Source: Desulfobacterales bacterium (lineage in GTDB: Bacteria > Desulfobacterota > Desulfobacteria > Desulfobacterales > UBA5852). From it: DNA of 64,000 nucleotides. Below the pieces are notes generated by a model that saw only the letters and a list, made by a program, of their open reading frames with translations, ran no database searches and was not told the DNA's origin. This document shows, in pieces, positions 1-64,000 of this stretch. The position numbers and the translations under genes are program-made. Location of the stretch: positions 9,675 through 73,674 of the forward strand of contig JBMNCP010000053.1 in the NCBI GenBank assembly GCA_049366795.1, given 5' to 3'. The first letter of the stretch is position 1. Every line of letters begins with the position of its first letter.

Positions 1-243
1 TGAATATATAATATCAACATTTACATGGCCATTTTTTTGTAAGGTATATGCACCTCCCAATAGGTACATGGCCCCACACAACCAAATCGCAATGTCGTGC
101 ACAAATAAAAATGAATGATTAAATATATATCTTGATATAACTTCAGGAATTAACATTATTATTGCGGCAGCGATAAAAAATGCGCCGATTGTTGCTGCAA
201 ATAGGCTGATACGGTCAATTATTTCAAGTAAAGGATTTTGCAT
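1..243 (-). CDS. dctQ: TRAP transporter small permease (3' end cut by window edge)
   Basis: Not in the ORF track. Manual translation from ATG 243: MQNPLLEIIDRISLF...EVISRYIFN...LGGAYTLQKNGHVNVDIIYS, with DctQ motifs. AGGAG RBS; follows dctP. Confidence 0.88.
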   Translation of the reverse strand, partial: MQNPLLEIIDRISLFAATIGAFFIAAAIIMLIPEVISRYIFNHSFLFVHDIAIWLCGAMYLLGGAYTLQKNGHVNVDIIYS

Positions 244-382
244 AAACCTTCTCCTTTATAACTGGAAATACCATCACCCGAACTACAAAAATATTTTAAA
301 TGATATATTATTTTAAAAAAATGGTGCGAAACATAAAAAAATTACATCTTTTAAAGAGATTTTGCACTGCATTATTAAAACG

Positions 383-445
383 CTGCAGCCCTTCTCAAAA
401 TCCCACATGTTAAGAAATGTGTATCTACTTTGATCAGGGCTGCAG
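383..445 (-). other. Intergenic stem-loop between dctP and dctQ
   Basis: CTGCAGCCCT (383-392) pairs with AGGGCTGCAG (436-445); inner TCAAA/TTTGA and CACAT/ATGTG can also pair. Such hairpins are common after solute-binding-protein genes. Confidence 0.5.
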
Positions 446-486
446 TGCTAAACGTTTAAATAATTGACGAGTTATTAGGATGTAAC

Positions 487-1542
487 TTAGTCCAGGCTCC
501 AGTCCTCCGGGAGCCGTCCGTCTTTCTTTAGAAAATCAGTCTGAGATTTAATCACTTTATAGGCGAATTCACTTTTCTTCGCATGTTCTCTCCATAACGT
601 CTCAGCAATTACGCGCATTTTTTCTTGTTCTTCCTCTGGCAGCCATATAAATTTCATACCTTTTGCTTTTAACTCTTCCTTAGCTGTGAATTCCATTTTT
701 CGGGATTCATTCAGCAAACGTTCGCAAATTACTCGTGTAGCGCTGTGGAGAATTGCTTTAAGATTATCTGGAAGCTTTTCCCAAGCGGACTTGTTGACAT
801 AATAGGCCATGTTCGTATATGGTTGATGGGCTATAGGTTCTACTGCGTACTCTGTCACTTCTTGCACTCCCATATCCATCATCATGGAGGCTGGTGTGTG
901 CTCAGCCGCATCAATAACTCCTCTTTGCAATGCCTCATAAGTTTGGTCGCCCCCCAAAGCTACCACTGAAGCACCAAGATTCTGAAAAAATGAAAGGGCT
1001 ACGCCTGAGGATCTCATTTTAAGACCCTTAAAATCTTCTACCGTACGTATGGGCTTTTTTGAAAAAATAGGTTCCAGGTCTGAATATCCACCGTTGCCCA
1101 AGTAATAAATATTAACACTATCGTAATATTCTCTTGCCAATTCTACGCCGCCTTCTTCCCAAAACCAGTAATTGAAGTCGGTATAGTTCCATGGGCCAAA
1201 AGGAAGATATCCTAAATAGCCAACTCCCATATCCCGACCTGCCCAGTATCCATCATGCCACACCATCATCTCGAAAGTTCCCCTTGATAAAGCGTCGGCT
1301 TGATCGAGCGCATTTACTATCTCGCCAGGTCCAAAAACAGAAATAAGCATTTGGCCATTACTCATTTCTTTTACTAAATCAGCAAATTCAGGGCCATTGA
1401 TTCTGTAATAATAACTTCCTTTATCCCAAAAGCATGGCATCTTCCATCTGACTACCTCGGATTGGGCGAAAACAAAGGAAAAATTCACAAACACTAAAAC
1501 GAATAGAATACCTACTCCAATTAAATTATTTCGGCTTTTCAC
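487..1542 (-). CDS. dctP: TRAP transporter substrate-binding protein DctP
   Basis: Signal peptide; FSKKPIRTVEDFKGLKMR, YEALQRGVIDAAE and WEKLPDNLKAIL motifs; GTG start with AGGAG RBS. Confidence 0.93.
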   Translation of the reverse strand: MKSRNNLIGVGILFVLVFVNFSFVFAQSEVVRWKMPCFWDKGSYYYRINGPEFADLVKEMSNGQMLISVFGPGEIVNALDQADALSRGTFEMMVWHDGYWAGRDMGVGYLGYLPFGPWNYTDFNYWFWEEGGVELAREYYDSVNIYYLGNGGYSDLEPIFSKKPIRTVEDFKGLKMRSSGVALSFFQNLGASVVALGGDQTYEALQRGVIDAAEHTPASMMMDMGVQEVTEYAVEPIAHQPYTNMAYYVNKSAWEKLPDNLKAILHSATRVICERLLNESRKMEFTAKEELKAKGMKFIWLPEEEQEKMRVIAETLWREHAKKSEFAYKVIKSQTDFLKKDGRLPEDWSLD

Positions 1543-1671
1543 GGTAAACTCCTTTCTGTCAATGTCGTTTAAAGATTTTTAATCTTCCATTTAACACCAT
1601 GACCTTGCCAAAAATGTTTTCCGGTAGCGACGAGCCGAAGTGTTTTCAGCGCTGTTGCTAAAAAGCATCGC

Positions 1672-3378
1672 CTAATCTTGTTGATCGTAATCAAATACGG
1701 ATTCAATATCTTGATCTGTCACATCAAACACAGAGCAGATTCCTGGCATTTCTCTCTCTGTAAAGGCTTCCGACAACCGATGATGCGCCGCCGTTATTCC
1801 TGCGAGTTCATTGAACCGTATTTCATCATTCAGCATCTGGATACACATTCCATCCAGCCACTCCATGTTATGGTCCCATCCATAAAGTGCGTTCAGCGCA
1901 TCAAGTACCATTCGTTTGTTAGCGGCAACCCCTCCAATTGTAAAAAGACATAATCCTGTGGCATCAAATACCCCCAGCAGCTTTTGCAATTTTCTTGATA
2001 ATTGAGCTTTGCCTTCCGCTTTGGAATGGTCAACCGGTGCGCGCGCCGCTGGCCCGGCAGTGTGGTCGGCCCCCATTGCGGAAGTCGCATAAGTCACACC
2101 CATTCCCTTTATTGCTCTGGGATCATAGGCTGCCATGGCTTGTCCTTTAACGACAGGGATATTTTTCACTCCCAGTACCTTGCCTGTAATCATAGCACCA
2201 CTGCCGAGAAGACGCCCCACGATTGTACCGCGACGCACCTCATCTAAAACCTTCATGACCCCTTCAAAATCACCAAAACGCATCAGATTGGCTTCCATCA
2301 TCACTCCGATGGCCGCGCCTATCTCTATTGTATCGACGCCTATATTGTTACAGTGATAATTCAGTTTTGCTATATCATCTAACTTCCATATATCGAGGTT
2401 ACAACCAAGAAGCCCAATAGTTTCATATTCAAGGGGTGAAACTAAAGTGTATCCATTTTTGTCGACGAATACATTGGAGCAACGAACTAAACAGCCCGGC
2501 ATGCATGCATGATCGGTACGCCCCTCTCCCCCTCTTTCGACAATCATTTCGCGCATTGCATCGCCGCCAATATTTTTTGCTTTGTCATCCTTGCCGCGGC
2601 TGAAGTTGCAGATCGGTAATCCATTTAACTCATTTATATACTCCACCATAGCCGCTGTACCGTAATCTCTATAAGCAGCTGTTAGAGGAGCACTTATAAT
2701 AGCGTTATTGAGTTCTCTACTTATTTTTATAAATTCATCCTTCCGGGCAGGAATGATTTTGCCTCTCCCTTTTACCACAACGGCTTTCAGCCCTTTGCAA
2801 CCCATCACTGCTCCCAATCCGCCTCGCCCACTAAATCGACTGGGAACACCATCGCTATCAATGGTGGCTATACCGGCCGAAGCCAGCTGAAGTTCACCAG
2901 CCGGGCCAATGCAGGTCACCGCTGATTGAGAATAGTTTTCAAGCAAATTCTTAGCTGTCTCATAAACACCCAAACCGGCGTGCTCATCGGCGGGAAGTAA
3001 CGATGCCTTTTCAGGCTCAACAAGAAGTATTTTCGCGCTGTCATCCTTTGGTAGCCCCTCCACGATAATTGCGCGAATCCCGATCCTTGCCATCCTCATA
3101 GCCGTTATACCGCCGGCATTGGACTCTTTGATTCCACCCGTTAAAGGGCTCTTAGCGCCGATTGACAACCGTCCACAACTCGACACCGAAGTGCCGGATA
3201 GCAGCCCACAGGCAAAAATCAATTTATTATGGGGACCTAGCGGCTCGCACGTTGGTTTTACTTCATCCAAGAGGATGCGCGCTGTCAATGCCCGCCCTCC
3301 AAGTGTACCATAATCTTTTGGAACGGGTTCTTTTCGAATAGAACCATCCGAAACATTCACTCGGAGAATACTGTTCAT
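1672..3378 (-). CDS. Aldehyde:ferredoxin oxidoreductase family protein (W/Mo-pterin)
   Basis: KSPLTGGIKESNAGG, GRGGLGAVMG, CMPGCLVRC, EYET and DATGLC motifs. Confidence 0.92.
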   Translation of the reverse strand: MNSILRVNVSDGSIRKEPVPKDYGTLGGRALTARILLDEVKPTCEPLGPHNKLIFACGLLSGTSVSSCGRLSIGAKSPLTGGIKESNAGGITAMRMARIGIRAIIVEGLPKDDSAKILLVEPEKASLLPADEHAGLGVYETAKNLLENYSQSAVTCIGPAGELQLASAGIATIDSDGVPSRFSGRGGLGAVMGCKGLKAVVVKGRGKIIPARKDEFIKISRELNNAIISAPLTAAYRDYGTAAMVEYINELNGLPICNFSRGKDDKAKNIGGDAMREMIVERGGEGRTDHACMPGCLVRCSNVFVDKNGYTLVSPLEYETIGLLGCNLDIWKLDDIAKLNYHCNNIGVDTIEIGAAIGVMMEANLMRFGDFEGVMKVLDEVRRGTIVGRLLGSGAMITGKVLGVKNIPVVKGQAMAAYDPRAIKGMGVTYATSAMGADHTAGPAARAPVDHSKAEGKAQLSRKLQKLLGVFDATGLCLFTIGGVAANKRMVLDALNALYGWDHNMEWLDGMCIQMLNDEIRFNELAGITAAHHRLSEAFTEREMPGICSVFDVTDQDIESVFDYDQQD

Positions 3379-3417
3379 GACAATCCCTTTTATTAACTAT
3401 CGTTATTCGCGTTTGTA

Positions 3418-4503
3418 TTATGGAATAATGACCCCTCTGATGACAGTTCTTGCTTCTGCCTTTTTAAGAGCATCGTCTACTTCTTCGAGTCGAAATTCTG
3501 TGGCTGACATTTTGGCATAGTCAATTTTTTTATGGGTTCGCTCAAGAAAGGCAAGAGCTTTTTTGAGATACCAAGGTTGATAACGAACAACGCCAATAAC
3601 TTGGATACATTTTCGCGTAATCAATCCTGGGGCAATGGTAATCTCATATTTCTCTCCGAGGCTGACATTTCCTATTGAGATAACCCTTCCAGCCCCCCTC
3701 ACCATTGCAAGGGCCTCTGAGAATGCCCGGGGTACCCCCGCCACCTCAAGAACCACATCGGCACCTGCATCTCGAGTAAGATTATTTACTTCTAAAACTA
3801 TTTCTTCTGAAGAGCGTCCAGAAACATCGACCAAGTGGTCTGCACCAAAATCACCCGCCATTTTCAATCTCTCTGCGATAGCATCAACAACGATTACAGT
3901 CGCTCCTTTTTCTTTAGCTACCGCCGTTGCATAAAGTCCGAGGCCTCCAGCGCCCTGGACCACTATCGTTTCACCACTGATAAGTCCTGCTTTTTCAATT
4001 CCGTAAATAACCTGCGATAACGCACAATTGGCACCTGCAACGATTTCACTTGGCAGAAAATCAGGAACTTTGTAAAAATACTGATCAGGTTGTATATAAT
4101 AGTGAGTAGCAAAGGTGCCGGTAAAATGAGGAAATTTATCAGGAGGCTGCGACCATGCGCGGTAGGCATTTTGGCAGAGATTAAAATCTCCGCGCGCACA
4201 AGCGGCACACTTCCGGCATGTGACATAGTACGGGGCTACAATTCGGTCACCGGTACGAACCTGCTGTCCGTCGTAATCGGACTCTACTCCTTCCCCCAGT
4301 TCATAAACTTCACCGACCATCTCATGACCCAGAACCGCATTTTTTATGATCGGATGTGCCCAGTTCCAGATGTGAAGTTCAGAGCCGCATAAGTTTGATC
4401 GCAATATTTTGGTGAGGACTGCACCCTTTTCCGGTTTTGGAAGTTCAAATTCCTGAATTTCGACTTCTCGTGGACCAATTAGCGCCGCTACCTTTCCCTT
4501 CAT
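3418..4503 (-). CDS. Zinc-dependent medium-chain alcohol dehydrogenase
   Basis: CGSELH, GHE, structural Zn site CRKCAAC-x7-C, GAGGLG nucleotide-binding loop. Confidence 0.92.
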   Translation of the reverse strand: MKGKVAALIGPREVEIQEFELPKPEKGAVLTKILRSNLCGSELHIWNWAHPIIKNAVLGHEMVGEVYELGEGVESDYDGQQVRTGDRIVAPYYVTCRKCAACARGDFNLCQNAYRAWSQPPDKFPHFTGTFATHYYIQPDQYFYKVPDFLPSEIVAGANCALSQVIYGIEKAGLISGETIVVQGAGGLGLYATAVAKEKGATVIVVDAIAERLKMAGDFGADHLVDVSGRSSEEIVLEVNNLTRDAGADVVLEVAGVPRAFSEALAMVRGAGRVISIGNVSLGEKYEITIAPGLITRKCIQVIGVVRYQPWYLKKALAFLERTHKKIDYAKMSATEFRLEEVDDALKKAEARTVIRGVIIP

Positions 4504-4653
4504 AACAAACCTCCTTTGAGTTTTAGTTATTGCTAATATTTCAGAACCATTTTTATGATAGCCGATCCGCTTATTTGCTGTTATTCGTTGAACTTTAAAA
4601 ATAACGTTCTGCTGAATCTGTAAGCAAATCCTTCGTACTTGACCTTATCCAGC

Positions 4654-5361
4654 CTAAATTTGACCTGCTTTAGCCAAGGCAATAAAATGCGCTACATCTA
4701 TTTCTTTGGGACAAACGAACGAGCAGGCCTGGGAGGAATGACAGCGGTAAACGCCTTCCTCGCTGTACAGGCACCGAAATCGCTCTTCCTTTTCCTGCTC
4801 CCTCGGGTCCATCACCCGTACGATCGCAGCCAGCATGGCGTTGGGGCCCAGAAAGTTCTCGTGGCCGGAAATACAGGCCGAGGTGCAGCAGAAGCAATTG
4901 ATGCACCGTGTCGCCGTTACGTAGCGTTCCAACGCTTTGGGATCGATCAGGTGTTCCTCGCCGCCGGCCGGCGGCGGCATCGGGCTGATGATATAGGGCT
5001 TGATTTTGTCGAGCCGCCGGTAGGCCTTTTCCGTGTCGATCACCAGGTCCCGGACGACGGGCGCCACGTCGAGGGGCTCGACGTTGAAAACGGTCGTGCC
5101 GAATCGGGCCACGGCGTTTTCCACGAGGAGCTCGCACGCCAGCAGCGGCTTGCCGTTGATCTTCATGGAACAGGTGCCGCACTGCCCATGTTCGCAGGAG
5201 GACCCCCAGGCCAGGGTCGGGTCCTGCTCGTCGTTGATTTTCCGCAGCACATCGACAAACCGCATGATGCGCCCGGCTTTCACCTGATAGGTCTGCACCC
5301 AGGATTTTTTCTGATCCGGATCGTGGCGATGAATCTTCAGCGTGAGGTCATATGTCGTCAT
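4654..5361 (-). CDS. sdhB: Succinate dehydrogenase/fumarate reductase iron-sulfur subunit
   Basis: SCEHGQCGTC...LAC ([2Fe-2S]), CINCFCCTSAC and CHSSQACSFVCP. Start reset to MTTYD (ATG 5361). Confidence 0.9.
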   Translation of the reverse strand: MTTYDLTLKIHRHDPDQKKSWVQTYQVKAGRIMRFVDVLRKINDEQDPTLAWGSSCEHGQCGTCSMKINGKPLLACELLVENAVARFGTTVFNVEPLDVAPVVRDLVIDTEKAYRRLDKIKPYIISPMPPPAGGEEHLIDPKALERYVTATRCINCFCCTSACISGHENFLGPNAMLAAIVRVMDPREQEKEERFRCLYSEEGVYRCHSSQACSFVCPKEIDVAHFIALAKAGQI

Positions 5362-5417
5362 CGTTTTACCTGCCGTTTTTCCTGTCATGGAGGAGCACGC
5401 TCGAAGCGCAACCTGTT

Positions 5418-7214
5418 TCAATATTTTCGTTCGATGATGCCGAACTTCTCGTGGTTCTCCCCCCGGGCGTGGAAGATGCTCATGTCCACCTCCCGTCGGC
5501 CGAGTTCCACTTTTCCGAATTCCGGCATGGTGACCAGGGTGTGATGGTTGAACGCATCGCTGCGCTCCGGGAAGTCATCCCGGAAATGGGCACCCCGCGA
5601 TTCCTTTCGATGCAGGGCGGCCTCGCAGATCGCCATGGATACGGCCAGCAGGTTGTCGAGTTCCCAACGCTGAACGAGCTCCTGATTCATGACCAGGGTC
5701 TTCCCGCCGAGTCTGGTTTTTTCGGCCCGCTCCTTGAGCTCCCGCAGGGTTTCGATAGCTTCGGCCATTCCCGACTCGGTGCGAAACACGCTGACCTTGT
5801 CGGTCATGACCGTCCGAAGGGCTTCCCGTATCCGCCCGATGTTGTCCTGCCCTTCGGCGGCGAAATAGCCCGCGAATTTCTCCCTGAAGCGATCGGCCGA
5901 TACAGTGGGCCTCGCGGAGGACTCCCGGTCAAGCCGTTCCAGCACCCGATCCCCGATGTGCCTTCCCATGGTGATGAGCTCCAGAATCGAATTGGTGCCC
6001 AGGCGGTTGAAACCGTGAAAGCTGGCCGCGGCGCACTCGCCCACCGCATAGAGCCCTTGGATCACTTCCTGGGCGGCGTCCTGGACTTCGCCGTACACGT
6101 TGGTCGGGATGCCGCCCATGTGGTAGTGGTTGCTCGGCCGGACCGGGCAGAGCTGGGTGCGCGGATCCAGGTTGACGTAGTGTTTGAAGAAACTCACCAC
6201 TTCCGGGATCTGCCGCTCGTGCACCTCGGCCGGCAGGTGCCTGAGATCGATCCAGACATGCTGGATGTTGTGATCCGGGTTCAGAATGCCCCTGCCCTCG
6301 CGGATTTCGGTCTCGATGGCGCGTGCGACCATGTCCCTCGGCGCGAGTTCCTTCATCTTGGGGGCGTACCTGGCCATGAACGGTTCCTCGTCCTTGTTCC
6401 GAAGAATGCCGCCGACCGATCGCAGGGTCTCGCTGGCCAGGATGCCGGGGCCGACGATGCCGGTCGGATGGAACTGAACCGCCTCCGGGTCCATGACCGG
6501 AAGGCCGGCTTCCATCACGAGGGCCAGGCCGTCGCCGGTGTTCTGCCGGCAGTTGGTCGTGACCTTGAAAACCTGTCCGCTGCCGCCCGAGGCGAATACG
6601 GTCGCTTTGGCCAGGATCCGCACGAAGGAGCCGTTTTTCTGCTGAAACACGATGCAGCCCGAACACTGCCGGTCCTCGATGAGCAGTTCGACGGCCATGC
6701 ACTGATGGATAAAGTGGATGCCGCGTTTCAGGCACTCTCCCCAGCCGGTGTCCATGATGCCCTTTCCGGTCCGGTCGGCCTCGAACACCGCGCGGAAGGC
6801 CGAAGCCTCGCCGAAGTTGCGCGTGTGGCCACCGAATGTCCGCTTGCTCAGGCGCCCCTGCGGGTCCCGCGAAAAATGCATGCCGCGGTTTTCCAGCCAG
6901 AGAATCTGTTCCCAGGCCGACTCGCATATTTTCCTGACCACGTTCTGATCGGCCGTGCAGTCGGATCCCTTCCACGTGTCGAACATGTGAAAGACGGTGG
7001 CGTCATTGGGATCCCTGGGGTCGACGGCCGCAAGCCCCCCCTGGGCGGTGGAGGTATGGGATTTCTGCGGGTGGGACACCTTGGTCAGGGCAATGATTTT
7101 CGTTTCGGGTCTGCGCTCCAGGATTTCCGCGGCGCAGCGCAGCCCCGCGCCGCCGGCGCCGATGATCAGCACATCGCAGTTGATGGTGGCGCGTATCTTG
7201 ATATCGGAATTCAT
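5418..7214 (-). CDS. sdhA: Succinate dehydrogenase/fumarate reductase flavoprotein
   Basis: GAGGAG, SHTSTAQGG (covalent-FAD His), QFHPTG, ELAPRD, HYHMGG, NRLGTNS, ESRGAH. Start reset to ATG 7214. Confidence 0.93.
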   Translation of the reverse strand: MNSDIKIRATINCDVLIIGAGGAGLRCAAEILERRPETKIIALTKVSHPQKSHTSTAQGGLAAVDPRDPNDATVFHMFDTWKGSDCTADQNVVRKICESAWEQILWLENRGMHFSRDPQGRLSKRTFGGHTRNFGEASAFRAVFEADRTGKGIMDTGWGECLKRGIHFIHQCMAVELLIEDRQCSGCIVFQQKNGSFVRILAKATVFASGGSGQVFKVTTNCRQNTGDGLALVMEAGLPVMDPEAVQFHPTGIVGPGILASETLRSVGGILRNKDEEPFMARYAPKMKELAPRDMVARAIETEIREGRGILNPDHNIQHVWIDLRHLPAEVHERQIPEVVSFFKHYVNLDPRTQLCPVRPSNHYHMGGIPTNVYGEVQDAAQEVIQGLYAVGECAAASFHGFNRLGTNSILELITMGRHIGDRVLERLDRESSARPTVSADRFREKFAGYFAAEGQDNIGRIREALRTVMTDKVSVFRTESGMAEAIETLRELKERAEKTRLGGKTLVMNQELVQRWELDNLLAVSMAICEAALHRKESRGAHFRDDFPERSDAFNHHTLVTMPEFGKVELGRREVDMSIFHARGENHEKFGIIERKY

Positions 7215-7225
7215 GAGGGCTCCTT

Positions 7226-8047
7226 TTATATCCGCACGATCAGCGTCAGGCCCGTCCAGGCGAATGCCAGCGCGAGGATGACCAGAACGGCCAGCATGAC
7301 GGCCCTGAGCCTCGGGGACGCGATGTAATCCTGCCCGATCGCGTAGAGACCGTAGCTTCCGTGGTAGATCACGCCGGCCACGAGGGCCAGGTCGACCAGC
7401 TTGATGAAGAGATTTCCCATGCGCGCGATGATGACCTGTGAATCGTGCCCCACCGCCGGGTTGAGGTGCATGAAGAGCATGTGGGCGGGCACCATCAGGA
7501 AAAGAAACGCACCGCTGATGCGTTGAAGCTTCCAGAATGCCGAGGCGCCGGACACGCGGAGCTTCCGGACTGTAATGAAGACCAGGCAGGCGGAAGCGGC
7601 CGCCGTGTAAACCCAGAAAAAGGGGGCTGAAACGCTCTGGTTTCCCGCCATCATGAAAACCGCGAGCAGGAAGGTGTAAAACGCGCCCAAGGCGATCACC
7701 CACTTGAGCACCAACGCGTCCCGGCGGGTTTCGAACACCTCGTAGAGAATCAATCTCCCCCCGTTCAAGGCATGGTAGATGACGGGAACGACGAGGAGGA
7801 ATTCGAGGAGCACGAAGAGCGCAAACCCGAATAACCTCATTTTGGCGTCGAACCGGACGGGCTCGAGCAGGGAGGACAGCGTCACGATGTGAAAGCCGAT
7901 GTACAGGACCAGCAGCACACCCGTGATCCGGTGCGCCCAGGAGGCCAGGTAGGGCCATCCGCGAATTTTCGCCAGGTTTTCAAAAAAGCCGACCAGCGGC
8001 TGAACCTTTTGGCTCACTCTTTTGACCGCGGAAACCGTACTTGCCAT
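7226..8047 (-). CDS. sdhC: Succinate dehydrogenase membrane anchor, SdhC-like and SdhD-like halves fused
   Basis: WAHRITG...YHALNGGRLIL (SdhC-like), then WKLQRISG...YHGSYG...QDYI (SdhD-like); about six hydrophobic helices; ATG 8047 with AGGAGG RBS. Confidence 0.82.
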   Translation of the reverse strand: MASTVSAVKRVSQKVQPLVGFFENLAKIRGWPYLASWAHRITGVLLVLYIGFHIVTLSSLLEPVRFDAKMRLFGFALFVLLEFLLVVPVIYHALNGGRLILYEVFETRRDALVLKWVIALGAFYTFLLAVFMMAGNQSVSAPFFWVYTAAASACLVFITVRKLRVSGASAFWKLQRISGAFLFLMVPAHMLFMHLNPAVGHDSQVIIARMGNLFIKLVDLALVAGVIYHGSYGLYAIGQDYIASPRLRAVMLAVLVILALAFAWTGLTLIVRI

Positions 8048-8096
8048 CTGCTTCCTCCTGAACCAAGGGATATGGGACGATCGGAGGCTTCGCGCC

Positions 8097-8795
8097 TCAG
8101 GAGTTCTTTCGTTCGAATTCGTCCAGGTAAGAGAGGAACCGGTCCAGGGCAACGTTGATATGCCAGGCCACCTTTCGTCCGACGGCCTCGGGGTCCGGAG
8201 GCGACGCCCTGAACAGATCCAGGATCTCCTGGTGAACCCTGTAGGATTTTTCCAGATCCTCCTGGTAGTACTGGTAGGAAAATCGATGCCACAGGGCCTG
8301 CATCCTGAGATTTTTCAAAAGCCCGTAGAGCAATTCGTTTTCGGCGAGGTCGATGAAGGTCTCGTGAAACCGCAGGTGGTTCGCATAGTAGCCCTTGGTG
8401 TCGCCTCTCTTGACGGCATCCCTCATTTTCTCGAGAGACCCGGCCATGTCGTCCAGCGCTGCCGCGTTCATGTTGGCGGCCGCCAGCCGCGCCGCCAGGC
8501 CCTCCAACTCCGCCCGAACCGGAAAGTGCTCCTCGATGTCCTTGCGGGTGATCCGTTTGACATAGGTGCCCTTGCGCGGAACGATGACGACCAGCCCCTG
8601 TTTTTCGAGTTCCCGGAATGCCTCCCGCAGCGGCGATCGGCTGACACCGAAATGGGACTGGAGCTCCAGTTCGACCAGCTGGTCGCCGCCCTTGAACTCG
8701 CCTTCGAGAATCGCCTCGGCCAGGACCCGGGCCACCTGATCGCCCAGACCCGAGGGTTTGATTTCACTGATATTTCTTCGAGCCAACATGAACAC
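8097..8795 (-). CDS. GntR family transcriptional regulator (FCD domain)
   Basis: FGVSRSPLREAFRELEKQGLV winged HTH; C-terminal NLRFHE...HQEIL...HI motif. Confidence 0.92.
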   Translation of the reverse strand: MFMLARRNISEIKPSGLGDQVARVLAEAILEGEFKGGDQLVELELQSHFGVSRSPLREAFRELEKQGLVVIVPRKGTYVKRITRKDIEEHFPVRAELEGLAARLAAANMNAAALDDMAGSLEKMRDAVKRGDTKGYYANHLRFHETFIDLAENELLYGLLKNLRMQALWHRFSYQYYQEDLEKSYRVHQEILDLFRASPPDPEAVGRKVAWHINVALDRFLSYLDEFERKNS

Positions 8796-8838
8796 CCTTC
8801 CCTGAATGAAACACGAGGTCCGACCGGAAAGTCTTCAG

Positions 8839-9054
8839 TCACTCATAGAGCTTTTCGATCGTGATGGCACCGCTCCGGCAAGCTTGAAGGCAAAGCCCGC
8901 AAAAGGTGCATTCGTCCTCGTTTTCTTCGACGACGCAGGGTTTGCCGTCCTTCATTTTGAAGATGCCCACCGGGCAGACGCCCACCCAGGCTTCCACCTC
9001 GTCCGGATTCGTGCATTTTTGCTGGTCTATCAGAACCCTTACAAATTCACCCAT
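8839..9054 (-). CDS. Small 4Fe-4S ferredoxin with first cluster motif degenerate
   Basis: MGEFVRVLIDQQKCTNPDEVEAWVGVCP...ECTFCGLCLQAC; start reset to ATG 9054 after GAGG. Confidence 0.8.
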   Translation of the reverse strand: MGEFVRVLIDQQKCTNPDEVEAWVGVCPVGIFKMKDGKPCVVEENEDECTFCGLCLQACRSGAITIEKLYE

Positions 9055-9064
9055 CTCTGCCTCG

Positions 9065-9973
9065 CTATTGCTGATCGGTTGTCGCCTTGCGGGCGATTTT
9101 TTCCGCAAGCGCCAGTACGCTCCTGGACCGCGCGACCACAGGGTAGTCGACGAATTTCCCTTCCACCTGTATGGCCGCATGCCCCTTGGCCTCGGCGGCT
9201 TCGAAGGCTTCCACCACTTTGGCGGCAAATGCGATTTCCTTCTCCGACGGTGCAAACGTCCGGTTGCAGAAGTCGACCTGATCGGGATGGATGCACAGCT
9301 TCCCGCCGAAACCGAGACGCTTGCCTCGAAGCACATCGGCTTCGAATGCTTCCCGGTCCTTCAGATCGATCATGTAGGGGGTGTCCAGCGGCGGTGAGAT
9401 GCCCGCCGCACGGCAGGCAATCGCGATCCTGGCCCGCGGGAAAGCCAACTCCTCGCCCGATTTCGTCATTGCGATCCCCAGGTCCAGGCTGAAATCCGCC
9501 GCTCCGAAAGCGATCGTGTGGAGGCGTCGCGGCCGAATTTTCGCGGCAGCAATTGCAAAGGCGTTCTCGATTCCCAGCGCCGTTTCGACCAGCGCCACCA
9601 GACCCAAGGCCCCCTGCTCGATACCCGATGCATCCTCGGCCGCCGAAAGGAGTCCGGCCACGCGGACGATGTCCTCGGCCGTCTGCACCTTGGGCAGCAT
9701 GACCGCGTGCAGCCCCGGCCCGGCGATTCCGGCGAGATCGCCCTCGGTCAGGCCTGTTTCCAGGGCATTGACACGCACCATCATTCGGCGGTTCCCGTGC
9801 TGCACCAGCTTTTCGCGAACGACCGGAAGCACCGTCCTCTTTTCGGCGATCGGCACGGCGTCCTCGAGATCGATAATCACGATGTCGGCCGGCGTGGCCG
9901 CGGCCTTGTCGATCCGATCAGGCCGGTTGCCCGGTACGAAAAGGGCGGATCTCAACAAGTCGATGGTTTCCAT
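9065..9973 (-). CDS. CitE/HpcH-family acyl-CoA lyase (citryl/malyl/citramalyl-CoA lyase-like)
   Basis: RSALFVPG, DLEDAV, VRVN, LPK, VETALG, FGAADF, GKLCIHPDQV, GKFVDYP motifs. Confidence 0.9.
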   Translation of the reverse strand: METIDLLRSALFVPGNRPDRIDKAAATPADIVIIDLEDAVPIAEKRTVLPVVREKLVQHGNRRMMVRVNALETGLTEGDLAGIAGPGLHAVMLPKVQTAEDIVRVAGLLSAAEDASGIEQGALGLVALVETALGIENAFAIAAAKIRPRRLHTIAFGAADFSLDLGIAMTKSGEELAFPRARIAIACRAAGISPPLDTPYMIDLKDREAFEADVLRGKRLGFGGKLCIHPDQVDFCNRTFAPSEKEIAFAAKVVEAFEAAEAKGHAAIQVEGKFVDYPVVARSRSVLALAEKIARKATTDQQ

Positions 9974-10564
9974 TCAAACCTCGCCGTCGAGTTCGGATTC
10001 GATGCGCTCGAGAAAGCGGTGCATGTACTCGATCCGCTGCGTCCCGATCTTCCGGGCCGCGTCCGTGTGGAAGGTCCCTTCCACCTTCTTGAGCAGGTTT
10101 CTGAGGTAGTCCGGAAAATCGCTGATCCGCCCGTTGAAGGATCCGTCGGTCATTCCGCGGATCACGGCCCTCAAAATGCCGATGGCGCCGATGTATTCCA
10201 GCGCGTCGGCGTCCTGACCCACCCGCGCCTCGACCGTCTCGGGGTCCGGTCCGCCGTAGCGGCTGTGGGTTTCGAGCACGTGCAGCGCGGCTTCGATCTC
10301 TTCCTCCGGCAATCCCGCTTCCCTAAGGATTTCCTCGGCAAACGGCCTGCCTGCCGTGAAGTGCAACTTCCGGTCATGAAGCACGCCGATGTCGTGAACC
10401 AGGGCGCCCGCCACGAGGCTTTGCATGTCCGCCCCCTCGGCGGGACCCAGCTTCTGGCACCAGGTGGTCATGCGCTCCACGTGGTCCGGACTTGCGACCA
10501 CCTCGTCCTTCAGCTCGGAGGAAACGCGCTGCCAAATTTTCCGTTCGAGATCGTTCAGCTTCAT
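9974..10564 (-). CDS. HD-domain metal-dependent phosphohydrolase
   Basis: DHVERM...LVHDIG...THS...QDADALE; start reset to ATG 10564. Confidence 0.85.
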   Translation of the reverse strand: MKLNDLERKIWQRVSSELKDEVVASPDHVERMTTWCQKLGPAEGADMQSLVAGALVHDIGVLHDRKLHFTAGRPFAEEILREAGLPEEEIEAALHVLETHSRYGGPDPETVEARVGQDADALEYIGAIGILRAVIRGMTDGSFNGRISDFPDYLRNLLKKVEGTFHTDAARKIGTQRIEYMHRFLERIESELDGEV

Positions 10565-10585
10565 TGGGTATCCTTCCTGAATACG

Positions 10586-10647
10586 GGCCTGGCCTGAATG
10601 CAGGCCTGGCCTCGATGCAAGCCCTGCTCTAAATGCACGCCCTGGCC
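10586..10647. repeat. Degenerate 17-18 bp tandem repeat across the sucD stop
   Basis: GGCCTGGCCTGAATGCA / GGCCTGGCCTCGATGCA / AGCCCTGCTCTAAATGCA / CGCCCTGGCC. Confidence 0.55.
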
Positions 10648-11522
10648 ATCCGAACGATGTCCGAAAAGGCATCCGCCACATGAATGCCGGCATCCCGGAG
10701 CCTGGCAATTTTGCCGCGGGCGCTGCCCCGGTTCCCTTCGACGATGGTAGCGGCATGCCCGAACCGGACCCCCGGCATTTCATCCACGAAGCGGCCCGCG
10801 ATGAAGGCGATAATGGGCATTTGGACCTTGTTCTCCTTCACGTAGTCCGCCAGCCGCTCCTCGATCACCCCGCCCGGCTCGCTGAACAGCACGACCGCCT
10901 TCGTGCCGGGATCCTTCTCGAACAGGGGAACCAGATCCAGAAAGTTGGACCCGACCACCGGATCGCCGCCGATGCCGATGCAGGTGCTTTGCCCGATGCC
11001 GTTGGTGGTCAGCAGATTGGCCACTTCGGTGGTCATCCCGCCGCTTCGCGAGGCGATCCCGATCGGCCCCGGCGTGTAGGCCTTGCGGACATCGTCGACC
11101 GGCCCCCCGGCCATTCCCAGCTTGATGATGCCGGGGGAAATCAGGCCGAGCGTGTTGGGCCCGATGACCCGCGCGCCCCGCTCCTTGGCGATTTCCAGGA
11201 TCTCGATGGTGTCCTTGCGCGGCACCCGTTCGGAGACGATCACCAGCAGCCCGAGCCCGTTCTCGAGCGCCTCCAGAGCCGCCCCCTTGACCAGCGCCGG
11301 GGGAACCGAAATGACGGAAGCGTCCGCTGGATGGGCTCTCAGCGACTGCCTCACCGTGTCGAACACCGGCACCCCGTGGACCGACTGGCCCTTTTTGCCC
11401 GGCGTCACGCCGGCAACGATGCTGGTGCCGTAATCGATCATGTCCTTGGTGAATGCGGAGGCTTCCCTCCCGGTGATCCCCTGAACGATGACCCTCGTGT
11501 TCTCATTGGCCAATATCGCCAT
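10629..11522 (-). CDS. sucD: Succinate--CoA ligase alpha subunit-like
   Basis: VQGITGRE, GVTPGK, IGPNTLG, SRSGG, GIGGDP, phospho-His motif RFGHA. Substrate may not be succinate. Confidence 0.85.
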   Translation of the reverse strand: MAILANENTRVIVQGITGREASAFTKDMIDYGTSIVAGVTPGKKGQSVHGVPVFDTVRQSLRAHPADASVISVPPALVKGAALEALENGLGLLVIVSERVPRKDTIEILEIAKERGARVIGPNTLGLISPGIIKLGMAGGPVDDVRKAYTPGPIGIASRSGGMTTEVANLLTTNGIGQSTCIGIGGDPVVGSNFLDLVPLFEKDPGTKAVVLFSEPGGVIEERLADYVKENKVQMPIIAFIAGRFVDEMPGVRFGHAATIVEGNRGSARGKIARLRDAGIHVADAFSDIVRMARACI

Positions 11523-11543
11523 TGCTCATCCCCTTCCGGCGGG

Positions 11544-12728
11544 TTACCGCGCCGCGTTCGCCACGGCCATCCCGGCCGCCTCGTCGATGGAAACCTTCCG
11601 GTCGCAGTAGGGAACGCCATACTTTTTCAGAATCTTGAAACCCTCCTCCTCCCAGGCGCCGGGTATTCGGAACACGGCAACCGTCTTCGAAGGCTCTTTT
11701 CCGGCTTCGAGAATCCCCTTCACGATACCGCGTGCCACGAGGTCCACCCGGGTGTTGCTGACCACGTTCATGATGACGGCCACCCGCTCCACCCCGGGTT
11801 TGGACAGGATGTGCCGCGTCAGTTCCTTGACCTTTTTCACCGATGGGTTGCCCCCGATTTCGCAGTAGTTGGCCGGTTTTCCGCCGTGGGCGCGAACCGC
11901 GTCGAAAGCGGTCAGGGAAGCGCCGCCGCCGCCGATGATAAGACCCAGATTGCCGTCGAACTCGATGACGCGGCCGGCCACGCCCCTGTGATCGAGGCCG
12001 TCGATCTCGGCCGCCTTGCGCTCGAAATCGGACTGCGACTGAGCGGACTCGATCCTGGACTCGTCCTTTTCGATACGGGAGAATTCCGGGTGCCGGAACA
12101 GGGCATCGTCGTCGATGTCGAGGTGGCAGTCGAGCGCGATCAGCCGGCCCGCGCCGGTCAGCGCCAGCGGGTTGATTTCGGCGATCGTGGCATCGGTCTC
12201 GATGAAGACCTTCGCGAGCCTGGCGAGCACGGTTCCCAGCCCCAGCAGCAATTTGCCGGAGATGCCCGTTTCAGCCACGATCTCCCGTGCCTTGTGTTCG
12301 GGCAGTCCGTCCCGGAAGGTAAAGTGCTCCTGGCAGATCTTCTCCGGTTCGCGCTGGGCCAATTCTTCGATGTCGACTCCGCCCTCACTGGAAAAGATGG
12401 CCACCGGCGCCTTGGCGACCGTGTCATAGGTGATCGCCATGAAAAATTCGCGTCCGATCTCCGACTTTTCTTCGATCAGAAGCTTCCTCGGGCGATATCC
12501 CCGGATCCGGGTCGCGAACATCTGTTCGACCTGTCGGACCAACCCGGAGCCCTCCTCGGCCGTGACCACCCCGCCCGCCTTTCCCCGTCCTCCGATCGGA
12601 ATCTGGGCCTTGAGCACGGCAGGTCCGTTAAATGCCGGCGATTCCCCTTCGCCGAAGGCGACGCCCGCGGGTATGGCGATGCCGTACCGCTCCAAAACCG
12701 ACTTGGCTTCAAACTCGAGTAAGCGCAC
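11544..12728 (-). CDS. sucC: Succinate--CoA ligase beta subunit-like (ATP-grasp)
   Basis: LLEFEAK, KAQIPIGGRGKAGGV, EGGVDIEE, AEINPL, DDDALFRH, PANYCEIGG; GTG start at 12728 after AAGGAGG. Confidence 0.85.
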   Translation of the reverse strand: MRLLEFEAKSVLERYGIAIPAGVAFGEGESPAFNGPAVLKAQIPIGGRGKAGGVVTAEEGSGLVRQVEQMFATRIRGYRPRKLLIEEKSEIGREFFMAITYDTVAKAPVAIFSSEGGVDIEELAQREPEKICQEHFTFRDGLPEHKAREIVAETGISGKLLLGLGTVLARLAKVFIETDATIAEINPLALTGAGRLIALDCHLDIDDDALFRHPEFSRIEKDESRIESAQSQSDFERKAAEIDGLDHRGVAGRVIEFDGNLGLIIGGGGASLTAFDAVRAHGGKPANYCEIGGNPSVKKVKELTRHILSKPGVERVAVIMNVVSNTRVDLVARGIVKGILEAGKEPSKTVAVFRIPGAWEEEGFKILKKYGVPYCDRKVSIDEAAGMAVANAAR

Positions 12729-12748
12729 TGTGGCCTCCTTCATTGTCG

Positions 12749-12760
12749 ATTGTCGACAAT
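12749..12760. promoter_or_regulatory. Palindromic candidate GntR/FCD operator
   Basis: Perfect palindrome ATTGTCGACAAT next to the sucC RBS, with an overlapping extra half-site ATTGTCG at 12742. Confidence 0.6.
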
Positions 12761-13144
12761 TACAATTGCCATCTCCCGATGTCAAGCGGAAAACGGATCG
12801 ATCCGATAACAAACAAAAATGCGTGTAAAGCCGCCAAGACTTAACTCTTTTAAACCAATCGATTTTATTGTATGGGGTAATCCGTGAAGCGTCCGTGAGC
12901 TCAATTGTGACCGGATTCGCCACACACCGCTTTACGATGGCCTCCCAGACCATTAAAATGGAGGCCGCCACTGAACGCTGAGACCTCGAAAAGCGAATGA
13001 GTCGCACTCGTTTGCGTGTCGCCTTGGACTGTTCCGGGTATTCCGTGGGAACCTTCATTCCCGACAAGGCTTACACAACTTGTCCGGAACGGCTTTTCTT
13101 CATTTGAGTCCGACATTGGCCGCGGCCTCCGGCATCACAACTTG

Positions 13145-14647
13145 ATGACACGATCATCCCACCAGAAAACCACGCCAAATACCCGCCACCAATCCATCGT
13201 ACTCGGTGTTTCGAATATGATCGTCTCGCTGGTCATGTTCCTGTCCCCGGTAATATTGACCCGGGTGCTGGGAAAGTCGGACTTTGCCGATTTCAGGTTG
13301 CTGTGGCTTCTCGCGAACACCGCGCAACTTTTAGCGCCGCTGGGCCTGCCGAACAGCCTCATGTATTTCCTGCCAAGAGTCGACGCCGAGGAACGCGCCC
13401 ACTTTGTCACGCAGACAGTTCTTGTCTTGATAATTACTGGGTCCGTGGCGGCATACCTGGCAAGTCCGTATAATCCGTTTCTGCCTGAAAAGTTTCACTT
13501 CGAGGGCCTGATTGTCCCGGTTTTCATTGTGGTCTGGGTCGTTTCGAAGATGCTTGAATTGCTCCCTACGGCAGATTTGCGCGTGGACTATCAGGCCTTC
13601 TCGCTGATCAGTACGTCTGCATTCCGCCTGATCGTCATTGTTGGGGTAGCCTTTCTGACCAACGATATCCACGCAGTGTTTAAGGCGGTGCTGGCACTCG
13701 GATTATTTAAGTTGATTCTGCTTATCTTTTACATTTTCAAATGGCACGGAATCCGGGTGACCGGTCTAAAGCTGAAAAGAGTGACGGAACAGCTTGGCTA
13801 CGCTTTGCCTTTCGGGTTGACAGCCATTGTTAATAATTTGCGCCGCCAACTCGAGCAGTGGATCGTAGCATTTATGTTCGTTCCCGAGGCTTTCGCCGTT
13901 TTCTCCATCGGTGCGATGGAACTCCCGATTCTTGCACTTGTCCGGCAGACTTTAGGCCATGTCATCTTTCCCAGAATGAGCAAAGCCCACGCGAAAGGCG
14001 ATTACGGTCGCATCCTTTACCTCAACCAAAGCGCAAATCTCGCTACCGCATTCTTGGTGTTTCCTATCTCTGCCTTCATTCTCATCTTTGCAGAACCTTT
14101 GGTGACACTACTCTTTTCGGAAGAATACGCCGGAACGGCAATTATATTTCAGGTCTACCTCGGAGTCACGATATTCCGAGTAATCGATGTAGCCAATATT
14201 ATGATGATTTTCTCGCAGAAGCTCTTTGTTGCGAAGGTCAGCCTGTCACTGCTTTTTTTGTCCGTATTGTTGAGCTACTTCGGCGCCAAAACATTTGGAA
14301 TGGCTGGGGCAGCCCTCGGCAGTCTAAGCGCCCAGGCAATTTACACGGTTGCCACCTACATTCGGGCTTGTAAACTTCTAAACGTCGGATTTGGGGCATT
14401 ACAGGAATGGAAGGGATTTGCACACGCGGCCTCGGGTTCCCTCTGCGCAGTGGGTGCAGCGTGGTTGGCGACCCAAATCGTTGACGCCGAGTCCTGGCTA
14501 TTGGCGCGCTTGGTCGTCGCAGGGCTTTTCACATTTTCCATCTATCTGGTGTATTTGAAAATATTTGGATACGATTGGGTGATAGCGGCTTTTCTTAACC
14601 GCGAGAAATGGGGCGACAAGTTTAAAAGGGAAGAAATAAGCGAGTAG
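13145..14647 (+). CDS. wzx: Oligosaccharide flippase (Wzx/MOP family)
   Basis: About 12-14 hydrophobic segments; PVILTRVLG...F, LGLPNSLMYFLP, YALPFG, LLFSEEY. Start approximate. Confidence 0.85.
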   Translation: MTRSSHQKTTPNTRHQSIVLGVSNMIVSLVMFLSPVILTRVLGKSDFADFRLLWLLANTAQLLAPLGLPNSLMYFLPRVDAEERAHFVTQTVLVLIITGSVAAYLASPYNPFLPEKFHFEGLIVPVFIVVWVVSKMLELLPTADLRVDYQAFSLISTSAFRLIVIVGVAFLTNDIHAVFKAVLALGLFKLILLIFYIFKWHGIRVTGLKLKRVTEQLGYALPFGLTAIVNNLRRQLEQWIVAFMFVPEAFAVFSIGAMELPILALVRQTLGHVIFPRMSKAHAKGDYGRILYLNQSANLATAFLVFPISAFILIFAEPLVTLLFSEEYAGTAIIFQVYLGVTIFRVIDVANIMMIFSQKLFVAKVSLSLLFLSVLLSYFGAKTFGMAGAALGSLSAQAIYTVATYIRACKLLNVGFGALQEWKGFAHAASGSLCAVGAAWLATQIVDAESWLLARLVVAGLFTFSIYLVYLKIFGYDWVIAAFLNREKWGDKFKREEISE

Positions 14648-14650
14648 CAA

Positions 14651-15643
14651 ATGATAGAGAGAGACTTGGCAGTTCTGCTGTATGACTCCCGATCAGGATC
14701 TACATATTTTTCCCGCATATTAGATGAACAGGAAGGTATTTCTGTATCTGTAGAAAGCACATTTTTCGTCCATCTGATGGAAATGGAGTGTTTGGACTGC
14801 GCAGATAAAATAATAAACCATCTGATCAAAAAAGACTTTCGATTCAAAAATATTTTTTCTAGACCCAAGCAGTTTTATAAATGTTTCGACTCGCTGAATC
14901 ACCCTACGCCTTATGATGTAGCAAGGTGCATTATGTCTGCCCATTTTCCAGAGACCGACCGATCTTCGATATGGATCATCAAATGCGGGATGTTTTTGCA
15001 TCATCTCATCGGTGTTGCAGAGTATTATCCTCGTATGAGGTTTTTACATATTTTACGAGACGGCAGGGCAGTTCTCAATTCGAAAATGCATGCAAATAGA
15101 GTCTATCGAAAAGGTAAAATGGCAGAAGATGTGTTCACGCCTGCTCGAGTGTGGCGAGGATATGTCACCGTTGCGAACCGTACGAAGGCAGCATGCCCGG
15201 ATCGGCTTCTGGAAGTTCGCTATGAAAGTCTTCTGACTTCTCAGGAGAATGAAATTCGGAGAGTTCGGCGATTTTTAAATTTGTCCGAAGAACCAAGAAG
15301 CAAGCCATCGGATAGAAGCAGCGGATATTTCAATCGTATCCCTGACGCAGAAAAGAGCCTGCATCATAATGTCGAAAAAGAAGGCATAATAGCCAATGTG
15401 GACAAGTGGAAAATTCAGCTCAGCAAGCCCGATGTGATGCTCTATGAATATCTCAACGGCGACCAACTGAGATCAAAGCAATATGAGCTGATATACAGTC
15501 CTGAGGATAAACGGCACTCGGCACTATTCTGGTTTAATCTGGTTTTAAACCTGGCGAAACACATCAGCCTTCGAGCAAGACGCAAATGGACACAATTGAG
15601 GCGCAAAGCTGGACCTGATCCCGGAAAAGAGGTACAAGTATGA
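14651..15643 (+). CDS. Sulfotransferase
   Basis: 5'-PSB-like SRSGSTY; 3'-PB HILRDGRAVLNS; VRYESL. Confidence 0.82.
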   Translation: MIERDLAVLLYDSRSGSTYFSRILDEQEGISVSVESTFFVHLMEMECLDCADKIINHLIKKDFRFKNIFSRPKQFYKCFDSLNHPTPYDVARCIMSAHFPETDRSSIWIIKCGMFLHHLIGVAEYYPRMRFLHILRDGRAVLNSKMHANRVYRKGKMAEDVFTPARVWRGYVTVANRTKAACPDRLLEVRYESLLTSQENEIRRVRRFLNLSEEPRSKPSDRSSGYFNRIPDAEKSLHHNVEKEGIIANVDKWKIQLSKPDVMLYEYLNGDQLRSKQYELIYSPEDKRHSALFWFNLVLNLAKHISLRARRKWTQLRRKAGPDPGKEVQV

Positions 15644-16689
15644 ACCGCAGCAAATCACCTTCCGCATCCTCAGGTCTATCGCCGGTATTCATTGCCTCCA
15701 GCGGTAGGGGCGGTTCGACGTGGGTTCTGGATATGCTTGCGGATGCAAACAACATGCGTACGGTATTCGAACCTCTTGAACCTGAAAAGGTAAAGGGTGC
15801 TGCACCGTATTCTTTTGCCTACGTGCGTGAATGCGAAAACCGCGTTGATTTGAAAAGATTTCTGCAAGACACAATTTACGGCAATCATGGGCGGCTTTGG
15901 ACTCGGTACCGCATCGATCGCAGAAACCTCTGGCTTGGGAAATCAAACTTCAATTCGGCAAAACATTTGAAATTCCAATTTGCCAAACACATCCAGATTG
16001 GTAGAAGGCTGGTGAGATACCGACATCAGAATCCAGATGCGAAACCTATGGTCAAATTTATCCGGGCGAATCTGATGATAGGCTGGTTGCATAAAACATT
16101 TAATGCACCCGTTCTTCTTCTGCTTCGCCACCCTGGGGCCGTTGTTGAGTCCAAGCTTCGTTTATGGGAGGGGGGGTGGCGGTTTGAGACCACTTTGAAA
16201 AATTTTTTTTCCAATCGTGCTTTGCGTGAAGATTACCTTAACGATTTAGACATCCCTCACCTTTCTACGATGAGCCGCGCGGAAGGCTTCGCCACCATGT
16301 GGTGCATCGAAAATATGGTTGCCCTTGACCATGCCAACAGACACGGTTTGTGCGTCACTTTTTATGAGAAACTTCTTGACGATGCAAGGGAATGGGATCG
16401 GGTGACATCTGAACTCGGACTCCAGCACTCGCCTGTAGACGCTTGCTTAAAGAAGCCTTCCCAACAAGCTTCCGTCGAAAAAGGTCAAACCGAGTATTAC
16501 ACCGGACTTAAAAATAAATGGATGAGTAGGCTCAACAAAAAAGAGATTAGAGAAATCGATCGGCTTCTGCACCGATTCGGAGTCGGTTTCTATTCAATGA
16601 ATGATCCCGAACCCAAAGCAGTTCAATTCTTACATCCAACTACTTTTCGGCTGCCTCACCGGCCGTACTTCCACAAACAGCCATGTTAG
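15640..16689 (+). CDS. Sulfotransferase
   Basis: SSGRGGSTW, FEP, LLRHPGAVVES, FYEKL. Confidence 0.8.
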   Translation: MNRSKSPSASSGLSPVFIASSGRGGSTWVLDMLADANNMRTVFEPLEPEKVKGAAPYSFAYVRECENRVDLKRFLQDTIYGNHGRLWTRYRIDRRNLWLGKSNFNSAKHLKFQFAKHIQIGRRLVRYRHQNPDAKPMVKFIRANLMIGWLHKTFNAPVLLLLRHPGAVVESKLRLWEGGWRFETTLKNFFSNRALREDYLNDLDIPHLSTMSRAEGFATMWCIENMVALDHANRHGLCVTFYEKLLDDAREWDRVTSELGLQHSPVDACLKKPSQQASVEKGQTEYYTGLKNKWMSRLNKKEIREIDRLLHRFGVGFYSMNDPEPKAVQFLHPTTFRLPHRPYFHKQPC

Positions 16690-18074
16690 ACCTAAGCACT
16701 CTCCAATACGTCCAAATTACAGCCGCACTCCTTGCAGCACAGTTGGTATTCATTCTTGGTTATATTTATCCAAGATTAATGGTTGGATTTCTTATCGTTA
16801 CCCTTCCTTTTCAAGTTGTAGACAGTCAGTATGGTTCGATCAATGTCGCGCTTATTTATATGACGACTCTTAGTGCGTTTGTCAGTCGGAAGATCAGCAT
16901 CAGACAAGCTCCTTTGATGTTTCCCGTCATTCTGGCGCTATGGTTGGTGACGTTGGTCTATATTGTGGCTCTATTTAACAATCCGACGCCAATGCTCGTT
17001 CACAAGGTTACCTATTTAATCGGGTTTTTTTCCAATGTAGCGCTTCTATTCCTCATTTATGCCACTATCAACACGGAATCCGATATCCATCACTTCCTAA
17101 AGCTCCTTCTGATCGTCAACATTCTCATTTTAGGGTACTGTACAATTCAGTTTTTTGCAGGATTCAAAGGTGTGGTTCCTTTCGGTATAAAGGAATTCGC
17201 CTTTATTGAGAACAGGCTGCATGAAGGCATTGACGAGCGCCGGTTGATGGGTCCATTTCTTGGCGCAGGCCTCCTCGCCGAATATTTCGCCTTGATGCAA
17301 TTCATCCATGGCTACACACTTTTCACCACTGGACGCAGGAAGATTGTCACAATACTTGTGATGTTCGGAAATTTTTGCGCCATGGTCGGCACCGGCAATC
17401 GTGGAGCGCCGATCGCCCTGACCATCGGTTGCCTCATCTGCTTGTATGTATTTCGGAAAACTCTTAGTTTTAATAAAGTATTTAAAATATCGAGCTTTGG
17501 AATCGGTTTGCTGTTGGTAGCCAGTTTCCTGATGATCAATTTCACACAGTTTAACGTATTGTATAGGCGGTTTGTGAATACTGAAATTCACGGAATCACT
17601 CCGGACACTAGAGGAGGTTGGCCCGAATATATAAAAAAAGGAATGGAGGCCCCCTTACTCGGGCGCGGGGGTGTGCGGATGGTACTTCCATCGGACCTCT
17701 ATTCCTCCAGCGGTCAGAGACGACCCGGAATCCCATTGAATGAGGCGATGGCCTACCCACACAGCCTTTACATTTACGTTTTTTATACCTTGGGAATATT
17801 CGGCCTTGCCGTCTATTCTCTGCTGGTCATAACCCTTTATTACTTTTTTTTCCAGGTAGGAAAATGGCAAGCCAATAATCGTTTTCTTCATGGACTTCCA
17901 AAACTTGCCACTGTGTTGCTTACCGTCTTTTTAATAGACCAATTCAAACTCGAATTCCTGAGACACAACTACGTGGATTATCAGAACATCATTTTTTCTA
18001 TTTTTGGAATGTTTTTGGCCTATCCCAAAGTGATAAACAACGGCGCATACACACACGACAAAAATGGTAGCTAA
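16683..18074 (+). CDS. Wzy-like polymerase / O-antigen ligase family protein
   Basis: Multi-TM protein; RLMGPF, TGNRG, PLLGRG and PHSLYIYVFYTLGIFG (O-antigen ligase family His motif). Confidence 0.8.
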   Translation: MLDLSTLQYVQITAALLAAQLVFILGYIYPRLMVGFLIVTLPFQVVDSQYGSINVALIYMTTLSAFVSRKISIRQAPLMFPVILALWLVTLVYIVALFNNPTPMLVHKVTYLIGFFSNVALLFLIYATINTESDIHHFLKLLLIVNILILGYCTIQFFAGFKGVVPFGIKEFAFIENRLHEGIDERRLMGPFLGAGLLAEYFALMQFIHGYTLFTTGRRKIVTILVMFGNFCAMVGTGNRGAPIALTIGCLICLYVFRKTLSFNKVFKISSFGIGLLLVASFLMINFTQFNVLYRRFVNTEIHGITPDTRGGWPEYIKKGMEAPLLGRGGVRMVLPSDLYSSSGQRRPGIPLNEAMAYPHSLYIYVFYTLGIFGLAVYSLLVITLYYFFFQVGKWQANNRFLHGLPKLATVLLTVFLIDQFKLEFLRHNYVDYQNIIFSIFGMFLAYPKVINNGAYTHDKNGS

Positions 18075-18116
18075 ATAGATAGTGTTACATCATTCTGTCA
18101 ACTCGAGTTCGATGCG

Positions 18117-20339
18117 ATGAGAAAACACCTTGAAACCGGATTCCGGCTCTTGAATTTGCGCCTGCTGCTGTCGGCGGCTGTCATATCATTCGCCGCTCCA
18201 AGCGCAGACAGCGCGCAATTTTTCCCGAATGGTGACTTTGAAATCGGAAATGTCCACCTGGAGATAGCGCGCACCCCTCGCTACGGAGGCCCGGAAATTA
18301 TTTCTTCCGCCATCGACTCCGAAGGAAGAATTGACGGACGCAATTCCCTCCATCTGCCTGCAGGTGCCGGATCGGCCTACAGGCTGATAACCTATGGCGT
18401 CATGCTGAAGGGAAACGGGGAATATACAGCTTCCTTCAAGCTGCTGACGCCTGACATGTGCAACGCGCGCGTGGAAGTGTTCACTCAGAGAAAAATTGTT
18501 ACACGGATTGCAGAAAGAACCTGGCGATATGCAAAAGGTCAGCACAAGATTTCATTCCGGTTCGCCTCCGGTTCAACTGGCGGCCTGCACTGGCTTCGTA
18601 TCATTCTGGAACCTCGAAATGGGGCATGGATCGATTCATTGAGCCTCGAGGGGCCGCCAGGATCTGGCGGTACGCCGCCTCCCCTGGGTATTTCGATAGA
18701 ATCCGAAAGCCCAACAGGGATATACCGGGTGGGGGAACCGGGCCGCATGACAGCCCGCGTCCTGAGCGACACGGAATTTCCGGTGACGTACCAGATCGAG
18801 GCCCTACCCTCTGGAGAAGTTCTGTCGAACAGGGAGACGACTGTCGACAAGAACGGCATCGCCAAACTGCAGCTCGATACCCATCGACCGGGATATTTTA
18901 GACTCGAAGCGAGGCATGGCTCCGAAATGACAACCAGAGCCTATGCGGTACTCGCTCCCTTGCCGAAAGGGCAGGCCTCCGACCCTCGCTTCGGTGTGTG
19001 CATGGAAGAACACCCTGGAAAGACCTACATTCACGACGCCATGCGGCCAAAGGATCTGTATGCCATGGCACGCGACATTGGCGCCGGCAGTGTGAGGTTT
19101 TTCTCCCTTGCTTCTCCGGAGAAACTCTCCAAGGATGGAAAGCAATTTGACTTCAGTGAACTCGACGCCGCGTTGGCCATGGCGGAAGCCTACGGCCTCG
19201 AAGCCATGCTCCCGCTCGGCTCCAACTTCCCGATAGAGGCTCCCGGGTGGCTCCGAACCACAAAGGCCAGTGGCAACGTGGACCTGATCGGAGGCGGTCG
19301 CACTCAGCAACTCAAGCTGCTTGCCGAACGGCATGGGGGTAAAAGATATCTCGACGTGGCTGCTTACGGCACGTATCTGGAAAAACTGATGAACCACACC
19401 CGAGGTAAAGTCGACCATTTCGAAATTTGGAACGAGCCGGGTCACAAATTCAGCATCGAGGACAGCTTGAAAATTGCCCGGGCCGCGAATATCGCCCGCG
19501 ACAAAGCCCACCCCGGTGCAAGGATTTTAGGTTATTCGAGCACCAAAGGCAGAGGCAGCGGTCAGGGGATGGACCCCAAAAAGGATCCCGCCTTTCTGCA
19601 AGCGATTGCCGAAAGAGGTGGGCTCGAGTACGTGGATATCCTCTCATATCATAGCGGACATGCATTCCAATTCATGGGCAGCGGCTTCGACACGCGAAAC
19701 CAGCAGACGGGCTATGTGGCGAGACTCAAAAGGATAACCCAACGCCAGGGAAAGACGGAAATGCCAATCTGGGACACGGAGCGGGGGATCCCATGGAAGA
19801 GCGGAATGCCGATCTCTTCCGATTCCGTAGCGTCCGAAGATAATGATGTCGACATAGCAAGAACACTGCCCATGCTCGACGCCGCCAGACAGTTGCCCAT
19901 GGTTTATGCTTCGGGGTTCGCAGATGGCGTCGAACGGATCTACTGGTTTCTTCTCGACACATCCGTTGGCCAAATTTACAAGCCGCAAATGCGCTGGGTC
20001 ATGCACGACGTGAATGGCGAACCCGCGGCCATGATCCCGGTCTACAGCGCCATGACGAAGATGCTGCACGGCGCTATGTTCCATGAAGCATTGGAGAGAC
20101 GCGACGGGACCAGAGCGTATATTTTCGCCCGCGGAGAAGACACGGTCATTCTCGCTTACAACTGGATTGAAAAAAAGGCGAATCTGATTGTTCAAACCGG
20201 AGCGGTTGAAGGTACCATACACGACATTTATGGCAACAGGGTCTCATCATACGCCTCCGGAACCGATCTCATGCTCGATGGATGGCCCGTATATGTCGTT
20301 TTTAAGGGAAATCCCCCCGAGATGTTGACAGTGAAATGA
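18117..20339 (+). CDS. Secreted clan GH-A glycoside hydrolase (GH39/GH5-like) with N-terminal CBM-like region
   Basis: Signal peptide; PNGDFE; FEIWNEP (acid/base), SYH, PIWDTE (nucleophile). Confidence 0.72.
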   Translation: MRKHLETGFRLLNLRLLLSAAVISFAAPSADSAQFFPNGDFEIGNVHLEIARTPRYGGPEIISSAIDSEGRIDGRNSLHLPAGAGSAYRLITYGVMLKGNGEYTASFKLLTPDMCNARVEVFTQRKIVTRIAERTWRYAKGQHKISFRFASGSTGGLHWLRIILEPRNGAWIDSLSLEGPPGSGGTPPPLGISIESESPTGIYRVGEPGRMTARVLSDTEFPVTYQIEALPSGEVLSNRETTVDKNGIAKLQLDTHRPGYFRLEARHGSEMTTRAYAVLAPLPKGQASDPRFGVCMEEHPGKTYIHDAMRPKDLYAMARDIGAGSVRFFSLASPEKLSKDGKQFDFSELDAALAMAEAYGLEAMLPLGSNFPIEAPGWLRTTKASGNVDLIGGGRTQQLKLLAERHGGKRYLDVAAYGTYLEKLMNHTRGKVDHFEIWNEPGHKFSIEDSLKIARAANIARDKAHPGARILGYSSTKGRGSGQGMDPKKDPAFLQAIAERGGLEYVDILSYHSGHAFQFMGSGFDTRNQQTGYVARLKRITQRQGKTEMPIWDTERGIPWKSGMPISSDSVASEDNDVDIARTLPMLDAARQLPMVYASGFADGVERIYWFLLDTSVGQIYKPQMRWVMHDVNGEPAAMIPVYSAMTKMLHGAMFHEALERRDGTRAYIFARGEDTVILAYNWIEKKANLIVQTGAVEGTIHDIYGNRVSSYASGTDLMLDGWPVYVVFKGNPPEMLTVK

Positions 20340-20427
20340 GATTTCACGGCCGCATCATCGACTTCAATCAGCTGAACAATTGTGAAACCTGTCATGGCTT
20401 CACAAGGGAAGCGACCCCACCATTCGA

Positions 20428-21543
20428 ATGAGAAAACGTATTTGCTTTATCGGGATGGACAACTACCCGATCATGAACCCCGACTACAAAACCATGTACA
20501 TCGGGGGTGAATCGGTTCAGCAGTCGCTCATCGCCAGGGCTTTTGCGGCGCGCGGTTGGGAAGTGACCATGATCGTCAAGGACCACGGGCAGCCTGACGG
20601 CGAGGTCATCGACGGGGTCAGAATCCTCAAAGCCTATCGGCCAGACGCCGGAATGCCGGTGTTGCGCTTCATCCACCCCAAAGTCACATCGATCAACCGT
20701 TGCCTGGTCCGGGCGAACGCCGACATCTATTACCACTCCTGTGCAGGGTTCATCACCGGCCTGGCAACGAATCACTGCCGTCGGCACGGCAAACGATTGG
20801 TTTTCCGCATCGCTCACGACAGCGACTGCATCCCGGGCAAGCAAATCATTCCCACCTTCCGGGATCGAAAGATTTTTGAATACGGGCTGAGACGTGCCGA
20901 TATGATCTACGCTCAGAGCAGTACCCAGATGAAACTGCTCCGCGAAAATTACCGGCTCCGTTCGGTATTCATGCCAATGGCTGTTGAATTACCGGAAACG
21001 GCTGAATCGGACACAAAAGATATCGACGTCCTGTGGGTGAACAACATTCGCCGATTCAAGCGCCCAGAACTGTTTATAGAACTGTCAAAGCAGCTTCCGA
21101 GCCATAGGTTCGTCATGATCGGAGGGCCAATTTGGGGAATGGAAACATACTACGCGAAGATCGAGAACGAGGCTAATCGAATCGACAACCTCGAATTCAA
21201 GGGTTTCGTTCCGTATGCTTCGGTAAACAGGTATTTCGCCAGAAGCAAAATATTTGTCAATACTTCCGATAGCGAAGGGTTCCCCAATTCATATCTGCAA
21301 GCCTGGATACGAGGTGTGCCTGTCATTTCGTTTTTCGACCCTGACAGGCTGATCACAACCCAAGGATTGGGAGCCGCTACACGTGATCTGCATGAGATGC
21401 GCGTGATGGTGGAACATTTGCTGAATTCGGTAGAGGCGCGATCGAAATTGTCCGAACGCGTTCGAAAATACGCTCTAACGAATCACATCCCGGGCTCTGT
21501 TGCAAAAAAGTACGAAGAATCTTTTTTCGCCATGAATCAGTGA
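20428..21543 (+). CDS. GT4 glycosyltransferase
   Basis: IGGES, KRPE, FVNTSDSEGFPNSYLQAW..GVPVI. Confidence 0.88.
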   Translation: MRKRICFIGMDNYPIMNPDYKTMYIGGESVQQSLIARAFAARGWEVTMIVKDHGQPDGEVIDGVRILKAYRPDAGMPVLRFIHPKVTSINRCLVRANADIYYHSCAGFITGLATNHCRRHGKRLVFRIAHDSDCIPGKQIIPTFRDRKIFEYGLRRADMIYAQSSTQMKLLRENYRLRSVFMPMAVELPETAESDTKDIDVLWVNNIRRFKRPELFIELSKQLPSHRFVMIGGPIWGMETYYAKIENEANRIDNLEFKGFVPYASVNRYFARSKIFVNTSDSEGFPNSYLQAWIRGVPVISFFDPDRLITTQGLGAATRDLHEMRVMVEHLLNSVEARSKLSERVRKYALTNHIPGSVAKKYEESFFAMNQ

Positions 21544-22676
21544 AATTGGATGGATCATTGAAAGCACTTTTCGTGGTACCGTCTCTAAAACGCGCTGGAG
21601 CGGAGAGCCAAGTCGTATCATTGGTGAATGCTTTGGACGCCGAGAACTTCGACCCGCACGTCTTCATTTTTGACAGGCAATTGGATCTCAAGCAGAGCTT
21701 GGACCATTCCAAGGTCCGGCTGCACCAGGCACGCAAGAAATCAAAGATTGATCTCACCCTAGTCCGAACCCTTGCCGACCTGATCGAGAGGGAGAAGATC
21801 GACGTCGTGTACGCGGTCATGCAATACTCCTATCTCTATGCATGGCTCGCTGTTCACCGAGTGCGAAGGAAACCCGGCCTGGTGGCGGCTCTGCATACCA
21901 CGCTCAATCTCGGACGAAAGGAAGAACTGCAGGACAGACTGCTTTACCGCTTCGTCCTGCAAGGAGCCGACAAGCTGATCTTTGTCTGCAATTCTCAAAA
22001 AAATCATTGGCTCCGTCGTTATCCTAAATTGGAGCCACTTGCGGTCACGGTATATAACGGGATCGATTCGACTTATTTCGATCCTGATTTGTATTCCAAT
22101 CCGTCCGGAATTCGACATGAATACGGACTGGCCGATGACGATTTCATCTTCTGTTGCATTGCCGGATTTAGACCGGAGAAAGGGCATAAAATCCTCCTTC
22201 ACGCCTTCTCCATCCTGGGTGGTCGCACAAAATTGATACTTGTCGGTGACGGAGCGCTAAGGACGGAAATTGCAGATGAAATTGAAAGACTCGGCCTGTC
22301 TCGCCGGATTCGATGCACTGGAGTCCTGCAGGACGTGCGACCGATTCTCGCCATATCTCATGCATCGGTTTTGGCCTCAACGGCGGTTGAAACATTTTCC
22401 ATGGCCATGCTTGAGTCCATGTCCATGGGCGTTCCGGTCATCGCAACCAACATCGGGGGATTGAAGGAAGCAATCATTCCAGGAGAAAACGGGATGCTTG
22501 TTCCACCAGGCGATCCAGTGGCGCTTTGCCGGGCGATGCAAGAAGCGGCGGAAAACCGAGAACGTTTTGCCGCCTATGGCATCAGGGCGCGGCAATTGGT
22601 CATTGCGAATTTTTCTGTGAATGCGATGGCAAGAGCAACCGAAACCATTCTCCATGAGGTGGCGTCCAGCAGATGA
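21540..22676 (+). CDS. GT4 glycosyltransferase
   Basis: AGAE, YNGID, EKGH, ETFSMAMLESMSMGVPVIATNIGG. Confidence 0.9.
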   Translation: MKLDGSLKALFVVPSLKRAGAESQVVSLVNALDAENFDPHVFIFDRQLDLKQSLDHSKVRLHQARKKSKIDLTLVRTLADLIEREKIDVVYAVMQYSYLYAWLAVHRVRRKPGLVAALHTTLNLGRKEELQDRLLYRFVLQGADKLIFVCNSQKNHWLRRYPKLEPLAVTVYNGIDSTYFDPDLYSNPSGIRHEYGLADDDFIFCCIAGFRPEKGHKILLHAFSILGGRTKLILVGDGALRTEIADEIERLGLSRRIRCTGVLQDVRPILAISHASVLASTAVETFSMAMLESMSMGVPVIATNIGGLKEAIIPGENGMLVPPGDPVALCRAMQEAAENRERFAAYGIRARQLVIANFSVNAMARATETILHEVASSR

Positions 22677-23578
22677 AAACCCGGAGTAATTTTCCAATTT
22701 TTTTTATTGGTATGCCACGCAGCGGCACGACAATCGTTTTCGAGGCTTTCGCTCGACATCCGGACTTGGGTTGGCTAACGAACTATTCAGATGCTCATCC
22801 TAATTTGGCCGCTCTGAATGCCATACGCTGGTTACAGGAAAATCGTCTCCTAAAAATCGAAGGAAAAAAAACGCCTCGAATTCATAAAATTGGAAACCGA
22901 TTTTTAATCAGACCCGACGAAGCCTATGGTTTTTGGGAGACACACGTTGGCAGAGATTTTTCCTTCGACTTCATGGCCGGACACCAGGCTGACCAGGAAA
23001 CAGCCGCGCGCGTACGCACGGCAATTTTGGACATTGTCCGATATCAGGGTCGAAGTAGATTTTCGACCAAACTGACCGGGCCGCCCCGAATTTCATTTTT
23101 GACGAGCATTTTTCCGGATGCCCGATTCGTCCACGTGGTTCGAGATGGAAGAGCGGTGACGCACTCCCTGCTGAAGGTTCCTTTCTGGAAGCAAAAGGGA
23201 GGTTTCGATGGGCCTTTCTGGAAAGGCCTTCCTCATGAATATGAACAGATCTGGGAAAAGGACAGGGATCCCGGCATCATTACAGCTCTGCAATGGCGTT
23301 ATGTGCTTGAACTCACGGACAAGGAGCGCAAGGGCATCTGCAGCAGCCAGTACATGGAGGTCAAATACGAAGATTTTGTTGAGAAACCGCACGATAGTCT
23401 GAACAGGCTGTTCAGATTCTGCGTACTGAAAAATTCAGCCAATCCTCATCATTACATCGACAGTACAAGAAAACTCGAGAACATGAACTACAAGTATCGC
23501 ACTGATTGGAGCGTCGAGTACATCAGGAAACTCACCGATTGTATGGAACCGATCCTGTCCACGCGCGGCTATTCGTGA
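22673..23578 (+). CDS. Sulfotransferase
   Basis: GMPRSGTT, FPDARFVHVVRDGRAV..S, VKYEDFV. Confidence 0.88.
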   Translation: MKTRSNFPIFFIGMPRSGTTIVFEAFARHPDLGWLTNYSDAHPNLAALNAIRWLQENRLLKIEGKKTPRIHKIGNRFLIRPDEAYGFWETHVGRDFSFDFMAGHQADQETAARVRTAILDIVRYQGRSRFSTKLTGPPRISFLTSIFPDARFVHVVRDGRAVTHSLLKVPFWKQKGGFDGPFWKGLPHEYEQIWEKDRDPGIITALQWRYVLELTDKERKGICSSQYMEVKYEDFVEKPHDSLNRLFRFCVLKNSANPHHYIDSTRKLENMNYKYRTDWSVEYIRKLTDCMEPILSTRGYS

Positions 23579-23894
23579 ACGCTACGAAGCAAGAGAACAC
23601 CAGTGGTACCGAATTATATTGTTCTCACACTTCAATAGTTATGCAAAGTGTGCAGTTTCATCCATATCTTGTAAACCAAATGGATAAAATCATACCTCAA
23701 CCGGATGTTCCCGATTAGACACCGGCTTATCCGCGATGCCCTCCCTTTAAAAAATATTTTCCGTAGTTTTTCATCTATCTCTCGATACTGAACCCATTAC
23801 AGATCCGACATCATCTTGAATCAAGGCAACGAAGTTTTTGCAACAATGCGCAATACTTCCTTTCATGGATCCAAACATGCCTCTGGAACGAGGA

Positions 23895-23910
23895 TGGCAC
23901 CAGGTTTGCT
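23895..23910 (+). promoter_or_regulatory. Sigma54 (-24/-12) promoter of the hydrogenase operon
   Basis: TGGCAC-CAGGT-TTGCT, an exact TGGCAC-N5-TTGC(A/T) match about 65 bp upstream of the start. Confidence 0.8.
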
Positions 23911-23973
23911 TCAAACCGTCGTCCAACGGAAACAACGACCGTTTTCATGAAACACAGAGTGAACGGAGAAGGG

Positions 23974-25209
23974 ATGAAATCGATGATGCAAATCAATCGG
24001 CGAAAATTCTTGAAGTACTGTATCGGCTCGGCCGCATCGCTGGGGCTTCCCCTGTCGGTGGTCGGCAAACTTGAAAGTGCCCTGGCCGCCGACGGCGCAG
24101 GATTGCCGACGGTGGTGTGGCTGGCGGCCTCCAACTGCACGGGATGCACCGTCTCCCTGGCCAACCGCTTCGACGGCGAAGGGCCCAGGGATATCGCCGA
24201 TCTTCTGACCGGCACCATCAACCTGGCCTACCATCCGAATCTCATGGGGGCGGCGGGCGACCTGGCGGTGCAACAGCTTCGGGACGTCACCGCCGGCGCC
24301 TTCATCCTGGTGGTCGAAGGAGGAATCCCCACGGCATTCGACGGCTATGCCTGCATGCTGTGGACGGCAAACGGGCATGACGTGACGGCGAAGGCCGCGG
24401 TGCAGGAACTTTCCCGGAAGGCTGCCGGGGTCCTGTGCGTCGGCACCTGCTCCAGCTACGGAGGAATGCCGTCCGCCAGTCCGAACCCTACGGGAATCGT
24501 CAGCGTGTCGGAGCTGACCGGGCTTCGTACCGTGAACATTCCGGGATGCCCGACCCATCCGGACTGGATCGTCTGGACGGTTGCGAGCCTCCTGGCCGGC
24601 GAAATGCCCGACCTCGACGAAGCATCGCGTCCCCGGGCGCTGTTCGACCGGAAGATCCACGATGTCTGTTTCCGCAAAGGCCGGGGAGAGGCCAAGCAGT
24701 TCGGAGACCCGGTCAGATGTCTGAAGGAACTCGGCTGCAAGGGGCCGAAGACCAAGGCCGACTGTCCCGCCCGGAAGTGGAACAGCGGCAGCAACTGGTG
24801 CCTGGGCGCCGGCTCTATCTGTATCGGGTGCACCGAATCGAATTTTCCGGACGAATTCTCGCCGTTTTACAAAGTCGAATATCCCTACCATGTCTATGAG
24901 AAGCAGAGCGAGCCGCCCGGAGGGGATCCCCCGGATGAGGAGCCGCCCGTGCAGGACCCTGTTTCCCGGCTTTCGATTCGAAGCGCCGAGTGGCGGCGGA
25001 AGAACGATGAGCTCCGGGTGGAAGGCGACAGCGACGCCGGCGCGCTGGTCACCGTCAGCAACGCGGAGACCGGAATCGTCCACGGGGTCGTTTCGGCTGA
25101 GAACGACGGGCGGTGGCGTGTGCGGGTCAGGAACGTCAAACCGGCCCCGTCCAGGATCCGGGCCACCTCGGGAAAGCTCAGCCGGGAGAGCGATGTCACA
25201 CGCAGGTAG
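23974..25209 (+). CDS. Tat-exported [NiFe]-hydrogenase small subunit with extra C-terminal beta-rich domain
   Basis: NRRKFLK Tat motif; CTGC, GTCSSYGG, PGCP, HDVC, CLKELGCKGP, DCP, WCLGAGSICIGC; then a Pro/acidic linker and ~80 aa extra domain; no TM anchor. Confidence 0.92.
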   Translation: MKSMMQINRRKFLKYCIGSAASLGLPLSVVGKLESALAADGAGLPTVVWLAASNCTGCTVSLANRFDGEGPRDIADLLTGTINLAYHPNLMGAAGDLAVQQLRDVTAGAFILVVEGGIPTAFDGYACMLWTANGHDVTAKAAVQELSRKAAGVLCVGTCSSYGGMPSASPNPTGIVSVSELTGLRTVNIPGCPTHPDWIVWTVASLLAGEMPDLDEASRPRALFDRKIHDVCFRKGRGEAKQFGDPVRCLKELGCKGPKTKADCPARKWNSGSNWCLGAGSICIGCTESNFPDEFSPFYKVEYPYHVYEKQSEPPGGDPPDEEPPVQDPVSRLSIRSAEWRRKNDELRVEGDSDAGALVTVSNAETGIVHGVVSAENDGRWRVRVRNVKPAPSRIRATSGKLSRESDVTRR

Positions 25210-25343
25210 GATGACATGATCGATTAGCGTGATTCTCCGGTTTGAACCCGGGATCCGAAAAACATCCGGGGCCGCTGCCGAACCCTGCCTAAACGTCGTT
25301 CCACCGCGGTTTCCCGTCGAGAGCATCTTGAAAGGAATTGAGC

Positions 25344-26777
25344 ATGAAAACCGTTAAGATCATGGATCCGGTAACCCGAATCGAGGGGCACCTGAAGGTT
25401 GAAGTCACCATCGATTCGATCAACGGCGTCCAACAGGTGGTGGATGCCCATTGCACCGGCACCCTGTTCAGAGGCTTCGAAACCCTCTTGAAGGGCCGCA
25501 AGCCGATCGATGCCACCGTCATCACCCAGCGGATTTGCGGCGTCTGCCCGATATCCCACGGACAGACCTCGGTGCTGGCCCTGGAAAGCGTGTCGGAGTG
25601 GAAAGCTCCCGCCGGCGCCCGACTGCTTCGCAACCTGACCCTGGGCGCGAATTTTCTCCAGTCCCACATTCTGCACTTCTATCTGCTGGCAGCCCTCGAT
25701 TATGCCGAAGGTCCCGCGGCCTCGCCATGGGCTCCGGCATGGAACGTGGACATGAGACCGGGCGCCGGGTCCGCGATGGAGCACCTGGCGAACGCCATCG
25801 AGGCGCGCCGGCGTGCCCACGATCTCGGTGCCGCGTTGGGGGGGCGCATGCCGACCTCCCACGCATTCGTGCCGGGCGGATTCAGCCAGATGCCGTCCGA
25901 CGATCAGATCCGGACGGCAAAAGCGCATCTGGAATGGCTCCTGGGATTTATCCGCAACACCTACATCCCGGATGTGGAGACGGTTGCCCACATTTATACA
26001 GACTATGGAAGCGTCGGCCGGGGATGCGGCAACCTGTTCGCCTTCGGCGTATTCGAAATGGACGATGATTACGCCACCAGGCTTTTCGAGCCCGGCTACG
26101 TCCAGAATGGCGGCAGCGTGGTCCGCTCCTCCATTCAGACCCGGTCGATTACGGAGGCCGTCAAGCACTCCTGGTACCAGGACGAAACCGGCGGCCTCAC
26201 ACCGGATTGGGGCGAAACCCGGCCCCTGTACCCCAAACCCGGCGCCTATTCCTGGCTCAAGGCGCCCCGCCTCTTCGACCAGCCTTTCGAGGCCGGCCCT
26301 CTCGCACGCATGCGGGTCAACGGCGACTACACCGGCGGCATTTCCGTCATGGACCGCCACCTTGCAAGGGCGTACGAGACCCTGAAAATCGCCGAGGCCA
26401 TGTCCGCCTGGTTCTTCGAACTGGGCGGAAGTGCCTACGACACCGCCTATGAACAGTATGCGGGGGTCGGGGTGGGCCTCTCGGAGGCGCCGCGCGGCGC
26501 CCTCGGCCACTGGGTCGAAATCCGCGAAAAGGAGATCGCCAACTACCAGATCATCACGCCTACCTGCTGGAACGCCTCTCCGCGGGACGACAAGGATGTT
26601 CCCGGCCCCATGGAACAGGCGCTGATCGGGACTCCGATCGAAGACCGGGACCAGCCGCTCGAAGTCCTCAGGGTGATCCACTCCTTCGACCCGTGCCTGT
26701 CGTGCGCCGTGCACATGATTCGCCCGGATCGGAAGCCCGTGGTGGTCCACGGCGGAGCCGGCCGATGCACACCCTGA
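25344..26777 (+). CDS. [NiFe]-hydrogenase large subunit (group 1, 1a-like)
   Basis: DPVTRIEGH, L1 QRICGVCPISH, EAPRGALGHW, PTCWN, L2 SFDPCLSCAVH, then a cleavable C-terminal tail. Confidence 0.93.
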   Translation: MKTVKIMDPVTRIEGHLKVEVTIDSINGVQQVVDAHCTGTLFRGFETLLKGRKPIDATVITQRICGVCPISHGQTSVLALESVSEWKAPAGARLLRNLTLGANFLQSHILHFYLLAALDYAEGPAASPWAPAWNVDMRPGAGSAMEHLANAIEARRRAHDLGAALGGRMPTSHAFVPGGFSQMPSDDQIRTAKAHLEWLLGFIRNTYIPDVETVAHIYTDYGSVGRGCGNLFAFGVFEMDDDYATRLFEPGYVQNGGSVVRSSIQTRSITEAVKHSWYQDETGGLTPDWGETRPLYPKPGAYSWLKAPRLFDQPFEAGPLARMRVNGDYTGGISVMDRHLARAYETLKIAEAMSAWFFELGGSAYDTAYEQYAGVGVGLSEAPRGALGHWVEIREKEIANYQIITPTCWNASPRDDKDVPGPMEQALIGTPIEDRDQPLEVLRVIHSFDPCLSCAVHMIRPDRKPVVVHGGAGRCTP

Positions 26778-27226
26778 TCATCGGGCTGGGCAACGAACTC
26801 CTGGGAGACGAGGGCGTGGGCGTCCACGCGGTCCGCGCCCTCGAACCCGGCTCGCTTCCGGCCGGGACCGCGGTTCTCGAGGTGGGAACGGCCATCCTCG
26901 ACGCCGTGGACGCCCTGACCGCACCGGAACGCATCATCGTCATCGATGCCATGAAAGCCGGAGGGCGGTCCGGGACCGTCTATCGGATACCGCTTTCCGA
27001 CTGCGGCGGGCAACCCTGCATCGCGTCCATGCACGGGTTCGACATCTTCCGGGTCCTGGCCCTTGCCGGAAGAACCGACATTCCGGAGATCATCGTCTTC
27101 GGCGTGGAACCGCATTCCATCGCTTGGTCGATGGCCCTTTCCCATCAGGTTCAGGAAGCCATTCCGCAGCTGCTGGAGGCCGTCCGGTCGGAAACCGTGG
27201 AGTCGATCCAAATGTCTATGACGTAG
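26765..27226 (+). CDS. Hydrogenase maturation protease (HyaD/HupD family)
   Basis: IIGLGNELLGDEGVG, VIDA, SMHG, FGVEP; start reset to ATG 26765. Confidence 0.9.
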   Translation: MHTLIIGLGNELLGDEGVGVHAVRALEPGSLPAGTAVLEVGTAILDAVDALTAPERIIVIDAMKAGGRSGTVYRIPLSDCGGQPCIASMHGFDIFRVLALAGRTDIPEIIVFGVEPHSIAWSMALSHQVQEAIPQLLEAVRSETVESIQMSMT

Positions 27227-27271
27227 GGAGTGGGTGAAACTCGGATGAGCTGTCGGGTGTGAGCTTTCCGG

Positions 27272-27598
27272 TCAATGGCTGTGGCGGCAGGCCGGCGAAT
27301 CCATGCTGAAAAGCACCGCCAGATTCATGAGTTCGGACCTGGATTCGGTGTCATTCTGGAAATGATGCAGAATTTCCCTCTTCAGCGCGTCGTTGGCCTG
27401 GATCGAGTAGCGGTTCTTCTCCAGGTCGAGCAGAACCGCTTCATCGGCCCCGGAAAGCTTGTCGCGTAGGATTCGCCATGCTTTCTCCCCCATCTTCGAG
27501 GACCGGCTTGATTCGGCGTCCGGAGCAACATCCTTCCTTCCGAACAAATACTGCTTCGCCAGATAGACGATGATGTCGGCCGCTGGATCGAGGATCAT
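27272..27598 (-). CDS. Hypothetical helical protein
   Basis: 108-aa ORF with GGAAGG RBS filling an intergenic gap; amphipathic-helix pattern. Confidence 0.55.
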   Translation of the reverse strand: MILDPAADIIVYLAKQYLFGRKDVAPDAESSRSSKMGEKAWRILRDKLSGADEAVLLDLEKNRYSIQANDALKREILHHFQNDTESRSELMNLAVLFSMDSPACRHSH

Positions 27599-27870
27599 GT
27601 GAGCCTTCCCATCTCAAAAGGTTGATGATGGATACCCCTGCTTCTGCCGAGGAGGCATTGTGTGGGCGACCGCCTTGTCCGCGTCCGATGCGTGCGGAAA
27701 GCACGGATCGAGTCCGCCGAGCTTGCCGGGAGGAGGTCCAAGGACGGGCAGCCCCTGCCGTCATTCAGTGATAGTGTCTTGATATCAACTCAGGTGGGAA
27801 TCGCAACCTGGAAAGAATAGGGCTTGATTGGGGTAGATTTTACCATATTATGGGTTTGCTGTCGCAAAGG

Positions 27871-28911
27871 CTAACCCTGACGTCCATAATAGCCATAATA
27901 GCGGTCCGTAGAGGTCGAATACTTTCGGCCGTTGATGACAAAGCCCAGGAATTTGTTCCTGGGGATGAGCTCGATGGAGCGTTCGACCTCGGCGATGGTG
28001 GTTATTCCCTCCCGCACCACCATGACGATACCGTCCACATTGGGAGCGAAGGCCATGGCATCCGTGGCTTCGAGCAGGGGCGGAAGATCGAAGATAATGA
28101 AACGCTCCTCGTAGCGGCTTTTCATATCGCGAACCAGGTCGGCCATGCGCCTGGACTCCAGCAATTCCGTGCTGTCCTGGATGGTTCGTCCCCCGGATAT
28201 GATGGTGAGCTTCTCGATGCCGGGCCACACGATAAGTTCGTTCATGGGCTTGTCGAACAGAAGAAATTCGACAAGCCCCGCCTCGCTCTCATAACCCAGG
28301 ATTTTGTGGATGGACTGCTTTTTCAGGTCGCAATCCACGAGAATGGCGGTGTGATTGTATTCCCGGGCAAAGGTCAGGGCCAGGTTGACGGCCGTCGTTG
28401 TCTTCCCCTCTCCGGAGCGTGGACTGGTGACCATGAGCGTGCTCCAGCCCCGGTCCCGCATGGCGTGAAGGATCTGGGTGCGCAGCATCCGGAAATGCTC
28501 CGCTTCCTGCCGCTCTGAAAACATGCAGATACAGCGATTGTTCTCGAGAATGGACGGGTCGAGCACTACCTTCCGGGATGTGCCGTAATCGGGCGAGAAC
28601 CAGCCGGCATTTTTCCCGGCCGGCATGTTCCCGGACCCTTGAACGCCTTTCGAAGGAACGCCCTCATCCGGTCTTTTCCTCAGCGGGGCTGCCGGGGTTC
28701 GATCCGGCCTGGAACCCGCAGGAGGCGACGACGATGCGCCGGTTTCACGACGGCCGGGCGCATGTGCTGAAGCCGCGAATGCATTCCCTTCCCCGCCTTG
28801 TTTTTTCATATCCCCTGTCATCCTCGAAATTTTGTCCGGTGTCTTGTTCAACGTATCATCCTCTGGTGGGTCCTGTGGGGTTGCTTCGGGGTATCGTAAC
28901 GTTTTCGTCAA
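27871..28911 (-). CDS. BY-kinase (CpsD/CapB, Wzc-type tyrosine kinase); start uncertain
   Basis: EHFRMLRT, Walker A SPRSGEGKTT, LVDCDL, IFDLPP, C-terminal Tyr cluster RYYGYYG. Confidence 0.88.
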   Translation of the reverse strand: MTKTLRYPEATPQDPPEDDTLNKTPDKISRMTGDMKKQGGEGNAFAASAHAPGRRETGASSSPPAGSRPDRTPAAPLRKRPDEGVPSKGVQGSGNMPAGKNAGWFSPDYGTSRKVVLDPSILENNRCICMFSERQEAEHFRMLRTQILHAMRDRGWSTLMVTSPRSGEGKTTTAVNLALTFAREYNHTAILVDCDLKKQSIHKILGYESEAGLVEFLLFDKPMNELIVWPGIEKLTIISGGRTIQDSTELLESRRMADLVRDMKSRYEERFIIFDLPPLLEATDAMAFAPNVDGIVMVVREGITTIAEVERSIELIPRNKFLGFVINGRKYSTSTDRYYGYYGRQG

Positions 28912-29041
28912 ATTTCAGAGGGCTGCCCGAAGCCCGCTGCCGCCGAGTATCCCGGCCCCGCCTCGGGTTCGGCGCGGTCTTCGTTCAAGTCTCTCGGCTG
29001 CTGCGGCGAATGCATCTGCCGGTGTTCGGGCGGCAAACCCT

Positions 29042-30712
29042 TCATAACCCCAATTTCCGTGTCAGCCCGATCCATGCCAGATCGAGATCCATGACGAAGT
29101 AGTGGATTAGCACCGGCACCGCCACGATCACAAGGAGCAGCACGGCGATTCTGAAGTACGTCTTCCGAATGCGGCGCTTCGACTCGTTGGCGGTCATGAT
29201 GACGGGTATGCCCGCGAGAACCGGAAATCCAGTGATCCGCGTCAGATGATCGGGCTTACGGACCGTGTGGTCCGCGTACTCCCTCAGGGCCGCAAAACCG
29301 ACGCCGGCTCCGATTCCCAAAACGAGCCCCAGAAGTACGATGGCGAGGCGGTTCGGTTTGGAAGGTTTTTCCGGCAACCGAGCCGGATCGATCAGGGTGA
29401 ACCGCTCACCCTTCTGCTCCTTCTCGAGACCTTGCGCCACCCGGGCTTCCATCGCCTTCTGGAGCAATTCGTTGTATTTCGCCTGGGTATTGGCGCGATC
29501 CGAAACCAGCAGGTTGAATTCTTCTTCGACCCGAGGGGTCTGGTTGATTCGCCTGCGGTATTCCTCCACTTTTTTCTCCAGATTGGCGATCTGCCGTTCG
29601 ATGGCGTTGATCTCGGCTCGGGTGCCGGACAGTTGGGACGCCAGGGTGACATAGGCCGGATTCTCGGGAACCCGCTTGTCTTCGCTCGATTTGAACGGCG
29701 TCGGATAGGCGGGAAGGTCCAGCTTCGTGCGCAGCCGATCGATCTCCTTCCGGGTCTTGTAGACGTCCGGATAGGCCTCCGAGTACCGGGTGAGCAGGGA
29801 ACCCAGTTCTATCTCGAGTGCTTCGAGCCGCTTCAGGTCTTCATCCTTCTGTTCGATCCAATTCTGGTCCCATTCCCTCGGTGTGATGGCGAGCTGGCTG
29901 GCCAGGTAGCCTTCACGCTCCTTGAGGCTCTGAAGCTGCTCGTTGTAGAGGTCGATGCTTCTCTCGATCCGGTCCAGGGTCTGGACATTGGCGTCCAGGA
30001 GCTCCGGCAGCTCGTTCATGTGCAGGCTCTTGAAATCGGCGATTCCAGCTTCGAGACCGTCCAGCCGCACCCGCAGACGGGAGGCCTCATCTTCCAGGAA
30101 CTGATAGGTTTCAGCGGTCTGGCGCTCCCGCACTCTGAGATTCTCCTCCAGCAGCAGACTCGTCAGCTGGTTGACGACGTTCTGGACGGTTGCCGGCGCC
30201 TCCCTTGCCTCGAAGGACAGGGTGAAGGCGATCGTGGCCTCCTGGGTTTTGCCGGTGCGCCGGTCCATGACGTCGGCGCTGATCGGTTCGAGACTCACCT
30301 CGTCCCGCATCCGCTCGATGATCTCCTCGGTGGTGGCCTTGTCTCTCAGGTGCTGGTAGAGACCGAACCGGTTGATGACCTCCAGCAGGCGCGTCGAACT
30401 CATGATCCGTTGATTGATGACCTGGATGCGCTGTTCGGCGTAGCTGGTGATGGTGGCCGTGACGAATTCCGGCGGGATCTCCTGTTCCTCGATGAGAATC
30501 GTGGCGGTGGATTTGTAGACCGGGGGCAGAAGCAGCGCCACCAGAGTGCACAGGAGGAAAATCAGGGAGGCGGTCAGGATCAGGCTCCACTTCCTTCGAC
30601 GCAAGATGTCCAGGAAATCGGAAGCCGACAGGACTGGCGCCTCCGAGTCACGGGTTTCCCCCGTGTATCGGCCGGCAACAGCGTCTCCGCGTTCTGCAAT
30701 CGGATGGTGCAT
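29042..30712 (-). CDS. Polysaccharide co-polymerase / chain-length determinant (Wzz/GumC type)
   Basis: Two TM helices flanking a coiled coil; LPPVYKSTATILIE, YSEAYPDV, IDPARLPEKPSKPNR. Confidence 0.88.
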   Translation of the reverse strand: MHHPIAERGDAVAGRYTGETRDSEAPVLSASDFLDILRRRKWSLILTASLIFLLCTLVALLLPPVYKSTATILIEEQEIPPEFVTATITSYAEQRIQVINQRIMSSTRLLEVINRFGLYQHLRDKATTEEIIERMRDEVSLEPISADVMDRRTGKTQEATIAFTLSFEAREAPATVQNVVNQLTSLLLEENLRVRERQTAETYQFLEDEASRLRVRLDGLEAGIADFKSLHMNELPELLDANVQTLDRIERSIDLYNEQLQSLKEREGYLASQLAITPREWDQNWIEQKDEDLKRLEALEIELGSLLTRYSEAYPDVYKTRKEIDRLRTKLDLPAYPTPFKSSEDKRVPENPAYVTLASQLSGTRAEINAIERQIANLEKKVEEYRRRINQTPRVEEEFNLLVSDRANTQAKYNELLQKAMEARVAQGLEKEQKGERFTLIDPARLPEKPSKPNRLAIVLLGLVLGIGAGVGFAALREYADHTVRKPDHLTRITGFPVLAGIPVIMTANESKRRIRKTYFRIAVLLLVIVAVPVLIHYFVMDLDLAWIGLTRKLGL

Positions 30713-30736
30713 TTTGGCAATTCTCCCTCTCGTGGA

Positions 30737-32122
30737 TCATTCCCAGAGAACCGGGACATAGCGGAACTCCAGAAAAACCTGGCTTCGTTCCCTGGTGACA
30801 TCCTGTTCCCTGTCATCCTGGTGGGTGTAGCTGTAGGCCGCCTCGAGGAAGAAATCCTCGGTGAAAAAAAACCGCAGCATGGGCCGCACCAGGAAGGTGC
30901 GTTCATCGATTTCAGTGAGCTCGGGGTGATCGGTGGAGGAACGATTGAGGAAATACCGGACGTTCAGTCCCGTCATGAAAGCCCAGTGCCATCTTCGCCG
31001 AATATCGAACTCGGCCTGGGTGCGGTCCACGGTCTGCCCCTGGCCGGCGCCGGCGGCGAGGTCATGGGAAACCGCCAGCTCCCACCGGAAAACGTCCCGC
31101 TCGTCCACCAGGCTGAGCCTGCCGCTGCCGCCCCAGCTGCTGTCGGTTTCGGTTTCGATCGCCGTCAGAATGTTGGGCGGCGGGCCGGGATCTAGCACCG
31201 GCCTGCGGATCTCGAACTCGGAATCCGAGAAACTGGGACCGGCGTCCAGGGAGAGTACGAGCGTTTCCGTCAGATTACGGGTCACTCCCAGGTTGAGAAA
31301 ATAGTAATCCGTGCGGGAGGTTTCATATTCGAAGCGGGCATATCCACCCGTTATCCGCCCGATGGTGGGCTTGGCGAATGCACTGAACTGATGGGCAATG
31401 CCCCCCGATCCGCCCCAGATATCGTAGTCCTCGTCCTCCAGTCCCTGCCGGTAATCGGTCGACTCATGGCTTCCTGAAGCGAATATCTGGGTCTTCTCGG
31501 AGAGCTGATGCAGGAAGCCGCCCCGGTAGCGTTGACGGTCCCTCCGCTCGGTGGCCTGGGAGAGGCCCGTCTCGTCCACGTCACGGTCCGGCCGGTTGTC
31601 GATGTCATAGCTTCCTTCCGCGTCGACGGTAAACCTGGGCGTGAGCCGGTACTTCACACCCGCATCGGCCTTGAAATTGACGTCGTTCAGATCCTCATTG
31701 TCGAAATACCAGAACGGCCTGAACTCGGCTCCCAACTCGGTGGTGAGCCGCTCGGTTTCGCGCTTGAAATCACCGCCAATAATGCCAGTGGTGATGACGT
31801 CGTTTTCTTTGTCCCGCGAGGTGAAGAAGATGTTGTCGTTGTACTCCTCGCGAACCCCCGCTTTCATTCGAAGCGTGGTGCCTGCCGCGGATGACGGCGA
31901 GGGCGGCAGCATCCAGATCACCGATAGAACCACCGCAGCCTGGATCAGGAGCGATTTGACGCCACTGAACCTGGACGCGGAAGATTCCAGCCGAAACGCC
32001 CCCCGGCCGCACTGGACAACCCGTCCGAATCCATTGCACTTCGAGGGGAAAAGGGCTTCGGTGTTTTCATGCCTCGGCCGCGACGGCGACCGCCGATGCA
32101 AGTCCCGATGAATCCCGTCCAT
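30737..32122 (-). CDS. Outer-membrane beta-barrel protein of the EPS/exosortase locus; start uncertain
   Basis: Signal peptide; EEYNDNIF start motif, amphipathic strands, C-terminal VFLEFRY. Confidence 0.75.
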   Translation of the reverse strand: MDGIHRDLHRRSPSRPRHENTEALFPSKCNGFGRVVQCGRGAFRLESSASRFSGVKSLLIQAAVVLSVIWMLPPSPSSAAGTTLRMKAGVREEYNDNIFFTSRDKENDVITTGIIGGDFKRETERLTTELGAEFRPFWYFDNEDLNDVNFKADAGVKYRLTPRFTVDAEGSYDIDNRPDRDVDETGLSQATERRDRQRYRGGFLHQLSEKTQIFASGSHESTDYRQGLEDEDYDIWGGSGGIAHQFSAFAKPTIGRITGGYARFEYETSRTDYYFLNLGVTRNLTETLVLSLDAGPSFSDSEFEIRRPVLDPGPPPNILTAIETETDSSWGGSGRLSLVDERDVFRWELAVSHDLAAGAGQGQTVDRTQAEFDIRRRWHWAFMTGLNVRYFLNRSSTDHPELTEIDERTFLVRPMLRFFFTEDFFLEAAYSYTHQDDREQDVTRERSQVFLEFRYVPVLWE

Positions 32123-32301
32123 CTCTTCTGCCTCCGGCCTCCAACGGCGCACATTGCCCCGCTTGGCATTCAGGTTCCGATTGGCCCAGGCACTGCTTCC
32201 TGCCTCGGACTTTCAGTAGCGATCCGCTTTTCGATGGATACGTTCAATTTCGGCCGATCAAACCGGTGGGCTTCATCGCCCAAGGGCTGCGCTAACGCCC
32301 C

Positions 32302-32883
32302 TCAGGGTATCACGATCACATCCCCCCGATTGAGGCGGATGTTTTTTTCCAATGCCTCCCCTTTCACGATGTCGGAGTATGGAAACTCAAAGATCTCGGT
32401 CTTTCCGTCGGTCTCCCTGATGATCTTGATATCGTCCCTCTTGGCGAATGCATTAGGCCCCCCGGCCATGGCCAGCGCCTGAAGCGCGGTGATATTGCTG
32501 TTCAATACCAACCGCCCCGGCTGATTGGCCCGGCCCACCACATACACCAGCATGCTGTTGACCTGCTGCACGGAAACCGTCAATACGGGATCCGGCACGA
32601 ACGGCTTGATCCGCTCGGCGACCTCGTCCCTCAATTCGGACACGGTGCGGCCGGCGGCCCTGAGTTCCCCGATCAGCGGATAGGAAAGCGTGCCGTCGGG
32701 CAGCACCGGCAAGGTGCGGGTGAGTTCCTCGTCCTTCCAGATGGAGATGCTGAGCACGTCTCCTGGACCGATACGATAAGTATCGGCTGATGATGCATCC
32801 CCCGCCGTGGTCGCCGCGGCAGCGGCGAGGACCATCGCCGTCGCGATCAACGAGATCGAGAAAATAAAAGCGAAGTGGCGCAT
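32302..32883 (-). CDS. wza: Polysaccharide export protein (Poly_export + SLBB)
   Basis: YRIGPGDVL, VLPDGTLSYPLIG, VYVVGRANQPG, ALAMAGG, LNRGDVIVIP. Confidence 0.85.
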   Translation of the reverse strand: MRHFAFIFSISLIATAMVLAAAAATTAGDASSADTYRIGPGDVLSISIWKDEELTRTLPVLPDGTLSYPLIGELRAAGRTVSELRDEVAERIKPFVPDPVLTVSVQQVNSMLVYVVGRANQPGRLVLNSNITALQALAMAGGPNAFAKRDDIKIIRETDGKTEIFEFPYSDIVKGEALEKNIRLNRGDVIVIP

Positions 32884-33053
32884 TCTTGGCTCCTGGTCTT
32901 AAGCAATGTGAAATACGATCTTCCGGCGATCGGGCTTTTCCTCCGGCTTGCGGTTCTTAGCATGTGCACTGGCGGCGTTCAACTTCGCATCGGGCTCAAG
33001 ACCGCACACGGAAGTCAGCGGCAGGCAGCGAATCCCAATGCTTGGCTTGTGCG

Positions 33054-35468
33054 TTACGCGCCTCCACTTACGGCTTCGATTTCCTTGAAAAGCGCTTCCG
33101 CGGCCTCTCTTCCGAAGAAGACATCATCCTTTTCCAAAGCTTTTTCCAAGGCGATCCTCGCCTCCCGGACGCGACCGGAATCACGAAGGACCCTGGCCAG
33201 GTGGTAATTGAGAATCGGCGAATCCGGGGCCTTGGCCGCCGCCTTTTCGATAAAGCCCAAGGCCTGGGCGGCATCGCCCCTGCGATGATGGATCCAACCG
33301 ATCGTGTCGAGGACCATCGGATTCTCGGGCTGGCTGTGAACGGCTTTCCGCGCGAGTCGAAGAGCTTCTTCCAGGTCGGCACCATCGGCTTCGCTCATGA
33401 GAAACGCCAGGTTGTTCAACGCCGGCCAGAAATCTGGGCGGGCTTCGAGGGCGGCCTGATAGGTGGCCATCGCGGACTCGAGGTTTCCTTCGAGCTCGTG
33501 GAGATGACCGAGGGTAAGGAAAGCCGCGGCATTTTTTGGATCGGCTGCGACGGCTTTTTCCAGCCCGTCGACCGCCTTGCCGGTGCGGCCCTGGGCGATG
33601 TAGAGACGTGCCAGGGCATTGTGGGGCTGCTGCCACAAGGGTTCGATCGCGATCGCTTTTTGAAATGCCGACTCGGCCCGGTCGTATTCCTTTCGGAACT
33701 CATGAACGGTTCCCAGAAGATAAAAGGCGCCGGAAACATCCGCATTTCTTCCGGCAAAAGCCTCGGCGGCCTCCAGGGCCCGATCGTCGCGGCCACGGTC
33801 CATTTCGAAGCGCACCAGGCCTGCTGTCATGGCAACGGAGTCGGGATTGCGGCGGATGCCCTCCTCCAGAATCGAAAGGGCAGCCGAGGAGTCGTCCCGT
33901 TGCCGGTGGACGCGGCTCAATCCAAGATAGCCGGCCGGTCGTTGCGGGTGGGCTTTCACGATGGCGCGATAGGCCGCTTCAGCGTCGTCCCAGCGTTCCA
34001 GACCTACGTAAAGCTCGCCGAGATCGGCTTGGGCAGCCGGGTCGCCGGGATGGTGGAGCAGCAGTTCCTTGAGGGTGGACTCCACTTTCGAGTGGTCCTT
34101 CCGTTGAGCATAAAGGCGCGCGAGGGCGATCAGGATCTCCTTTGAACGGGGCAGCGAGGTCTTGGCACCGACCAAGGTGTCGAGGGCCAGGCTGGGCTCC
34201 CGGTTGACCATGTGCGCCCGGCTGAGCTCCAGGTACCCTTCGGGCAATTCGGGTTTTTCAGCCACAACGGTGCGGAATGCCGCGATGGCGTCGACCGGCT
34301 TGCCGCGTGCGAGCAGGAGACGCCCACGCATCAGCAGGGCATCGACATTGTTGGGGGATGCTTCCGTCACCTCGGCGATCAGCCGCTCGGATTCGTCGAT
34401 GTCGAACCGGGTGAGATGGATTCCGGCCAGGACCGTCTTGGCCTTGATCAGCCGGGGGTCCTCCGGTTTCAGATCCATGGCCATGCAGGCTTCGATCGTC
34501 TCGACCGCCTCGTCGATGCGTCCCTCGGACACGTAAAATTGGGCGAGGTCGAGGCGCTTTTCCACGGATTCGGGGTCGGCTGCCACCGCCCGGGAGATCA
34601 CCGCCTCGGCCTCCTCCGGGCGGCCAATGGTTCGGTAGAGCTTGACCGCAGCCTGCATCACCATGGGATCATCCGGAAGGCTCGAAAGCGCCTCGCGCAT
34701 CGTCTCCTCGGCGCCCGCCGCATCTGCCGCCCTGAACTGAAGATCGGCGAGAGCCAGCCGATAGGAGGGGTTGTCGGGTGCGGCCGCCACCAGCCGCTCC
34801 ATCACCGCCATGGCGTCCGGCAGCCGCCCGGCCGAAAGGTACGAGCGGGACAGGGCGATCCCGAGGGCGCCGCTGTCCGGATGGGTGGAGATGCCGGCCT
34901 CCAGCGTCCTTTCCGCCGCATCGGGCTGCCGAAGCTCCTGGTAGGCGTTCGCCAGCAGGTAGTAGACATCCGGGGGCGGACTACCATCCTCGATCATGAT
35001 CGCCAACTTTCGCGCCGCGGTCTCGTAGTCCCCCTCTGCCGAAAGGATCGCAGCCTCGAGAAGCTTTACGGAGATGTTCTCCGCATTCGTCTGCACGAGC
35101 GCTGCATGCTGCTCGCGGGCCTTGTCGAATCTGCGGCCGCCCAAATAGAGCTTTCCCAGTTCCAGGCGCGCCTCGACATGGCCCGGATCGAACTCCACCG
35201 CCTTGGAATAGAACCCGAATGCATCCTGATACTGCTTCTCCCTCATCTCGATCTGACCCAGCCTGTAATAGGCTTCGGCAAACTGCGGATCGATCTGGAT
35301 GGCGTTCTTGAGTTCCAGTTTCGCCCTCACGAGATCGCCGGCATCCATCAGGGCCATGCCTTTCTCGAAGAATTTCTTTTTCTTTTCCTGGGGTCCGTCG
35401 CATGCAGGAAACCAGCAGCACAACACCAGGATCATGACCATCGAAGCGGCTCTATTGGATATCAGCAC
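33054..35468 (-). CDS. TPR-repeat lipoprotein (PrsT-like)
   Basis: Lipobox-like FPAC; many TPR repeats; NNLAF...LDTIGWI end; GTG 35468 after AAAGGAG. Confidence 0.82.
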   Translation of the reverse strand: MLISNRAASMVMILVLCCWFPACDGPQEKKKKFFEKGMALMDAGDLVRAKLELKNAIQIDPQFAEAYYRLGQIEMREKQYQDAFGFYSKAVEFDPGHVEARLELGKLYLGGRRFDKAREQHAALVQTNAENISVKLLEAAILSAEGDYETAARKLAIMIEDGSPPPDVYYLLANAYQELRQPDAAERTLEAGISTHPDSGALGIALSRSYLSAGRLPDAMAVMERLVAAAPDNPSYRLALADLQFRAADAAGAEETMREALSSLPDDPMVMQAAVKLYRTIGRPEEAEAVISRAVAADPESVEKRLDLAQFYVSEGRIDEAVETIEACMAMDLKPEDPRLIKAKTVLAGIHLTRFDIDESERLIAEVTEASPNNVDALLMRGRLLLARGKPVDAIAAFRTVVAEKPELPEGYLELSRAHMVNREPSLALDTLVGAKTSLPRSKEILIALARLYAQRKDHSKVESTLKELLLHHPGDPAAQADLGELYVGLERWDDAEAAYRAIVKAHPQRPAGYLGLSRVHRQRDDSSAALSILEEGIRRNPDSVAMTAGLVRFEMDRGRDDRALEAAEAFAGRNADVSGAFYLLGTVHEFRKEYDRAESAFQKAIAIEPLWQQPHNALARLYIAQGRTGKAVDGLEKAVAADPKNAAAFLTLGHLHELEGNLESAMATYQAALEARPDFWPALNNLAFLMSEADGADLEEALRLARKAVHSQPENPMVLDTIGWIHHRRGDAAQALGFIEKAAAKAPDSPILNYHLARVLRDSGRVREARIALEKALEKDDVFFGREAAEALFKEIEAVSGGA

Positions 35469-35601
35469 GAAAACTCCTTTGCGGTTCGGTGGACGGGATA
35501 CCTGCGAAATCACAACACCGGAAAGCGCTGCGCCACCGTTGCTCTGAACCAGCGCCGGCCGGATTCCCATGAACGTGTTCGCCTCGGTTTCTGCCGGCAG
35601 G

Positions 35602-37008
35602 TCAGGCCGCGCCCTTCCTTGCCAACACCACCCAGACCGTTTTGAGCAAAATCTTGATATCGTCGGAAAACCGCCAACTGTCGAGATACCGGCAATCCAG
35701 CGCCACGACCTCCTCGAAACGCTTGATTCGGCTCCTCCCCGATACCTGCCAGAGCCCGGTGATTCCAGGCTTTGCCGATATTCTTTTGAGATGGCGCGGA
35801 TCGTATTGCCGCACCTCGTCCAAGGTGGGCGGCCGCGTGCCGACCAGGCTCATCTCCCCTTTGAGCACATTCAAGAACTGGGGGAACTCATCCAGGGACG
35901 TGCTCCGCAAAAAACGGCCGACCCGGGTGATCCGGGGATCGTTGTCCATTTTGAACATCGCCCCCTCGACCTCGTTGGCCGCGACGAGGTCCGCCTTGCG
36001 CGCCTCGGCATCCTGGTACATGGACCTGAACTTGTACAATTCGAAGACCCGGCCGTGGCGGCCCATGCGCTTCTGCCTGAAAATCACGGGGCCCGGGGAA
36101 TCCAGTTTGATGGCCAGGGCGAGGGCCGGATACAACAACCCGACGATCAGACTGCCGACCGCCCCGCCGATGATATCCAGGGTGCGCTTGTAAAGCAGTC
36201 CCGTCGCGTTGAAATTGTCCACCTGGAGGGTCAGAAACGGGACCTTCTGGCAGCTTTCGACCGACAGCGAGGGATCTCCGGGCTCCCACATGGCCGGAAG
36301 GATTCGCACGGGAATTCCCATTTTTCGGCTGAAATCCAGATATGGCTTCAAGGAGATGCCATGGTTGCCGCTGGAGATGGCGAACACCACCTCGTCAATC
36401 GGCCGGCTTCGCAGGATGCCGGCAAAATCCTCGATTTTCCCCAGCACGTCCCCGGTACCTGTCTTTTCACCGGTGACGGTCAGGCGTCCGATGATCTTGT
36501 GGCCCATGCTGAGCTGCCGGTCGAGGAGCTCCGCCACCATCCTGCCTCGACCGCCATCGCCGACCACCAGTATGTTCCGCAGGTTGAATGCCCTTTTTCC
36601 GGCATGGTTGAGATACAGTTGGAAACCCGCCCGGAACAGAAACAGGCTGACAAAGCTCAGCGCCATGAACGCCAGCAGAAAGAAACGGGAGAAATTCTCG
36701 AATCCGAGGATGAAAACGCCGGCGGCCAGCAGCGCGAAGTCCACCACCACGGTCTTGAGGACCCGCCAGGCAAGCTCGGGGTAGGATCCGGGCCGGCGCT
36801 CGCCGTACAGACCCATCTTCCCCATGACATAATTGTTGAAAACCATAACCGTCAGGACGGAGAGGTTGAAGGCGGTGGGGTTCAGATGCCACATGCCGTC
36901 GTAATAGGTATACTTGAGGTAGAACGCACCGTAGCCCGCACCGATCAGGCACAAGGCATCGAGGATCATCAGAACGGTGTTGAGAATGTAAACCTGTTGT
37001 TGCAGCAT
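35602..37008 (-). CDS. Polyprenyl-phosphate sugar phosphotransferase (priming GT, WcaJ-like)
   Basis: KRTLDI, DSPGPVIFRQ, YKFRSM, DPRITRVG, SLDEFPQ, GEMSLVGTRP, KPGITGLWQV. Confidence 0.92.
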   Translation of the reverse strand: MLQQQVYILNTVLMILDALCLIGAGYGAFYLKYTYYDGMWHLNPTAFNLSVLTVMVFNNYVMGKMGLYGERRPGSYPELAWRVLKTVVVDFALLAAGVFILGFENFSRFFLLAFMALSFVSLFLFRAGFQLYLNHAGKRAFNLRNILVVGDGGRGRMVAELLDRQLSMGHKIIGRLTVTGEKTGTGDVLGKIEDFAGILRSRPIDEVVFAISSGNHGISLKPYLDFSRKMGIPVRILPAMWEPGDPSLSVESCQKVPFLTLQVDNFNATGLLYKRTLDIIGGAVGSLIVGLLYPALALAIKLDSPGPVIFRQKRMGRHGRVFELYKFRSMYQDAEARKADLVAANEVEGAMFKMDNDPRITRVGRFLRSTSLDEFPQFLNVLKGEMSLVGTRPPTLDEVRQYDPRHLKRISAKPGITGLWQVSGRSRIKRFEEVVALDCRYLDSWRFSDDIKILLKTVWVVLARKGAA

Positions 37009-37089
37009 GCTCCTACCCGACCCTTCGAAAGGAAGACACGAATTCAGCCGGCATATTGTAGCGTATATTGACCCGCTTTGGGAATTCCT

Positions 37090-38628
37090 TTACGCAGGTA
37101 CATATTCAGGCAGCAGCACCCACAGCCTTTGGAGAAATCCGGAAAGCACCTGGAACGCCTCTTCTTCATCCTGCCCCGGAGCCATCACCAGCTCCGCCCT
37201 TACCAGAGCGCCGTCCGTCCGGCCGCGCTGAACGGCATCCACCATGAGGTAATACTTGTTCAGCCATGGACTCACGATGACCCTTCCCCTCATGAAGAAG
37301 AAATAGGAAGCGAGAATCCTCGTGTTCCCCTGTCTCATGAGGAGCGTGCGGACCGTCAGTTCTCCGTCGCCATCGAGCGGTACGATCCGGTCCTGTGTTC
37401 TGATGAGGTCGAACCCCCCGCCCAGCAGACATGACTGGGGCGCGTGCGCCGTATTCCGAGTGCCCTGAAAGCTGTAGTAGGGGATCAGCAGATTGATGGT
37501 GTTGGCCGTTTCCGGGGATCGATAGACGGCACTGACATAGTCGTCGGACCAGAGCTCCCCCAGGACGTCTTGGGACAGATAGAGCTGCTGCCCTCGCCAC
37601 CTGCCGATCTCCATGGGGAAGGCTTCAAATGACGATCGGTCCGGGATTCCGGCGGCCGATGGGCGGCTCTGAACAGCCCAGCCGCCGACAACGAAGATCA
37701 CGGTAGCCATAAAGGTCAGTACGACCGCTCGGTGAAGGCCCATCGAGGCATCGGAGGCTGCGTCGGCCGGCAATTCCGGGTGAGATGCTCTGCCGACCTT
37801 GTTCAGCAAGGAGGCGATTGCGAAAAGCGTGGCCCCCGCGATCATGAAAATGAACCAGCCGGCAAGATCGTGAAAGAAGTTCTGGGCGAGTTCCTGATAG
37901 CCGTGAACGGTCAGCCATCCGCTGACGAAGATTCTCAAGCCATTGATGAGGACGGTCAGGGGAGCGACGACGATCAGAAGCGCCAGACGTCTCCAAAGCC
38001 CCCTGCCGTGGAAATAGCCGATCAAAAGGGCCAGGGGGATCATGGGTACGAAATAGCGCAATCCGCTGCATGCATCCACCACCTGCAGCTTGTCGATTCC
38101 CAGGTCGATGATGTTGCCGCTCTGAAGGACACTGATATCGAACAGCCGCATGATTTTCACGGCCAGGGTGGTGGCGGCCATTTTCAGTCTGAAGGTGAGC
38201 ATGCGGTTGATAAACGCCGGAAGCGGCACCATGAACACGAGAACCAGGAGGGGGAATGCCAGGTGCCGTGAGCGCCGCCCATAGAGCAGCACCGTCAGTC
38301 CGACGATGGCAAGCCACAACCCTCCGTAGACGATGGTCTCGACGGCACCCAGCTCACCCAGTACCATCAGCCCCACAGCTGCCGTCAGGACGAGAAGTCC
38401 CCATGCGCTCCAGGTGAACTCTCCGAAGCGAAACCCCTTTTGGCCGTCGAACCTCCGATCCCAGCACAGGTAGGCGACCAGCGGGGGGATCAGAAAGCAA
38501 TAGTTGTTGTCTCCGGTGTTCCACTGCTGAACCAGTTTTTGTATCGGCGGGAGAAAAGAGGCGGCCAAGACTGCGATCAACAGCATCGGGAACGCAACGG
38601 CAGTGCTGGAGCGGTATTCTTTTTTCAT
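37090..38628 (-). CDS. Exosortase with fused C-terminal EpsI domain
   Basis: Catalytic C-R-H motifs VDACSGLR, NGLRI, FHDLAG; EpsI-like FPMEIGRW, HAPQSCLLGGG, RTDGALVR. Confidence 0.9.
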   Translation of the reverse strand: MKKEYRSSTAVAFPMLLIAVLAASFLPPIQKLVQQWNTGDNNYCFLIPPLVAYLCWDRRFDGQKGFRFGEFTWSAWGLLVLTAAVGLMVLGELGAVETIVYGGLWLAIVGLTVLLYGRRSRHLAFPLLVLVFMVPLPAFINRMLTFRLKMAATTLAVKIMRLFDISVLQSGNIIDLGIDKLQVVDACSGLRYFVPMIPLALLIGYFHGRGLWRRLALLIVVAPLTVLINGLRIFVSGWLTVHGYQELAQNFFHDLAGWFIFMIAGATLFAIASLLNKVGRASHPELPADAASDASMGLHRAVVLTFMATVIFVVGGWAVQSRPSAAGIPDRSSFEAFPMEIGRWRGQQLYLSQDVLGELWSDDYVSAVYRSPETANTINLLIPYYSFQGTRNTAHAPQSCLLGGGFDLIRTQDRIVPLDGDGELTVRTLLMRQGNTRILASYFFFMRGRVIVSPWLNKYYLMVDAVQRGRTDGALVRAELVMAPGQDEEEAFQVLSGFLQRLWVLLPEYVPA

Positions 38629-39469
38629 TGGCGGCGAATAATCCAGTTTCAGGTGATCGAGTCGACGTAAATCGGCGGACCGGAGCCGGCAGGTGCAACG
38701 TATCACCGGGCATTGCACCCCGTGTCAACGTGCCCCGCAAGGCGTGAAGCATAAAAATGGTGTTCGTAACCAGGTAGCGGCGCAAAAGCCGCCCGGGTTC
38801 CATCATCAGCCGGTGGAGCCACTCCAGCCCCAGCCGCTGCATCGTTCGCGGCGCGCGGCGGGTAGTCCCCGCCCAGAAGTCGAAAGCGGCGCCGACGCCG
38901 AGCATCACGGCATTGACGCGGCCCCGGTGGGCCGCCATCCACAACTCCTGCTTGGGACAGCCCAGGCCGACGAAGACGATGCCGGCGCCCGAAGCGTTCA
39001 GCATGTCAGTTACACCGGCATCCTCCTCCTCTGTCAAGGGACGGAAGGGCGGCGACCACGCGCCCGCGATTCGAAGATGCGGGAATCTGCCTCGAAGGCG
39101 CGCCACCAGGCGGTCGAGCGTATGCCGGGTGCTGCCGTAGAAGAAGACCGAAGGCCCATCGGCATCCAGCTTGGACAGCAGACCGTCCATGAGATCCGGC
39201 CCGCCGACCCTCCTGGCGTCGGAAAGTCCTTTTCGGCGCAACGTCCAGGCCAATGGCATGCCGTCCGGAAGAGACATGTCACCGCCGTTTACCGCGGATC
39301 GAAGCGCGGGATCCTGGTTCGCGGTGACGACGACGTGAACGTTGCAGAACGATACGTACCGGGATTTCCGGCTGGTGGCCCAGGCCAGTATCCGATCGAT
39401 GCACTCCTCAGGACCGATGGTATCGATGAAGGACCCGAGAATCCGAAGCCCGCTTCTAATCAGTCTCAT
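38354..39469 (-). CDS. WecB/TagA/CpsF family glycosyltransferase with anomalously long C-terminus
   Basis: NVH, PDGMP, GPDLM, FFYGS, SPPF, VGLGCPKQE, GVGAAFD, GLEWLHRL..EP.RL.RRY. Confidence 0.88.
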   Translation of the reverse strand: MRLIRSGLRILGSFIDTIGPEECIDRILAWATSRKSRYVSFCNVHVVVTANQDPALRSAVNGGDMSLPDGMPLAWTLRRKGLSDARRVGGPDLMDGLLSKLDADGPSVFFYGSTRHTLDRLVARLRGRFPHLRIAGAWSPPFRPLTEEEDAGVTDMLNASGAGIVFVGLGCPKQELWMAAHRGRVNAVMLGVGAAFDFWAGTTRRAPRTMQRLGLEWLHRLMMEPGRLLRRYLVTNTIFMLHALRGTLTRGAMPGDTLHLPAPVRRFTSTRSPETGLFAANEKRIPLQHCRCVPDAVDRSLGRLFSPADTKTGSAVEHRRQQLLLSDPPAGRLPVLGSEVRRPKGVSLRRVHLERMGTSRPDGSCGADGTG

Positions 39470-40548
39470 GTTGACCTCTCTTCCCGGCTGTCGGTCGAAC
39501 ATCCGGCGTAAAGACCGCTGATGTGGTCAACCATGGCGGTGTAATGATGATTTTCGGAGACATGGCTTCTCGCCGCCTCGCCCATCCGGATCCGCAGCAG
39601 CGCATTTTCGGTCAAGGTTTTGATCGCCCGGCCGAGCTCTTTCCTGTCGCCCGGCTCCGTCAACAGACCGGATACGCCGTGATGGACGAGTTCCGGGATG
39701 CCCCCGACGCGTGTCGCGATGACCGGCAGGCCGTAGGCCATGGCCTCGAGTATCGACATGGGCATTCCTTCTCCATAGGACGGCAATACCAAGGCATCCA
39801 CGCGTCTGAACAGAAGGTCCTTCTGCTCGCTTCCGATCCAGCCCAGGTACCTGACCTGTTCCTCGAGCCCCAATGCGGCGACCGCTTCTAAAAAAGCTTC
39901 GACGTCGCCGTTCCCTCCGACTTCGAGCTCGATCTCAAGTCCCTGGGACTTGAGCTCCGCCAGGGTTTCCAGAAGATCGAACAGCCCTTTTCGCCTGCCG
40001 ATCCGCCCGAGGAAAGCCAGTCGAAGGCGCCCGGGGGATAACTTGCGATTGTCCATCCGTTCGGGGATCGCGATCGCATTGGGAATGACGATGGTGTTGG
40101 CCTGGGAGGCGATGGACCGGATCCGGGTCTCCCAGCTTTTGGACAGGCAGACCAGGCGGTCCACTCCTGTGAAGAAGCTCACCAGTCGACTCTTCCACCG
40201 GGGGGCAAGCCCCGCGAACTGGTCCATGAACTCGGCGCCGTGGAAGTGCAGAATCACTTTCGGGCGGAAAAGCCTGACCAGCCGGTAATAGATATACTTG
40301 CGTTGCGGACTCGGCACATCTCCGCAGTGGAGATGAACGATGTCAAACCGGCCCAGACAGAGTTTCACCGCGGTATGGATCAGGCCCGCCGCGGCGACCA
40401 GCAGCTTGTAGCCCTTGGGGCCGTCGCGATGGGAGGCAATGAATTCGAGGTCGTATCGCTTCGCCATATCGCTTTGCGAATAGCCTTTCAGCACGGCGGA
40501 AATGCCGCCCATGACGTCCATGCTCGGTGCGATATGGAGGATCTTCAT
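39466..40548 (-). CDS. GT4 glycosyltransferase
   Basis: GGI, HFHG, FLGRI..RKG, LPSYGEGMPMSILEAMAYGLPVIATRVGG. Confidence 0.9.
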   Translation of the reverse strand: MKILHIAPSMDVMGGISAVLKGYSQSDMAKRYDLEFIASHRDGPKGYKLLVAAAGLIHTAVKLCLGRFDIVHLHCGDVPSPQRKYIYYRLVRLFRPKVILHFHGAEFMDQFAGLAPRWKSRLVSFFTGVDRLVCLSKSWETRIRSIASQANTIVIPNAIAIPERMDNRKLSPGRLRLAFLGRIGRRKGLFDLLETLAELKSQGLEIELEVGGNGDVEAFLEAVAALGLEEQVRYLGWIGSEQKDLLFRRVDALVLPSYGEGMPMSILEAMAYGLPVIATRVGGIPELVHHGVSGLLTEPGDRKELGRAIKTLTENALLRIRMGEAARSHVSENHHYTAMVDHISGLYAGCSTDSREERST

Positions 40549-40553
40549 GTTCT

Positions 40554-41423
40554 TCACCAACAGTCGTAGGAACCCAGGGCCGGAAGGCCGTTCAAGCGGC
40601 GGAGCACTCCGCTGGCCGGTTCGTAGAAAGCCTTTCGGAGAACATAATCGGCGTAGTTTTTGATATCCGTCCGGGCGGACAGGTTTTCCTGCTGAAAGCG
40701 TCCGAGGTCGGATGCCAGCGAAGGTCCGTATTCGGCGTTGAGATCCGGAATCAATTCGCTTTCGACCTTTCCGTAGAGCCACGAATCCTTTCGGTTGCGT
40801 TCGACAATCCGGTCTTCATACCGATCCAGCAGCCGATCGGCGGATTCGCGGCTCCTGGCCGCATTTCTGACCTGGTAATGGGGGTCGAACCGGTCCGCTC
40901 CCAGCTTTCGCGTCAACCGCAACAGGAAGGTGTCGAATTCTTCGACCAATCCCACCTCGAGCATTCGGTTTTTCAAGGTCTGAAAGGCGCCAACCGGGTC
41001 GCCCGACGGATCGAGCTTATTCGTCTGAAAGTCTTCATAATGCGGATTGGCGAGGAATGCCTCGAAATCATCCGGTATGCGTTGAATTCTGACCAGATAT
41101 CTGAACTGTGAAACGTAACGATCAACAGGATTCCGCAGAAGCGTAATGAAGCGGAGGTTCGGAAAGACCGTTTCAAGATCTCCGTACGGCGTGACCGAAT
41201 GGCCGCCGAAACCTGTTAGCAAAGGGTTGATGCACAGATGGGCCGCGAGGTCCTTCGGACCGAAGGAATGGTTCCGGCGGCGGTTGACGGGCCGAACATC
41301 CATGTAGCCCGGGAAGAGATTTTTCCGAAGCAGATGAATCAACGTCGTTCCGGCGGCTTTTTCAATGTGAACAAAGGCCAGGTAGTGCCGTTGGCTGAAA
41401 CGTCGTTTATAGTCTCCGAACAT
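40554..41423 (-). CDS. Sulfotransferase family 2 protein
   Basis: FVHIEKAAGTT (5'-PSB), LLRNPVDRYVSQF (3'-PB), N..D..LY. Confidence 0.82.
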   Translation of the reverse strand: MFGDYKRRFSQRHYLAFVHIEKAAGTTLIHLLRKNLFPGYMDVRPVNRRRNHSFGPKDLAAHLCINPLLTGFGGHSVTPYGDLETVFPNLRFITLLRNPVDRYVSQFRYLVRIQRIPDDFEAFLANPHYEDFQTNKLDPSGDPVGAFQTLKNRMLEVGLVEEFDTFLLRLTRKLGADRFDPHYQVRNAARSRESADRLLDRYEDRIVERNRKDSWLYGKVESELIPDLNAEYGPSLASDLGRFQQENLSARTDIKNYADYVLRKAFYEPASGVLRRLNGLPALGSYDCW

Positions 41424-41531
41424 TTTCACTCCTGCTCCGTGCAATTCTTGAGAATTATGATGGCCGTGCATCCGGCATGCGCCGTGGCATAACAGGGTGA
41501 CAACGACCTGGAAATCCGTCAGCAGGCTGAT

Positions 41532-41567
41532 GCCCCTTCCGATGGCCTTTCGTCCAGCGGAAGGGGC
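41532..41567 (-). terminator. Stem-loop downstream of the PEP-CTERM gene
   Basis: GCCCCTTCCG ... CGGAAGGGGC 10-bp stem; no clear U-tract. Confidence 0.4.
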
Positions 41568-41643
41568 GGTCGACTTGCCGGGGAGCCACCCGCACCGACC
41601 AGGTGGTCGCGCCGATTGCTAAGGCCCCGTCGATCCGGAGATC

Positions 41644-42351
41644 TCAAGCGGGCCGCCGGCGGCTCAGCACGATGCCGAGAAGCCCGGATCCCAGCAACAC
41701 GACCGAGCCGGGAATGGGAACGGCGGTCGTCTGCGCCGTCAGCGAAACCTTATCGAGAATAAAATCATTGTCGACGCTTCCGTAAGGCGGCGCCAGGGCG
41801 AACGCGACCAGCGTGCCGTCGCTCAGTTCATCCAGCCATCCGCCGGCCGCCAGGTCGATGTTGGAGACAAAAAGGTTGTTGGCATCATTGACCTGGAAGA
41901 TGTCGCTCAGGATCGTTTGCCTTGTGCCGTTGCCGAACAGAAAATCGATCCGAAGGCGCTCCAGGTTCTGGTTTCCCCCATCCGTATCGGACACGTAGAC
42001 GCTCAACACGGCCGAGCTGAACGGCCGATAAAGGGACGGATCATACCCGACCGCATCGACCGAGGGGACATTCCGCGTTTCGACGATGCGATCCATGCCG
42101 GTCGAATCGGTATTGATGAGCCTGGCCTCTCCCCCGATCCCTGTCAGGTCGAATGAAAACCGGGCGCTGTTCCCAGTTCCGAATTCCAATAGAGAGGTTT
42201 CAGCCATTGAAAAATAGTCGGCGTCGCCGACCGATCCCAGAAAGCTTTCCTCGAATACCGTCGATGCGACCGTTGCGCTCCGGCCTTCCGGGGAAAATCC
42301 CAGGACTGCCGCTGTAACGACAACGATCAGTGTGAGGATTCTACTTTTCAT
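41644..42351 (-). CDS. PEP-CTERM/VPLPA-CTERM exosortase substrate
   Basis: Signal peptide; C-terminus AVPIPGSVVLLGSGLLGIVLSRRRPA (motif, TM helix, basic cluster). Confidence 0.88.
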   Translation of the reverse strand: MKSRILTLIVVVTAAVLGFSPEGRSATVASTVFEESFLGSVGDADYFSMAETSLLEFGTGNSARFSFDLTGIGGEARLINTDSTGMDRIVETRNVPSVDAVGYDPSLYRPFSSAVLSVYVSDTDGGNQNLERLRIDFLFGNGTRQTILSDIFQVNDANNLFVSNIDLAAGGWLDELSDGTLVAFALAPPYGSVDNDFILDKVSLTAQTTAVPIPGSVVLLGSGLLGIVLSRRRPA

Positions 42352-42400
42352 TTGATCTTCCTCCTTTGGGTTGCGTTGAACATTGATGAAATGTCGCCAC

Positions 42401-42832
42401 TCAATGATCCATCTGATACCCGGCCAGGATTTGAGACAGCTTCGCCCGTTCAGCTTCAGAGGGATGGCTGAACGCCAGGCCGCACCGTCTCAATTCCACC
42501 CCGTGCTTGAAGGATCTGTTTTCCGACAGAACCTGCGCGTCATAGACGGTTCTGCAGGACACCTCATGAAGGATCGGTTCGCCGTGCTCGGCTTCCGAGA
42601 TGTCGATGGACAGGAACGACGGCAGATACAGACTCTCCGTCGGATAATAGTCGAACGCGAGTCCCGACATGCTCATGTCGATGATCCATCCTGAAATCGC
42701 GGATCCGACGTCGCGGATGAAAAGCCCCGATTGCGGCGGTTTGAATCTCTGATGGCTCCTCCGATCGCTTTTCACGCCGCCCCTCCTGGTTTTCAGTTTT
42801 TCTGGAGAAAAGCGCCTCAGCAGCATGGTCAA
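42401..42832 (-). CDS. PilZ domain protein
   Basis: RxxxR (RRSHQR) and DxSxxG (DMSMSG) c-di-GMP motifs; GLAF strand. Confidence 0.75.
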   Translation of the reverse strand: MTMLLRRFSPEKLKTRRGGVKSDRRSHQRFKPPQSGLFIRDVGSAISGWIIDMSMSGLAFDYYPTESLYLPSFLSIDISEAEHGEPILHEVSCRTVYDAQVLSENRSFKHGVELRRCGLAFSHPSEAERAKLSQILAGYQMDH

Positions 42833-42847
42833 ACCTCCCGGGGGCGT

Positions 42848-45800
42848 TCACTGGCCGAGCACATCGATGCTCACGGTGGCATCGTTGGAGAGGCCGTAGG
42901 TTGCACCCGTGGTCAGGTTTTCGATCCTGACATTGTAAGTGAAGCCGTCCGATCCGACGAAACCGGGATTGGGGGTGTAAATGAACGACCCGTCGGCGTT
43001 CAGAACCAGTTCGCCGTGGGAAGGCGTCGTTGACAGACCCGCCCGCAGGATTTCACTGCCCCAGATGAAGCCGCCCTTGAGGTCGTTGCCCAGGATTCCT
43101 TCGGCCGCCACCGCCAGTTCGGAATCCCGAGTCGCTTCGAAACTGTCACCGATCGCCTGCGGTTGGACGACGAACCGCGGCGTGCGGGAGTCGCTGCCGC
43201 CTGCGCTGCTGGTGACCGTCACCTCCCCCGGGTGCTCGGCGACGCCGTCCAGGTAAAGCCGGTAATAGCCGCCGTTGAGGATGTGGGGGTCCGTGACGAA
43301 GTCCGCAAAGGAAATGCCGCCGTAGGAAAGCACCGCCGCAGGATCGTCGGTGGTCGCCCACAGCCTAAGTTGCTGGGCATCGGCCAGATAGTCCGTCCGA
43401 AGCAGGGTGACGGTGTCGGACGGCTCGCCGCCAGGGCTGCCGACCGCGATGCTCACGGCGGCTTCGTTGGACATCCCGTAGATCGCCCCTGTGTTCAGGT
43501 TCTCGATCCGTGCATGGTAGGTGAAGCCGTCCGATCCCGCGAAGCCGGGATCGGGGGTGTAGCTGAACGACCCGTCGGGGTTCAGTACCAGATCGCCGTG
43601 GGAGGGCGCCGTTGCCAGGACCGCCCGCAGGACTTCGCTGCCCCAGATGAAACCTCCCTTGAGGTCGTTGCCCAGGATTCCTTCGGCCGCCACCGCCAGT
43701 GCGGTGTTCTCCGCCGCCTCGAAAGCGTCTCCGATCGCCATCGGCTCGGAGATGTGCCTCGGTGTTCGGGTGTCGCTTCCGCCGCCGCTGCTGGTGACCG
43801 TCACCGCCCCCGGGTGCTCGGCGACACCGTCCAGGTAAAGCCGGTAATAGCCGCCGTTGAGGATGTGGGGCTCGGTAACGAAGTCCGCAAAGGAAACGCC
43901 GCCGTAGGAAAGCACCGCCGTGGGATCGTCGGTGGTCGCCCACAGCCGAAGCTGCTGGGCATCGGCCAGATAGTCCGCCCGAAGCAGCGAGACAGTGTCG
44001 GACGGTCCACCGCCCGCGGCGCTGACGGTAATGCTCACGGTGGCTTCGTTGGACATTCCGTAGATCGCGCCGGTGTTCAGATTCTCGATCCGCGCATAGT
44101 AGGTGAAGCTGTCCAACCCCACGAAACCGGGATTGGGTGTGTAAGTGAACGACCCCTCGCCGTTCAGAACCAAGCTGCCGTTGGACGGCGCCGTGGCCTC
44201 GAACGAGCGGAGTGCCTCGCTGCTCCAGATGTAGCCGCCCTTGAGGTCGTTTCCCAGGACCCCGTCTCCCGGAATCACCAGCTCGACGTCCTGTACCGCC
44301 TCGAAATTGTCCGAAACGGCCTCGGGCTCGGCAATGTAGCGGGGCACCCGGGTATCCGCGCCGCCAAGTTCGCTGGTGACGGTGACCACATCCGGTTTGA
44401 CGGCTACACCGTCCAGATAGAGCCGGCGATACCCGCCGTTCAGAATGTGAGGGTCGGACACATACTCCGAAAGTACGGATCCGTTGTACGCAAGGACGGC
44501 CTCCGGCGCGTCCGTCGTGGCCCAAAGACGCAGCTGATGGGAATCCGGCAAATAATCCGCGCGAATCAGAGTGACGGTGTCGGGCAGGTTGACGTTGTCG
44601 CAGTTCTGGTCGACGCCGTCGTCCGGGATTTCCAATGCACCGGGGTGGACCGCCGGATCCGAATCATTGCAATCGACGGGTGTTCCGCACCCATCGGGAG
44701 TGAAGTAGCCGTCCCTGTCGTCGTCCGAGCAGGCGAGGGCTTCACCGAGCGACAGATATGCGGAGGACACGTCCAGCAGGCCGTGACCATATGCATTGTC
44801 GGGACCGGGGGCGCCGAGATCCAGCGTGGACTGGCGCAGGATCGCTTCGAGCTGCTCAGGTGAAAGACCGGGAACGGCGCTCAACAGGAGCGCCATCGCG
44901 CCGGTTGCGTGGGGTGCCGCGAAGGAGGTTCCCGTGACGTAGGCATAGGAGTCCGGAATGAGCCCTCCGAAGGTGAGGTCCGTCGTCTTGACCCATTCAC
45001 CGGGAGCCGTGATGTCCGGGTAGGCGGCGCCGCTACACGCATTGGGACCGCTGCTGCTGTCATAGGAGACGAGGTAGTCGCTGCGGAGGGACCCCACGGG
45101 AAAGGCTCCGGGGTTGTTGGCGGGACTGATGCTGGTGTTTTCCGAGGGGCCCGTGTTGCCGGCGGCGAAGACGACGGCGATGCCGGCGACCTTCAGCAGG
45201 TCGATGTCCGTGGCGAATTCCTGGTAGCAGCTGCCGGCGGTATCGACGAATCCCCAGGAGTTGTTGACGATATTCGGCGAATCGTCGGTGCCCGGATTGC
45301 CGTCCGGGTCGAGCAGCCATTGAAACCCCAGGTGGATACTGCTCAGAGGCGCCACATCGCTGTCGTTGAAAATCTTAACGGCGATCCATTGGACGGAGGG
45401 GGCCATGCCGATCACCGATCCATCGGTGTCTCCCCCGGCGATCAGTCCCATGGTCTGGGTGCCGTGGCCGTTCGCATCGTAGGGCTCCGAATGCTGCCCG
45501 TTCGGGTCGTACCAGCTGTTGACGCCGCCGCGCCACCGGCCCGCAAGGTCCGGATGGTCAGGATCGACCCCGGTGTCCATGCTGGCCACCACCACGCCGT
45601 CTCCGGAATAACCATTCGCCCAGAGGATGTCGGCATTCGTCATCATCAGATTCCACTCGGGGGGGGCGGATGACTCAACGGTCGATGCCCCCAGGGGGAT
45701 GGCGATATCGAGCCGGATGGACTCGACGGCGGCCAGTTTGGACAGCTTGCGGATCGTGGCCTTGTCGGTGGAAACGGCGATCCCGTTCGTCAGCCAGAGC

Positions 45801-46123
45801 TGCCTGAACTTGTGGGATTTGCCCTGCCCCAGCATTTGAACGATCGGATTCTGGGTGGCATCCGCTTTCTGACGCAGGGCACGAATCAGCTGCCCTCGTC
45901 GGACCGTGCGCTTCAAATGCCTGAAGTCATCGGGCCGAACCTTGTCGCGAAGGGAAATAATAACGGGAATCGTCTCCTGCTGTTTCGTGCCCTGCATGGC
46001 TCCGAGCAGGTCGGGGGTGACCATGGCTGCCCAAAGCAGATTATGACTAAACAGCACCAGTAGGACGGCTATCACCGGGAAAAACGAATACTTGACTGGA
46101 TTGGATGGATTTACGGGTTTCAT
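42848..46123 (-). CDS. Secreted S8 subtilase with propeptide, MopE-like motif and three 194-aa Ig/cadherin-like modules
   Basis: Triad MDTG, GHGT, GTSFAAPH; oxyanion AAGN; DDDRDGY...DCNDSDPAVHPGALEIPDDGVDQNCD; repeats. Confidence 0.9.
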   Translation of the reverse strand: MKPVNPSNPVKYSFFPVIAVLLVLFSHNLLWAAMVTPDLLGAMQGTKQQETIPVIISLRDKVRPDDFRHLKRTVRRGQLIRALRQKADATQNPIVQMLGQGKSHKFRQLWLTNGIAVSTDKATIRKLSKLAAVESIRLDIAIPLGASTVESSAPPEWNLMMTNADILWANGYSGDGVVVASMDTGVDPDHPDLAGRWRGGVNSWYDPNGQHSEPYDANGHGTQTMGLIAGGDTDGSVIGMAPSVQWIAVKIFNDSDVAPLSSIHLGFQWLLDPDGNPGTDDSPNIVNNSWGFVDTAGSCYQEFATDIDLLKVAGIAVVFAAGNTGPSENTSISPANNPGAFPVGSLRSDYLVSYDSSSGPNACSGAAYPDITAPGEWVKTTDLTFGGLIPDSYAYVTGTSFAAPHATGAMALLLSAVPGLSPEQLEAILRQSTLDLGAPGPDNAYGHGLLDVSSAYLSLGEALACSDDDRDGYFTPDGCGTPVDCNDSDPAVHPGALEIPDDGVDQNCDNVNLPDTVTLIRADYLPDSHQLRLWATTDAPEAVLAYNGSVLSEYVSDPHILNGGYRRLYLDGVAVKPDVVTVTSELGGADTRVPRYIAEPEAVSDNFEAVQDVELVIPGDGVLGNDLKGGYIWSSEALRSFEATAPSNGSLVLNGEGSFTYTPNPGFVGLDSFTYYARIENLNTGAIYGMSNEATVSITVSAAGGGPSDTVSLLRADYLADAQQLRLWATTDDPTAVLSYGGVSFADFVTEPHILNGGYYRLYLDGVAEHPGAVTVTSSGGGSDTRTPRHISEPMAIGDAFEAAENTALAVAAEGILGNDLKGGFIWGSEVLRAVLATAPSHGDLVLNPDGSFSYTPDPGFAGSDGFTYHARIENLNTGAIYGMSNEAAVSIAVGSPGGEPSDTVTLLRTDYLADAQQLRLWATTDDPAAVLSYGGISFADFVTDPHILNGGYYRLYLDGVAEHPGEVTVTSSAGGSDSRTPRFVVQPQAIGDSFEATRDSELAVAAEGILGNDLKGGFIWGSEILRAGLSTTPSHGELVLNADGSFIYTPNPGFVGSDGFTYNVRIENLTTGATYGLSNDATVSIDVLGQ
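42851..44581 (-). repeat. Three diverged 582-bp coding repeats
   Basis: DTV-starting modules begin at 44581, 43999 and 43417 (period 582). Confidence 0.88.
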
Positions 46124-46231
46124 TGTCGCTCCGCTGGATATCGATTCGCTTCGATCGTCTCGGGATCAATCCAAACCATTCGCCGCGTTAGAAGGAATGC
46201 CGTTTCCACTGCGGGCAAGCTTGAGGTCGCT

Positions 46232-46696
46232 TCAGGAAACAATGAGCCCCCTCGCCTCGAAATCCCCGATCACGACGGAGACCTTGCTTCCCGCATGGAG
46301 GATTCGTTCGACATTCTGGAATAGGATGACGTAGGTCCGGTCCTTTTTCGGCATCATGTCCGAGCCCCGCAACGGGCCGAGCTTCGTCATGGGAACCGGC
46401 AGTACTTTTCCACTGAGATCGTCCACGAGATAGGCTTTGTGATTGCGATTCAAAACTTCCTTGGCCTTTTCGGGGTCGGTCACCCGGATTCGGAAATCGA
46501 TGAAGTGGCCGGCCCCGGTCAGCCGGACCGCCACGGGCCTGACCCCCCACTCTTCCTCGACCTGCTGCAGCATTTCAGCCTGAAGCGCTTCGCCTCGGGT
46601 GCCAAGAGCGGTGCATCCGACCGTCGCAACGATCAGGCCGAGCAGCAGAACGCCCAAAATGGGAGCAATTCGATTTTTCTTCACAAGGTCGCGCAT
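46232..46696 (-). CDS. Hypothetical lipoprotein
   Basis: Lipobox TVGC after a hydrophobic stretch; AGGAGG RBS; beta-rich core GHFIDFRIRVTDPEKA...YVILFQN. Confidence 0.72.
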   Translation of the reverse strand: MRDLVKKNRIAPILGVLLLGLIVATVGCTALGTRGEALQAEMLQQVEEEWGVRPVAVRLTGAGHFIDFRIRVTDPEKAKEVLNRNHKAYLVDDLSGKVLPVPMTKLGPLRGSDMMPKKDRTYVILFQNVERILHAGSKVSVVIGDFEARGLIVS

Positions 46697-46742
46697 GATC
46701 GCCTCCTGTATTTCCGTCTGGCGCGTTATCCCGATGGTGTGG

Positions 46743-46778
46743 GGGCAAGGAAGAATCCGAATGTCTTCTCCCTTGCCC
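46743..46778 (-). other. Stem-loop just after the MCO subunit C gene
   Basis: GGGCAAGG-AAGA...TCTT-CTC-CCTTGCCC. Confidence 0.4.
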
Positions 46779-46787
46779 GCTATCCGG

Positions 46788-48977
46788 TTAAGGTACGTTG
46801 ACGTTGAGGGTCACGGAAACGTCGTTGGACAGGCCGTAGATCGCGTTGGTATTCAGGTTCTCGATCCTGGCGTTGTAGGTGAAGCTGTCCGTTCCCGTGA
46901 ATCCCGCGTTGGGCGTGTAGGTGAACGATCCGTCGTTGTTCAGCGTCAGGTTCCCGTTGGCCGGAGCCGACACCAGGAACGATCTCAGCGCCTCGACGCC
47001 GAAGACGTAGCCGCCCTTGAGGTCGTTGGTGAGCACCCCCTCGGCGGGCACGTTCAACGCCGTGTCCTGAACCGCATCGTAGCTGTCCGCAACCGCCACG
47101 GGCGCGGCGATGTACAACGGCGTTTCGGTGTCGCTGCCGCCGGCGCTGCTGGTCACGGTCACCGCACCGGGATTGGACGCCACGCCATTCACATCGAGCT
47201 GATAGAAGCCCCCGTTGAGAATGTGCGTGTCTGCGGTAAAATTCACGAAGTCCGTCCCGTTATAGGAAAGCACCGCCGCGGGATCGTCGGTGGTCGCCCA
47301 CAACCGGAGCAGCTGGGACCCCGCCTGATACACCGCCCGCAGAATCGTCACCGTGTCCGTCGTTCCGCCGCCGCCCGTGCCGACGTTGAGGGTCACGGAA
47401 ACGTCGTTGGACAGGCCGTAGATCGCGTTGGTATTCAGGTTCTCGATCCTGGCGTTGTAGGTGAAGCTGTCCGTTCCCGTGAATCCCGCGTTGGGCGTGT
47501 AGGTGAACGATCCGTCGTTGTTCAGCGTCAGGTTCCCGTTGGCCGGAGCCGACACCAGGAACGATCTCAGCGCCTCGACGCCGAAGACGTAGCCGCCCTT
47601 GAGGTCGTTGGTGAGCACCCCCTCGGCGGGCACGTTCAACGCCGTGTCCTGAACCGCATCGTAGCTGTCCGCAACCGCCACGGGCGCGGCGATGTACAAC
47701 GGCGTTTCGGTGTCGCTGCCGCCGGCGCTGCTGGTCACGGTCACCGCACCGGGATTGGACGCCACGCCATTCACATCGAGCTGATAGAAGCCCCCGTTGA
47801 GAATGTGCGTGTCTGCGGTAAAATTCACGAAGTCCGTCCCGTTATAGGAAAGCACCGCCGCGGGATCGTCGGTGGTCGCCCACAACCGGAGCAGCTGGGA
47901 CCCCGCCTGATACACCGCCCGCAGAATCGTCACCGTGTCCGTCGTTCCGCCGCCGCCCGTGCCGACCGGCAGGAGAGCCAGCATGCCGCCCGGGGTGTCG
48001 GCGCCCGCGTTGGTGAGCCTGAGACGACCGTCGTACACTGCCAGGTCGCCTTCCGACGCGGGTTCCAGAATCACATCCATCGTCTTGGCCGGAGCCAGCT
48101 CGAATCCGTAGCGCTCCTGGGGGTAGAGGTAGGGGTTGCCGTCCTCTGCAACGAGGGTCATGTAGTGGCTCGGAACCTGGGGTACATGCGTGATCAGCCC
48201 CGCGTTGACGAACCGCAGCAGCACCCGCTGCCCCGCACCGACCGCCTCCAACGCGGTGTCCGGATAAGCCGCCCCGTTGATCAGGAAATACTGGGGCTCC
48301 CGATGAACGCTGCTGGGGATGTAAGGCCCGCTGGGGCTGGTGGGATTGGCGCCGTACCGCCCGTCGACGATGGCGTCATGGAGTTCGACGTCCATGTCGT
48401 GGAACACGATGGTTCTTTCAATATCGTATGCCTGGCCGGCATATGCCTCCCCGGACGCCGCGTCCTTCTTGACCACGGCGTAAAGCCCCATCTGGACCTG
48501 TCTGGCCGGGTTGGTGCCGCTCTGGTACAGATAGGTGCCCGGTCGGAAGTTGTTCCACGTATAAGTGGCCGTTCCACCGTTCGCGGCCGCCTCGTGCGTG
48601 AAGGACATCACCCGGTCGAGGCCCTCGTCATGGGTGCCGGGGGCTCCTGTGGTGAAAGTCGGCCCGGCGTTGTTGGAAAGTACCTGGCCGAGAATGTGGA
48701 GCGACACCGGCTCGGCCAGATGGTTGGTGAGGTTGATCTGCAGCGTCGGGTCACCGGGCGGAACGGTCAGTTCCGGCCCCGGTACCGAGATGGTGCAGCC
48801 CGCTCCGCTGTCGGTGCCGAAACCCCACACCGGGACGACGGTTCCGTCCGGCATGGTGACGGTACCGGCATCGACGCACAGATCGAATACGGCCGCCGAT
48901 CCGGTCCCGCCTCCGAAAACGAGGAGGAACAGGATCACCAGGCCAATCGTTAGCGAATAATTGCGTCTGCTTCTCAT
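46788..48977 (-). CDS. Two-cupredoxin-domain MCO-like protein lacking Cu ligands, plus two 194-aa modules (subunit C)
   Basis: PGPEL, PGTYLY, MGLY, INGAAYP, LLRFVN scaffold motifs; ligand positions replaced (SLHILG, YQSG, HVPQVP, YDG). Confidence 0.8.
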   Translation of the reverse strand: MRSRRNYSLTIGLVILFLLVFGGGTGSAAVFDLCVDAGTVTMPDGTVVPVWGFGTDSGAGCTISVPGPELTVPPGDPTLQINLTNHLAEPVSLHILGQVLSNNAGPTFTTGAPGTHDEGLDRVMSFTHEAAANGGTATYTWNNFRPGTYLYQSGTNPARQVQMGLYAVVKKDAASGEAYAGQAYDIERTIVFHDMDVELHDAIVDGRYGANPTSPSGPYIPSSVHREPQYFLINGAAYPDTALEAVGAGQRVLLRFVNAGLITHVPQVPSHYMTLVAEDGNPYLYPQERYGFELAPAKTMDVILEPASEGDLAVYDGRLRLTNAGADTPGGMLALLPVGTGGGGTTDTVTILRAVYQAGSQLLRLWATTDDPAAVLSYNGTDFVNFTADTHILNGGFYQLDVNGVASNPGAVTVTSSAGGSDTETPLYIAAPVAVADSYDAVQDTALNVPAEGVLTNDLKGGYVFGVEALRSFLVSAPANGNLTLNNDGSFTYTPNAGFTGTDSFTYNARIENLNTNAIYGLSNDVSVTLNVGTGGGGTTDTVTILRAVYQAGSQLLRLWATTDDPAAVLSYNGTDFVNFTADTHILNGGFYQLDVNGVASNPGAVTVTSSAGGSDTETPLYIAAPVAVADSYDAVQDTALNVPAEGVLTNDLKGGYVFGVEALRSFLVSAPANGNLTLNNDGSFTYTPNAGFTGTDSFTYNARIENLNTNAIYGLSNDVSVTLNVNVP
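46800..47966. repeat. Tandem 582-bp duplication, identical by eye
   Basis: 46800-47384 repeated at 47382-47966; no mismatch seen on reading. Confidence 0.92.
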
Positions 48978-48990
48978 GATCCTTGCCTCC

Positions 48991-50331
48991 TTATGGATTC
49001 TGCGGGTCGATCACCACCGAGGGATGTTCGACGATCATGAAGCTGACCAGTCCACCCGGCCAGATGTCGTTGCTGGTAAGTTCTTTTTCCGTATGGGAAT
49101 GCCACATGTAGAAATAGCCGGCCGTCGCATTGAGCCCCGGGTCTCCGGGTGCCAGATCGCCGGTTCCCCCAAGGAAGGGGCTCCCGGAATAGAACTGGCC
49201 GAAGGTCATGGAGTCGCGATTGGGAAGAATGACCGGGAACGGAATGCCGTGATCCGGGCAGTATTCGTAGGTGACATCGTCGAAATCATCCCCGTCCAGG
49301 TCGTTGCAGTCGTGGGGCTGGTCGCCGTAGATGTCCCAACCCAGCTTTTCGGCGGTCCAGGTCCAGACCACATCCGCCGTCTGCCCCGGAATCGTCTTGA
49401 TGGTCGTTGCTTTCCAGGCCAGGTCCGGCCCCTGTCCCGGCATGCTCTCGAGCAGCCGGCCGTCGACGGCGATGGTGTCGAAATCGTTGCCGTGAAGATG
49501 CAGGGGATGAAGATCCACGCCAGCGCCGATCAGCCGGATCAGGACCTTTTCACCCGGGTGCATCCTCGGCTGGCAGTTGTAGGGCTGCGTGGGCAGCCAT
49601 GGGACGAAGTTCTCCGCCATGAGGTCGGGGAAGTTTCTCCCGTTGATGAACCAGTTGGTGGGAAAATACGTTGTGGTATCCACCGCCTGCCCCAGTTCGA
49701 CCCGGCGGTGCAGGGTGGGGTCCATCTCGGTGATGAGATAGAGAAATTCCCGGTCATAGGCGGACTCCGGGTGGCCGTATGCCGTGGGATTGTCCGGATC
49801 GAAGCCTGCCGGCCGCACGATGATGGCGCCGGTCAGTCCCATCTCGACCTGGAGGTCGGGACGCGTCCCGCTGCGGTAAAGATAGGTGCCGGGTTCCGTG
49901 GCCTCGAAGGTGTAGGTGACCGTGCTGCCGGGAGCGGCTTCCCGGGCGAGGGGGCCCGCGCTGCCGCCTGTCGCGGCGGCCAGGTGGCCCGGGAACACGA
50001 TGGAGGTGGTCACCGACAGGTTGTTGGTCAGATTGACGGCTACGGTGTCACCCTCGTTGACGATCAGGGTCGGGCCCGGGTATTGGGGCGTCCCGAAAGG
50101 GTTCTCGGGATTGACATCCAGATCCTGATACAGCCACATCATGAAGCTGTCTCCGTCGGAGGTCACGATATATTCGGTGCCCGCCGCGAGGTTGAAGGTC
50201 CGAACGCCGGAAGCCAGCGTTCCCGTGATGCCGGGTATCCTGGCGTGGGCCGTCACCACGAAGCCCAGGAGCAAAGCGACGGCCAACCCCGCAACCCATG
50301 TCCTTTTTCTGTTGAATCGTATCGAGCGCAT
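48991..50331 (-). CDS. Two-domain MCO-like protein with T2/T3 His ligands only in domain 2 (subunit B)
   Basis: Signal peptide; domain 1 TSIVFPG/YRSG (no ligands); domain 2 HPLHLHG and WHSH. Confidence 0.85.
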   Translation of the reverse strand: MRSIRFNRKRTWVAGLAVALLLGFVVTAHARIPGITGTLASGVRTFNLAAGTEYIVTSDGDSFMMWLYQDLDVNPENPFGTPQYPGPTLIVNEGDTVAVNLTNNLSVTTSIVFPGHLAAATGGSAGPLAREAAPGSTVTYTFEATEPGTYLYRSGTRPDLQVEMGLTGAIIVRPAGFDPDNPTAYGHPESAYDREFLYLITEMDPTLHRRVELGQAVDTTTYFPTNWFINGRNFPDLMAENFVPWLPTQPYNCQPRMHPGEKVLIRLIGAGVDLHPLHLHGNDFDTIAVDGRLLESMPGQGPDLAWKATTIKTIPGQTADVVWTWTAEKLGWDIYGDQPHDCNDLDGDDFDDVTYEYCPDHGIPFPVILPNRDSMTFGQFYSGSPFLGGTGDLAPGDPGLNATAGYFYMWHSHTEKELTSNDIWPGGLVSFMIVEHPSVVIDPQNP

Positions 50332-50368
50332 GAAAGCCTCCTCGTTTACGTTGCCTGTCATGGATTGA

Positions 50369-51586
50369 TCAGTTGATCCGGATTTCGGTCATGATTCCGC
50401 CGCGTTCCTGGTCCCCGTTGGACAGATTCTCCAGGGTGGTCGCGTAAAGGAAATAAGTGCCGGCCGGAACCCCGGCGGTGTCGAGAATGACGTCATAGTG
50501 CTGCCCGCCCCCCACGTTGAGCACATTGAGGGTCATGGTGGTGTTCTTGCCGTCCGGTCCGCGCAGCAATGCCGCGCCCCGGCCCACCACGATCATGGGT
50601 TTTCCGATGGTGGTGGCGAAGGAGTAGATGTGCGTCGTCGAGATATTGGAGACCCTCAAAAGGATCCGTTCGCCCTGGTTGGCCTCGATGATCGTGGGGG
50701 TGACCTGCGCATCGAACTCCGGATCGTCCTGGTTGCCGATGGCGGCGTTTCGGATGGCGTCCGGGTAGCCGCGCCCGTTGATCATCGAGTAGGTGTCGTG
50801 CATGGCGGCGAATGGAAGCACGCCTACGTTCTCGGAGGCATCGTGGAAATTGGGGTCGAAACCGGTCATGAGAAGCGGGTATTCCCGGTCATAGCCGGTA
50901 GAGCCGTCCCCGTCGTTATAGGCGAACTTGGTATAGGTTCGCCCCTGGTAGTTGATGGAGGTTCCGTCCTGCTGCGGGTAGACCCAAAGGTTGCCGATCA
51001 TGCCCATCTGCATGTGCTCGGCCGCCTCGACGTGGCAGTGGTAGAAGAAAGTGCCCGGCTGCACCGCCTTGTAGTAGTAGGTGAAGCTTGCGCCCATGTT
51101 GGCGGTGGGCGAAGGCTCCGGCAGGCCGTCGAAGATCGGCGCTGCGTTGGGGAACCCGTGCCAGTGAACGGAGTGGGGGTCGAACAGATCCGGCCTGAGC
51201 ACCATGGTGACGTTGGTCATGGTGAGGTAGAGCTCCTGACCCTGGCGAACGGTGATCAGCGGCGCCGGGAGTTCCGCCTTGAGGAACTTGTTGGACATCA
51301 CTTCCTCGAGCGCGGGGCCTCCGGGAGTCAGGGGCTGGTGGTCGTCGGCATTGCCGAAGCTGAAGATGTACATCCGGCGGCCGTCGGCCATGGTGGCATA
51401 TCCATCGCCGCCGGTGATGTGGCGGCACACGATGTCGTTGTTAGGATCGCCGTCGCCGTCCGCGTCGATGCCGTCGACGTCTTCCGGACACTGGACATCG
51501 AGCGCGGCCATGGCCGGCGGAGCGCCGGCCAGGCCCAGCAGCAGCAGGGCGATCAGCAGGATCCTGAGTTGATGTATCGATTTCAT
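50369..51586 (-). CDS. Two-domain MCO-like protein with T1 and T2/T3 ligands only in domain 1 (subunit A)
   Basis: Signal peptide; domain 1 HSVHWHG and YHCHVEAAEHMQMGM; domain 2 IYSFATT/LYATT (no ligands). Confidence 0.87.
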   Translation of the reverse strand: MKSIHQLRILLIALLLLGLAGAPPAMAALDVQCPEDVDGIDADGDGDPNNDIVCRHITGGDGYATMADGRRMYIFSFGNADDHQPLTPGGPALEEVMSNKFLKAELPAPLITVRQGQELYLTMTNVTMVLRPDLFDPHSVHWHGFPNAAPIFDGLPEPSPTANMGASFTYYYKAVQPGTFFYHCHVEAAEHMQMGMIGNLWVYPQQDGTSINYQGRTYTKFAYNDGDGSTGYDREYPLLMTGFDPNFHDASENVGVLPFAAMHDTYSMINGRGYPDAIRNAAIGNQDDPEFDAQVTPTIIEANQGERILLRVSNISTTHIYSFATTIGKPMIVVGRGAALLRGPDGKNTTMTLNVLNVGGGQHYDVILDTAGVPAGTYFLYATTLENLSNGDQERGGIMTEIRIN

Positions 51587-51620
51587 CGCCGTCCTCCTCA
51601 TGGGTAAGATCTTCGAGAGG

Positions 51621-51646
51621 CCCGCCGGCCTGTCTCGGCCGGCGGG
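51621..51646 (-). other. Intergenic GC-rich hairpin
   Basis: CCCGCCGGCC-TGTCTC-GGCCGGCGGG perfect 10-bp stem, no U-tract. Confidence 0.5.
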
Positions 51647-51660
51647 ACGATGAGGATCTT

Positions 51661-54600
51661 TCAGTTCACGAATTCATCCGCGCCGATGTCCGCCGAACCT
51701 CCAAAGGGGCGGGGATCATCGTCGAAGTCCAGGGACAATACGGCAGGCCCGACAGCGCCAGCCGCGTCCACCGCCAGCGATCCGCCCAGGATGTGGTAAT
51801 CCCCTTCGGGCGTCAGCGGTGTGAAGCGGATGTCGATGAAGTTGCCGCCTTCATCCGTGGCCGCTGCCGTCAGCGGCGTGGAGTCTTCGGGCATAGCCGT
51901 CAGCCCGCTGCTTCCGTTGAAGTACGGAATTTCAAAGAGCTGAGCGGGGTTCACAGGTCCCTCGACATTGGATCCATGGTAGCCCGTGGTGTCCGTGAGC
52001 AGGGAGAAGCGCGGATTCAGGATCTCGGCTGCCGGTGTGTCCAGCACGCCCAGATCGCTGATCCCGCTGTAGATCAGGCTGCCCACCCCGAGGGGATCGA
52101 TGGACCAGTAGAACGCGCGGTTGTTGTAGATGATGTTGTTTCGGAGCAAACGCGGCTGGGAGAATCCCAGTGCGTCGGGCCGGGTCAGCACGGCCGCCAG
52201 CGCCGGCGTATGGGCCCTGGACACGAGACCGGCCCCGGGTTGGGGGGTGGACATGGTGGAGCCGTCCGGACTCACCTCGTCGATCAGCGCACCGATGGTG
52301 GCTGTGCTGTCGTTGTGGGCGAAGGTGTTGCTCAGGATCCGGACCCGGGTGGCGTCCTTGAGCGAGATGCCGCCGCCGGCGGCGCCGCTCACGTTGTTCA
52401 CGACGATGTTGTTGAACACGTCGACCTGGTACCAACCGTTCAACCCCTCCGGCTGCCCGGCCACATCCTGACCGTTCACGAAGGCCAGACGAATGCCGCC
52501 GCCGTCGCCGGCTCCGGACACATTGCCCTGGATGAGGTTGGAGAGGATGGTCACGGTTCCCGAACCTTCGGTAAGCCCGCCGGGAACCTGCGCGCCTTCG
52601 ATGGCGATACCGCCGCCGCCGATGTCCATGGGCATCTGGTTGAAGGACTGGTTGAAGAGGATCTTGTTGTCCTCGATCAACCCCTGGTTACTCAAGCCGA
52701 TGTGGCCGATGCCGCCGCCGGATCCGGTCGAGAAGTTGCCGCAGATGTAATTTTCGACGACCCGGTACCGGTCCGCGCCGGTGTAGAGCGCCACGCCGCC
52801 CGGAGAACCGGTGGGGCTTCCGTTCTGGGAGATCCAGTTGTTGTGGATATAGACGAAGTCATTGAAGGCATCCTCCGCACCGTCGGCCAGGAAGGGGTGC
52901 CCCACCTGGATGCCGCCGCCGGAATGGCCCTCGTTTCCGAAGATCTTCATGTTGCTGACTTCCAGATATCGGGCGTAGCCGTTCACGACGATGCCGCCGC
53001 CGATATCCGCGCCCGTGATGGACAATCCGTCGATCCGGGCATTGGGATTCGATCCGAATCCGCCGTTGGCCGGAGTTCTGTTGAGCGCCAGCACGGTGAT
53101 GCCCGCCCCTTCTGCGGTGGTCAGCAGACCGGGTTCGTTGTTGGCGGGGTCGAACGCGGCATTCTGGCCCGGAAGGAGATCGGCCAGCCGGTTGGGACCG
53201 GGTACCGCAGGATCGACGGTGGGAATGCCGGCGGCGGTATGCGGAATGTCGAGAACGTCCAGAATCTTGTTCCGCCAATTCTGAAGCTTCTCACCCGGTC
53301 GCTTCACGGCATTGATGATGGTAGAGTGGGGACCCCAGCCTTGAAGCTGGACCGGTTTGTACATGATCACCAGCTCCTCGTAGACGCCCGGGGCGACCAG
53401 GATGAGATCTCCGGGTTGGGCCAGGTCAATGGCATCCTGGATGGGCGTGGCGCCGGGAGTGGTATTCGGGGTGACCGACCAGACATTGCGGCCGCCAGGC
53501 AGCCCTGCCGCATAGGAATCGACAACGGTGACCGTCACACCAAACGGCGAGGTGACCGGTTCAGGTACGCCAAATTCCCTGGTGACGTATAGTTGATAGG
53601 TTCCCGCGGAAGTGCCGGCAGGAACAGTGGCTCTGATGCTGCCTCCTGACCACTGTGCGATCTGGAGTGGAACGACATTCCCGGAGCCGTCGACCATCTC
53701 GACAGATCCAGGCGTCTGGCCGAAGAAGTAATTGCGTTGGCCGTAAGGCGTATTGATGAACCCAACCGACTGGATCAGCAACTGGCTGCCAGCCTGCACA
53801 TACGGTCCTCCACCAACGCCGTTGCCGGTTGCATTCACAACAGAGATCATAGGCGTCTGGTTGGGATACTCGCAGTCCAGCGGTGACTGGTTCGCCCCGG
53901 CGAAAGCGGCGATGGGCAGCACCGGCGTATCCAGGTAGGTGGTGGCGCCCGGCATGTACTGGAAAGTGTAGCAGAACTGCGTGTATTGGGACCTGTAATT
54001 CGGATCGACGATAAATTCAGGTGCTCCCGGGTTTGTGACCGGATCGTAGTCCGGGTTGGGGATCGGGCCCGGATCGTTCATGCAGGCGATCAGCATGTTG
54101 GGTCCCATGCCGCTGGGGCTGGACACGTTGGCCGTGAAGGTGGAAGGCACGAGGACGTTGTACGTGCCGTACTCATCGGAGTAGACGCGCGCGACCTCTT
54201 TTCCGTTGTAGTCGTAGAAGGCTACCGGCAGCCAGGGCGGCGCGAATTTCTCCCCGAAGTTGGGATTGGCCGGGTCGAACTCGTTGGCCAGGTCGTCCAG
54301 GATAAAACCCTTGACATGGGCCGAGACCGGGGCGTCCGTGAACAGGAAGAATTCGGCCGGCACATTGGCGCGGGCCGGCAGGACCACCTGCTTCTGATCG
54401 CAGGTCCTCAGATCGGCTCCCGCATTGACCGGGGCCGGAAAATCCGGATCCGCGGCATCGCTGAACAGCGAGTATTCCGCCGGAACCGTGTACTCCTCAC
54501 CCACACAGATCGCCGGAATGGCCTGGGGGCTCGGGATGTATTCCTCGCCGAAGTCGACGTTCTTGTCCTGGGCGCGGACGATCTTGTAACCCGTGGGCGG

Positions 54601-56823
54601 AACGGCCTCGACGATGTAGACACCCGGCAGCAGCCCTTCCCCGGTCGCCGAATCGTAGCCGCCGAAGGCAAAGCCGCCGTCGAACACCGCATCGCGCACC
54701 TGGTTGAAGTTCCGCAGCCCGTCGTAGCACTTGTCGGGCAGAACCGCGGCGGGATCAGAGGGATCGGCGCCGGGGCAGCCTTCGGGAAGGCTGTCGTCCC
54801 AGGAATCCGTCGTGGTCACATCCACCGCGTCACCGAGGCTGAAGGTGACACCGTCGCCGCTTCGCACGATATCCTCGTCTCCCTTTGCGCCGCCTTCAGC
54901 CCAGCCGAACGGGAAGTTGTCCACGTCGGCCAGGTCGATTTCACCGTTCCCGTTGAGATCGTCGATAAACGTGTCGTTGTTGTCGTCCCGGTACAGCACC
55001 ACCTGAACGCGGGGGACACCGGGCTGCCATTCCTCGCCGAAACCGAAGCGTGGATCGTCCTCGGCCCGGGTGGTGTCGTAGAACACGATGCCCGAGATGC
55101 CGCCGCTTTCATCACCCTGGTAGTTGTTCTTTCCCCAGTAGATGATGTTGGTCTGCCCAAGGAATGTCTGGAGGCCCTGGGTCAGGACCTCGCCGGTCTC
55201 GGTTCGGGACAGGTTGTTGTTGGTGTTCGGGTTGACATTGGGCTGGGGCTGCGGCGTCAGGCGATCGAAGGACGGCCAGTCCCACCCGTTGTGGGGCAGC
55301 ACCTCCCCGCCGGCGTCAGCGACGGCGGTCATGCCCGTGGCCTTGAACCTGGCGAAGTCGACTTCGGCGATCAACCAGGAGAAGAAGGGAAAGACTTCGT
55401 CGAAGCTGTAATTGCCCGCGGAGTCGGTGGTGGTCGCGTTGTACACAGTGCCGTCCCGCCATCTCAGCAGCACCGCCTGGTCCGGAAAGCCGGCCTCGCC
55501 GGGATCCGGGAAGCCGTCCATGTCGGTGTCGAAGAAGACCTGGCCCTCGAGGTGGCCGAACCAGTCGAAGACTCCGACGTCTTGCAAGTCGACCACCGTG
55601 TCGCCTTCGGCCACGACGATCTGCTCCTGGGCGAAAATCACGTCCAGGTTGTTGTCCCAGATGGCCAGGGTGTAATTGCCCGGAGGAACGTTCGGTATGT
55701 CGAAGCTGCTGTCGCCCTCGCAGGGTTGGGCGTAAATTCCCACGCCGGCCGCATCGTTAAGGCCCACCCAGCAGTCCGGGAAGGGGTTCCCCGGCCACAT
55801 GGTGTAAAGCGGGGGACGGGACATGTGGGTGCTGACCACCCTTCCGGATACCGTGGCCGAGCCGTTGAGATCCGGAAGCCCGTCGTTGTTGCGATCGGCG
55901 GTTCCGTCCAACCTGCGGATGAAACCGAAATCCGCGTGATGGCCCGCCGGGCCGAACTCGGTGAAGTATGGAGGCTCGTTGGCCTTGACCCAGGCATCGA
56001 TGGTCTTGGTCCCTTCGATGGTGCTGGTCTGAACCCAGCCGCCCCCCAGGGGTTCCCGGACGGTGACCCCGTATTTGGCCGGGGGAAGATTCTTGACGAT
56101 CACGATTCCGTGCTCGTTCGTCACGAGGCGCCCGGATGTCGCGGCCTGCCCGGGATCGTTGATCCCATCCAGCGCCGAGTTGACGATCGGGTTCCCGAAG
56201 GCGTCCTGGGTAATAGGGCCCCCGGCGGCGCCGAAGCGGCCTCCGGCCTCGACCAGTTGGATTTCAAAATTTTGAAGCCCTTGCTCCGCCGGGAGATCGG
56301 GCACGTTGTTGATCGGATACATGTCTTCGAAAACGAAGATGGAAATCTGAGCGGTCGGTGTCGGCAGGGAGTTGAGAGTGACGTTGACCGACGTCTGGCC
56401 GGGCCGGATCTGCGCACCGCCCATGTTGTAACCGCCGGGATCGGCAGGAAGCACGGAGATGAAATAATGAGCGTCCGGCTGGCCTGCAAATCCGGCGAGC
56501 GCGGCGGCATCTTCCGGCAGCCTGGTGTCGCCGGTCATTACCAGCGGCATGTAGCTCCTGTCGAAATTGAGACTGAGCGCATTGTCCGGATCGGCATTGC
56601 CGGATACGCCCGGAACATGGTGATAGGTTTCGTCCCGTTCGATGGTGAACCGATACTCGATCCCCAACGGAACCCCGTTCTCATCGAAAAGATTCACCGA
56701 GAGCGCCCGGGCGCCCGAAGTGAAGGCGAAGCCTGCGATGAGAAACACAGCGAACGCCAGAATCCATTGCGGGCCGGGCCACGCGCCTGCCGTCGACCGC
56801 ACCCTGTGTCGTGAACTGTTCAT
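51661..56823 (-). CDS. Giant secreted protein (~1720 aa): SdrD/Cna-B-like beta-sandwiches, IPT-like domain, right-handed beta-helix, choice-of-anchor-Q-like end
   Basis: Signal peptide; GQVFFDTDMDG...TTTDSAGNYSF; IQDAIDLAQPGDLILVAPGVY, IDGLSITG, repeated GGGI/N-ladder motifs; DFDDDPRP....DIGADEF; ATG 56823 after GGAGG. Confidence 0.8.
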   Translation of the reverse strand: MNSSRHRVRSTAGAWPGPQWILAFAVFLIAGFAFTSGARALSVNLFDENGVPLGIEYRFTIERDETYHHVPGVSGNADPDNALSLNFDRSYMPLVMTGDTRLPEDAAALAGFAGQPDAHYFISVLPADPGGYNMGGAQIRPGQTSVNVTLNSLPTPTAQISIFVFEDMYPINNVPDLPAEQGLQNFEIQLVEAGGRFGAAGGPITQDAFGNPIVNSALDGINDPGQAATSGRLVTNEHGIVIVKNLPPAKYGVTVREPLGGGWVQTSTIEGTKTIDAWVKANEPPYFTEFGPAGHHADFGFIRRLDGTADRNNDGLPDLNGSATVSGRVVSTHMSRPPLYTMWPGNPFPDCWVGLNDAAGVGIYAQPCEGDSSFDIPNVPPGNYTLAIWDNNLDVIFAQEQIVVAEGDTVVDLQDVGVFDWFGHLEGQVFFDTDMDGFPDPGEAGFPDQAVLLRWRDGTVYNATTTDSAGNYSFDEVFPFFSWLIAEVDFARFKATGMTAVADAGGEVLPHNGWDWPSFDRLTPQPQPNVNPNTNNNLSRTETGEVLTQGLQTFLGQTNIIYWGKNNYQGDESGGISGIVFYDTTRAEDDPRFGFGEEWQPGVPRVQVVLYRDDNNDTFIDDLNGNGEIDLADVDNFPFGWAEGGAKGDEDIVRSGDGVTFSLGDAVDVTTTDSWDDSLPEGCPGADPSDPAAVLPDKCYDGLRNFNQVRDAVFDGGFAFGGYDSATGEGLLPGVYIVEAVPPTGYKIVRAQDKNVDFGEEYIPSPQAIPAICVGEEYTVPAEYSLFSDAADPDFPAPVNAGADLRTCDQKQVVLPARANVPAEFFLFTDAPVSAHVKGFILDDLANEFDPANPNFGEKFAPPWLPVAFYDYNGKEVARVYSDEYGTYNVLVPSTFTANVSSPSGMGPNMLIACMNDPGPIPNPDYDPVTNPGAPEFIVDPNYRSQYTQFCYTFQYMPGATTYLDTPVLPIAAFAGANQSPLDCEYPNQTPMISVVNATGNGVGGGPYVQAGSQLLIQSVGFINTPYGQRNYFFGQTPGSVEMVDGSGNVVPLQIAQWSGGSIRATVPAGTSAGTYQLYVTREFGVPEPVTSPFGVTVTVVDSYAAGLPGGRNVWSVTPNTTPGATPIQDAIDLAQPGDLILVAPGVYEELVIMYKPVQLQGWGPHSTIINAVKRPGEKLQNWRNKILDVLDIPHTAAGIPTVDPAVPGPNRLADLLPGQNAAFDPANNEPGLLTTAEGAGITVLALNRTPANGGFGSNPNARIDGLSITGADIGGGIVVNGYARYLEVSNMKIFGNEGHSGGGIQVGHPFLADGAEDAFNDFVYIHNNWISQNGSPTGSPGGVALYTGADRYRVVENYICGNFSTGSGGGIGHIGLSNQGLIEDNKILFNQSFNQMPMDIGGGGIAIEGAQVPGGLTEGSGTVTILSNLIQGNVSGAGDGGGIRLAFVNGQDVAGQPEGLNGWYQVDVFNNIVVNNVSGAAGGGISLKDATRVRILSNTFAHNDSTATIGALIDEVSPDGSTMSTPQPGAGLVSRAHTPALAAVLTRPDALGFSQPRLLRNNIIYNNRAFYWSIDPLGVGSLIYSGISDLGVLDTPAAEILNPRFSLLTDTTGYHGSNVEGPVNPAQLFEIPYFNGSSGLTAMPEDSTPLTAAATDEGGNFIDIRFTPLTPEGDYHILGGSLAVDAAGAVGPAVLSLDFDDDPRPFGGSADIGADEFVN

Positions 56824-56943
56824 ACGGCCTCCATCTCCTTGAAAGGGTTGAGGGGTTGATGATCCCATTCCCGAAAACCGCCTGTTTCCAGTTAGAAGCC
56901 GGCCTCGTCCGGCCGCGAATCACCTGATTCGTAGAGCAGCGGT

Positions 56944-56959
56944 ATCAAGGAGCGTGCCG
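56944..56959 (-). promoter_or_regulatory. Candidate sigma54 promoter of the giant-protein/MCO operon
   Basis: Minus strand CGGCAC-GCTCC-TTGAT: correct spacing, but the -12 element deviates (GA for GC). Confidence 0.5.
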
Positions 56960-57070
56960 TTGGCGCCTACGCCGGGAAGATGGAAATAATTTGCTATTAT
57001 TTCATTAGATTACCAGACTGTAAGCGAATGGAGGGAGCGACGAATTACAACGGATGGGGGGAAGCGCCGC

Positions 57071-57162
57071 TGTTTCAAAATGAAATAACGGCACTTATTT
57101 TACCAATGTTTTTAAATAATTGAGATTTACTACGTCATTCTGACATATCTCAGAATGCGACA
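57071..57162. promoter_or_regulatory. Candidate enhancer (UAS) sites
   Basis: TGTTTCA-AAA-TGAAATA (57071), TACGTCA-TTC-TGACATA (57131) and TATCTCA-GAA-TGCGACA (57146), with an AT-rich tract toward the promoter. Confidence 0.5.
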
Positions 57163-57211
57163 CCATGAAGGACCGGAGGTTTTGAAGGGTGGCGCGTGGG
57201 CCCACCAGGCC

Positions 57212-58582
57212 TCAGTCGATCCCGTAGCTTTCCAGTTTCCGGCGAAGGGTGCTGAGGCTGACGTCCAGGATACGGGCGGTCTGGGATTTGTTGCGGTCGG
57301 TGGCCTGGTAGGCATGGAGGATGTGCCGCCGTTCGAGTTCGGCGAGCGGCAGGATGTCGGGGCCACCGGGGACGGAGGCTCCCGGATGGCGGTTTCGGCT
57401 CTTGCGGACGGATTCCGGAAGAAAGCGGCTGAAGAGCCCCCTTCCCTGGCTCAGGTTCAGGGCGGCGTGGACGATCGCCTTCAATTCGCGGATGTTGCCC
57501 GGGAACGGATATTCCATAAGAGTTTCGACGGCGTCGTCTTCTACGGTGCAGGCTTCGGGTCGTTCGCAGAACTCGGCGAAGAAGTGGTTGATCAGCAGAG
57601 GGATGTCGCCGGCCCGCTCCCGGAGCGGAGGAAGATCGAGCCAGGCCCCCCTGAGCCGGTAGTAGAGATCCTTTCGGAATCTTTTCCGCGCCATCAGCTT
57701 TTCGAGGTCTTCGTTGGTCGCGGCGATGATCCGGATGTCGGCCTTCTGGGGGCGGCTGGTCCCCAGCTTGATGAACTCTCCGCTTTGCAGCACCCGCAGA
57801 AGTTTCCCCTGCAGCTCGAAGGGCAGGTTGCCGATCTCGTCGAGGAAAAGCGTTCCCTTGTGGGTGGTCTCCAGGAAACCCGCCCGGTCGTCTTCGGCGC
57901 CGGTGAAGGCGCCCCGCGTGTGCCCGAAGAATTCGGCGCCGAAAAGCGTTCCGTCCACCGCATCCATGTTGATGGCGGTGAAGGGGTGCCTGGAACGGCT
58001 GCTGGCCTGGTGGATCGCCCTGGCCAGCAGCTCCTTACCGGTCCCCGTCTCCCCGCTCACGAGGATCGGCACGTCGCTTCGGGCATGAAGCTCGGCTTCC
58101 CTCAGAAGCCGCTGAACGGCGCTGGATTGAGTGACGATCGGCGCAAAGGCTTCTCGGTTTCTGAGGGCCGGAAGGGTCTTCCGTTTTCCGAGATCGATAA
58201 TGTCGAAGAGGTGCTTGCGTTCCTGGGCGCGGCGGACGGACTTCAGGAGATCCTCCTTGGAAATCGGCTTCACCAGGTAGTCGTAGGCCCCGTTTTTGAG
58301 GCAGTCGACGGCCACCCTGGCCTCGTCGATGGCCGTCACCATGATGCACTCGGTCTGGGGGCTTGCGGACTTGATGATGGAGAGCAGTTCGATTCCCGTC
58401 ATGCCGGGCATGGTGATGTCGATGAGGGCGATGTCGAAGTCCTCGCCGTCCTCGAACCGCCTCGCGGCGGCTCTCGCATCCGGCTCCACGTGGATGTTGC
58501 GATACCCCGAGGTCACCAAGCCGCGCCGGATGCTTTCCAGAAAATCCCTCTCGTCGTCGATGACAATGATGCTCGAATCCAT
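57212..58582 (-). CDS. Sigma54-dependent response regulator (REC-AAA+-Fis HTH)
   Basis: IDDE, DITMPG, GETGTGKE, GAFTGA, LFLDEIG, FRKDLYYRL, FPGNIREL, C-terminal HTH. Confidence 0.95.
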   Translation of the reverse strand: MDSSIIVIDDERDFLESIRRGLVTSGYRNIHVEPDARAAARRFEDGEDFDIALIDITMPGMTGIELLSIIKSASPQTECIMVTAIDEARVAVDCLKNGAYDYLVKPISKEDLLKSVRRAQERKHLFDIIDLGKRKTLPALRNREAFAPIVTQSSAVQRLLREAELHARSDVPILVSGETGTGKELLARAIHQASSRSRHPFTAINMDAVDGTLFGAEFFGHTRGAFTGAEDDRAGFLETTHKGTLFLDEIGNLPFELQGKLLRVLQSGEFIKLGTSRPQKADIRIIAATNEDLEKLMARKRFRKDLYYRLRGAWLDLPPLRERAGDIPLLINHFFAEFCERPEACTVEDDAVETLMEYPFPGNIRELKAIVHAALNLSQGRGLFSRFLPESVRKSRNRHPGASVPGGPDILPLAELERRHILHAYQATDRNKSQTARILDVSLSTLRRKLESYGID

Positions 58583-58753
58583 ATCGGTCAGCTCCAGGAG
58601 TGTCTCAGGTTCAGATGGTGATTATTGGATTTTCCCCGCGGAAACCCACGGGGAAACTTTATCATCAGGCAACGATTCCGATGTCGATGCTCCTTCAGTC
58701 TTCACCGGTCCCGCCGATCCGGCGGACGGACCGATTGTTTCAGGCTTGACGGC

Positions 58754-61700
58754 TCAGGAATCCTGCGGCCCCCTGTCGGGAAGCGTCACCGTAAAGGTAC
58801 TGCCCTCGCCCGCGCGGCTTTCCGCCTGGATCGTCCCGGAAATGTCCCTGAGCAATCTCCGGCAGACATAGAGCCCCAGACCGGAACCGCCCTCATTGAG
58901 CTTGGTCGAAAAAAAGGGGTCGAAGATCTGAAGCCGCGTCTTCTCGTCCATTCCGCAACCGTTGTCGGAAACGGTAATCCTCCAACCGGGTTCCGGATCG
59001 TCGGTTCTCGCGATGGCCATTCGAATCCAGGAGTCCTTCTTGTCCGCCGCCTGCGCGGCATTGACCAGGAGATTGATCAGGATCTGCTCCAGGGTTCCCG
59101 CGTTGCTGTAGATACGGGGGCGGCCGGCCGGCATCCGGATGTCCAGCGTCTTCACCGTCTTCTGGATTTTGCTCCTGCAGATGGCCAGCGCGCGGTCAAC
59201 GACCTCTTTCAGGTCTACCCATTTCATGGCGGTATCTGGATGGGTTCGTGCAAATTCCCGGAGATTGCCCAGAAAGGCATCGATCCGCTGCGAGCCGTGG
59301 GTCAGGTTCTCGAGAAGCCGAAACGCGTCCTTCCGGAACTCCGCGTAGGGCATGTTGAGGACTTCGAAATCCGGGTTTTCCGCAGCATGCCGGTCCACGA
59401 TGGGGAGCAGCTCGTTGAAGTACTCCTTCAGAATCGGGACGTTGAAGGCGATGAAGCTGTTGGGGTTGTTGAGTTCGTGGGCCACGCTGGAGACCAGCAT
59501 GCCCAGGGAGGCCAGCTTTTCGCTCTGGATGATCTGGCGTTCCAGCAGGCGGCTCTCGGTAATGTCGTTGATCCGTATCACCACCCTGCCCTTCCCGGTT
59601 TCGGATCCCGATACCGGATAAACCACCACCTGCTCCTGGCGGGATGGATCGATAAACCCGTCCCTTTCGAACGTGACGATCCTTCCGCTGTCGACGGCCT
59701 GAGGCATCTGGCAGGCGTCGCAGGCTTCCGGGTTGTGCCGCATCACTTCCCTGCAGGTTCGGCCGATCACCGTCTTCTGATCCTGTAGCTTCAAGTAGCG
59801 GACCGCGGCGCTGTTGACCATGAGCACGCGCAAATCCTTGTCCGCGAGGATCAGCGGGTCGGATATCCCGTCGAAAACCGCCTGGAGCATTCCCTGCTGC
59901 TCCAGCAGGAGGGTTTCGGCGCGCCGGCGTTCGCGGACCTCGTTCTTGAGCTGTTCGTTGGAGCGGATCACCTCCGCAGCCCGCTCGGCCACCCGCTCCT
60001 CGAGGCGTTCGTTGGCCTTCCGGAGCTCCGCCTCCGCCCACATCCTCTGGATTCCGGCGCCGAGCTGGATCCCGGCATTCTCGAGCAACTGGACGGTTTC
60101 CAGCGGCAGGCGACCTTTCCGAATGTCCGCCACATGGATGAGACCGATCACGCGGTTTTCAGCCCGGACGGGAATCAGCGCAACCGACTCGTAACCGAAC
60201 CGGTTGCAGGCGTCTCGCGTCCTGATCGTATTCCCTGCCGACAACTCGGTGGCCAACCGGCCGGTACTTTGGGTGAAAAAAGACCCCATGCCGGTGAAGT
60301 AGGGCTTCGAGGAGTCGACCTCGCCGCAGATCACCCGGATGCACATGCACTCGTCGGAATGGATGGAAATCGGGTTTTCCAGTTTCAGGAACGACTCGCA
60401 GAAACCGTCGTTCGCGGCATAGGGGATGGCGCCGTCGCCTTCCAGCAGCCGGATACCTGCGGCGGTGCAGCCGGTCAGGGACTTGATCTCGCGGATGAAC
60501 GCCTCGAGGGTCGGCTCGAGGGAGGAAAGCGAACTCGCGATTCGGAGAAACCGGTAGGATGCCTGAAGCGCGAGCTCGGCCTTTTTGAATTCGGAGTTGT
60601 CCGAAATGGTCGTCCGGCAGAGAACGGTTTGGCCGTCGTCGTCGAATTGCGGAGCGCTTTCGATGCGGGCGTGAAAGTCCCCCTTCAGGCGTCGAAACAT
60701 CCGGATTTCGCACACCTGCCGATTTCCGGAATCGAAGACCTTCTGGATGTGCCCGAAAAAGGCCTGCCGGTCCTCCGGAACCAGGAAATCCAGGAACGGT
60801 GTGCGTTCCAGTTCGGAGGAGTCGCAACCCAGCAGCCGCGCCGCAGTCCGGTTGGAATTGACGATCCGGCAGTTCCGGTCGAACGTCAGGTATCCGACGG
60901 GTGCGCTGTGGTAAAGATCGGAATACCGCTCCCTGGAGGCTTCGAGCTCGGCCTGGGTTTTCCGCAGCACCGCATTTTGCCGTTCCAGGTCCTGCCGCTG
61001 TCGCAGGAGGGCGGATTCGGTCTGTTTGAGCAGGGTGATGTCCCGGATGACCGACAGGATGTTTGCCTGGCCATCGAGCTCGATCAGGGTGGCGGAGATC
61101 AGCGCGGTGATGACGAACCCGTCCTTGCGCCTCAGCTCCGCCTCGAAGTTGCGGACGGTTTTGTTCGCTGTCAGCTCCCGGATAAAGCGGGTTCTGAGCT
61201 CCGGAGGGACCCAGGCATGGATGTCGATGGAGGACTTGCCGATCACCTCTTCCCGTTCGAATCCGCTGAGAAGCGCAAACCCTTCGTTGACATCTAGAAA
61301 CCGGCCGTCCTCGAGCCGCGATATCGCAATACCGTCCGGGCTGGTGGCGAAGATTTTCCTGAAGCGGGTCTCGGACCGGTGGCTGATGGCGGCCTGGTGG
61401 TGGCGCGCGACCAGGGTGTTGATCTTCTCGGCGATCGCCCTGAGCAGCTGCACATCCACATCGGGTGGTGGCGTCTGCTCCCCGGGGGGGACGTCCCTGT
61501 CGGTGTCCCTCAGGACCCCGACAAAACCGACCGTCCGGCCCGCAAGGAACAGCTCGCTGGCCAGGGCCGGCCGCTCCGGCGAATCCGGATACTCGCCGAA
61601 AACCCGCTTTCCGAATGCGATTCGGACGCCAGCCGCCCCGGGAGACGGCCAGAGCCCCGGAAGGCGTTCGGCGATCTCCTGTAATACCTGCTCGAGCGAC

Positions 61701-62086
61701 TTATCGGAGCCGGATGTCAGTCGGCTGACCTCGTAAAGGCAGTTCAAAGCCTCGAGACTTCCCGGGTCCGACGCGGTGCCGGCTCCCTCGGCTTCGCCTC
61801 CGATGCAGTCCATGCCGCATACCAACGGCATCGATTCGAGGACCCCGCCAGCCGTCAGGCCCGCTTCGAAAATGTCGAGTTCATCGGAAGCGTCGGCATC
61901 CTGATCCATCTTGATCGCCAGTGCATCTCGGAGAATCCCGTTTTCGGCTTCGAGGTCCGATGCCCGCGCCTCGAGTTCGGCAACCCGGCGTCGAAGCTCC
62001 TCGAGGGATTCCGAAGACGCGCCTGCGGGCGTGACGTTCGAATCGAACCTCGGGTCGCGGAGTTCGAATTCAGAGCTGTCGTTCAT
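58754..62086 (-). CDS. Cytoplasmic PAS/GAF sensor histidine kinase; start approximate
   Basis: Three PAS-like domains and a GAF; H-box VAHELNNP, NAAQA, DNGCG, PFFSTK, GSGLGL; no obvious TM helix. Confidence 0.9.
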   Translation of the reverse strand: MNDSSEFELRDPRFDSNVTPAGASSESLEELRRRVAELEARASDLEAENGILRDALAIKMDQDADASDELDIFEAGLTAGGVLESMPLVCGMDCIGGEAEGAGTASDPGSLEALNCLYEVSRLTSGSDKSLEQVLQEIAERLPGLWPSPGAAGVRIAFGKRVFGEYPDSPERPALASELFLAGRTVGFVGVLRDTDRDVPPGEQTPPPDVDVQLLRAIAEKINTLVARHHQAAISHRSETRFRKIFATSPDGIAISRLEDGRFLDVNEGFALLSGFEREEVIGKSSIDIHAWVPPELRTRFIRELTANKTVRNFEAELRRKDGFVITALISATLIELDGQANILSVIRDITLLKQTESALLRQRQDLERQNAVLRKTQAELEASRERYSDLYHSAPVGYLTFDRNCRIVNSNRTAARLLGCDSSELERTPFLDFLVPEDRQAFFGHIQKVFDSGNRQVCEIRMFRRLKGDFHARIESAPQFDDDGQTVLCRTTISDNSEFKKAELALQASYRFLRIASSLSSLEPTLEAFIREIKSLTGCTAAGIRLLEGDGAIPYAANDGFCESFLKLENPISIHSDECMCIRVICGEVDSSKPYFTGMGSFFTQSTGRLATELSAGNTIRTRDACNRFGYESVALIPVRAENRVIGLIHVADIRKGRLPLETVQLLENAGIQLGAGIQRMWAEAELRKANERLEERVAERAAEVIRSNEQLKNEVRERRRAETLLLEQQGMLQAVFDGISDPLILADKDLRVLMVNSAAVRYLKLQDQKTVIGRTCREVMRHNPEACDACQMPQAVDSGRIVTFERDGFIDPSRQEQVVVYPVSGSETGKGRVVIRINDITESRLLERQIIQSEKLASLGMLVSSVAHELNNPNSFIAFNVPILKEYFNELLPIVDRHAAENPDFEVLNMPYAEFRKDAFRLLENLTHGSQRIDAFLGNLREFARTHPDTAMKWVDLKEVVDRALAICRSKIQKTVKTLDIRMPAGRPRIYSNAGTLEQILINLLVNAAQAADKKDSWIRMAIARTDDPEPGWRITVSDNGCGMDEKTRLQIFDPFFSTKLNEGGSGLGLYVCRRLLRDISGTIQAESRAGEGSTFTVTLPDRGPQDS

Positions 62087-62512
62087 GATGATCCATCGAT
62101 GGCTGGAGGCCGTATCAGGCCGGGCATCCTTTCGGGCGATGAACCCGTTTTCCTGCTCAGGTTGATGGTTCTGGATGAAGATGAATGTCGAGGCACCGGC
62201 GCGCATCGATCGAAGAATCGAGCCGCCCGGTTTTGATCGCCTTTATGTTTAATCCATATGTGAAAGACCTGCAAGGCTTGGATGATGCACGTCCTGCCCC
62301 GCTGTCTCCCGCTGTTTCCGCCTGCCGCGGCCCGGCCATGGCGGGCCGGTCTCGGGGGAAATGCCGTACAAAACCAGAGGATGCAGGCGTATCCGGATAT
62401 TAACATCGTATCTTATATCATACTATTATAATCGGGAATCATCTCACTATGAAATAAAACTGCAACTGTATTGTCCTGTAAACCATTACAGTTACCGATA
62501 AGCCTGAATTTC

Positions 62513-62528
62513 AGGCATGCACCTTGCT
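62513..62528 (+). promoter_or_regulatory. Sigma54 promoter of the multiheme cytochrome gene
   Basis: AGGCAT-GCACC-TTGCT with GG and GC correctly spaced; upstream CATCTCA-CTA-TGAAATA (62440-62456) resembles the 57071/57146 sites. Confidence 0.68.
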
Positions 62529-62623
62529 TCCCTCCTAGGCTGTCATCCCCCCCACACATATGTCGGTGAATTTCAATAAATGAATGAAGGGCGGCTGCGT
62601 CCGTCCGGCAACGAGGTGACTGC

Positions 62624-64000
62624 ATGAAAAAATTGGTTCAAGTTCGTTTCATCCGCCCCCTGCATCCCATCTGGACCTTCGGGATCATGATCGGCTGCTG
62701 CATGGTGTTGATCCCAGCGCTGGCCCATTCGGCGCTCTCCGTCACGGAAGCGAAGTGGAATCCCAAAAATTCGACGCTCGAAGCCAGGGGAGAATCCGCC
62801 CCCAACAGCCAGGTCGACATCAGTGACGCGGAGACCCGGACCCAACTGGGCACGGCGGTCGCCGACCGAAAAGGAAACTGGCGGTTCCGGCTGCGAAACC
62901 CCGAAATCGTTCCTTGTCAGGTATCGGCAACCTCTGAGGATTTCACGATCCAGGCCGACGTGGCCGGCACTCCCGGCGACTGCGGAACGGCCACTCCCCC
63001 TTCGGATCCGGAAACGGTCACCGGCTCTCATGCCGGCCGCTTTTCCGCGTACGAGGGCACCCGAACCTGTCTGGAATGCCACGCCACCGAAGCCATGGAG
63101 GTTCACTCCTCGGTGCACTACCAGTGGAAAGGGGATGCGTCGGAGGCGGTCGGGCTATCCACGGATACCGCCGGCAAGTTGGGGGGCATCAACGACTTCT
63201 GCATCTATCCGGACATCAACTGGATCGGGAAGCTGACCAACACCGCCGGCAACCCGGTCGACGGCGGGTGCGCCAAGTGCCACGCGGGTCTTGGAGACAA
63301 GCCCCAGCCCGAAGCCACCCAGGAGCAGCTCGAAAACATCGACTGCCTGGTCTGCCATTCCGACGGCTACAAGCGAACGGTGGATCTCGTGGACGGCAGG
63401 TACCGTTTCGTCCCGGATTCGAACCAGATGGCGGTCAGCATTCTCCAGGCAGCCTCGGACATCACCCGCCCCGGCAATGACAGCTGCCTCAATTGCCACA
63501 CCAAGGCCGGCGGCGGGAACAACTTCAAGCGGGGCGATATCGAGGAGGCCCATCGGAATGCCAGCAGGGATTTCGACGTGCATTTGGCATCGGCCGAATC
63601 GGGCGGCGCCGGGTTGCAGTGCACGGATTGTCACACCTCCGTGTCCCACAAGATCGCCGGCCGCGGCGTCGATCTGCGGCCCCGGGACAGCATGGACGAG
63701 GTGAGCTGCGCGAAATGCCACACCGAGATGCCCCACTACAACGAGCGACTGGACCGCCACACCGCCAGGGTCGACTGCACCGCCTGCCACATCCCGACCT
63801 ACGCCAAGGCCGCGCCTACCGACATGCTGCGGGACTGGAGCCAGCCGGGCGATCCGGTGGAAGCCACCGGGCTCTACGAGCCGCACCACGAGAAAGGACT
63901 GAACGTCACGCCGGTCTACCGTTTCTTCAACGGCACCAGCACCTTTTATGAATTCGGCGCGGAGGCGATCCCCGGAGACAACGGCCGCATCACCATGGCC
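62624..64000 (+). CDS. Octaheme tetrathionate-reductase (OTR)-family multiheme cytochrome c with extra N-terminal domain (3' partial)
   Basis: Not in the ORF track; translated manually. Signal peptide, then seven CxxCH (CLECH, CAKCH, CLVCH, CLNCH, CTDCH, CAKCH, CTACH) with OTR-like HYQW, GK..GINDFC, GGG..KRGD, DVH, HIP, DWS, YRFFNG. Open to window end. Confidence 0.85.
   Translation, partial: MKKLVQVRFIRPLHPIWTFGIMIGCCMVLIPALAHSALSVTEAKWNPKNSTLEARGESAPNSQVDISDAETRTQLGTAVADRKGNWRFRLRNPEIVPCQVSATSEDFTIQADVAGTPGDCGTATPPSDPETVTGSHAGRFSAYEGTRTCLECHATEAMEVHSSVHYQWKGDASEAVGLSTDTAGKLGGINDFCIYPDINWIGKLTNTAGNPVDGGCAKCHAGLGDKPQPEATQEQLENIDCLVCHSDGYKRTVDLVDGRYRFVPDSNQMAVSILQAASDITRPGNDSCLNCHTKAGGGNNFKRGDIEEAHRNASRDFDVHLASAESGGAGLQCTDCHTSVSHKIAGRGVDLRPRDSMDEVSCAKCHTEMPHYNERLDRHTARVDCTACHIPTYAKAAPTDMLRDWSQPGDPVEATGLYEPHHEKGLNVTPVYRFFNGTSTFYEFGAEAIPGDNGRITMA

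Follow-up and report, generated by a model that had tools for sequence, protein, structure and literature searches.

The 40 kb stretch analyzed here (positions 23,895 to 64,000 of a 64,000-nucleotide window from a Desulfobacterales bacterium) is probably a mosaic of three functional modules rather than a single apparatus, a reading to which we give a probability of about two in three. The first-pass annotation had proposed one sigma54-controlled redox apparatus. As a unit, this apparatus is only partly supported, and coupling of the multicopper oxidase (MCO) to hydrogen, cytochrome or exopolysaccharide (EPS) is unsupported. The most interesting part of the stretch is a three-gene MCO operon, which is widely conserved and apparently undescribed, no description of a split A/B/C MCO operon having been found in the literature. 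Its three related products probably form a working O2-reducing copper enzyme only once assembled together.

All the genes listed in the first-pass annotation are present by Pfam, NCBIfam and sequence (Table 1). The giant protein gene and the EPS genes are co-directional as it had claimed, every gene from 56868 down to 27871 lying on the minus strand. The MCO module (42401-62206, minus strand) begins with the genes of a PAS/GAF kinase and a sigma54 response regulator. A single operon follows, encoding a 1735-aa protein, MCO A, MCO B and MCO C, the lipoprotein, the S8 protease and the PilZ protein. The host genome (4.79 Mb) carries dsrA and two cydA genes; candidate RNA runs probably consist of DNA reads.

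Table 1. Features of the locus, in window coordinates.
Feature	Position	Strand	Remarks
Left EPS half	13016..23578	+	Wzx-type flippase, sulfotransferase, Wzy-like protein, two GT4 glycosyltransferases, second sulfotransferase (Pfam)
sigma54-type promoter TGGCACCAGGTTTGCT	23895..23910	+	0 mismatches; ends 36 nt before hydS start
hydS, [NiFe] hydrogenase small subunit	23947..25209	+	Tat motif RRKFLK; TIGR00391 213.8 bits (cut-off 179.5)
hydL, [NiFe] hydrogenase large subunit	25338..26777	+	RICGVC and DPCLSC motifs; Cys, not Sec
Hydrogenase maturation protease, HycI/HybD type	26693..27226	+	TIGR00072 115 bits (cut-off 47.45)
EPS export/assembly genes	27871..37008	-	Tyrosine-autokinase-like ATPase, chain-length determinant, outer-membrane barrel, Poly_export, PrsT TPR, priming sugar transferase
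Exosortase XrtD fused to EpsI domain	37090..38718	-	TIGR04152 426.5 bits (cut-off 400); TIGR02914 106.1 bits (cut-off 42.8)
WecG-family and GT4 glycosyltransferases, weak sulfotransferase-like protein	38354..41471	-	Profile matches
PEP-CTERM-type protein	41644..42351	-	235 aa; C-terminus ...VPIPGSVVLLGSGLLGIVLSRRRPA
PilZ-domain protein	42401..42832	-	Accompanies the MCO operon in genomes G163 and G272
Secreted S8 protease	42848..46123	-	1091 aa; MopE-like motif; three 582-nt Big_9/cadherin-like repeat units
Lipoprotein	46232..46696	-	154 aa; matches no known family; modelled as small beta-sandwich
MCO C	46788..48977	-	729 aa; two ligand-free cupredoxin domains, then two 582-nt repeat units
MCO B	48991..50361	-	456 aa; domain 2 HPLHLHG and WHSH = four trinuclear-cluster His
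MCO A	50369..51601	-	410 aa; domain 1 HSVHWHG and HCHx5Hx4M = T1 site and four trinuclear-cluster His
Secreted giant protein	51661..56868	-	1735 aa; Ig-like/SdrD_B/CarboxypepD_reg domains, right-handed beta-helix, GADEF-type C-terminus
sigma54-like site CGGCACGCTCCTTGAT	56944..56959	-	Upstream of giant gene; -12 is GA, not GC
Palindrome TGTCAGAATGACG	57133..57145	.	Upstream of giant gene; candidate activator site
sigma54-dependent response regulator	57212..58582	-	Receiver, AAA+, Fis HTH domains
Histidine kinase	58754..62206	-	1150 aa; several PAS domains and a GAF domain
Perfect palindrome CTGTAAACCATTACAG	62476..62491	.	Lies 22 nt upstream of AGGCATGCACCTTGCT
sigma54-like site AGGCATGCACCTTGCT	62513..62528	+	Before cytochrome gene; 2 mismatches, GG and GC kept
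OTR-family multiheme cytochrome	62624..64000, continuing past window end	+	N-terminal tag domain

The copper ligands are divided between MCO A and MCO B

The ligands of MCO A (H143, H146, H148, H188, C189, H190, H196 and M201) are unchanged in all 75 aligned sequences, and its domain 2 has no copper ligands. MCO B has a ligand-free domain 1 and a serine at the position expected for the T1 cysteine; H285, H288, H290, H421, S422 and H423 are unchanged in 79 of 79 aligned sequences. No conserved His or Cys was found across 70 aligned sequences of MCO C, whose two repeat units (582 nt each) are 100% identical to one another. The 582-nt units are common to MCO C and the S8 protease.

Among solved structures, the three paralogs are closest to two type C two-domain MCOs, the Nitrosomonas europaea blue copper oxidase (3g5w) and the metagenomic mgLAC (2zwn). 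When aligned to them, the MCO A motifs fall on the domain 1 motifs and the MCO B motifs on the domain 2 motifs. Type C enzymes are homotrimers in which each chain has all the ligands and a trinuclear cluster sits at each interface, where domain 1 of one chain meets domain 2 of the next. A, B and C resemble them in having two cupredoxin domains per chain, and A in having the T1 site in domain 1. They differ in that the ligands are divided between two gene products, the third having none, and in the company of a giant beta-helix protein (68/80 loci). Judging from sequence, we read A, B and C as paralogs from a type C two-domain MCO that make up an obligate heterotrimeric derivative. Since the ligands are split between A and B with none in C, one active site per heterotrimer is predicted.

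We propose that A-B-C would be a six-domain cupredoxin ring containing a single T1 copper and, where A meets B, a single trinuclear cluster. This ring would be obligate because A retains ligands in domain 1 alone (T1 and four His) and B in domain 2 alone (four His). Electrons would enter at the T1 copper of A and reach the trinuclear cluster through the Cys-His link, O2 being reduced to water, and MCO C would act as a catalytically dead, ring-closing subunit. Three runs of an A:B complex model gave a score of 0.89, and none of the 3 controls exceeded 0.00; the mark applied is reached by 58 of 80 solved complexes versus 2 of 110 mismatched pairs. At least 96% of the contacts agree between runs, the partner pLDDT is at least 91, and the interface includes A146, A148 and A190 together with B288, B290 and B423. 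The A:B model may score well through likeness to solved homotrimeric two-domain MCOs.

Concerning the electron donor, a periplasmic c-type cytochrome is the guess to which we commit, at rather less than even confidence, and a reduced metal ion (Cu+, Fe2+ or Mn2+) has about the same likelihood. With a cytochrome as donor, the complex would be an envelope O2-consuming oxidase in a sulfite-reducing anaerobe.

Conservation and neighbours of the MCO operon

Among the matches listed, MCO A relatives occur in at least 565 of 595 pattern-matched stretches from species genomes, and hosts of the MCO core belong to Desulfobacterota, Nitrospirota, Gammaproteobacteria, Planctomycetota, Acidobacteriota, Verrucomicrobiota and Myxococcota. 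Neighbourhoods were counted in 80 retained loci with 10 kb flanks. MCO B adjoins A in all 80 and C is present in 79; the counts for the giant, the lipoprotein and the S8 protease are 68, 59 and 37. The giant protein is conserved over its full length in about 60 loci. Of the other loci, 74 contain a complete A ORF, and in 9 of these the giant and MCO A form a single ORF; the two proteins are presumably attached physically.

The other neighbours include SCO1/SenC (21/80), CusA-like RND pumps (7) and CusB-like proteins that contain a heavy-metal-binding domain (5). ORFs with CxxCH motifs lie near 29 of the 80 loci, a monoheme family of ~560 aa being found in 21 of these. Neither SCO1 nor this monoheme family was found in the host genome. 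The presence of SCO1 and CusAB would fit copper handling equally well. The modules had been expected to travel as a conserved unit, an expectation contradicted by the profiling: within 10 kb, a hydrogenase and an exosortase each occur in 0/80 MCO loci, and an OTR-like cytochrome in 1/80 (locus L051).

In the closest MCO cluster, that of G163, the genes follow in the same order; the histidine kinase is 61%, the response regulator 75%, A 83% and B 79% identical, and the giant, C, lipoprotein, S8 and PilZ genes are all present. Hydrogenase, OTR and exosortase are absent from the 55 kb around it, and the tag domain described below is not matched in G163. In G272, a response regulator (61%), a kinase and a PilZ gene adjoin the MCO operon.

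The hydrogenase and the multiheme cytochrome share a tag domain

The hydS product ends with a rare Ig-like tag domain (aa ~340-417). The cytochrome belongs to the octaheme tetrathionate reductase (OTR) family, and its full length of 617 aa contains 10 CxxCH motifs instead of the eight implied by the "octaheme" of the first-pass annotation. Residues 340-417 of hydS and 36-113 of the cytochrome share 37% identity (E 1.8e-14), and these are the only two copies of the tag in the whole genome. A library of 1.84 billion proteins gave 141 matches; at least three of them are full-length small subunits of hydrogenases with the copy at the C-terminus, and several are OTR-like multihemes with the copy at the N-terminus. 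On the metagenome contigs L127 and L128, which are 95% alike and therefore represent one lineage, a sigma54 site is followed by a 12-heme OTR-like cytochrome, a tagged hydS (61%), hydL and hycI; the tag is not detectable in this cytochrome. No tagged hydrogenase was found in the five other tag-positive genomes tested, where hydS matches stop near residue 310.

A link between the hydrogenase and the cytochrome is supported by the common tag domain and by the adjacency in L127/L128. The periplasmic [NiFe] hydrogenase and the decaheme OTR-type cytochrome, both putatively sigma54-dependent, probably work as a pair, in which H2 oxidation would feed sulfur or nitrogen oxyanion reduction. The hydrogenase resembles the periplasmic [NiFe]/[NiFeSe] enzymes of sulfate reducers in its Tat-exported small subunit, both CxxC motifs and the maturation protease, its best curated models being of the HysAB type. 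It departs from them by a Cys in place of Sec, scores under the NiFeSe cut-offs and the terminal Ig-like domain. For the cytochrome, the best match is TIGR04315 (212.8 against a cut-off of 375, for the 458 aa inside the window); the 10 CxxCH motifs and the N-terminal Ig-like tag distinguish it from the Shewanella OTR.

Related beta-rich domains had been attributed to exported products of all three units. Homology does hold for the tag of hydS and the cytochrome, and the S8 protease and MCO C have their repeats in common, but the two sets show no demonstrable relation to each other by hhalign (probability 12.7%). In a class sample of 300 other genomes, 6 have MCO A and 2 of those 6 also have the tag, which is found in 6/300 overall. 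This co-occurrence and the sigma54-type sites at all three units count against full independence of the modules.

The EPS module is an ordinary exosortase locus

The EPS module is an ordinary XrtD/EpsI exosortase locus with sulfotransferases, its halves lying on both sides of the hydrogenase genes and having a single candidate PEP-CTERM substrate. PrsT scores 341 bits with TIGR02917 (cut-off 312.2), and the remaining PEP-CTERM-system models in 27871..37008 score slightly under their cut-offs. The locus is similar to XrtD (VPLPA-CTERM)/PEP-CTERM EPS systems in its XrtD, EpsI fusion, PrsT, export, chain-length and kinase genes, and in the C-terminal VPIPG-TM-RRR sorting signal of the 235-aa protein. 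It differs in that this protein is the one candidate substrate, the only such ORF in the genome by regex, and in that the kinase and regulator nearby do not qualify as PrsK/PrsR (89.9 bits versus a cut-off of 300, and 285.3 versus 502.6). Within the range first annotated, the sulfotransferase-like protein (40554-41471) is a weak match, at 21.9 bits against a cut-off of 22. In the left EPS half, outside that range, two clear sulfotransferases (14651-15643 and 22673-23578) reach 65.7 and 78.6 bits with Sulfotransfer_3 (cut-off 27).

Sigma54 sites and regulators

Sigma54-type promoters are indeed found at all three units as first annotated; they recur before orthologous units elsewhere, and rpoN is present in the host genome. 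Perfect sites number 20 in the 4.79-Mb genome, TGGCACCAGGTTTGCT upstream of hydS being among them, and hydS of G002, from the same genus, is preceded by a 1-mismatch site. Three OTR orthologs have sites comparable to AGGCATGCACCTTGCT at -119 to -128. The giant-gene site CGGCACGCTCCTTGAT lacks the near-invariant -12 C. At the equivalent place, G163 has the same GGCACG-N4-yTGA and G272 a GG/GC site; in G157 and G270, neither a sigma54-like site before the giant nor a sigma54-regulator match beside the operon was found. A site with GG and GC kept and no more than 2 mismatches lies within 400 nt of the called start of the giant in only 3 of 57 other loci, and 24 MCO loci have NarL-type regulators instead. 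Window-wide, 26 sites with at most 2 mismatches were found versus 24.95 expected by chance. As this is no excess, the support comes from placement and conservation, not from counts.

The sigma54 two-component pair lies between the MCO and cytochrome units, as reported in the first-pass annotation. Its response regulator is 75% (G163) and 61% (G272) identical to MCO-adjacent orthologs, versus 55-58% to its own paralogs, which supports the pair as a conserved companion of the MCO operon in these two genomes. The kinase and regulator presumably activate the MCO operon from its sigma54 promoter. G163 has a palindrome, TGTCAAAATGACA, at the place equivalent to TGTCAGAATGACG; CTGTAAACCATTACAG has its sole match in the window at the cytochrome gene, 0.51 being expected by chance. 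The candidate palindromes upstream of the three promoters are unlike each other. Both G270 and G272 have the tagged cytochrome on a different contig from the MCO operon, and in G272 each of the two has its own sigma54 activator. The differing palindromes and the arrangement in G272 speak against the single co-regulated system proposed at first.

One apparatus or three modules

In the first-proposed apparatus, H2 would be oxidized by the tagged hydrogenase and electrons would pass through the decaheme cytochrome and the A/B/C oxidase to O2, the whole being a sigma54-controlled envelope system on a scaffold set within exosortase-linked sulfated EPS. Supporting this idea, sigma54-type sites stand at all three units with one two-component pair between, the tag occurs in 2 of the 6 other MCO-positive genomes of the class sample and in 6/300 overall, cytochrome ORFs accompany 29/80 MCO loci, one of them OTR-like, hydrogenase and cytochrome are linked, and the host is an anaerobe with dsrA. 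A Thioclava operon (PMC13488337) is reported to combine a single MCO gene with three monoheme c-type cytochromes and a MerR regulator and to be induced when electrons are taken up from a cathode, O2 being the acceptor; compared with A/B/C by description only, it is a precedent for electron flow from cytochrome to MCO to O2. On the other hand, hydrogenase and exosortase are missing within 10 kb of all 80 MCO loci. G163 has the MCO operon and an orthologous kinase and regulator, but no tag, and hydrogenase, OTR and exosortase are not nearby. The separate contigs of G270 and G272, the individual activators of G272, the differing palindromes and the absence of detectable kinship between the tag and the MCO C/S8 repeats point the same way. 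We consider a single apparatus very unlikely and favor the mosaic of three modules.

Within the mosaic, A/B/C could be a metal oxidase for Cu+, Fe2+ or Mn2+, acting in copper homeostasis or metal oxidation like CueO/PcoA or MnxG and not fed by a cytochrome. Such a role, which we regard as possible though somewhat unlikely, would agree with the SCO1/SenC, CusA-like and CusB-like neighbours (21, 7 and 5 of 80), the MopE-like metal-binding motif of the S8 protease, the invariant acidic E192 and E195 between the T1 ligands of A, and the weak NCBIfam matches of A to CopA-type and CueO models. However, SCO1 may serve copper insertion only, and SCO1 and the monoheme cytochrome family are missing from the host. 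The Met-rich region of CueO is absent from the sequence, the regulators are of sigma54 or NarL types rather than CusRS/CopRS-like, and we know of no counterpart of the conserved giant beta-helix protein and protease in copper-resistance systems. It could also be that the paralogs do not assemble, B and C being degenerate duplicates or separate non-catalytic cupredoxin-fold proteins, for example copper-binding or structural on the giant. MCO C is entirely ligand-free, its relatives range from 232 to 1234 aa, and the A:B model could score well by reproducing known homotrimers. Nevertheless, A has four of the eight cluster histidines and B exactly the complementary four, invariant in 75/75 and 79/79 sequences, B and C stay beside A in 80/80 and 79/80 loci, and the modelled interface joins both His sets. 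Non-assembly is thus quite unlikely, and we keep the heterotrimeric oxidase as our reading.

Parallels with other multicopper oxidases

A parallel can be drawn, by description only, with an exported MCO of another anaerobe of the former Deltaproteobacteria, the OmpB/OmpC of Geobacter. OmpB is one large chain with the full ligand set; it has neither the A/B/C split nor the conserved giant-lipoprotein-S8 context. Ceruloplasmin and Bacillus MnxG are single polypeptides forming a ring of six cupredoxin domains, with one trinuclear cluster where two domains meet; several T1 sites are present in ceruloplasmin, and MnxG is encoded with accessory subunits and a SCO1-like gene. Likened to them by description only, A/B/C would form a similar six-domain ring from three polypeptides, with one T1 site predicted.

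Gene content of the window

Because the window is G+C-rich, open reading frames were chosen by their third-position G+C, and they were annotated with Pfam and NCBIfam models (Table). The gene list of the first-pass annotation was correct, subject to three corrections. Rfam and tRNA scans of the window gave no matches, and scans for terminators and sigma70 promoters between 41.4 and 57.3 kb stayed at chance level. The central-metabolism genes at the start of the window bear no relation to the redox and EPS modules: they encode a DctP solute-binding protein, an aldehyde:ferredoxin oxidoreductase, a zinc alcohol dehydrogenase, fumarate reductase/succinate dehydrogenase subunits, a GntR regulator, a citrate-lyase-like aldolase and succinyl-CoA-synthetase/ATP-citrate-lyase-like subunits.

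Table. Features of the window and their matches around MCO operons. Matches were counted by tblastn of the window proteins on the best 80 loci, with flanks up to 10 kb; some of these loci are short, and misses therefore include truncated contigs.
Feature	Position (nt)	Strand	Size and place	Match in best 80 loci
Central-metabolism genes	1-13067
Second EPS block	13016-23578
hydS, hydL, HycI-type protease (Pfam, NCBIfam)	from 23.9 kb	plus
ORF of no family	27272-27598	minus	108 aa; between hydrogenase protease and EPS kinase genes
Secreted (giant) protein	start of row 56868 to 27871	minus	1735 aa; first of row	68/80
MCO A		minus	410 aa; directly after giant gene
MCO B		minus	456 aa; after MCO A	80/80
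MCO C	repeats at 46800-47966	minus	729 aa; after MCO B	79/80
Lipoprotein		minus	154 aa; after MCO C	59/80
S8 protease	repeats at 42860-44608	minus	1091 aa; after lipoprotein	37/80
PilZ protein		minus	after S8 protease
PEP-CTERM protein		minus	235 aa; after PilZ gene
Glycosyltransferases		minus	after PEP-CTERM protein
XrtD exosortase fused to EpsI		minus	after glycosyltransferases
Priming sugar transferase		minus	after exosortase
PrsT (341 bits, cut-off 312.2)		minus	after priming sugar transferase
Export, outer-membrane, chain-length and kinase genes	down to 27871	minus	last of row
Sigma54 response regulator			upstream of giant gene	7/80 (regulator-like)
PAS/GAF kinase			upstream of giant gene	5/80 (kinase-like)
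OTR-family cytochrome			divergent from PAS/GAF kinase gene	1/80 (OTR-like)

MCO A and MCO B carry complementary copper ligands

The three multicopper oxidase paralogs contain two cupredoxin (Cu-oxidase Pfam) domains per chain, and all match 3g5w and 2zwn, the type C two-domain MCOs that are their closest solved proteins. Motif alignment to these structures assigned the motifs of A to domain 1 and those of B to domain 2. The first cupredoxin domain of A displays HSVHWHG and HCHx5Hx4M, and its second one no ligand motif; in B it is the second domain that displays motifs, HPLHLHG and WHSH, and the first that has none; C has no HxH motif. Among orthologs taken from 80 loci, all eight ligand positions of A are invariant (75/75 sequences), including the T1 ligands H143, C189, H196 and M201, which are present only in A. 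B possesses five invariant histidines and an invariant serine in place of the T1 cysteine (79/79), and no conserved histidine or cysteine was found among 70 sequences of C.

In type C two-domain MCOs, the copper cluster is formed by four histidines from domain 1 of one subunit and four from domain 2 of the next. Each chain of these enzymes possesses all eight histidines of the trinuclear cluster, whereas here only those of domain 1 are found in A, only those of domain 2 in B, and C carries none. Since the histidines come from domain 1 and from the neighbour's domain 2, A alone or B alone would hold half a cluster, and the two together a whole one. The type C enzymes are homotrimers, whereas the ligand pattern of A, B and C argues for a heteromer; it is the pattern that an A-B-C ring with a single surviving interface would leave. 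Six-domain MCOs of the ceruloplasmin/MnxG type are, by contrast, single polypeptides, and here we find three separate ORFs with gaps of 7-13 nt. A-B or B-C fusions were suspected in seven MCO B ORFs of 611-890 aa, none of which carries the A motifs. Five of them have long N-terminal extensions, which we read as the upstream gene read open in another frame; in the other two (loci L064 and L077) the extension is at the C-terminus instead.

We modelled a complex of A (residues 33-410) and B (residues 42-456), each with its own alignment. The model scored 0.89 in three of three runs and the best of three controls 0.00; the mark that it passes is also passed by 58 of 80 solved complexes and by 2 of 110 mismatched pairs. 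Contacts agreed between runs at 96% or more, partner pLDDT was at least 91, and the modelled interface includes residues 146, 148 and 190 of A with residues 288, 290 and 423 of B. Because solved homotrimeric relatives exist, this result is to be taken as a likeness, not as a proof. We commit to A, B and C as a putative envelope oxidase, heterotrimeric and O2-reducing, for which we infer both the A-B-C stoichiometry and the role of C.

MCO C also contains two repeat units of 582 nt (194 aa), and the S8 protease three; these were found by a repeat search and missed by Tandem Repeats Finder, whose period limit is 500. Identity is 100% between the two MCO C copies and 65-87% between these and the S8 copies. 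This pattern suggests that the units were recently duplicated or underwent gene conversion, or possibly that they were collapsed in the assembly. Outside the window, the genome contains three more cupredoxin/MCO-like ORFs, of 409, 685 and 534 aa, with weak matches to MCO A (G000:C18:26694, C30:2875 and C28:95835, respectively).

The MCO operon is widespread

Relatives of MCO A number 6378 proteins (E <= 1e-5) among 8000 scored candidates, and at least 565 of 595 pattern-matched stretches, from contigs of one genome per species, encode one. Nitrifiers, sulfur oxidisers, sulfate reducers and Planctomycetota are found among the hosts of the matches listed. In the class-level sample MCO A is present in 7 of 301 genomes, the window's own included, and the operon occurs in 0 of 16 genomes of the host's family. 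No specific family for A, B, C or the lipoprotein exists in Pfam or NCBIfam, and no heteromeric two-domain MCO is described in the open-access PMC and bioRxiv literature that we searched.

Besides the conserved operon genes (Table), recurrent neighbours in the 80 loci are NarL-type regulators (24), SCO1/SenC (21), a protein of about 560 aa with a monoheme cytochrome c domain (21), HisKA_3 kinases (12), CusA-like pumps (7) and CusB-like proteins (5). SCO1 and the monoheme protein were not found in the window's own genome. Within 10 kb of the MCO genes, 29/80 loci have ORFs with one or more CxxCH, and 3/80 have ORFs with four or more. As electron donors of the oxidase, c-type cytochromes would be our best guess, a tentative one, and a metal ion is about as likely.

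Giant protein and lipoprotein

A full-length match to the giant protein is present in about 60 loci, and in the protein atlas its matches are unnamed clusters of its own family. Among the 74 other loci in which the A ORF is complete, 9 encode the giant protein and A as one continuous ORF of 1957-2630 aa, in which variable Ig-like linkers separate the two parts. These fusions provide good evidence that the two act together physically. The linkers of three loci (L038, L066 and L080) contain Big_9/cadherin-like modules; by eye, they also show Ig-like segments with a hydrophobic pattern like that of the MCO C repeat and of the Ig-like domain, or tag, shared by the hydrogenase and the cytochrome.

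The C-terminal half of the giant protein was modelled as Ig-like domains and a right-handed beta-helix, with a mean pLDDT of only 63.5. Its weak matches to beta-helix glycoside hydrolases/lyases (best E 2.3e-4, TM 0.18-0.25) are a weak similarity to carbohydrate-active enzymes, which indicates the fold class only and does not fix a function. Likewise, the lipoprotein is predicted to be a small beta-sandwich (pLDDT 88.6), without a match in the PDB at E <= 0.001, and this fold does not fix its function.

Regulator synteny and sigma54-type sites

The closest MCO block belongs to G163, a genome of the class sample, and has the same gene order as the window. It comprises the kinase (61% identity), the regulator (75%), the giant protein (71%), A (83%), B (79%), C, the lipoprotein, the S8 protease and the PilZ protein (46%), and no hydrogenase, OTR or exosortase match was found in the 55 kb around it. 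In another genome, G272, the regulator (61%), the kinase and the PilZ gene also adjoin the MCO operon. The best paralogs of the regulator in its own genome reach just 57.6% and 55.1% identity, so that we consider the regulators beside these two operons as orthologs. We conclude that the kinase, the regulator and the PilZ protein belong to the MCO module, and the PEP-CTERM protein and all genes below it to the EPS module. The neighbouring pair is distinct from PrsK/PrsR, since both proteins fail the respective models (kinase, TIGR02916, 89.9 bits versus 300; regulator, TIGR02915, 285.3 versus 502.6).

Sigma54 sites were defined by GG at -24 and GC at -12, at fixed spacing within TGGCAC-N5-TTGCW, and rpoN is present in the genome. 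A sigma54-like promoter had been claimed before each of the three redox units. In sequence, this holds for hydS, whose site is perfect (the genome has 20 such sites, 17 of them before an ORF), and for the cytochrome gene, whose site has two mismatches with GG and GC kept; the giant-gene site has GA at -12 and lies outside the definition. That sequence, CGGCACGCTCCTTGAT, has a counterpart at the same place in G163, TGGCACGGTTTCTGAA, and both show the unusual TGA at -12. Upstream of the giant gene of G272 we found TGGTATGAAAATTGCC, with GG and GC kept. Two further genomes, G157 and G270, have no sigma54-regulator match beside the MCO operon; no sigma54-like site precedes the giant gene in G157, and the sole site in G270 has three mismatches and lies about 420 nt upstream of the first tblastn match of the giant protein, in a stretch that we read, from its translation, as the coding sequence of a NarL-like regulator. 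In the wider set, a canonical site precedes the giant gene in only 3 of 57 loci, and sigma54 control thus appears as a lineage-specific wiring of the MCO operon. In the window, the neighbouring kinase/regulator pair would activate the operon through sigma54.

A palindrome upstream of the giant gene is common to the window (TGTCAGAATGACG) and G163 (TGTCAAAATGACA). With at most one mismatch, TGTCA-N3-TGACA has two matches in the window, one before the giant gene and the other at 13405, within the flippase ORF and some 400 nt from its start; the only match to CTGTAA-N4-TTACAG, with at most two mismatches, is the one before the cytochrome gene. A shared enhancer was rejected, neither palindrome preceding a second redox unit. 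The 9-mer CCATTACAG lies upstream of both hydS (23794-23802) and the cytochrome gene (62483-62491), and one common 9-mer is about what our own arithmetic gives by chance for two 400-nt regions. ACATTACAG and CCATTACGA stand upstream of the OTR orthologs in loci L104 and L105; these occurrences could be due to chance, as their positions relative to the sigma54 sites vary. Three "transcriptomic" compost runs, containing 0.27-0.41 of sampled words, were discarded as expression data: with their thin, even cover of the contig, they are probably DNA.

Hydrogenase and OTR-type cytochrome

The hydrogenase fits the group 1 periplasmic [NiFe] type, with the Tat signal RRKFLK, the motifs RICGVC and DPCLSC, and TIGR00391 and the protease above their cut-offs. 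It differs from [NiFeSe] hydrogenases, which have Sec in DPUxxC, and it stays below the HysA/HysB cut-offs (NF045518, 475.9 bits versus 780; NF045520, 269.9 versus 470). The cytochrome had been described as octaheme; it contains 10 CxxCH motifs in 617 aa and extends beyond the window end. Eight haem sites characterise the OTR (octaheme tetrathionate reductase) family. Scored on the 458 aa inside the window, it reaches 212.8 bits with the OTR model TIGR04315 (cut-off 375).

HydS ends with a proline-rich linker and the tag, a domain of about 78 aa that is 37% identical to the cytochrome N-terminus (E 1.8e-14); tblastn found no third copy in the 4.79-Mb genome. The tag is rare, with 141 matches at E <= 0.001 among 1.84 billion representative proteins, and presence in 7/301 class genomes and 6/401 phylum genomes, the window's own included in both. 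Classes were assigned by phmmer against the window proteins and by haem-motif counts. The matches comprise hydrogenase small subunits that bear two to four copies at the C-terminus (P0121, P0127, P0157), OTR-like multihemes that bear one at the N-terminus (such as P0148, P0172 and P0196), other multihaem proteins, and many small proteins made of a signal peptide and the domain. In the phylum sample of 401 genomes, no tagged hydrogenase was found elsewhere among the 6 with a tag.

Three genomes (G305, G272 and G270) encode tagged cytochrome orthologs of 56-65% identity, preceded by sigma54-like sites at -119 to -128; the window site is at -128. Of the six other tag-positive genomes, four have a sigma54 activator gene in divergent orientation to the tagged multihaem gene. 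G002, of the same genus, encodes a tagged hydrogenase (63-70% identity) with a one-mismatch sigma54 site. Two related metagenome contigs, L127 and L128, which represent one lineage since they are 95% alike, show in one direction the sigma54 site TGGCATCATAATTGCA, a 12-haem OTR-like cytochrome (33% identical to that of the window), tagged hydS (61%), hydL (65%) and hycI (58%). Two observations speak against a strict pairing: the hydrogenases of five other tag-positive genomes are all untagged, and the OTR-like cytochrome of L128 has no detectable tag. We have moderate confidence, from the tag and the gene neighbourhoods, that hydrogenase and cytochrome would constitute a functional pair, in which electrons from H2 oxidation would feed the OTR-type reductase. 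In L104 (G305:C4), directly after the tagged OTR ortholog, a minus-strand segment at 536-883 is 49% identical to residues 354-465 of hydL, its C-terminal third; the remainder of hydL would not fit there, and the segment resembles a relic of a hydrogenase gene.

EPS locus

The EPS locus is of a known kind. The exosortase scores 426.5 bits with the XrtD model TIGR04152 (cut-off 400) and its EpsI part 106.1 with TIGR02914 (cut-off 42.8). A regular expression found one PEP-CTERM-type ORF in the genome, ending in VPIPG, a hydrophobic stretch and RRRPA; its matches to NCBIfam PEP-CTERM models are all below cut-offs, and the VPLPA-CTERM model reported none. The second EPS block, with a G+C of 45-55%, lower than its surroundings, encodes a Wzx flippase, a Wzy-like protein, two GT4 proteins, two clear sulfotransferases and, without a family match, two ORFs of 349 and 740 aa; owing to its position, the hydrogenase operon is bracketed by two EPS halves. 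These two sulfotransferases (65.7 and 78.6 bits; cut-off 27) lie outside the 23895-64000 range in which the first-pass annotation had placed a sulfated EPS; the sulfotransferase within it scores marginally (21.9 bits, cut-off 22). The WecG-family ORF continues for about 130 codons beyond its Pfam domain and shares about 360 nt (38354-38718) with the exosortase ORF. A frameshift may be the cause, or else a misplaced stop or exosortase start.

One apparatus or separate modules

The first-pass annotation had proposed that all these genes form a single sigma54-controlled redox apparatus coupled to the EPS, with electrons passing from H2 to O2. All three redox units do carry sigma54-type sites and stand together. 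Moreover, among the 300 other class genomes, MCO A is present in 6, the tag in 6 and both in 2 (G270 and G272), where our arithmetic gives about 0.12 if they were independent, related genomes not being so. However, in these two genomes the tag and the MCO operon are on different contigs, in G272 the tagged cytochrome and the MCO operon each have their own activator, and the MCO block of G163 is devoid of any tag. Nor were the modules found side by side elsewhere: hydS, hydL and XrtD were matched in 0 of the best 80 MCO loci (tblastn, flanks up to 10 kb, truncated contigs included). In addition, the candidate activator sites differ between units. Related beta-rich domains, which had been reported on all units, are indeed found within pairs (the tag on hydS and cytochrome, the repeat in the S8 protease and MCO C), but a kinship between tag and repeat could not be demonstrated (hhalign probability 12.7%, E 0.0023). 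We thus regard the complete H2-to-O2 chain as a minority possibility, and an improbable one. Co-location and sigma54-like sites were insufficient to define a system, and cross-genome comparison separated the modules.

The finding as initially framed was too broad, yet at its core is an enzyme architecture that is real, widespread and apparently undescribed. The host can be regarded as an anaerobe with ordinary oxygen defences, since it possesses dsrA and two cytochrome bd oxidase genes. In our boldest reading, which we consider unlikely, A, B and C would represent a new class of obligate heterotrimeric MCO, a three-gene six-domain ring with one active site, borne on the giant protein in hundreds of species, and in anaerobes, of which this sulfite reducer is one, would also serve as an envelope O2 reductase fed by multiheme cytochromes, here ultimately by the tagged hydrogenase. 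The cell would thus possess an oxygen sink that is based on copper, non-respiratory and controlled by sigma54.

Known two-domain MCOs are homotrimers and, in the proposed evolutionary scheme, the ancestors of six-domain enzymes such as ceruloplasmin. A three-gene heterotrimer with a copper cluster at one of its three interfaces would, if confirmed, be a living intermediate on the path from two to six domains and a new way of building an asymmetric oxidase. Since many environmental bacteria share this unexplained copper enzyme and its partner of 1700 residues, it constitutes a concrete biochemical target. As for the tag common to the hydrogenase and multiheme cytochromes, it can be tested as a means by which redox partners meet in the periplasm. 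A tag (E 3e-6) is also found in locus L125 (G688:C94, 410-2564), within a 556-aa open frame that has weak cupredoxin matches to MCO A and B on its flanks (25-34% identity) and may encode an MCO-like protein carrying the tag.

What the first reader, a model, noticed from the sequence alone, without database searches (positions are those of the whole stretch)
24970..25197. Hydrogenase small-subunit C-terminal domain is homologous to the N-terminal domain of the octaheme cytochrome ~38 kb away
Seen: after its Fe-S domains and a PPGGDPPDEEPP linker, the small subunit ends with LSIRSAEWRRKNDELRVEGDSDAGALVTVSNAETGIVHGVVSAENDGRWRVRVRNVKPAPSRIRATSGKLSRESDV. The mature cytochrome (62735-62962) starts with LSVTEAKWNPKNSTLEARGESAPNSQVDISDAETRTQLGTAVADRKGNWRFRLRNPEIVPCQVSATSEDFTIQADV, followed by a Pro/Thr linker. 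They align without gaps with 28 of 76 identities by hand count. Established: group 1 small subunits normally end after the distal cluster or in a TM anchor, and characterised OTRs lack such a domain. Inference: a shared beta-sandwich tag for docking, matrix binding or export that co-localises the hydrogenase with the cytochrome. No cytochrome b/c partner is encoded in the hydrogenase operon.
Basis: partly seen in the sequence, partly recalled or inferred. Interest (0 to 1): 0.86.

Follow-up and report, generated by a model that had tools for sequence, protein, structure and literature searches.

The report
Hydrogenase and cytochrome share Ig tag
A hydrogen-splitting enzyme and a many-heme cytochrome in this bacterium each carry an extra copy of the same small immunoglobulin-like domain, and related bacteria repeat the pattern with an unrelated domain, so it is probably a tether that keeps the two proteins together.

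Summary
In detail: 28/76 identities, no gaps, BLASTP E 1e-16, and 0 of 2000 shuffles reach the score.

The segment is a 7-stranded Ig-like domain (AF2 pLDDT 97.6). It belongs to a widespread Big_6-like extracellular family (932 library hits). The two copies are not each other's closest kin, so this is not a private tag.

These are the only two copies in the 4.79 Mb genome.

The hydrogenase is a Tat-exported, Cys-type relative of periplasmic [NiFeSe] enzymes. It belongs to a clade whose small-subunit C-termini carry varied add-ons; 15 of 38 related loci have this domain.

In a sister group, an OTR-like cytochrome lies directly upstream of the small subunit. Both proteins carry a different, sequence-unrelated Ig module ("IgB"), 73% identical within locus L030. 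In 4 of 5 genomes searched, IgB occurs only at those two places.

This independent repeat supports a co-localising tether between hydrogenase and heme partner. Binding itself is not shown. Nine of the 16 genomes with the tailed subunit have the domain on the hydrogenase alone. Six literature searches found no description.

The parts
23947..25209 (+). [NiFe] hydrogenase small subunit gene (420 aa; the database form starts at residue 13, window 23983)
   Evidence: Pfam Oxidored_q6 E 5.5e-23 and NiFe_hyd_SSU_C E 3.9e-23. TIGR00391 scores 213.8 bits, above its 179.5 cut-off. Best solved match is 2wpn_A, a [NiFeSe] small subunit, E 1.4e-66.
23992..24012 (+). Twin-arginine motif NRRKFLK of the Tat signal peptide
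   Evidence: Read directly from the translation. TIGR01409 scores 14.5 bits, below its 16.7 cut-off.
24874..24969 (+). Linker between the small-subunit core (ends ...FSPFY) and the Ig domain: a conserved KVEYPYHVYEK stretch, then a Pro/Asp/Glu-rich part
   Evidence: In 13 orthologues where it could be measured, the linker is 22-41 aa and rich in P/E/D.
24970..25197 (+). Ig-like domain ('IgA' in this report), C-terminal copy on the hydrogenase small subunit
   Evidence: AF2 model has 7 strands, pLDDT 97.6. Pfam Big_6 scores 21.6 bits, below its 27.6 cut-off.
25344..26777 (+). [NiFe] hydrogenase large subunit; C-terminal motif DPCLSCAVH (Cys, not Sec)
   Evidence: Pfam NiFeSe_Hases E 1.3e-110. 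Translation. Best solved matches are [NiFeSe] large subunits 4kl8/1cc1, E about 1e-111.
26693..27226 (+). Hydrogenase maturation protease (the start codon is uncertain; this ORF overlaps the end of the large-subunit gene)
   Evidence: Pfam HycI E 1.7e-15. Conserved with the small and large subunit genes in 36 of 38 related loci.
62624..62734 (+). Signal peptide of the cytochrome (...IPALAHSA|LSV...)
   Evidence: Translation. The cleavage site is inferred from the sequence and was not tested.
62735..62962 (+). Ig-like domain ('IgA'), N-terminal copy on the mature cytochrome
   Evidence: Pfam Big_6 scores 20.4 bits, below cut-off.
62963..64000 (+). Pro/Thr linker, then the OTR-like multiheme core. 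The gene continues about 474 bases beyond the window. It has 10 CXXCH motifs in all, the first at residue 149.
   Evidence: TIGR04315 scores 212.8 bits, below its 375 cut-off. Matches 1sp3_A at E 2.5e-62 over residues 143-570. Pfam Cytochrome_cB, Cytochrome_C7 and Cytochrom_c3_2. CXXCH count.

Best explanation
The 76-residue segment is a free-standing Ig-like beta-sandwich of the Big_6-like bacterial Ig family. A 22-41 residue Pro/acid-rich linker hangs it on the C-terminus of a Tat-exported [NiFe] hydrogenase small subunit. The hydrogenase is a Cys-type relative of the [NiFeSe] enzymes. From recalled structures, that C-terminus lies next to the distal Fe-S cluster, where electrons leave the enzyme. 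A domain of the same family sits, behind a Pro/Thr linker, at the mature N-terminus of an OTR-family decaheme cytochrome.

I read the shared module as a tether. It keeps the hydrogenase and a heme-protein electron acceptor in the same place, either by Ig-Ig association or by both binding one envelope or matrix component. Electrons from H2 could then pass from the distal cluster to the hemes without a freely diffusing carrier.

Shown: the homology, the fold, the genome-wide restriction of the module to these two proteins, and the repeat of the same design with a second, unrelated Ig module in related operons.

Inferred: that the modules bind anything, that the cytochrome is the acceptor, and where in the cell this happens.
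For: 1. The homology is real and the fold is a confident 7-strand sandwich.

2. In the 4.79 Mb genome the module occurs only on these two proteins. Four models agree: the 2-sequence HMM over 64,069 frames, Pfam Big_6, the 23-sequence A2 profile and a 95-copy HMM.

3. OTR-like cytochromes that are 33-38% identical to the window's over about 510 aa lie directly upstream of the small-subunit gene. This holds in 5 of 38 related loci: L022, L029, L030, L040 and L043. On a tree they form a 100%-supported clade with the window's cytochrome. The genome's two other OTR paralogues fall outside that clade.

4. In L030 the adjacent cytochrome ends in a module (IgB, followed by an ASH/HYDIN-like Ig domain) that is 63/86 (73%) identical to the small subunit's tail, E 2e-41. 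IgB-bearing upstream frames are also present in L029, L040, L043 and, cut by the contig end, L027. IgB is all-beta (pLDDT 96.4) and unrelated in sequence to IgA (hhalign probability 0.08%).

5. In 4 of 5 IgB genomes searched, IgB is found at exactly two places, the small subunit and the frame upstream of it. In one of the four (G048) the upstream frame is cut at the contig end, so its heme part is unseen. In the fifth genome IgB is on the small subunit only.

6. In 5 of the 16 genomes with an IgA-tailed small subunit, the only other strong IgA carriers are secreted proteins with one N-terminal CXXCH, MopE-type Cys repeats and a C-terminal IgA. In 3 of those 5 the gene lies about 2.2 kb downstream of the small subunit.

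7. Of the 43 proteins among the top-150 library hits that carry a near-full-length copy, 17 are hydrogenase small subunits (4), multiheme cytochromes (2) or N-terminal monoheme proteins (11).
Against: 1. The domain family is widespread on non-redox extracellular proteins. The other 26 of the 43 near-full-length carriers are non-redox proteins or fragments.

2. The two window copies are not nearest relatives, and the domain tree does not join them. At 37% identity they are far less alike than the IgB pair at 73%.

3. In 9 of 16 genomes with an IgA-tailed small subunit, no other protein carries IgA. These are G033-G036, G038, G040, G043 and G044 and G002, which is only 70% complete. A tenth, G031, has only a weak partial hit. 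A partner with a matching tag therefore cannot be the general requirement.

4. In L022 the adjacent OTR-like cytochrome has an N-terminal domain that does not match IgA (hhalign probability 0.7%).

5. In the window the two genes lie 38 kb apart, and no relative searched has the cytochrome copy.

6. The profile behind the enrichment count was built from the two redox copies, so their kin are favoured in the ranking. The related genomes are not independent samples.

7. No binding, localisation or activity data exist.
Confidence: 0.5

Rival explanations
1. Coincidence of a common module. The Ig domain is a generic extracytoplasmic spacer or stabiliser that each protein acquired on its own. It does not couple the two proteins.
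For: The family has 932 library hits and many host architectures. The two copies are not sisters. Most IgA-tailed hydrogenase genomes have no second carrier. The genes are 38 kb apart.
Against: Only two copies exist in the genome, and both are on redox proteins of families that are operon neighbours elsewhere. The pattern repeats independently with the unrelated IgB module, which is restricted genome-wide to the pair.
Confidence: 0.27
2. Self-contained anchor or oligomerisation module of the hydrogenase. The tail would tether the enzyme to the envelope or EPS, or pair two hydrogenase dimers, taking the place of the membrane anchor of other group 1 enzymes. The cytochrome would use the same kind of module for its own reasons.
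For: Nine of 16 genomes carry IgA on the small subunit only, and some subunits carry 2-4 tandem copies (P0027, P0008, P0120, L026). In the window the cassette sits inside an exosortase/EPS locus. Structural neighbours include adhesin, S-layer and glucan-binding Ig domains.
Against: The EPS flanks are not conserved: no window flank ORF between 16 and 36 kb matches any of the 38 loci. This reading does not explain why linked heme proteins carry the same module type.
Confidence: 0.15
3. Export mark. The module would be recognised by the type II secretion system, so that the Tat-exported hydrogenase and the Sec-exported cytochrome are both moved to the cell surface.
For: The cytochrome gene heads a co-oriented cluster with GspE, GspF, three pseudopilins, GspK, a PilM/N-like gene and a secretin. 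The domain's other hosts look extracellular.
Against: None of five proteins of that cluster (GspE, GspF, GspK, PilM/N-like and the 185-aa ORF) matched any of the 38 hydrogenase loci at E 1e-5. The module is N-terminal in one protein and C-terminal in the other. From recall, no general sequence signal for type II secretion is known.
Confidence: 0.08

Closest known systems
Periplasmic [NiFeSe]/[NiFe] hydrogenases of Desulfovibrio vulgaris and Desulfomicrobium baculatum (PDB 2wpn, 3ze6, 1cc1, 4kl8)
   Same: Best solved matches for both subunits: small subunit E 1.4e-66, large subunit E 1.1e-111. Shared features are a Tat signal, the short ~480-aa large subunit, no membrane-anchor helix, no cytochrome b gene in the operon, and a small-subunit/large-subunit/protease cassette.
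   Different: The active site has Cys where those enzymes have Sec (DPCLSC), and NF045520 scores 270 bits against a 470 cut-off. The solved small subunits end at the residue aligned to 309, whereas this one continues with a linker and an Ig domain.
Octaheme tetrathionate reductase (OTR) of Shewanella oneidensis, PDB 1sp3
   Same: It is the only solved match, E 2.5e-62 over residues 143-570. The Lys aligned to chain position 56 is kept; I recall that position as the unusual heme ligand but did not check it.
   Different: The window protein has 10 CXXCH motifs rather than 8, an extra C-terminal Cytochrom_c3_2 part and an extra N-terminal Ig domain with linker. TIGR04315 scores 212.8 bits against a 375 cut-off.
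Big_6 (PF17936) bacterial Ig domains and the BIg repeats of giant adhesins such as SiiE (PDB 2yn3)
   Same: Big_6 is the best Pfam match and 2yn3 the best Foldseek rows, TM 0.63-0.70. Multi-copy relatives pass the Big_6 cut-off: P0008 47.4, P0120 58.9 and P0047 51.9 bits.
   Different: A single copy falls below the cut-off (21.6 and 20.4 bits against 27.6). Giant adhesins match only profile positions of about 17-51. Here the domain is a single unit on a redox enzyme, not a long repeat array.
C-terminal membrane anchor of membrane-bound group 1 hydrogenase small subunits with their cytochrome b partner (a functional analogue, from recall)
   Same: An appendage at the same end of the small subunit that fixes the enzyme next to its heme electron acceptor.
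   Different: This is a soluble Ig module on a flexible linker rather than a transmembrane helix. The small subunit shows no hydrophobic window. The candidate partners are c-type heme proteins.
Cohesin-dockerin assembly of cellulosomes (works-like analogy only, from recall)
   Same: Small modules on flexible linkers that bring different enzymes together outside the cytoplasm.
   Different: There is no sequence relation, and here the same module sits on both partners. No scaffold protein was found in the IgB-tailed genomes, where IgB occurs at two places only.
Extracellular [NiFe] hydrogenase of Methanococcus maripaludis OS7 (PMC6181927; I saw only the search listing and abstract)
   Same: A Tat-type [NiFe] hydrogenase proposed to act outside the cell.
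   Different: It is archaeal. The abstract mentions no Ig tail and no cytochrome partner.

Membership tests
Big_6 (PF17936) bacterial Ig domain | Score at or above Pfam's gathering cut-off (27.6 bits) | tested here: not met
   The two copies score 21.6 and 20.4 bits on their own and 20.4 and 19.4 bits in the genome scan. Multi-copy relatives do pass.
Big_6 (PF17936) bacterial Ig domain | Ig-like beta-sandwich fold | tested here: met
   The AF2 model has 7 strands, pLDDT 97.6, pTM 0.85. Foldseek finds only Ig-like domains, best TM 0.63-0.70, with no hit at E <= 1e-3.
Group 1 periplasmic [NiFe] hydrogenase, [NiFeSe]-like branch ('group 1a' is a recalled HydDB label) | Tat signal on the small subunit, small-subunit Fe-S domains, and a large subunit with the C-terminal DPCxxC motif | tested here: met
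   NRRKFLK motif. Pfam domains. DPCLSCAVH motif. TIGR00391 scores above its cut-off.
Group 1 periplasmic [NiFe] hydrogenase, [NiFeSe]-like branch ('group 1a' is a recalled HydDB label) | Closest relatives are the [NiFeSe] enzymes | tested here: met
   The top solved matches for both subunits are [NiFeSe] enzymes. A formal HydDB class could not be assigned with these tools.
[NiFeSe] hydrogenase proper (NF045520) | Selenocysteine in the C-terminal active-site motif, and a score above the family cut-off | tested here: not met
   The motif has Cys with no in-frame TGA. The score is 269.9 bits against a 470 cut-off.
Octaheme tetrathionate reductase family (TIGR04315) | Score above the curated cut-off (375 bits) | tested here: not met
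   212.8 bits for the part inside the window. The full-length protein was not rescanned against NCBIfam.
Octaheme tetrathionate reductase family (TIGR04315) | Homology to the solved OTR over the whole heme core | tested here: met
   1sp3_A at E 2.5e-62; residues 143-570 align to chain positions 16-435.
Octaheme tetrathionate reductase family (TIGR04315) | Eight hemes | tested here: not met
   10 CXXCH motifs.
Type II secretion gene cluster (downstream of the cytochrome) | GspE ATPase, GspF, pseudopilins, GspK and a secretin in one cluster | tested here: met
   Pfam T2SSE, T2SSF, N_methyl x3, T2SSK and PilM/PilN. A secretin lies at C53:86067-86570 on the same strand.
Matched-tag hydrogenase/cytochrome pair (proposed here) | The same appended module on the small subunit and on a linked heme protein, and nowhere else in the genome | tested here: met
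   G000 for IgA. G045, G047, G049 and G048 (truncated) for IgB. Not met in 9 of 16 IgA genomes or in G046.
Matched-tag hydrogenase/cytochrome pair (proposed here) | Physical association of the two proteins through the module | not testable with these tools
   This needs biochemistry. The one complex prediction I ran gave no verdict (see Tried and rejected).

The most novel reading that the evidence does not exclude
A clade of periplasmic or extracellular [NiFe] hydrogenases in Desulfobacterota and Acidobacteriota may be wired to its electron acceptors by interchangeable Ig-like tether tags. The acceptors would be OTR-family multiheme reductases and secreted monoheme proteins. The same module sits on the small subunit's C-terminus and on the heme partner. 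The tag type has been exchanged on both partners together (IgA in this genome, IgB in sister operons). The result would be a cellulosome-like, modular way to assemble extracytoplasmic electron-transfer pairs without a membrane anchor or a diffusible carrier.
Probability: 0.35. Interest if true: 0.85.

Novelty: new variant of a known kind. Interest (0 to 1): 0.7.

Why it matters
Soluble periplasmic hydrogenases are thought to pass electrons to freely diffusing cytochromes c3, and membrane-bound ones to cytochrome b through a membrane anchor. Small subunits with appended Ig modules that match those on neighbouring multiheme cytochromes would be a third solution. It would make a direct hydrogenase-to-OTR-type-reductase link testable, and OTR-type physiological donors are poorly known.

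It would also identify natural, portable tether domains for building hydrogenase-cytochrome assemblies.

The wider pattern marks the small-subunit C-terminus as a hot spot for new electron-exit designs. In this one clade the tails are IgA, IgB or c-type heme stretches, with a further tail that only looks dockerin-like from recall.

Tried and rejected
- **Word-indexed protein search.** The search with the tail region found only the window's own protein. It could not even see the cytochrome copy, so I used the full HMMER library search instead.
- **Recent intragenomic duplication.** I rejected this as the origin of the two copies. They are not nearest neighbours by BLAST rank or on the poorly resolved domain tree.
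- **[NiFeSe] enzyme.** Rejected: the site has Cys, and the family score is below cut-off.
- **Three + strand ORFs after the protease** (27850-28518, 28578-29102, 29246-31195). Rejected as partners. They have no family hits, no CXXCH and an odd make-up. The - strand there encodes EPS genes.
- **EPS-locus context as a conserved link.** Rejected: no window flank ORF between 16 and 36 kb matched any of the 38 related loci.
- **T2SS as a conserved neighbour.** Rejected.
- **IgA and IgB as one family.** hhalign probability 0.08%.
- **L022 cytochrome N-terminal domain as IgA.** hhalign probability 0.7%.
- **L051/L052, the nearest OTR-like relatives in kin genomes.** No hydrogenase lies within the 18 kb and 5.9 kb fetched.
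- **Complex prediction.** The two window domains, each given as an alignment, scored 0.00 and the tool returned 'no answer'. This counts neither for nor against binding.
- **Foldseek against the PDB.** It gave no match at E <= 1e-3, only generic Ig-like rows.
- **Literature.** Six searches and passages read in PMC12142623 and PMC8528874 gave no report of Ig-tailed small subunits or hydrogenase-OTR operons. Subscription journals and supplements were not covered, and I did not try to open supplements.
- **Not attempted.** I did not check expression: the look-up of sequencing runs and read laying were not used.
Full report
**1. The observation**

The two stretches translate exactly as reported. 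They align without gaps at 28/76 identities, BLASTP E 1e-16. None of 2000 shuffles comes near the score: 136 against a maximum of 48, z = 24.

The first stretch is the end of a 420-aa [NiFe] hydrogenase small subunit (23947-25209). In order, this protein has a twin-arginine motif, the two Pfam small-subunit domains, a Pro/Asp/Glu-rich linker and then the domain.

The second stretch follows the signal peptide of a cytochrome that runs off the window. I fetched its full length from the genome: 617 aa with 10 CXXCH motifs, so it is a decaheme by motif count rather than an octaheme.

Solved small subunits align only as far as residue 309. The solved OTR (1sp3) aligns only to residues 143-570.

**2. 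What the domain is**

Pfam's nearest family is Big_6, below the cut-off for a single copy. An AlphaFold2 model built on a 23-sequence alignment is a seven-strand beta-sandwich with pLDDT 97.6. Foldseek finds only generic Ig-like domains, none at E <= 1e-3: SiiE adhesin repeats, alpha-2-macroglobulin MG domains, gingipain and S-layer Ig domains, and a glucan-binding domain.

A profile of the two copies, scored against 1.84 billion representative proteins, finds 932 proteins at E <= 1e-3 and 224 at E <= 1e-10. Giant repeat proteins match only the middle of the profile.

I re-scored the best 150 hits locally, and 144 passed E <= 1e-3. Of these, 43 carry at least one near-full-length copy:
- 4 are [NiFe] small subunits with 1-4 C-terminal copies.
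- 2 are multiheme cytochromes with two N-terminal copies. One, P0096, is OTR-like.
- 11 are secreted proteins with a conserved N-terminal single-CXXCH module, then PKD and/or MopE-type repeats.
- 26 are other proteins or fragments.

Pfam run on 20 of the 43 showed that the 'other' group includes an FGE-sulfatase, a subtilase, and Calx-beta, cadherin-like and HYR/PKD proteins. So the module is a widespread extracytoplasmic one, with a noticeable share of redox hosts among its closest members. That share is inflated by how the profile was built.

The two window copies are not each other's nearest kin. Eleven other copies outrank the cytochrome copy for the hydrogenase copy, and eight do so the other way round. 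A weakly resolved tree of 116 copies does not join them.

**3. How rare it is in this genome and its kin**

Four different models find exactly these two copies in the 4.79 Mb, 97%-complete genome.

Among 30 relatives, only one same-genus genome (G002, 70% complete) has a match. It is the orthologous small subunit, 65% identical, with a longer acidic Ser/Gly/Asp linker. A 96%-complete same-genus genome (G001) has only a 41% paralogue without the tail. No relative has a close orthologue of the cytochrome; the best is 38% identical and its match starts near residue 140. Both genes are therefore accessory.

**4. The hydrogenase and its clade**

Both subunits are closest to the periplasmic [NiFeSe] enzymes, but the active-site motif is DPCLSC, with Cys. 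The cassette is small subunit, large subunit and maturation protease, and only these three genes are conserved with related loci. The genome has 12 class-III cytochrome c matches elsewhere, so a missing operon partner is not in itself unusual.

A scan of one genome per species gave 38 related loci, mostly MAGs titled Desulfobulbales, Desulforhopalus, Desulfopila or Desulfobulbaceae. Fifteen of the 38 have a small subunit with this domain, which I call IgA. One, titled Acidobacteriota, has four copies.

On a tree of the small-subunit cores, 30 of 39 rows form a clade with 100% support, and tails are common in it. The tail types seen are:
- IgA in 18 rows.
- A second module, IgB, in L027, L029, L030, L031 and L040.
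- c-type heme tails: L033 with 4 CXXCH (Pfam Cytochrome_C7) and L035, Geobacter hydrogenophilus, with 1.
- Acidic tails in L028 and L032.
- A short tail in L021. It looks dockerin-like to me from memory only; Pfam gave nothing. A similar tail on a split small-subunit frame in L037 was dropped from the tree as a fragment.

The nine outgroup rows have no tail. Strongly supported branches force at least four changes of the IgA state, so tails have been gained, lost or swapped repeatedly.

**5. The parallel that bears on function**

Cytochromes homologous to the window's lie directly upstream of the small-subunit gene, on the same strand, in 5 of the 38 loci. They are 33-38% identical to the window's over about 510 aa. 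L022 and L030 are intact. In L040 the heme core is intact, but the tail lies in a separate frame. L029 and L043 are split over several frames.

On a tree of 12 OTR-like sequences, the window's cytochrome falls in a 100%-supported clade with L030, L040, L022 and P0096. The genome's other two OTR paralogues fall outside it. Two further members of that clade, from kin genomes, have no hydrogenase in the stretch I fetched.

In L030 the cytochrome has a Pfam Cytochrome_cB core and ends with IgB plus an ASH/HYDIN-like Ig domain. Its IgB is 63/86 (73%) identical to the tail of the adjacent small subunit, E 2e-41. The same module is found in the upstream frames of L029, L040, L043 and L027, the last cut by the contig end.

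IgB is a confident all-beta domain (pLDDT 96.4). It shows no sequence relation to IgA (hhalign probability 0.08%) and is absent from the window's genome.

I searched five IgB genomes whole. IgB occurs at exactly two places, the small subunit and the frame upstream of it, in four of them. One of those four is truncated at the contig end. In the fifth, IgB is on the small subunit alone.

**6. Other heme partners with the same modules**

I searched 16 genomes with an IgA-tailed small subunit, including the window's:
- One, the window's, has the OTR-like carrier.
- Five have one or two secreted proteins built of a signal peptide, one CXXCH, MopE-type repeats, IgA and a charged tail. In three of the five the gene is about 2.2 kb downstream of the small subunit.
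- One has only a weak partial hit.
- Nine have IgA on the small subunit alone.

In four of the five genomes with the monoheme carrier, the small subunit also ends in a Lys/Arg/Asp/His-rich tail after the domain, as the monoheme protein does.

The tail-less outgroup operons L036, L038, L039, L042 and L045 encode a related protein just downstream of the hydrogenase genes. It has an N-terminal single CXXCH, three to six tandem IgB repeats and an acidic tail. In L039 it is split over several frames. The two kinds of monoheme head are only marginally similar (E 0.001).

**7. Context in the window**

The cassette sits between the two halves of an exosortase-type polysaccharide locus:
- On the + strand upstream: a flippase, two sulfotransferases, glycosyltransferases and a Wzy-like gene.
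- On the - strand downstream: a P-loop ATPase, a Wzz/GNVR protein, a Wza-like exporter, a TPR protein, a sugar transferase and exosortase EpsH.

Next come secreted proteins: an S8 protease with MopE and cadherin-like domains, three multicopper-oxidase-like genes and a 1735-aa surface protein. These are followed by a PAS sensor kinase and the cytochrome, which heads a complete type II secretion cluster. Neither the EPS context nor the secretion context is conserved at the related hydrogenase loci.

**8. Reading**

The identity of the domain is secure. Its role is inferred. The independent repeat with IgB is the main argument that the shared module links the hydrogenase with a heme partner. Two further observations support it: OTR-like cytochromes are operon neighbours of this clade, and the module is restricted to such pairs.

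Against a strict 'matching partner' model: most IgA-tailed hydrogenases stand alone, the L022 pair is unmatched, the window copies are only 37% identical, and the family is common on unrelated proteins.

I therefore put 0.5 on a co-localising tether, acting through Ig-Ig contact or a common anchor. I put 0.27 on coincidence of a generic module, 0.15 on a self-contained anchor or oligomerisation module, and 0.08 on an export mark.

**9. Novelty**

I found no description in six full-text searches or in the passages of two papers that I read. Subscription literature and supplements were not covered.

The parts are known: a group 1 hydrogenase, an OTR-type cytochrome and an Ig domain. The architecture and its matched recurrence appear to be a new variant.

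Noticed in passing
L033:6883-7176 and L035:6913-6996: Two small subunits of the same clade end in c-type heme tails. The L033 tail (a Syntrophobacteraceae MAG) is 98 aa with 4 CXXCH and hits Pfam Cytochrome_C7 and Paired_CXXCH_1. The Geobacter hydrogenophilus tail is 28 aa with 1 CXXCH. A Tat-exported Fe-S subunit fused to heme c would be unusual.
   Followed up: partly
L042:8380-10476, L045:6853-8772, L036:8880-10187, L038:8960-10255, L039:8975-10554: Tail-less hydrogenase operons of the outgroup encode a protein just downstream with one N-terminal CXXCH, 3-6 tandem IgB repeats and an acidic tail. In L039 it is split over several frames. No Pfam cytochrome family matched the two I scanned, L042 and L045.
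   Followed up: partly
L021:4443-5534 and L037:4781-5569: A second small-subunit gene lies in tandem upstream of the IgA-tailed one. Its ~52-aa tail (…DGSDGKIGLAEAISALR…) reminded me of a dockerin or EF-hand repeat. Pfam found nothing at E 0.01.
   Followed up: partly
window 13016-23578 (+) and 27871-41471 (-): The hydrogenase cassette is inserted between the two halves of an exosortase (EpsH) polysaccharide locus. That locus has two sulfotransferases, Wzx, Wzy-like, Wzz/GNVR and Wza-like genes and a large TPR protein. The flanks are not shared with the related hydrogenase loci.
   Followed up: partly
window 27850-28518, 28578-29102, 29246-31195 (+): These long + strand ORFs have no family hits and an odd make-up. 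They appear to be shadows of - strand EPS genes: 27871-28911, a P-loop ATPase, and 29042-30712, a Wzz/GNVR protein.
   Followed up: yes
window 42848-56868 (-): A run of secreted proteins: an S8 subtilase with a MopE motif and three cadherin-like Ig domains; a multicopper oxidase with cadherin-like domains; two further multicopper-oxidase-like genes; and a 1735-aa SdrD_B-like surface protein.
   Followed up: no
G000:C53:75397-86570 (L001:5398 onward, beyond the window end): A complete type II secretion-like cluster lies directly downstream of, and co-oriented with, the cytochrome gene: GspE, GspF, three pseudopilins, GspK, a PilM/N fusion and a secretin.
   Followed up: partly
G000:C108:47900-49120 and several relatives (table): Another OTR-like paralogue has one in-frame TGA, as do its homologues in nine related genomes. 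This may be a selenocysteine cytochrome of the ExtKL kind, to which NCBIfam gives weak hits.
   Followed up: no
L015, L020, L023, L025 (small-subunit ends), with the monoheme-MopE-IgA proteins beside L020, L023 and L025 and at L061 and L063 (the L015 genome): In four genomes both the small subunit and the monoheme-MopE-IgA protein continue after the Ig domain with a Lys/Arg/Asp/His-rich tail of 11-50 residues. The window's subunit ends 3 residues after the domain.
   Followed up: partly
L022:630-2900: A 12-CXXCH OTR/MtrC-like cytochrome lies directly upstream of an IgA-tailed small subunit. It carries a different, unassigned N-terminal beta-rich domain followed by a poly-Pro linker.
   Followed up: partly

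What the first reader, a model, noticed from the sequence alone, without database searches (positions are those of the whole stretch)
46788..51586. Three MCO paralogues with complementary copper ligands: a candidate heterotrimeric oxidase with one active site
Seen: all three adjacent genes encode a signal peptide plus two cupredoxin domains. Subunit A (50369-51586) has HSVHWHG and YHCHVEAAEHMQMGM in domain 1 (a full T1 site plus half of the T2/T3 cluster) and no ligands in domain 2. Subunit B (48991-50331) has no ligands in domain 1 but HPLHLHG and WHSH in domain 2 (the other T2/T3 half, no T1 Cys). Subunit C (46788-48977) has no intact motif and carries Ig-like modules. Established: two-domain laccases (SLAC, type C blue copper oxidase) are homotrimers whose trinuclear cluster lies between domain 1 of one chain and domain 2 of the next. 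Inference: none of these chains can be active as a homotrimer, but an A:B:C ring would build exactly one T1 plus trinuclear centre at the A-D1/B-D2 interface, with C as a structural or anchoring subunit. That would be an asymmetric, ceruloplasmin-like six-domain ring split across three genes. I know of no characterised example.
Basis: partly seen in the sequence, partly recalled or inferred. Interest (0 to 1): 0.92.

Follow-up and report, generated by a model that had tools for sequence, protein, structure and literature searches.

The report
Three-gene split multicopper oxidase operon
Three neighbouring copper-oxidase-like genes each lack part of the copper site, and only two of them together can build one complete active centre, a conserved and so far undescribed way of making this enzyme.

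Summary
A (50369-51601), B (48991-50361) and C (46788-48977), all on the minus strand, are secreted two-cupredoxin proteins. A keeps HSVHWHG and YHCHVEAAEHMQMGM in domain 1. B keeps HPLHLHG and WHSH in domain 2. C has no ligand motif.

This is not decay. The pattern held in every complete gene of two sets of 80 loci from many phyla: A 81 of 81 and 57 of 57, B 78 of 78 twice, C without any motif. The genes lie in a conserved operon: giant Ig/beta-helix protein (Up), A, B, C, small lipoprotein, S8 protease.

Natural fusions occur as Up-A, C-Up and B-C. A fold of A with B scored 0.85 against 0.00 for the best control, and it puts A His146/148/190 against B His288/290/423.

The best reading is an obligate heteromeric two-domain multicopper oxidase. 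It has one T1 copper plus one trinuclear centre at the A-D1/B-D2 interface. Copper-free C probably closes the six-domain ring, and the whole is tethered to Up.

C's place in the ring, the stoichiometry and the substrate remain inferred. Seven literature searches found no description. I rate it a new variant of a known kind, of high interest.

The parts
50369..51601 (-). Subunit A (P0001, 410 aa). It has a signal peptide and a conserved Cys38/Cys59 loop. Cupredoxin domain 1 carries the full T1 set (H143, C189, H196, M201) and four trinuclear-cluster histidines (H146, H148, H188, H190). Domain 2 has no ligands (Y326, T330, I332, Y386, T388 at the equivalent positions).
   Evidence: All eight ligand columns are identical in 81 of 81 sequences. 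In the second locus set 57 of 57 have one HxxHxH plus HCH plus the T1 motif. The domain-2 equivalents come from the hhalign profile alignment.
51155..51175 (-). A motif HSVHWHG (one T1 His plus two cluster His).
50999..51043 (-). A motif YHCHVEAAEHMQMGM (two cluster His, T1 Cys, T1 His, axial Met).
48991..50361 (-). Subunit B (P0002, 456 aa). It has a signal peptide. Domain 1 has lost all ligands (T/V/P and S-G-T...L at the A ligand positions). Domain 2 keeps H285, H288, H290 and H421-S422-H423, with Ser where a T1 Cys would be, and carries an insertion of about 80 aa with invariant H371.
   Evidence: 78 of 78 complete B genes have HxxHxH and HSH. These residues are invariant in alignment A3. 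The B motifs align to the domain-2 motifs HAIHTH and HDH of PDB 3g5w. In the second set 78 of 78 keep the pattern.
49489..49509 (-). B motif HPLHLHG.
49093..49104 (-). B motif WHSH.
47958..48977 (-). Subunit C, cupredoxin part (residues 1-340 of P0003). It has a signal peptide and two cupredoxin domains without any copper ligand. It is the fastest-evolving of the three (mean pairwise identity 0.44, against 0.59 for A and 0.53 for B).
   Evidence: None of 47 complete C genes in the second set carries a motif.
46788..47957 (-). Subunit C tail: two 582-nt repeats, each encoding a Big_9/cadherin-like Ig module. The tail is variable elsewhere (0 to about 700 aa), and in 4 loci it continues into Up.
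51661..56868 (-). Up (P0004, 1735 aa). It has an N-terminal hydrophobic anchor or signal, Ig-like SdrD_B / CarboxypepD_reg / fn3_3 domains, a right-handed beta-helix with a weak NosD-like match, and a choice-of-anchor Q end. It is the presumed scaffold of the oxidase.
   Evidence: It lies upstream of A in the 80 genome loci, and in the second set in 35 of 35 loci with room. 257 columns are at least 90% conserved among 58 sequences. It is fused to A in 8 of 80 loci and in 44 of 120 long A homologues, and fused behind C in 4 of 80 loci.
46232..46696 (-). Small conserved lipoprotein-like protein (P0126, 154 aa, lipobox VGC). It is an N-terminal helix plus a beta-sandwich of unknown function, with no conserved His, Cys or Met.
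   Evidence: tblastn finds it in 55 of 80 loci, typically between C and S8. The AF2 model has pLDDT 95. Foldseek against the PDB gives no match at E <= 0.001.
42848..46123 (-). S8 subtilase (P0005, 1091 aa) with a MopE-type metal-binding motif and three copies of the same 582-nt tail module as C. It is a frequent but not universal operon member.
   Evidence: It is present in 35 of 57 loci with at least 3 kb after C.
57212..58582 (-). Sigma-54-dependent response regulator directly upstream, a possible regulator. The link is weak.
   Evidence: A homologue lies near the operon in 11 of 80 loci.
58754..62206 (-). PAS/GAF histidine kinase upstream of the regulator. The link is weak.
   Evidence: A homologue is found in 5 of 80 loci.

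Best explanation
A, B and C are the subunits of an obligately heteromeric two-domain multicopper oxidase descended from a type C (Nitrosomonas-type) homotrimeric enzyme. A's domain 1 holds the type 1 copper (His143, Cys189, His196, Met201), where a substrate gives up electrons. A supplies four histidines of the trinuclear cluster (His146, His148, His188, His190). B's domain 2 supplies the other four (His288, His290, His421, His423). One O2-reducing centre therefore forms at the A-D1/B-D2 interface, wired to the T1 copper through the His-Cys-His triad of A. Copper-free C most likely fills the remaining two positions of the six-domain ring, giving one active site per ring as in ceruloplasmin, and acts as a tether through its Ig-like tail. 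The ring is attached to the giant Ig/beta-helix protein Up, and a small lipoprotein and an S8 protease accompany it. All subunits have Sec-type signals, so assembly and copper loading would happen outside the cytoplasm. What is shown: the ligand pattern, its invariance, gene linkage, the fusions, and a confident predicted A:B interface. What is inferred: 1:1:1 stoichiometry, C in the ring, oxidase activity, the substrate (unknown; metal ions or phenolics are guesses) and the roles of Up, the lipoprotein and S8. I put about 0.85 on A and B sharing one cluster and about 0.6 on the full statement.
For: 1. All quoted motifs are present. 2. The ligand columns of A are identical in 81 of 81 sequences. 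78 of 78 complete B genes have HxxHxH plus HSH, and the other 2 of 80 are cut by a contig end. C has no conserved His or Cys. 3. A second, more divergent set of 80 metagenome loci was seeded from the B side. There A keeps the pattern in 57 of 57, B in 78 of 78, and C is motif-free in 47 of 47. A lies upstream of B in 54 of 54 loci with room. A ligand-less third paralogue lies downstream in 49 of 49 (46 best-matching C, 3 best-matching B but motif-free). Up is present in 35 of 35. 4. Profile alignments show the lost ligands replaced by the same residues family-wide. B's motifs align with the domain-2 ligand motifs of the solved type C enzyme 3g5w, and the closest PDB sequences are 3g5w and 2zwn. 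5. Complex prediction on A 58-410 with B 42-456 gave score 0.85 against a best control of 0.00. That mark was reached by 58 of 80 solved complexes and 2 of 110 mismatched pairs. The runs agree in at least 97% of contacts and the partner pLDDT is at least 90. The interface lists A 146, 148, 190 and B 288, 290, 423, while B domain 1 is almost free. 6. Rosetta-stone fusions were found. Up-A occurs in 8 of 80 loci and in 44 of 120 long A homologues. C-Up occurs in 4 of 80 loci. B-linker-C occurs in 9 of 33 long B homologues (P0130-P0138). All 12 Up-A and C-Up locus junctions printed and the 5 true B-C junctions printed lack a signal peptide. 7. The distance matrices of A, B and C are correlated (Mantel r 0.57-0.68, 0 of 999 permutations as high). 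8. The genes are 7 and 13 nt apart on one strand.
Against: No experiment exists. The complex score may reflect the model's memory of solved homotrimeric two-domain oxidases, so it shows likeness of interface, not binding (caveat stated). C's ring membership was never modelled. In a crude test only 1 of 4 surfaces that should contact C (or belong to C) was more conserved than the rest: the C S1-equivalent gave p 0.025, the other three gave p 0.39-0.96. No true A-B fusion was seen; the 1 of 120 candidates, P0261, is a frameshift artefact. The correlated distances are also expected from simple co-inheritance. S8 is missing from 22 of 57 loci with room, and the lipoprotein was not found in 25 of 80. 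Invariant A His253, B His218 and B His371 are not explained by the model.
Confidence: 0.6

Rival explanations
1. A and B form the catalytic unit, as a heterodimer or as a trimer with a second copy of A or B, but C is not in the ring. C would be a copper-free cupredoxin adaptor that binds the scaffold, the cell surface or the substrate.
For: The interface-conservation test gave no support for three of the four C-related surfaces. C evolves fastest (identity 0.44) and has only 15 columns at least 95% conserved. Its tail is highly variable. C was not part of the fold.
Against: A ligand-less third paralogue is present in every locus with room: 74 of 80 in the first set, with the 6 missing all at contig ends, and 49 of 49 in the second set. 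It keeps the two-domain oxidase fold (hhalign probability 99.7-100% to A and B). In the A:B model, B domain 1 stays almost free, leaving room for a third chain. B-C, C-Up and Up-A fusions tie C to the same assembly.
Confidence: 0.22
2. The copper centre is real but the complex is not a classical O2-reducing oxidase acting on free substrates. It would be a redox module serving an attached enzyme domain, the beta-helix of Up here and PAP2/vanadium-haloperoxidase-like or other domains elsewhere, or it would handle nitrogen oxides as NirK-like relatives do.
For: A is fused to different N-terminal modules in other lineages: Up in 44 of 120, and PAP2/VCPO_2nd-like in about 20 of 120 by the precomputed Pfam column, confirmed by hmmscan in 3 of 3 tested. 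Many hosts are named as anaerobic lineages (Desulfobacteraceae, Thermodesulfovibrio, Sedimentisphaerales). Nitrite reductases are among the PDB matches.
Against: The full set of eight cluster histidines plus a T1 site wired by His-Cys-His is the signature of O2-reducing multicopper oxidases, not of NirK, which has a single type 2 copper (established knowledge of the families). The best PDB matches are the two-domain oxidases 3g5w and 2zwn.
Confidence: 0.12
3. The three genes are decaying duplicates of one oxidase gene, and the complementary pattern is accidental.
For: None beyond the bare fact that each chain lacks ligands.
Against: The pattern is identical in every complete gene of 160 loci from many phyla. 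Open frames are long. A is conserved at 45-75% identity across phyla, and 89 A columns are at least 95% conserved.
Confidence: 0.01

Closest known systems
Type C two-domain multicopper oxidases (Nitrosomonas europaea blue copper oxidase, PDB 3g5w; metagenomic mgLAC, PDB 2zwn)
   Same: They are the best PDB sequence matches of A and B. They share the two cupredoxin domains, the T1 site and half of the cluster in domain 1, the other half in domain 2, and a cluster formed between chains.
   Different: There one chain carries both halves and forms a homotrimer with three active sites (established; homotrimeric 2dMCOs are described in passages of PMC11761707). Here the two halves sit on different gene products, and a third product has none, so at most one site per ring is possible.
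Six-domain multicopper oxidases (ceruloplasmin type) and the triplication model of their origin
   Same: A six-cupredoxin ring with a single trinuclear cluster and lost sites elsewhere. The published scheme derives six-domain proteins from triplication of a two-domain protein (PMC3600357, passages read).
   Different: Ceruloplasmin is one polypeptide. Here there are three genes. No A-B-C single chain was seen among the 33 long B homologues and 120 long A homologues inspected.
Nmar_1354 of Nitrosopumilus maritimus (PDB 9cck), described as an alpha-alpha-alpha' heterotrimer
   Same: A two-domain oxidase trimer whose chains are not all alike (PMC11761707, passages read).
   Different: There the three chains come from one gene and differ only by the presence of a dangling cupredoxin, and the paper describes T1 and trinuclear sites at the interface of the 2dMCO units. 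Here there are three paralogous genes with split ligands.
Copper-less multicopper-oxidase-like proteins (E. coli FtsP/SufI; insect MCORP)
   Same: Like C, they keep the fold and lack the copper ligands (PMC2661564 and PMC4203857; only the titles and abstracts in the listing were seen).
   Different: They act on their own in other processes. C is always encoded beside two partners that together hold a full ligand set.
Heteromeric laccase-type enzymes (fungal POXA3/NLAC small subunit; Bacillus Mnx complex)
   Same: An oxidase that needs other subunits (PMC10443355, abstract in the listing; the Mnx complex is recalled from memory, not from a call).
   Different: In those enzymes the copper subunit holds all ligands itself, and the partners are not cupredoxin paralogues.

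Membership tests
Multicopper oxidase superfamily | Cupredoxin domains recognised by the Cu-oxidase profiles. | tested here: met
   Pfam Cu-oxidase_3 plus Cu-oxidase or Cu-oxidase_2, above the curated cut-offs, in A, B and C.
Multicopper oxidase superfamily | A complete ligand set in the enzyme: T1 (2 His, Cys, here Met) and eight cluster histidines. | tested here: met
   Met only by A plus B together: A has H143, C189, H196, M201 and H146, H148, H188, H190; B has H288, H290, H421, H423. All are invariant. No single chain meets it.
Type C two-domain multicopper oxidase (homotrimeric) | T1 site in domain 1. | tested here: met
   Met in A only. B and C have lost it.
Type C two-domain multicopper oxidase (homotrimeric) | Both halves of the trinuclear cluster in the same chain, so that a homotrimer is active. 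| tested here: not met
   A lacks the domain-2 half, B lacks the domain-1 half and C lacks both, in all complete genes of 160 loci.
Type C two-domain multicopper oxidase (homotrimeric) | Trimeric ring with the cluster between domain 1 of one chain and domain 2 of the next. | tested here: inconclusive
   The predicted A:B interface is of this kind (score 0.85 against best control 0.00). The third chain and the ring itself were not modelled.
Six-domain (ceruloplasmin-type) multicopper oxidase | Six cupredoxin domains in one polypeptide. | tested here: not met
   There are three separate genes with their own signal peptides. Only B-C two-subunit fusions were found elsewhere.
Six-domain (ceruloplasmin-type) multicopper oxidase | One trinuclear cluster per six-domain ring. 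| not testable with these tools
   This follows from the ligand pattern only if A:B:C forms a 1:1:1 ring. It needs a structure or copper stoichiometry.
Any multicopper oxidase | Substrate oxidation coupled to reduction of O2 to water. | not testable with these tools
   No biochemical data. RNA evidence is weak: 5 short perfect contigs in one metatranscriptome run.

The most novel reading that the evidence does not exclude
A, B and C form a ceruloplasmin-like six-domain ring encoded by three genes, with a single active site. It would be a living example of the 'triplicate, then lose sites' stage proposed for the origin of six-domain copper oxidases. This ring would be the O2-reducing core of a modular extracytoplasmic machine that different lineages bolt onto different partners: the giant Ig/beta-helix protein Up here, and PAP2/vanadium-haloperoxidase-like or other domains elsewhere. 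It is found in at least 566 of the 595 pattern-matched stretches in species-representative genomes, from many phyla.
Probability: 0.5. Interest if true: 0.85.

Novelty: new variant of a known kind. Interest (0 to 1): 0.8.

Why it matters
Every multicopper oxidase characterised so far, as far as I could find, carries its whole ligand set in one kind of chain. An enzyme whose trinuclear cluster can only form between two different gene products would be a new assembly principle for this well-studied family. A copper-free paralogue as third ring member would add to that.

It would give an extant intermediate for the long-standing model of how six-domain oxidases such as ceruloplasmin arose from two-domain trimers. 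It would also offer a natural single-site two-domain oxidase, useful for spectroscopy.

The operon is widespread in sediment, groundwater, soil and compost bacteria, including lineages named as iron oxidisers, sulfur oxidisers and sulfate reducers. Its unknown substrate may therefore matter for metal or organic-matter cycling. It is directly testable by co-expression.

Tried and rejected

2. Seven literature searches found no heteromeric or split two-domain oxidase. The only 'heterotrimer' is Nmar_1354, whose chains come from one gene. Supplementary files were not opened. Papers outside the library cannot be excluded.

With an alignment the model was good, but Foldseek found only generic beta-sandwiches, none at E <= 0.001, so no function follows.

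4. Up has no PDB sequence match at E <= 0.1. In the protein atlas it has only uncharacterised look-alike clusters.

5. The interface-equivalent conservation test for C was inconclusive.

6. No Tat motif was seen in the N-termini examined: 1 for A, 37 for B, 52 for C. The RR in the window's C signal is therefore not a conserved Tat signal.

7. A sigma-54 promoter consensus gave 26 matches in the window against 24.95 expected. The site 76-91 nt upstream of Up has 2 mismatches, so it is no evidence.

8. The flanking exosortase/PEP-CTERM and glycosyltransferase genes are not conserved near the operon elsewhere (0 of 80).

9. P0129 (B-C-Up) and P0261 (A-B) look like frameshift-merged gene calls, with an internal signal peptide and garbled stretches. 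They were discounted.

10. Sequencing runs X1 and X2 are labelled transcriptomic but are probably DNA. X9 (RNA) holds only 5 short perfect contigs on C, B, A and Up. This is a weak hint of transcription and no more.

11. Tandem Repeats Finder missed the 582-nt repeats because its longest period is 500. The repeat finder found them.

Full report
**What is in the window.** Six genes lie head to tail on the minus strand. They are:
- Up (51661-56868, 1735 aa)
- A (50369-51601, 410 aa)
- B (48991-50361, 456 aa)
- C (46788-48977, 729 aa)
- a small lipoprotein-like protein (46232-46696, 154 aa)
- an S8 subtilase (42848-46123, 1091 aa)

The gaps between them are 59, 7, 13, 91 and 108 nt. Pfam places Cu-oxidase cupredoxin models in two regions of each of A, B and C. 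It also finds Big_9/cadherin-like Ig modules in the tail of C and in the S8 protein.

HSVHWHG and YHCHVEAAEHMQMGM are in domain 1 of A. HPLHLHG and WHSH are in domain 2 of B. The cupredoxin part of C has no HxH at all. The closest solved sequences for A and B are the type C two-domain oxidases 3g5w and 2zwn.

**Is the ligand pattern decay or design?** A has many close relatives: 6378 hits among 8000 scored candidates, with 50-60% identity reaching Myxococcus and Phycisphaerae.

The best 80 loci were kept. Their record titles name Desulfobacterota, Nitrospirota, Planctomycetota, Acidobacteriota, Gammaproteobacteria, Myxococcota, Bacteroidales and others.

In these 80 loci plus the window the results were:
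- The eight ligand columns of A are identical in 81 of 81 sequences.
- 78 of 78 complete B genes have HxxHxH and a later HSH. The other two are cut by contig ends.
- Alignment A3 shows H285, H288, H290, H421, S422 and H423 invariant in B.
- C has no conserved His or Cys, and only 15 columns are at least 95% conserved.

Profile-profile alignment shows what replaced the ligands. B and C both have T/V/P and S-G-T...L at the domain-1 positions of A. A has Y326, T330, I332, Y386 and T388 at the domain-2 positions of B. B's motifs align to HAIHTH and HDH in domain 2 of 3g5w.

A second set of 80 metagenome loci was seeded from a B-C fusion protein. Its A is only 31-41% identical to the window's A. 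It gives the same result: A 57 of 57, B 78 of 78 and C 47 of 47 without a motif. Random decay is excluded.

**The unit is larger than three genes.** The order Up-A-B-C recurs in nearly all loci. Wherever enough sequence is held, the partners are there:
- C is found in 74 of 80 loci of set 1, and the six misses are all at contig ends.
- In set 2, A lies upstream of B in 54 of 54 loci.
- In set 2, a ligand-less third paralogue is present in 49 of 49 loci.
- In set 2, Up is present in 35 of 35 loci.

A sixth gene, the small lipoprotein, was found in 55 of 80 loci, typically between C and S8. S8 is present in 35 of 57 loci with room.

Other flanking genes of the window are not conserved elsewhere. 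These include the sigma-54 regulator, the PAS/GAF kinase, a PEP-CTERM protein, glycosyltransferases and the exosortase.

Within the window's own phylum the A gene was found in 15 of 301 sampled genomes, and in none of the 9 genomes of the same order. The operon is therefore a patchy accessory trait.

**Evidence for physical association.**

(a) Complementarity. Only A plus B gives the eight cluster histidines, and the T1 site is on A.

(b) The complex prediction of A 58-410 with B 42-456 scored 0.85 against a best control of 0.00. That mark was reached by 58 of 80 solved complexes and by 2 of 110 mismatched pairs. The runs agree in at least 97% of contacts, and the partner pLDDT is at least 90. 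The interface contains A 146, 148 and 190 and B 288, 290 and 423. Of B outside domain 2 only residues 199 and 235 touch A, so the surface of B domain 1 is left free. Homotrimeric relatives are solved, so this pass shows likeness of interface and may come from memory.

(c) Natural fusions were found.
- Up-A in one frame occurs in 8 of 80 loci and in 44 of 120 long A homologues.
- C-Up in one frame occurs in 4 of 80 loci.
- B-linker-C occurs in 9 of 33 long B homologues.
- The 12 Up-A and C-Up locus junctions and the 5 true B-C junctions inspected lack a signal peptide; the Up-A and C-Up linkers are mostly Ig-like, and the B-C linkers hold a small extra segment.
- Two apparent fusions (P0129, P0261) are frameshift artefacts and were dropped.

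(d) The distance matrices of A, B and C correlate (Mantel r 0.57-0.68). This is expected from co-inheritance and is only weak support.

**What is not shown.** C's place in the ring is inferred from three things: its constant presence, its fold, and geometry. The geometric argument is that four domains cannot close a six-domain ring, and the A:B model leaves B domain 1 almost free.

A test of whether the surfaces that should meet C are more conserved than the rest was positive for one of four surfaces only. Three chains exceed the size limit of the complex tool, so A:B:C was not modelled.

No Tat motif is conserved, so the subunits are probably exported unfolded and assembled outside the cytoplasm.

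Expression evidence is weak. One metatranscriptome run holds five short perfect contigs on C, B, A and Up.

The accessory proteins stay unexplained. Up is conserved along its whole length (257 columns at least 90% conserved), but it has no solved relative. The lipoprotein is a confidently modelled beta-sandwich with no informative structural match and no conserved metal-binding residues.

**Mechanism proposed.**
- A substrate is oxidised at the T1 copper of A.
- Electrons pass through Cys189 and its flanking His188 and His190 to a trinuclear cluster held half by A and half by B.
- At the cluster O2 is reduced to water.
- C is a structural third member and a tether.
- Up is a scaffold carrying the ring on a stalk of Ig-like domains next to a beta-helix.

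The substrate is unknown. In other lineages A is fused to other N-terminal modules instead of Up. PAP2/vanadium-chloroperoxidase-like modules account for about 20 of the 120 long homologues by the precomputed Pfam column, and hmmscan confirmed this in 3 of 3 tested. Alkaline-phosphatase-like and dehydrogenase-like modules each appear in single cases. This suggests a common oxidase core attached to exchangeable partners.

**Comparison with what is known.** By sequence the system is closest to type C two-domain oxidases. It fails their defining property that one chain holds both cluster halves. It works like a six-domain ceruloplasmin-type ring with one cluster, but it is not one polypeptide.

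The published scheme for six-domain proteins invokes triplication of a two-domain ancestor followed by loss of sites (PMC3600357, passages read). These three genes would be that stage, realised as separate paralogues.

Seven full-text searches found no description of such an enzyme. The Nmar_1354 'heterotrimer' arises from one gene (PMC11761707, passages read). NCBIfam has no specific model for any of the proteins.

**Verdict.** It is a new variant of a known kind, with interest 0.8.

Noticed in passing
window 46800-47966 and 42860-44608: The tail of C consists of two 582-nt tandem repeats that are 100% identical over the 300 nt compared. The S8 protease carries three copies of the same unit at 67-72% identity. 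The perfect identity suggests a very recent duplication or an assembly artefact. The shared module suggests that C and S8 bind the same partner.
   Followed up: partly
window 46232-46696 (-): A small protein with a lipobox (VGC) is conserved in 55 of 80 operons, typically between C and S8. It has no Pfam family. The model is confident (pLDDT 95): a helix plus a beta-sandwich without an informative PDB match. It has no conserved His, Cys or Met, so it is probably not a copper chaperone.
   Followed up: yes
proteins P0169, P0190, P0196 and others; locus L052:1644-4094: In Planctomycetes, Kiritimatiellia and related bins, subunit A carries an N-terminal PAP2 / vanadium-chloroperoxidase-like domain instead of being preceded by a full Up. 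P0128 has the same kind of domain in front of a B-type protein. Single cases carry alkaline-phosphatase-like (P0198) or dehydrogenase-like (P0215) Pfam entries.
   Followed up: partly
A His253, B His218, B His371; C position 200: Further histidines outside the classical ligand motifs are invariant in A and B. The 'DPxxH' histidine in the interdomain linker is shared by all three paralogues, but in C it is His in only 58 of 75 sequences. Their role is unexplained.
   Followed up: no
window 37090-42351 (-): Downstream lie a PEP-CTERM-type protein (41644-42351), a sulfotransferase-like gene, two glycosyltransferases and an exosortase EpsH fused to DUF3485. This is an exopolysaccharide/exosortase locus. 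It is not linked to the oxidase operon in other genomes (0 of 80).
   Followed up: partly
window 57212-62206 (-) and 56944-56959: A sigma-54-dependent response regulator and a PAS/GAF histidine kinase lie directly upstream of Up. A regulator homologue is near the operon in 11 of 80 loci. A sigma-54-like site with 2 mismatches lies 76-91 nt before Up, but such matches are as frequent as chance in this window.
   Followed up: partly
window 62624-64000 (+): A multihaem cytochrome c gene (Cytochrome_C7 / c554 / NapC-NirT-like matches) runs off the end of the window.
   Followed up: no
window 1-4000 and 14001-18000: These stretches have much lower G+C (0.40-0.47) than the rest of the window (about 0.60), which may mark foreign or mobile DNA.
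   Followed up: no
public proteins P0129 and P0261: Two database proteins that look like B-C-Up and A-B fusions contain garbled arginine-rich stretches and an internal signal peptide. They are probably neighbouring genes merged by frameshift errors.
   Followed up: yes
window's own phylum (genome search): An A orthologue (E <= 1e-80) was found in only 15 of 301 sampled genomes of the phylum, and in none of the 9 genomes of the same order, although it occurs in many other phyla. The distribution is patchy and suggests horizontal spread.
   Followed up: partly
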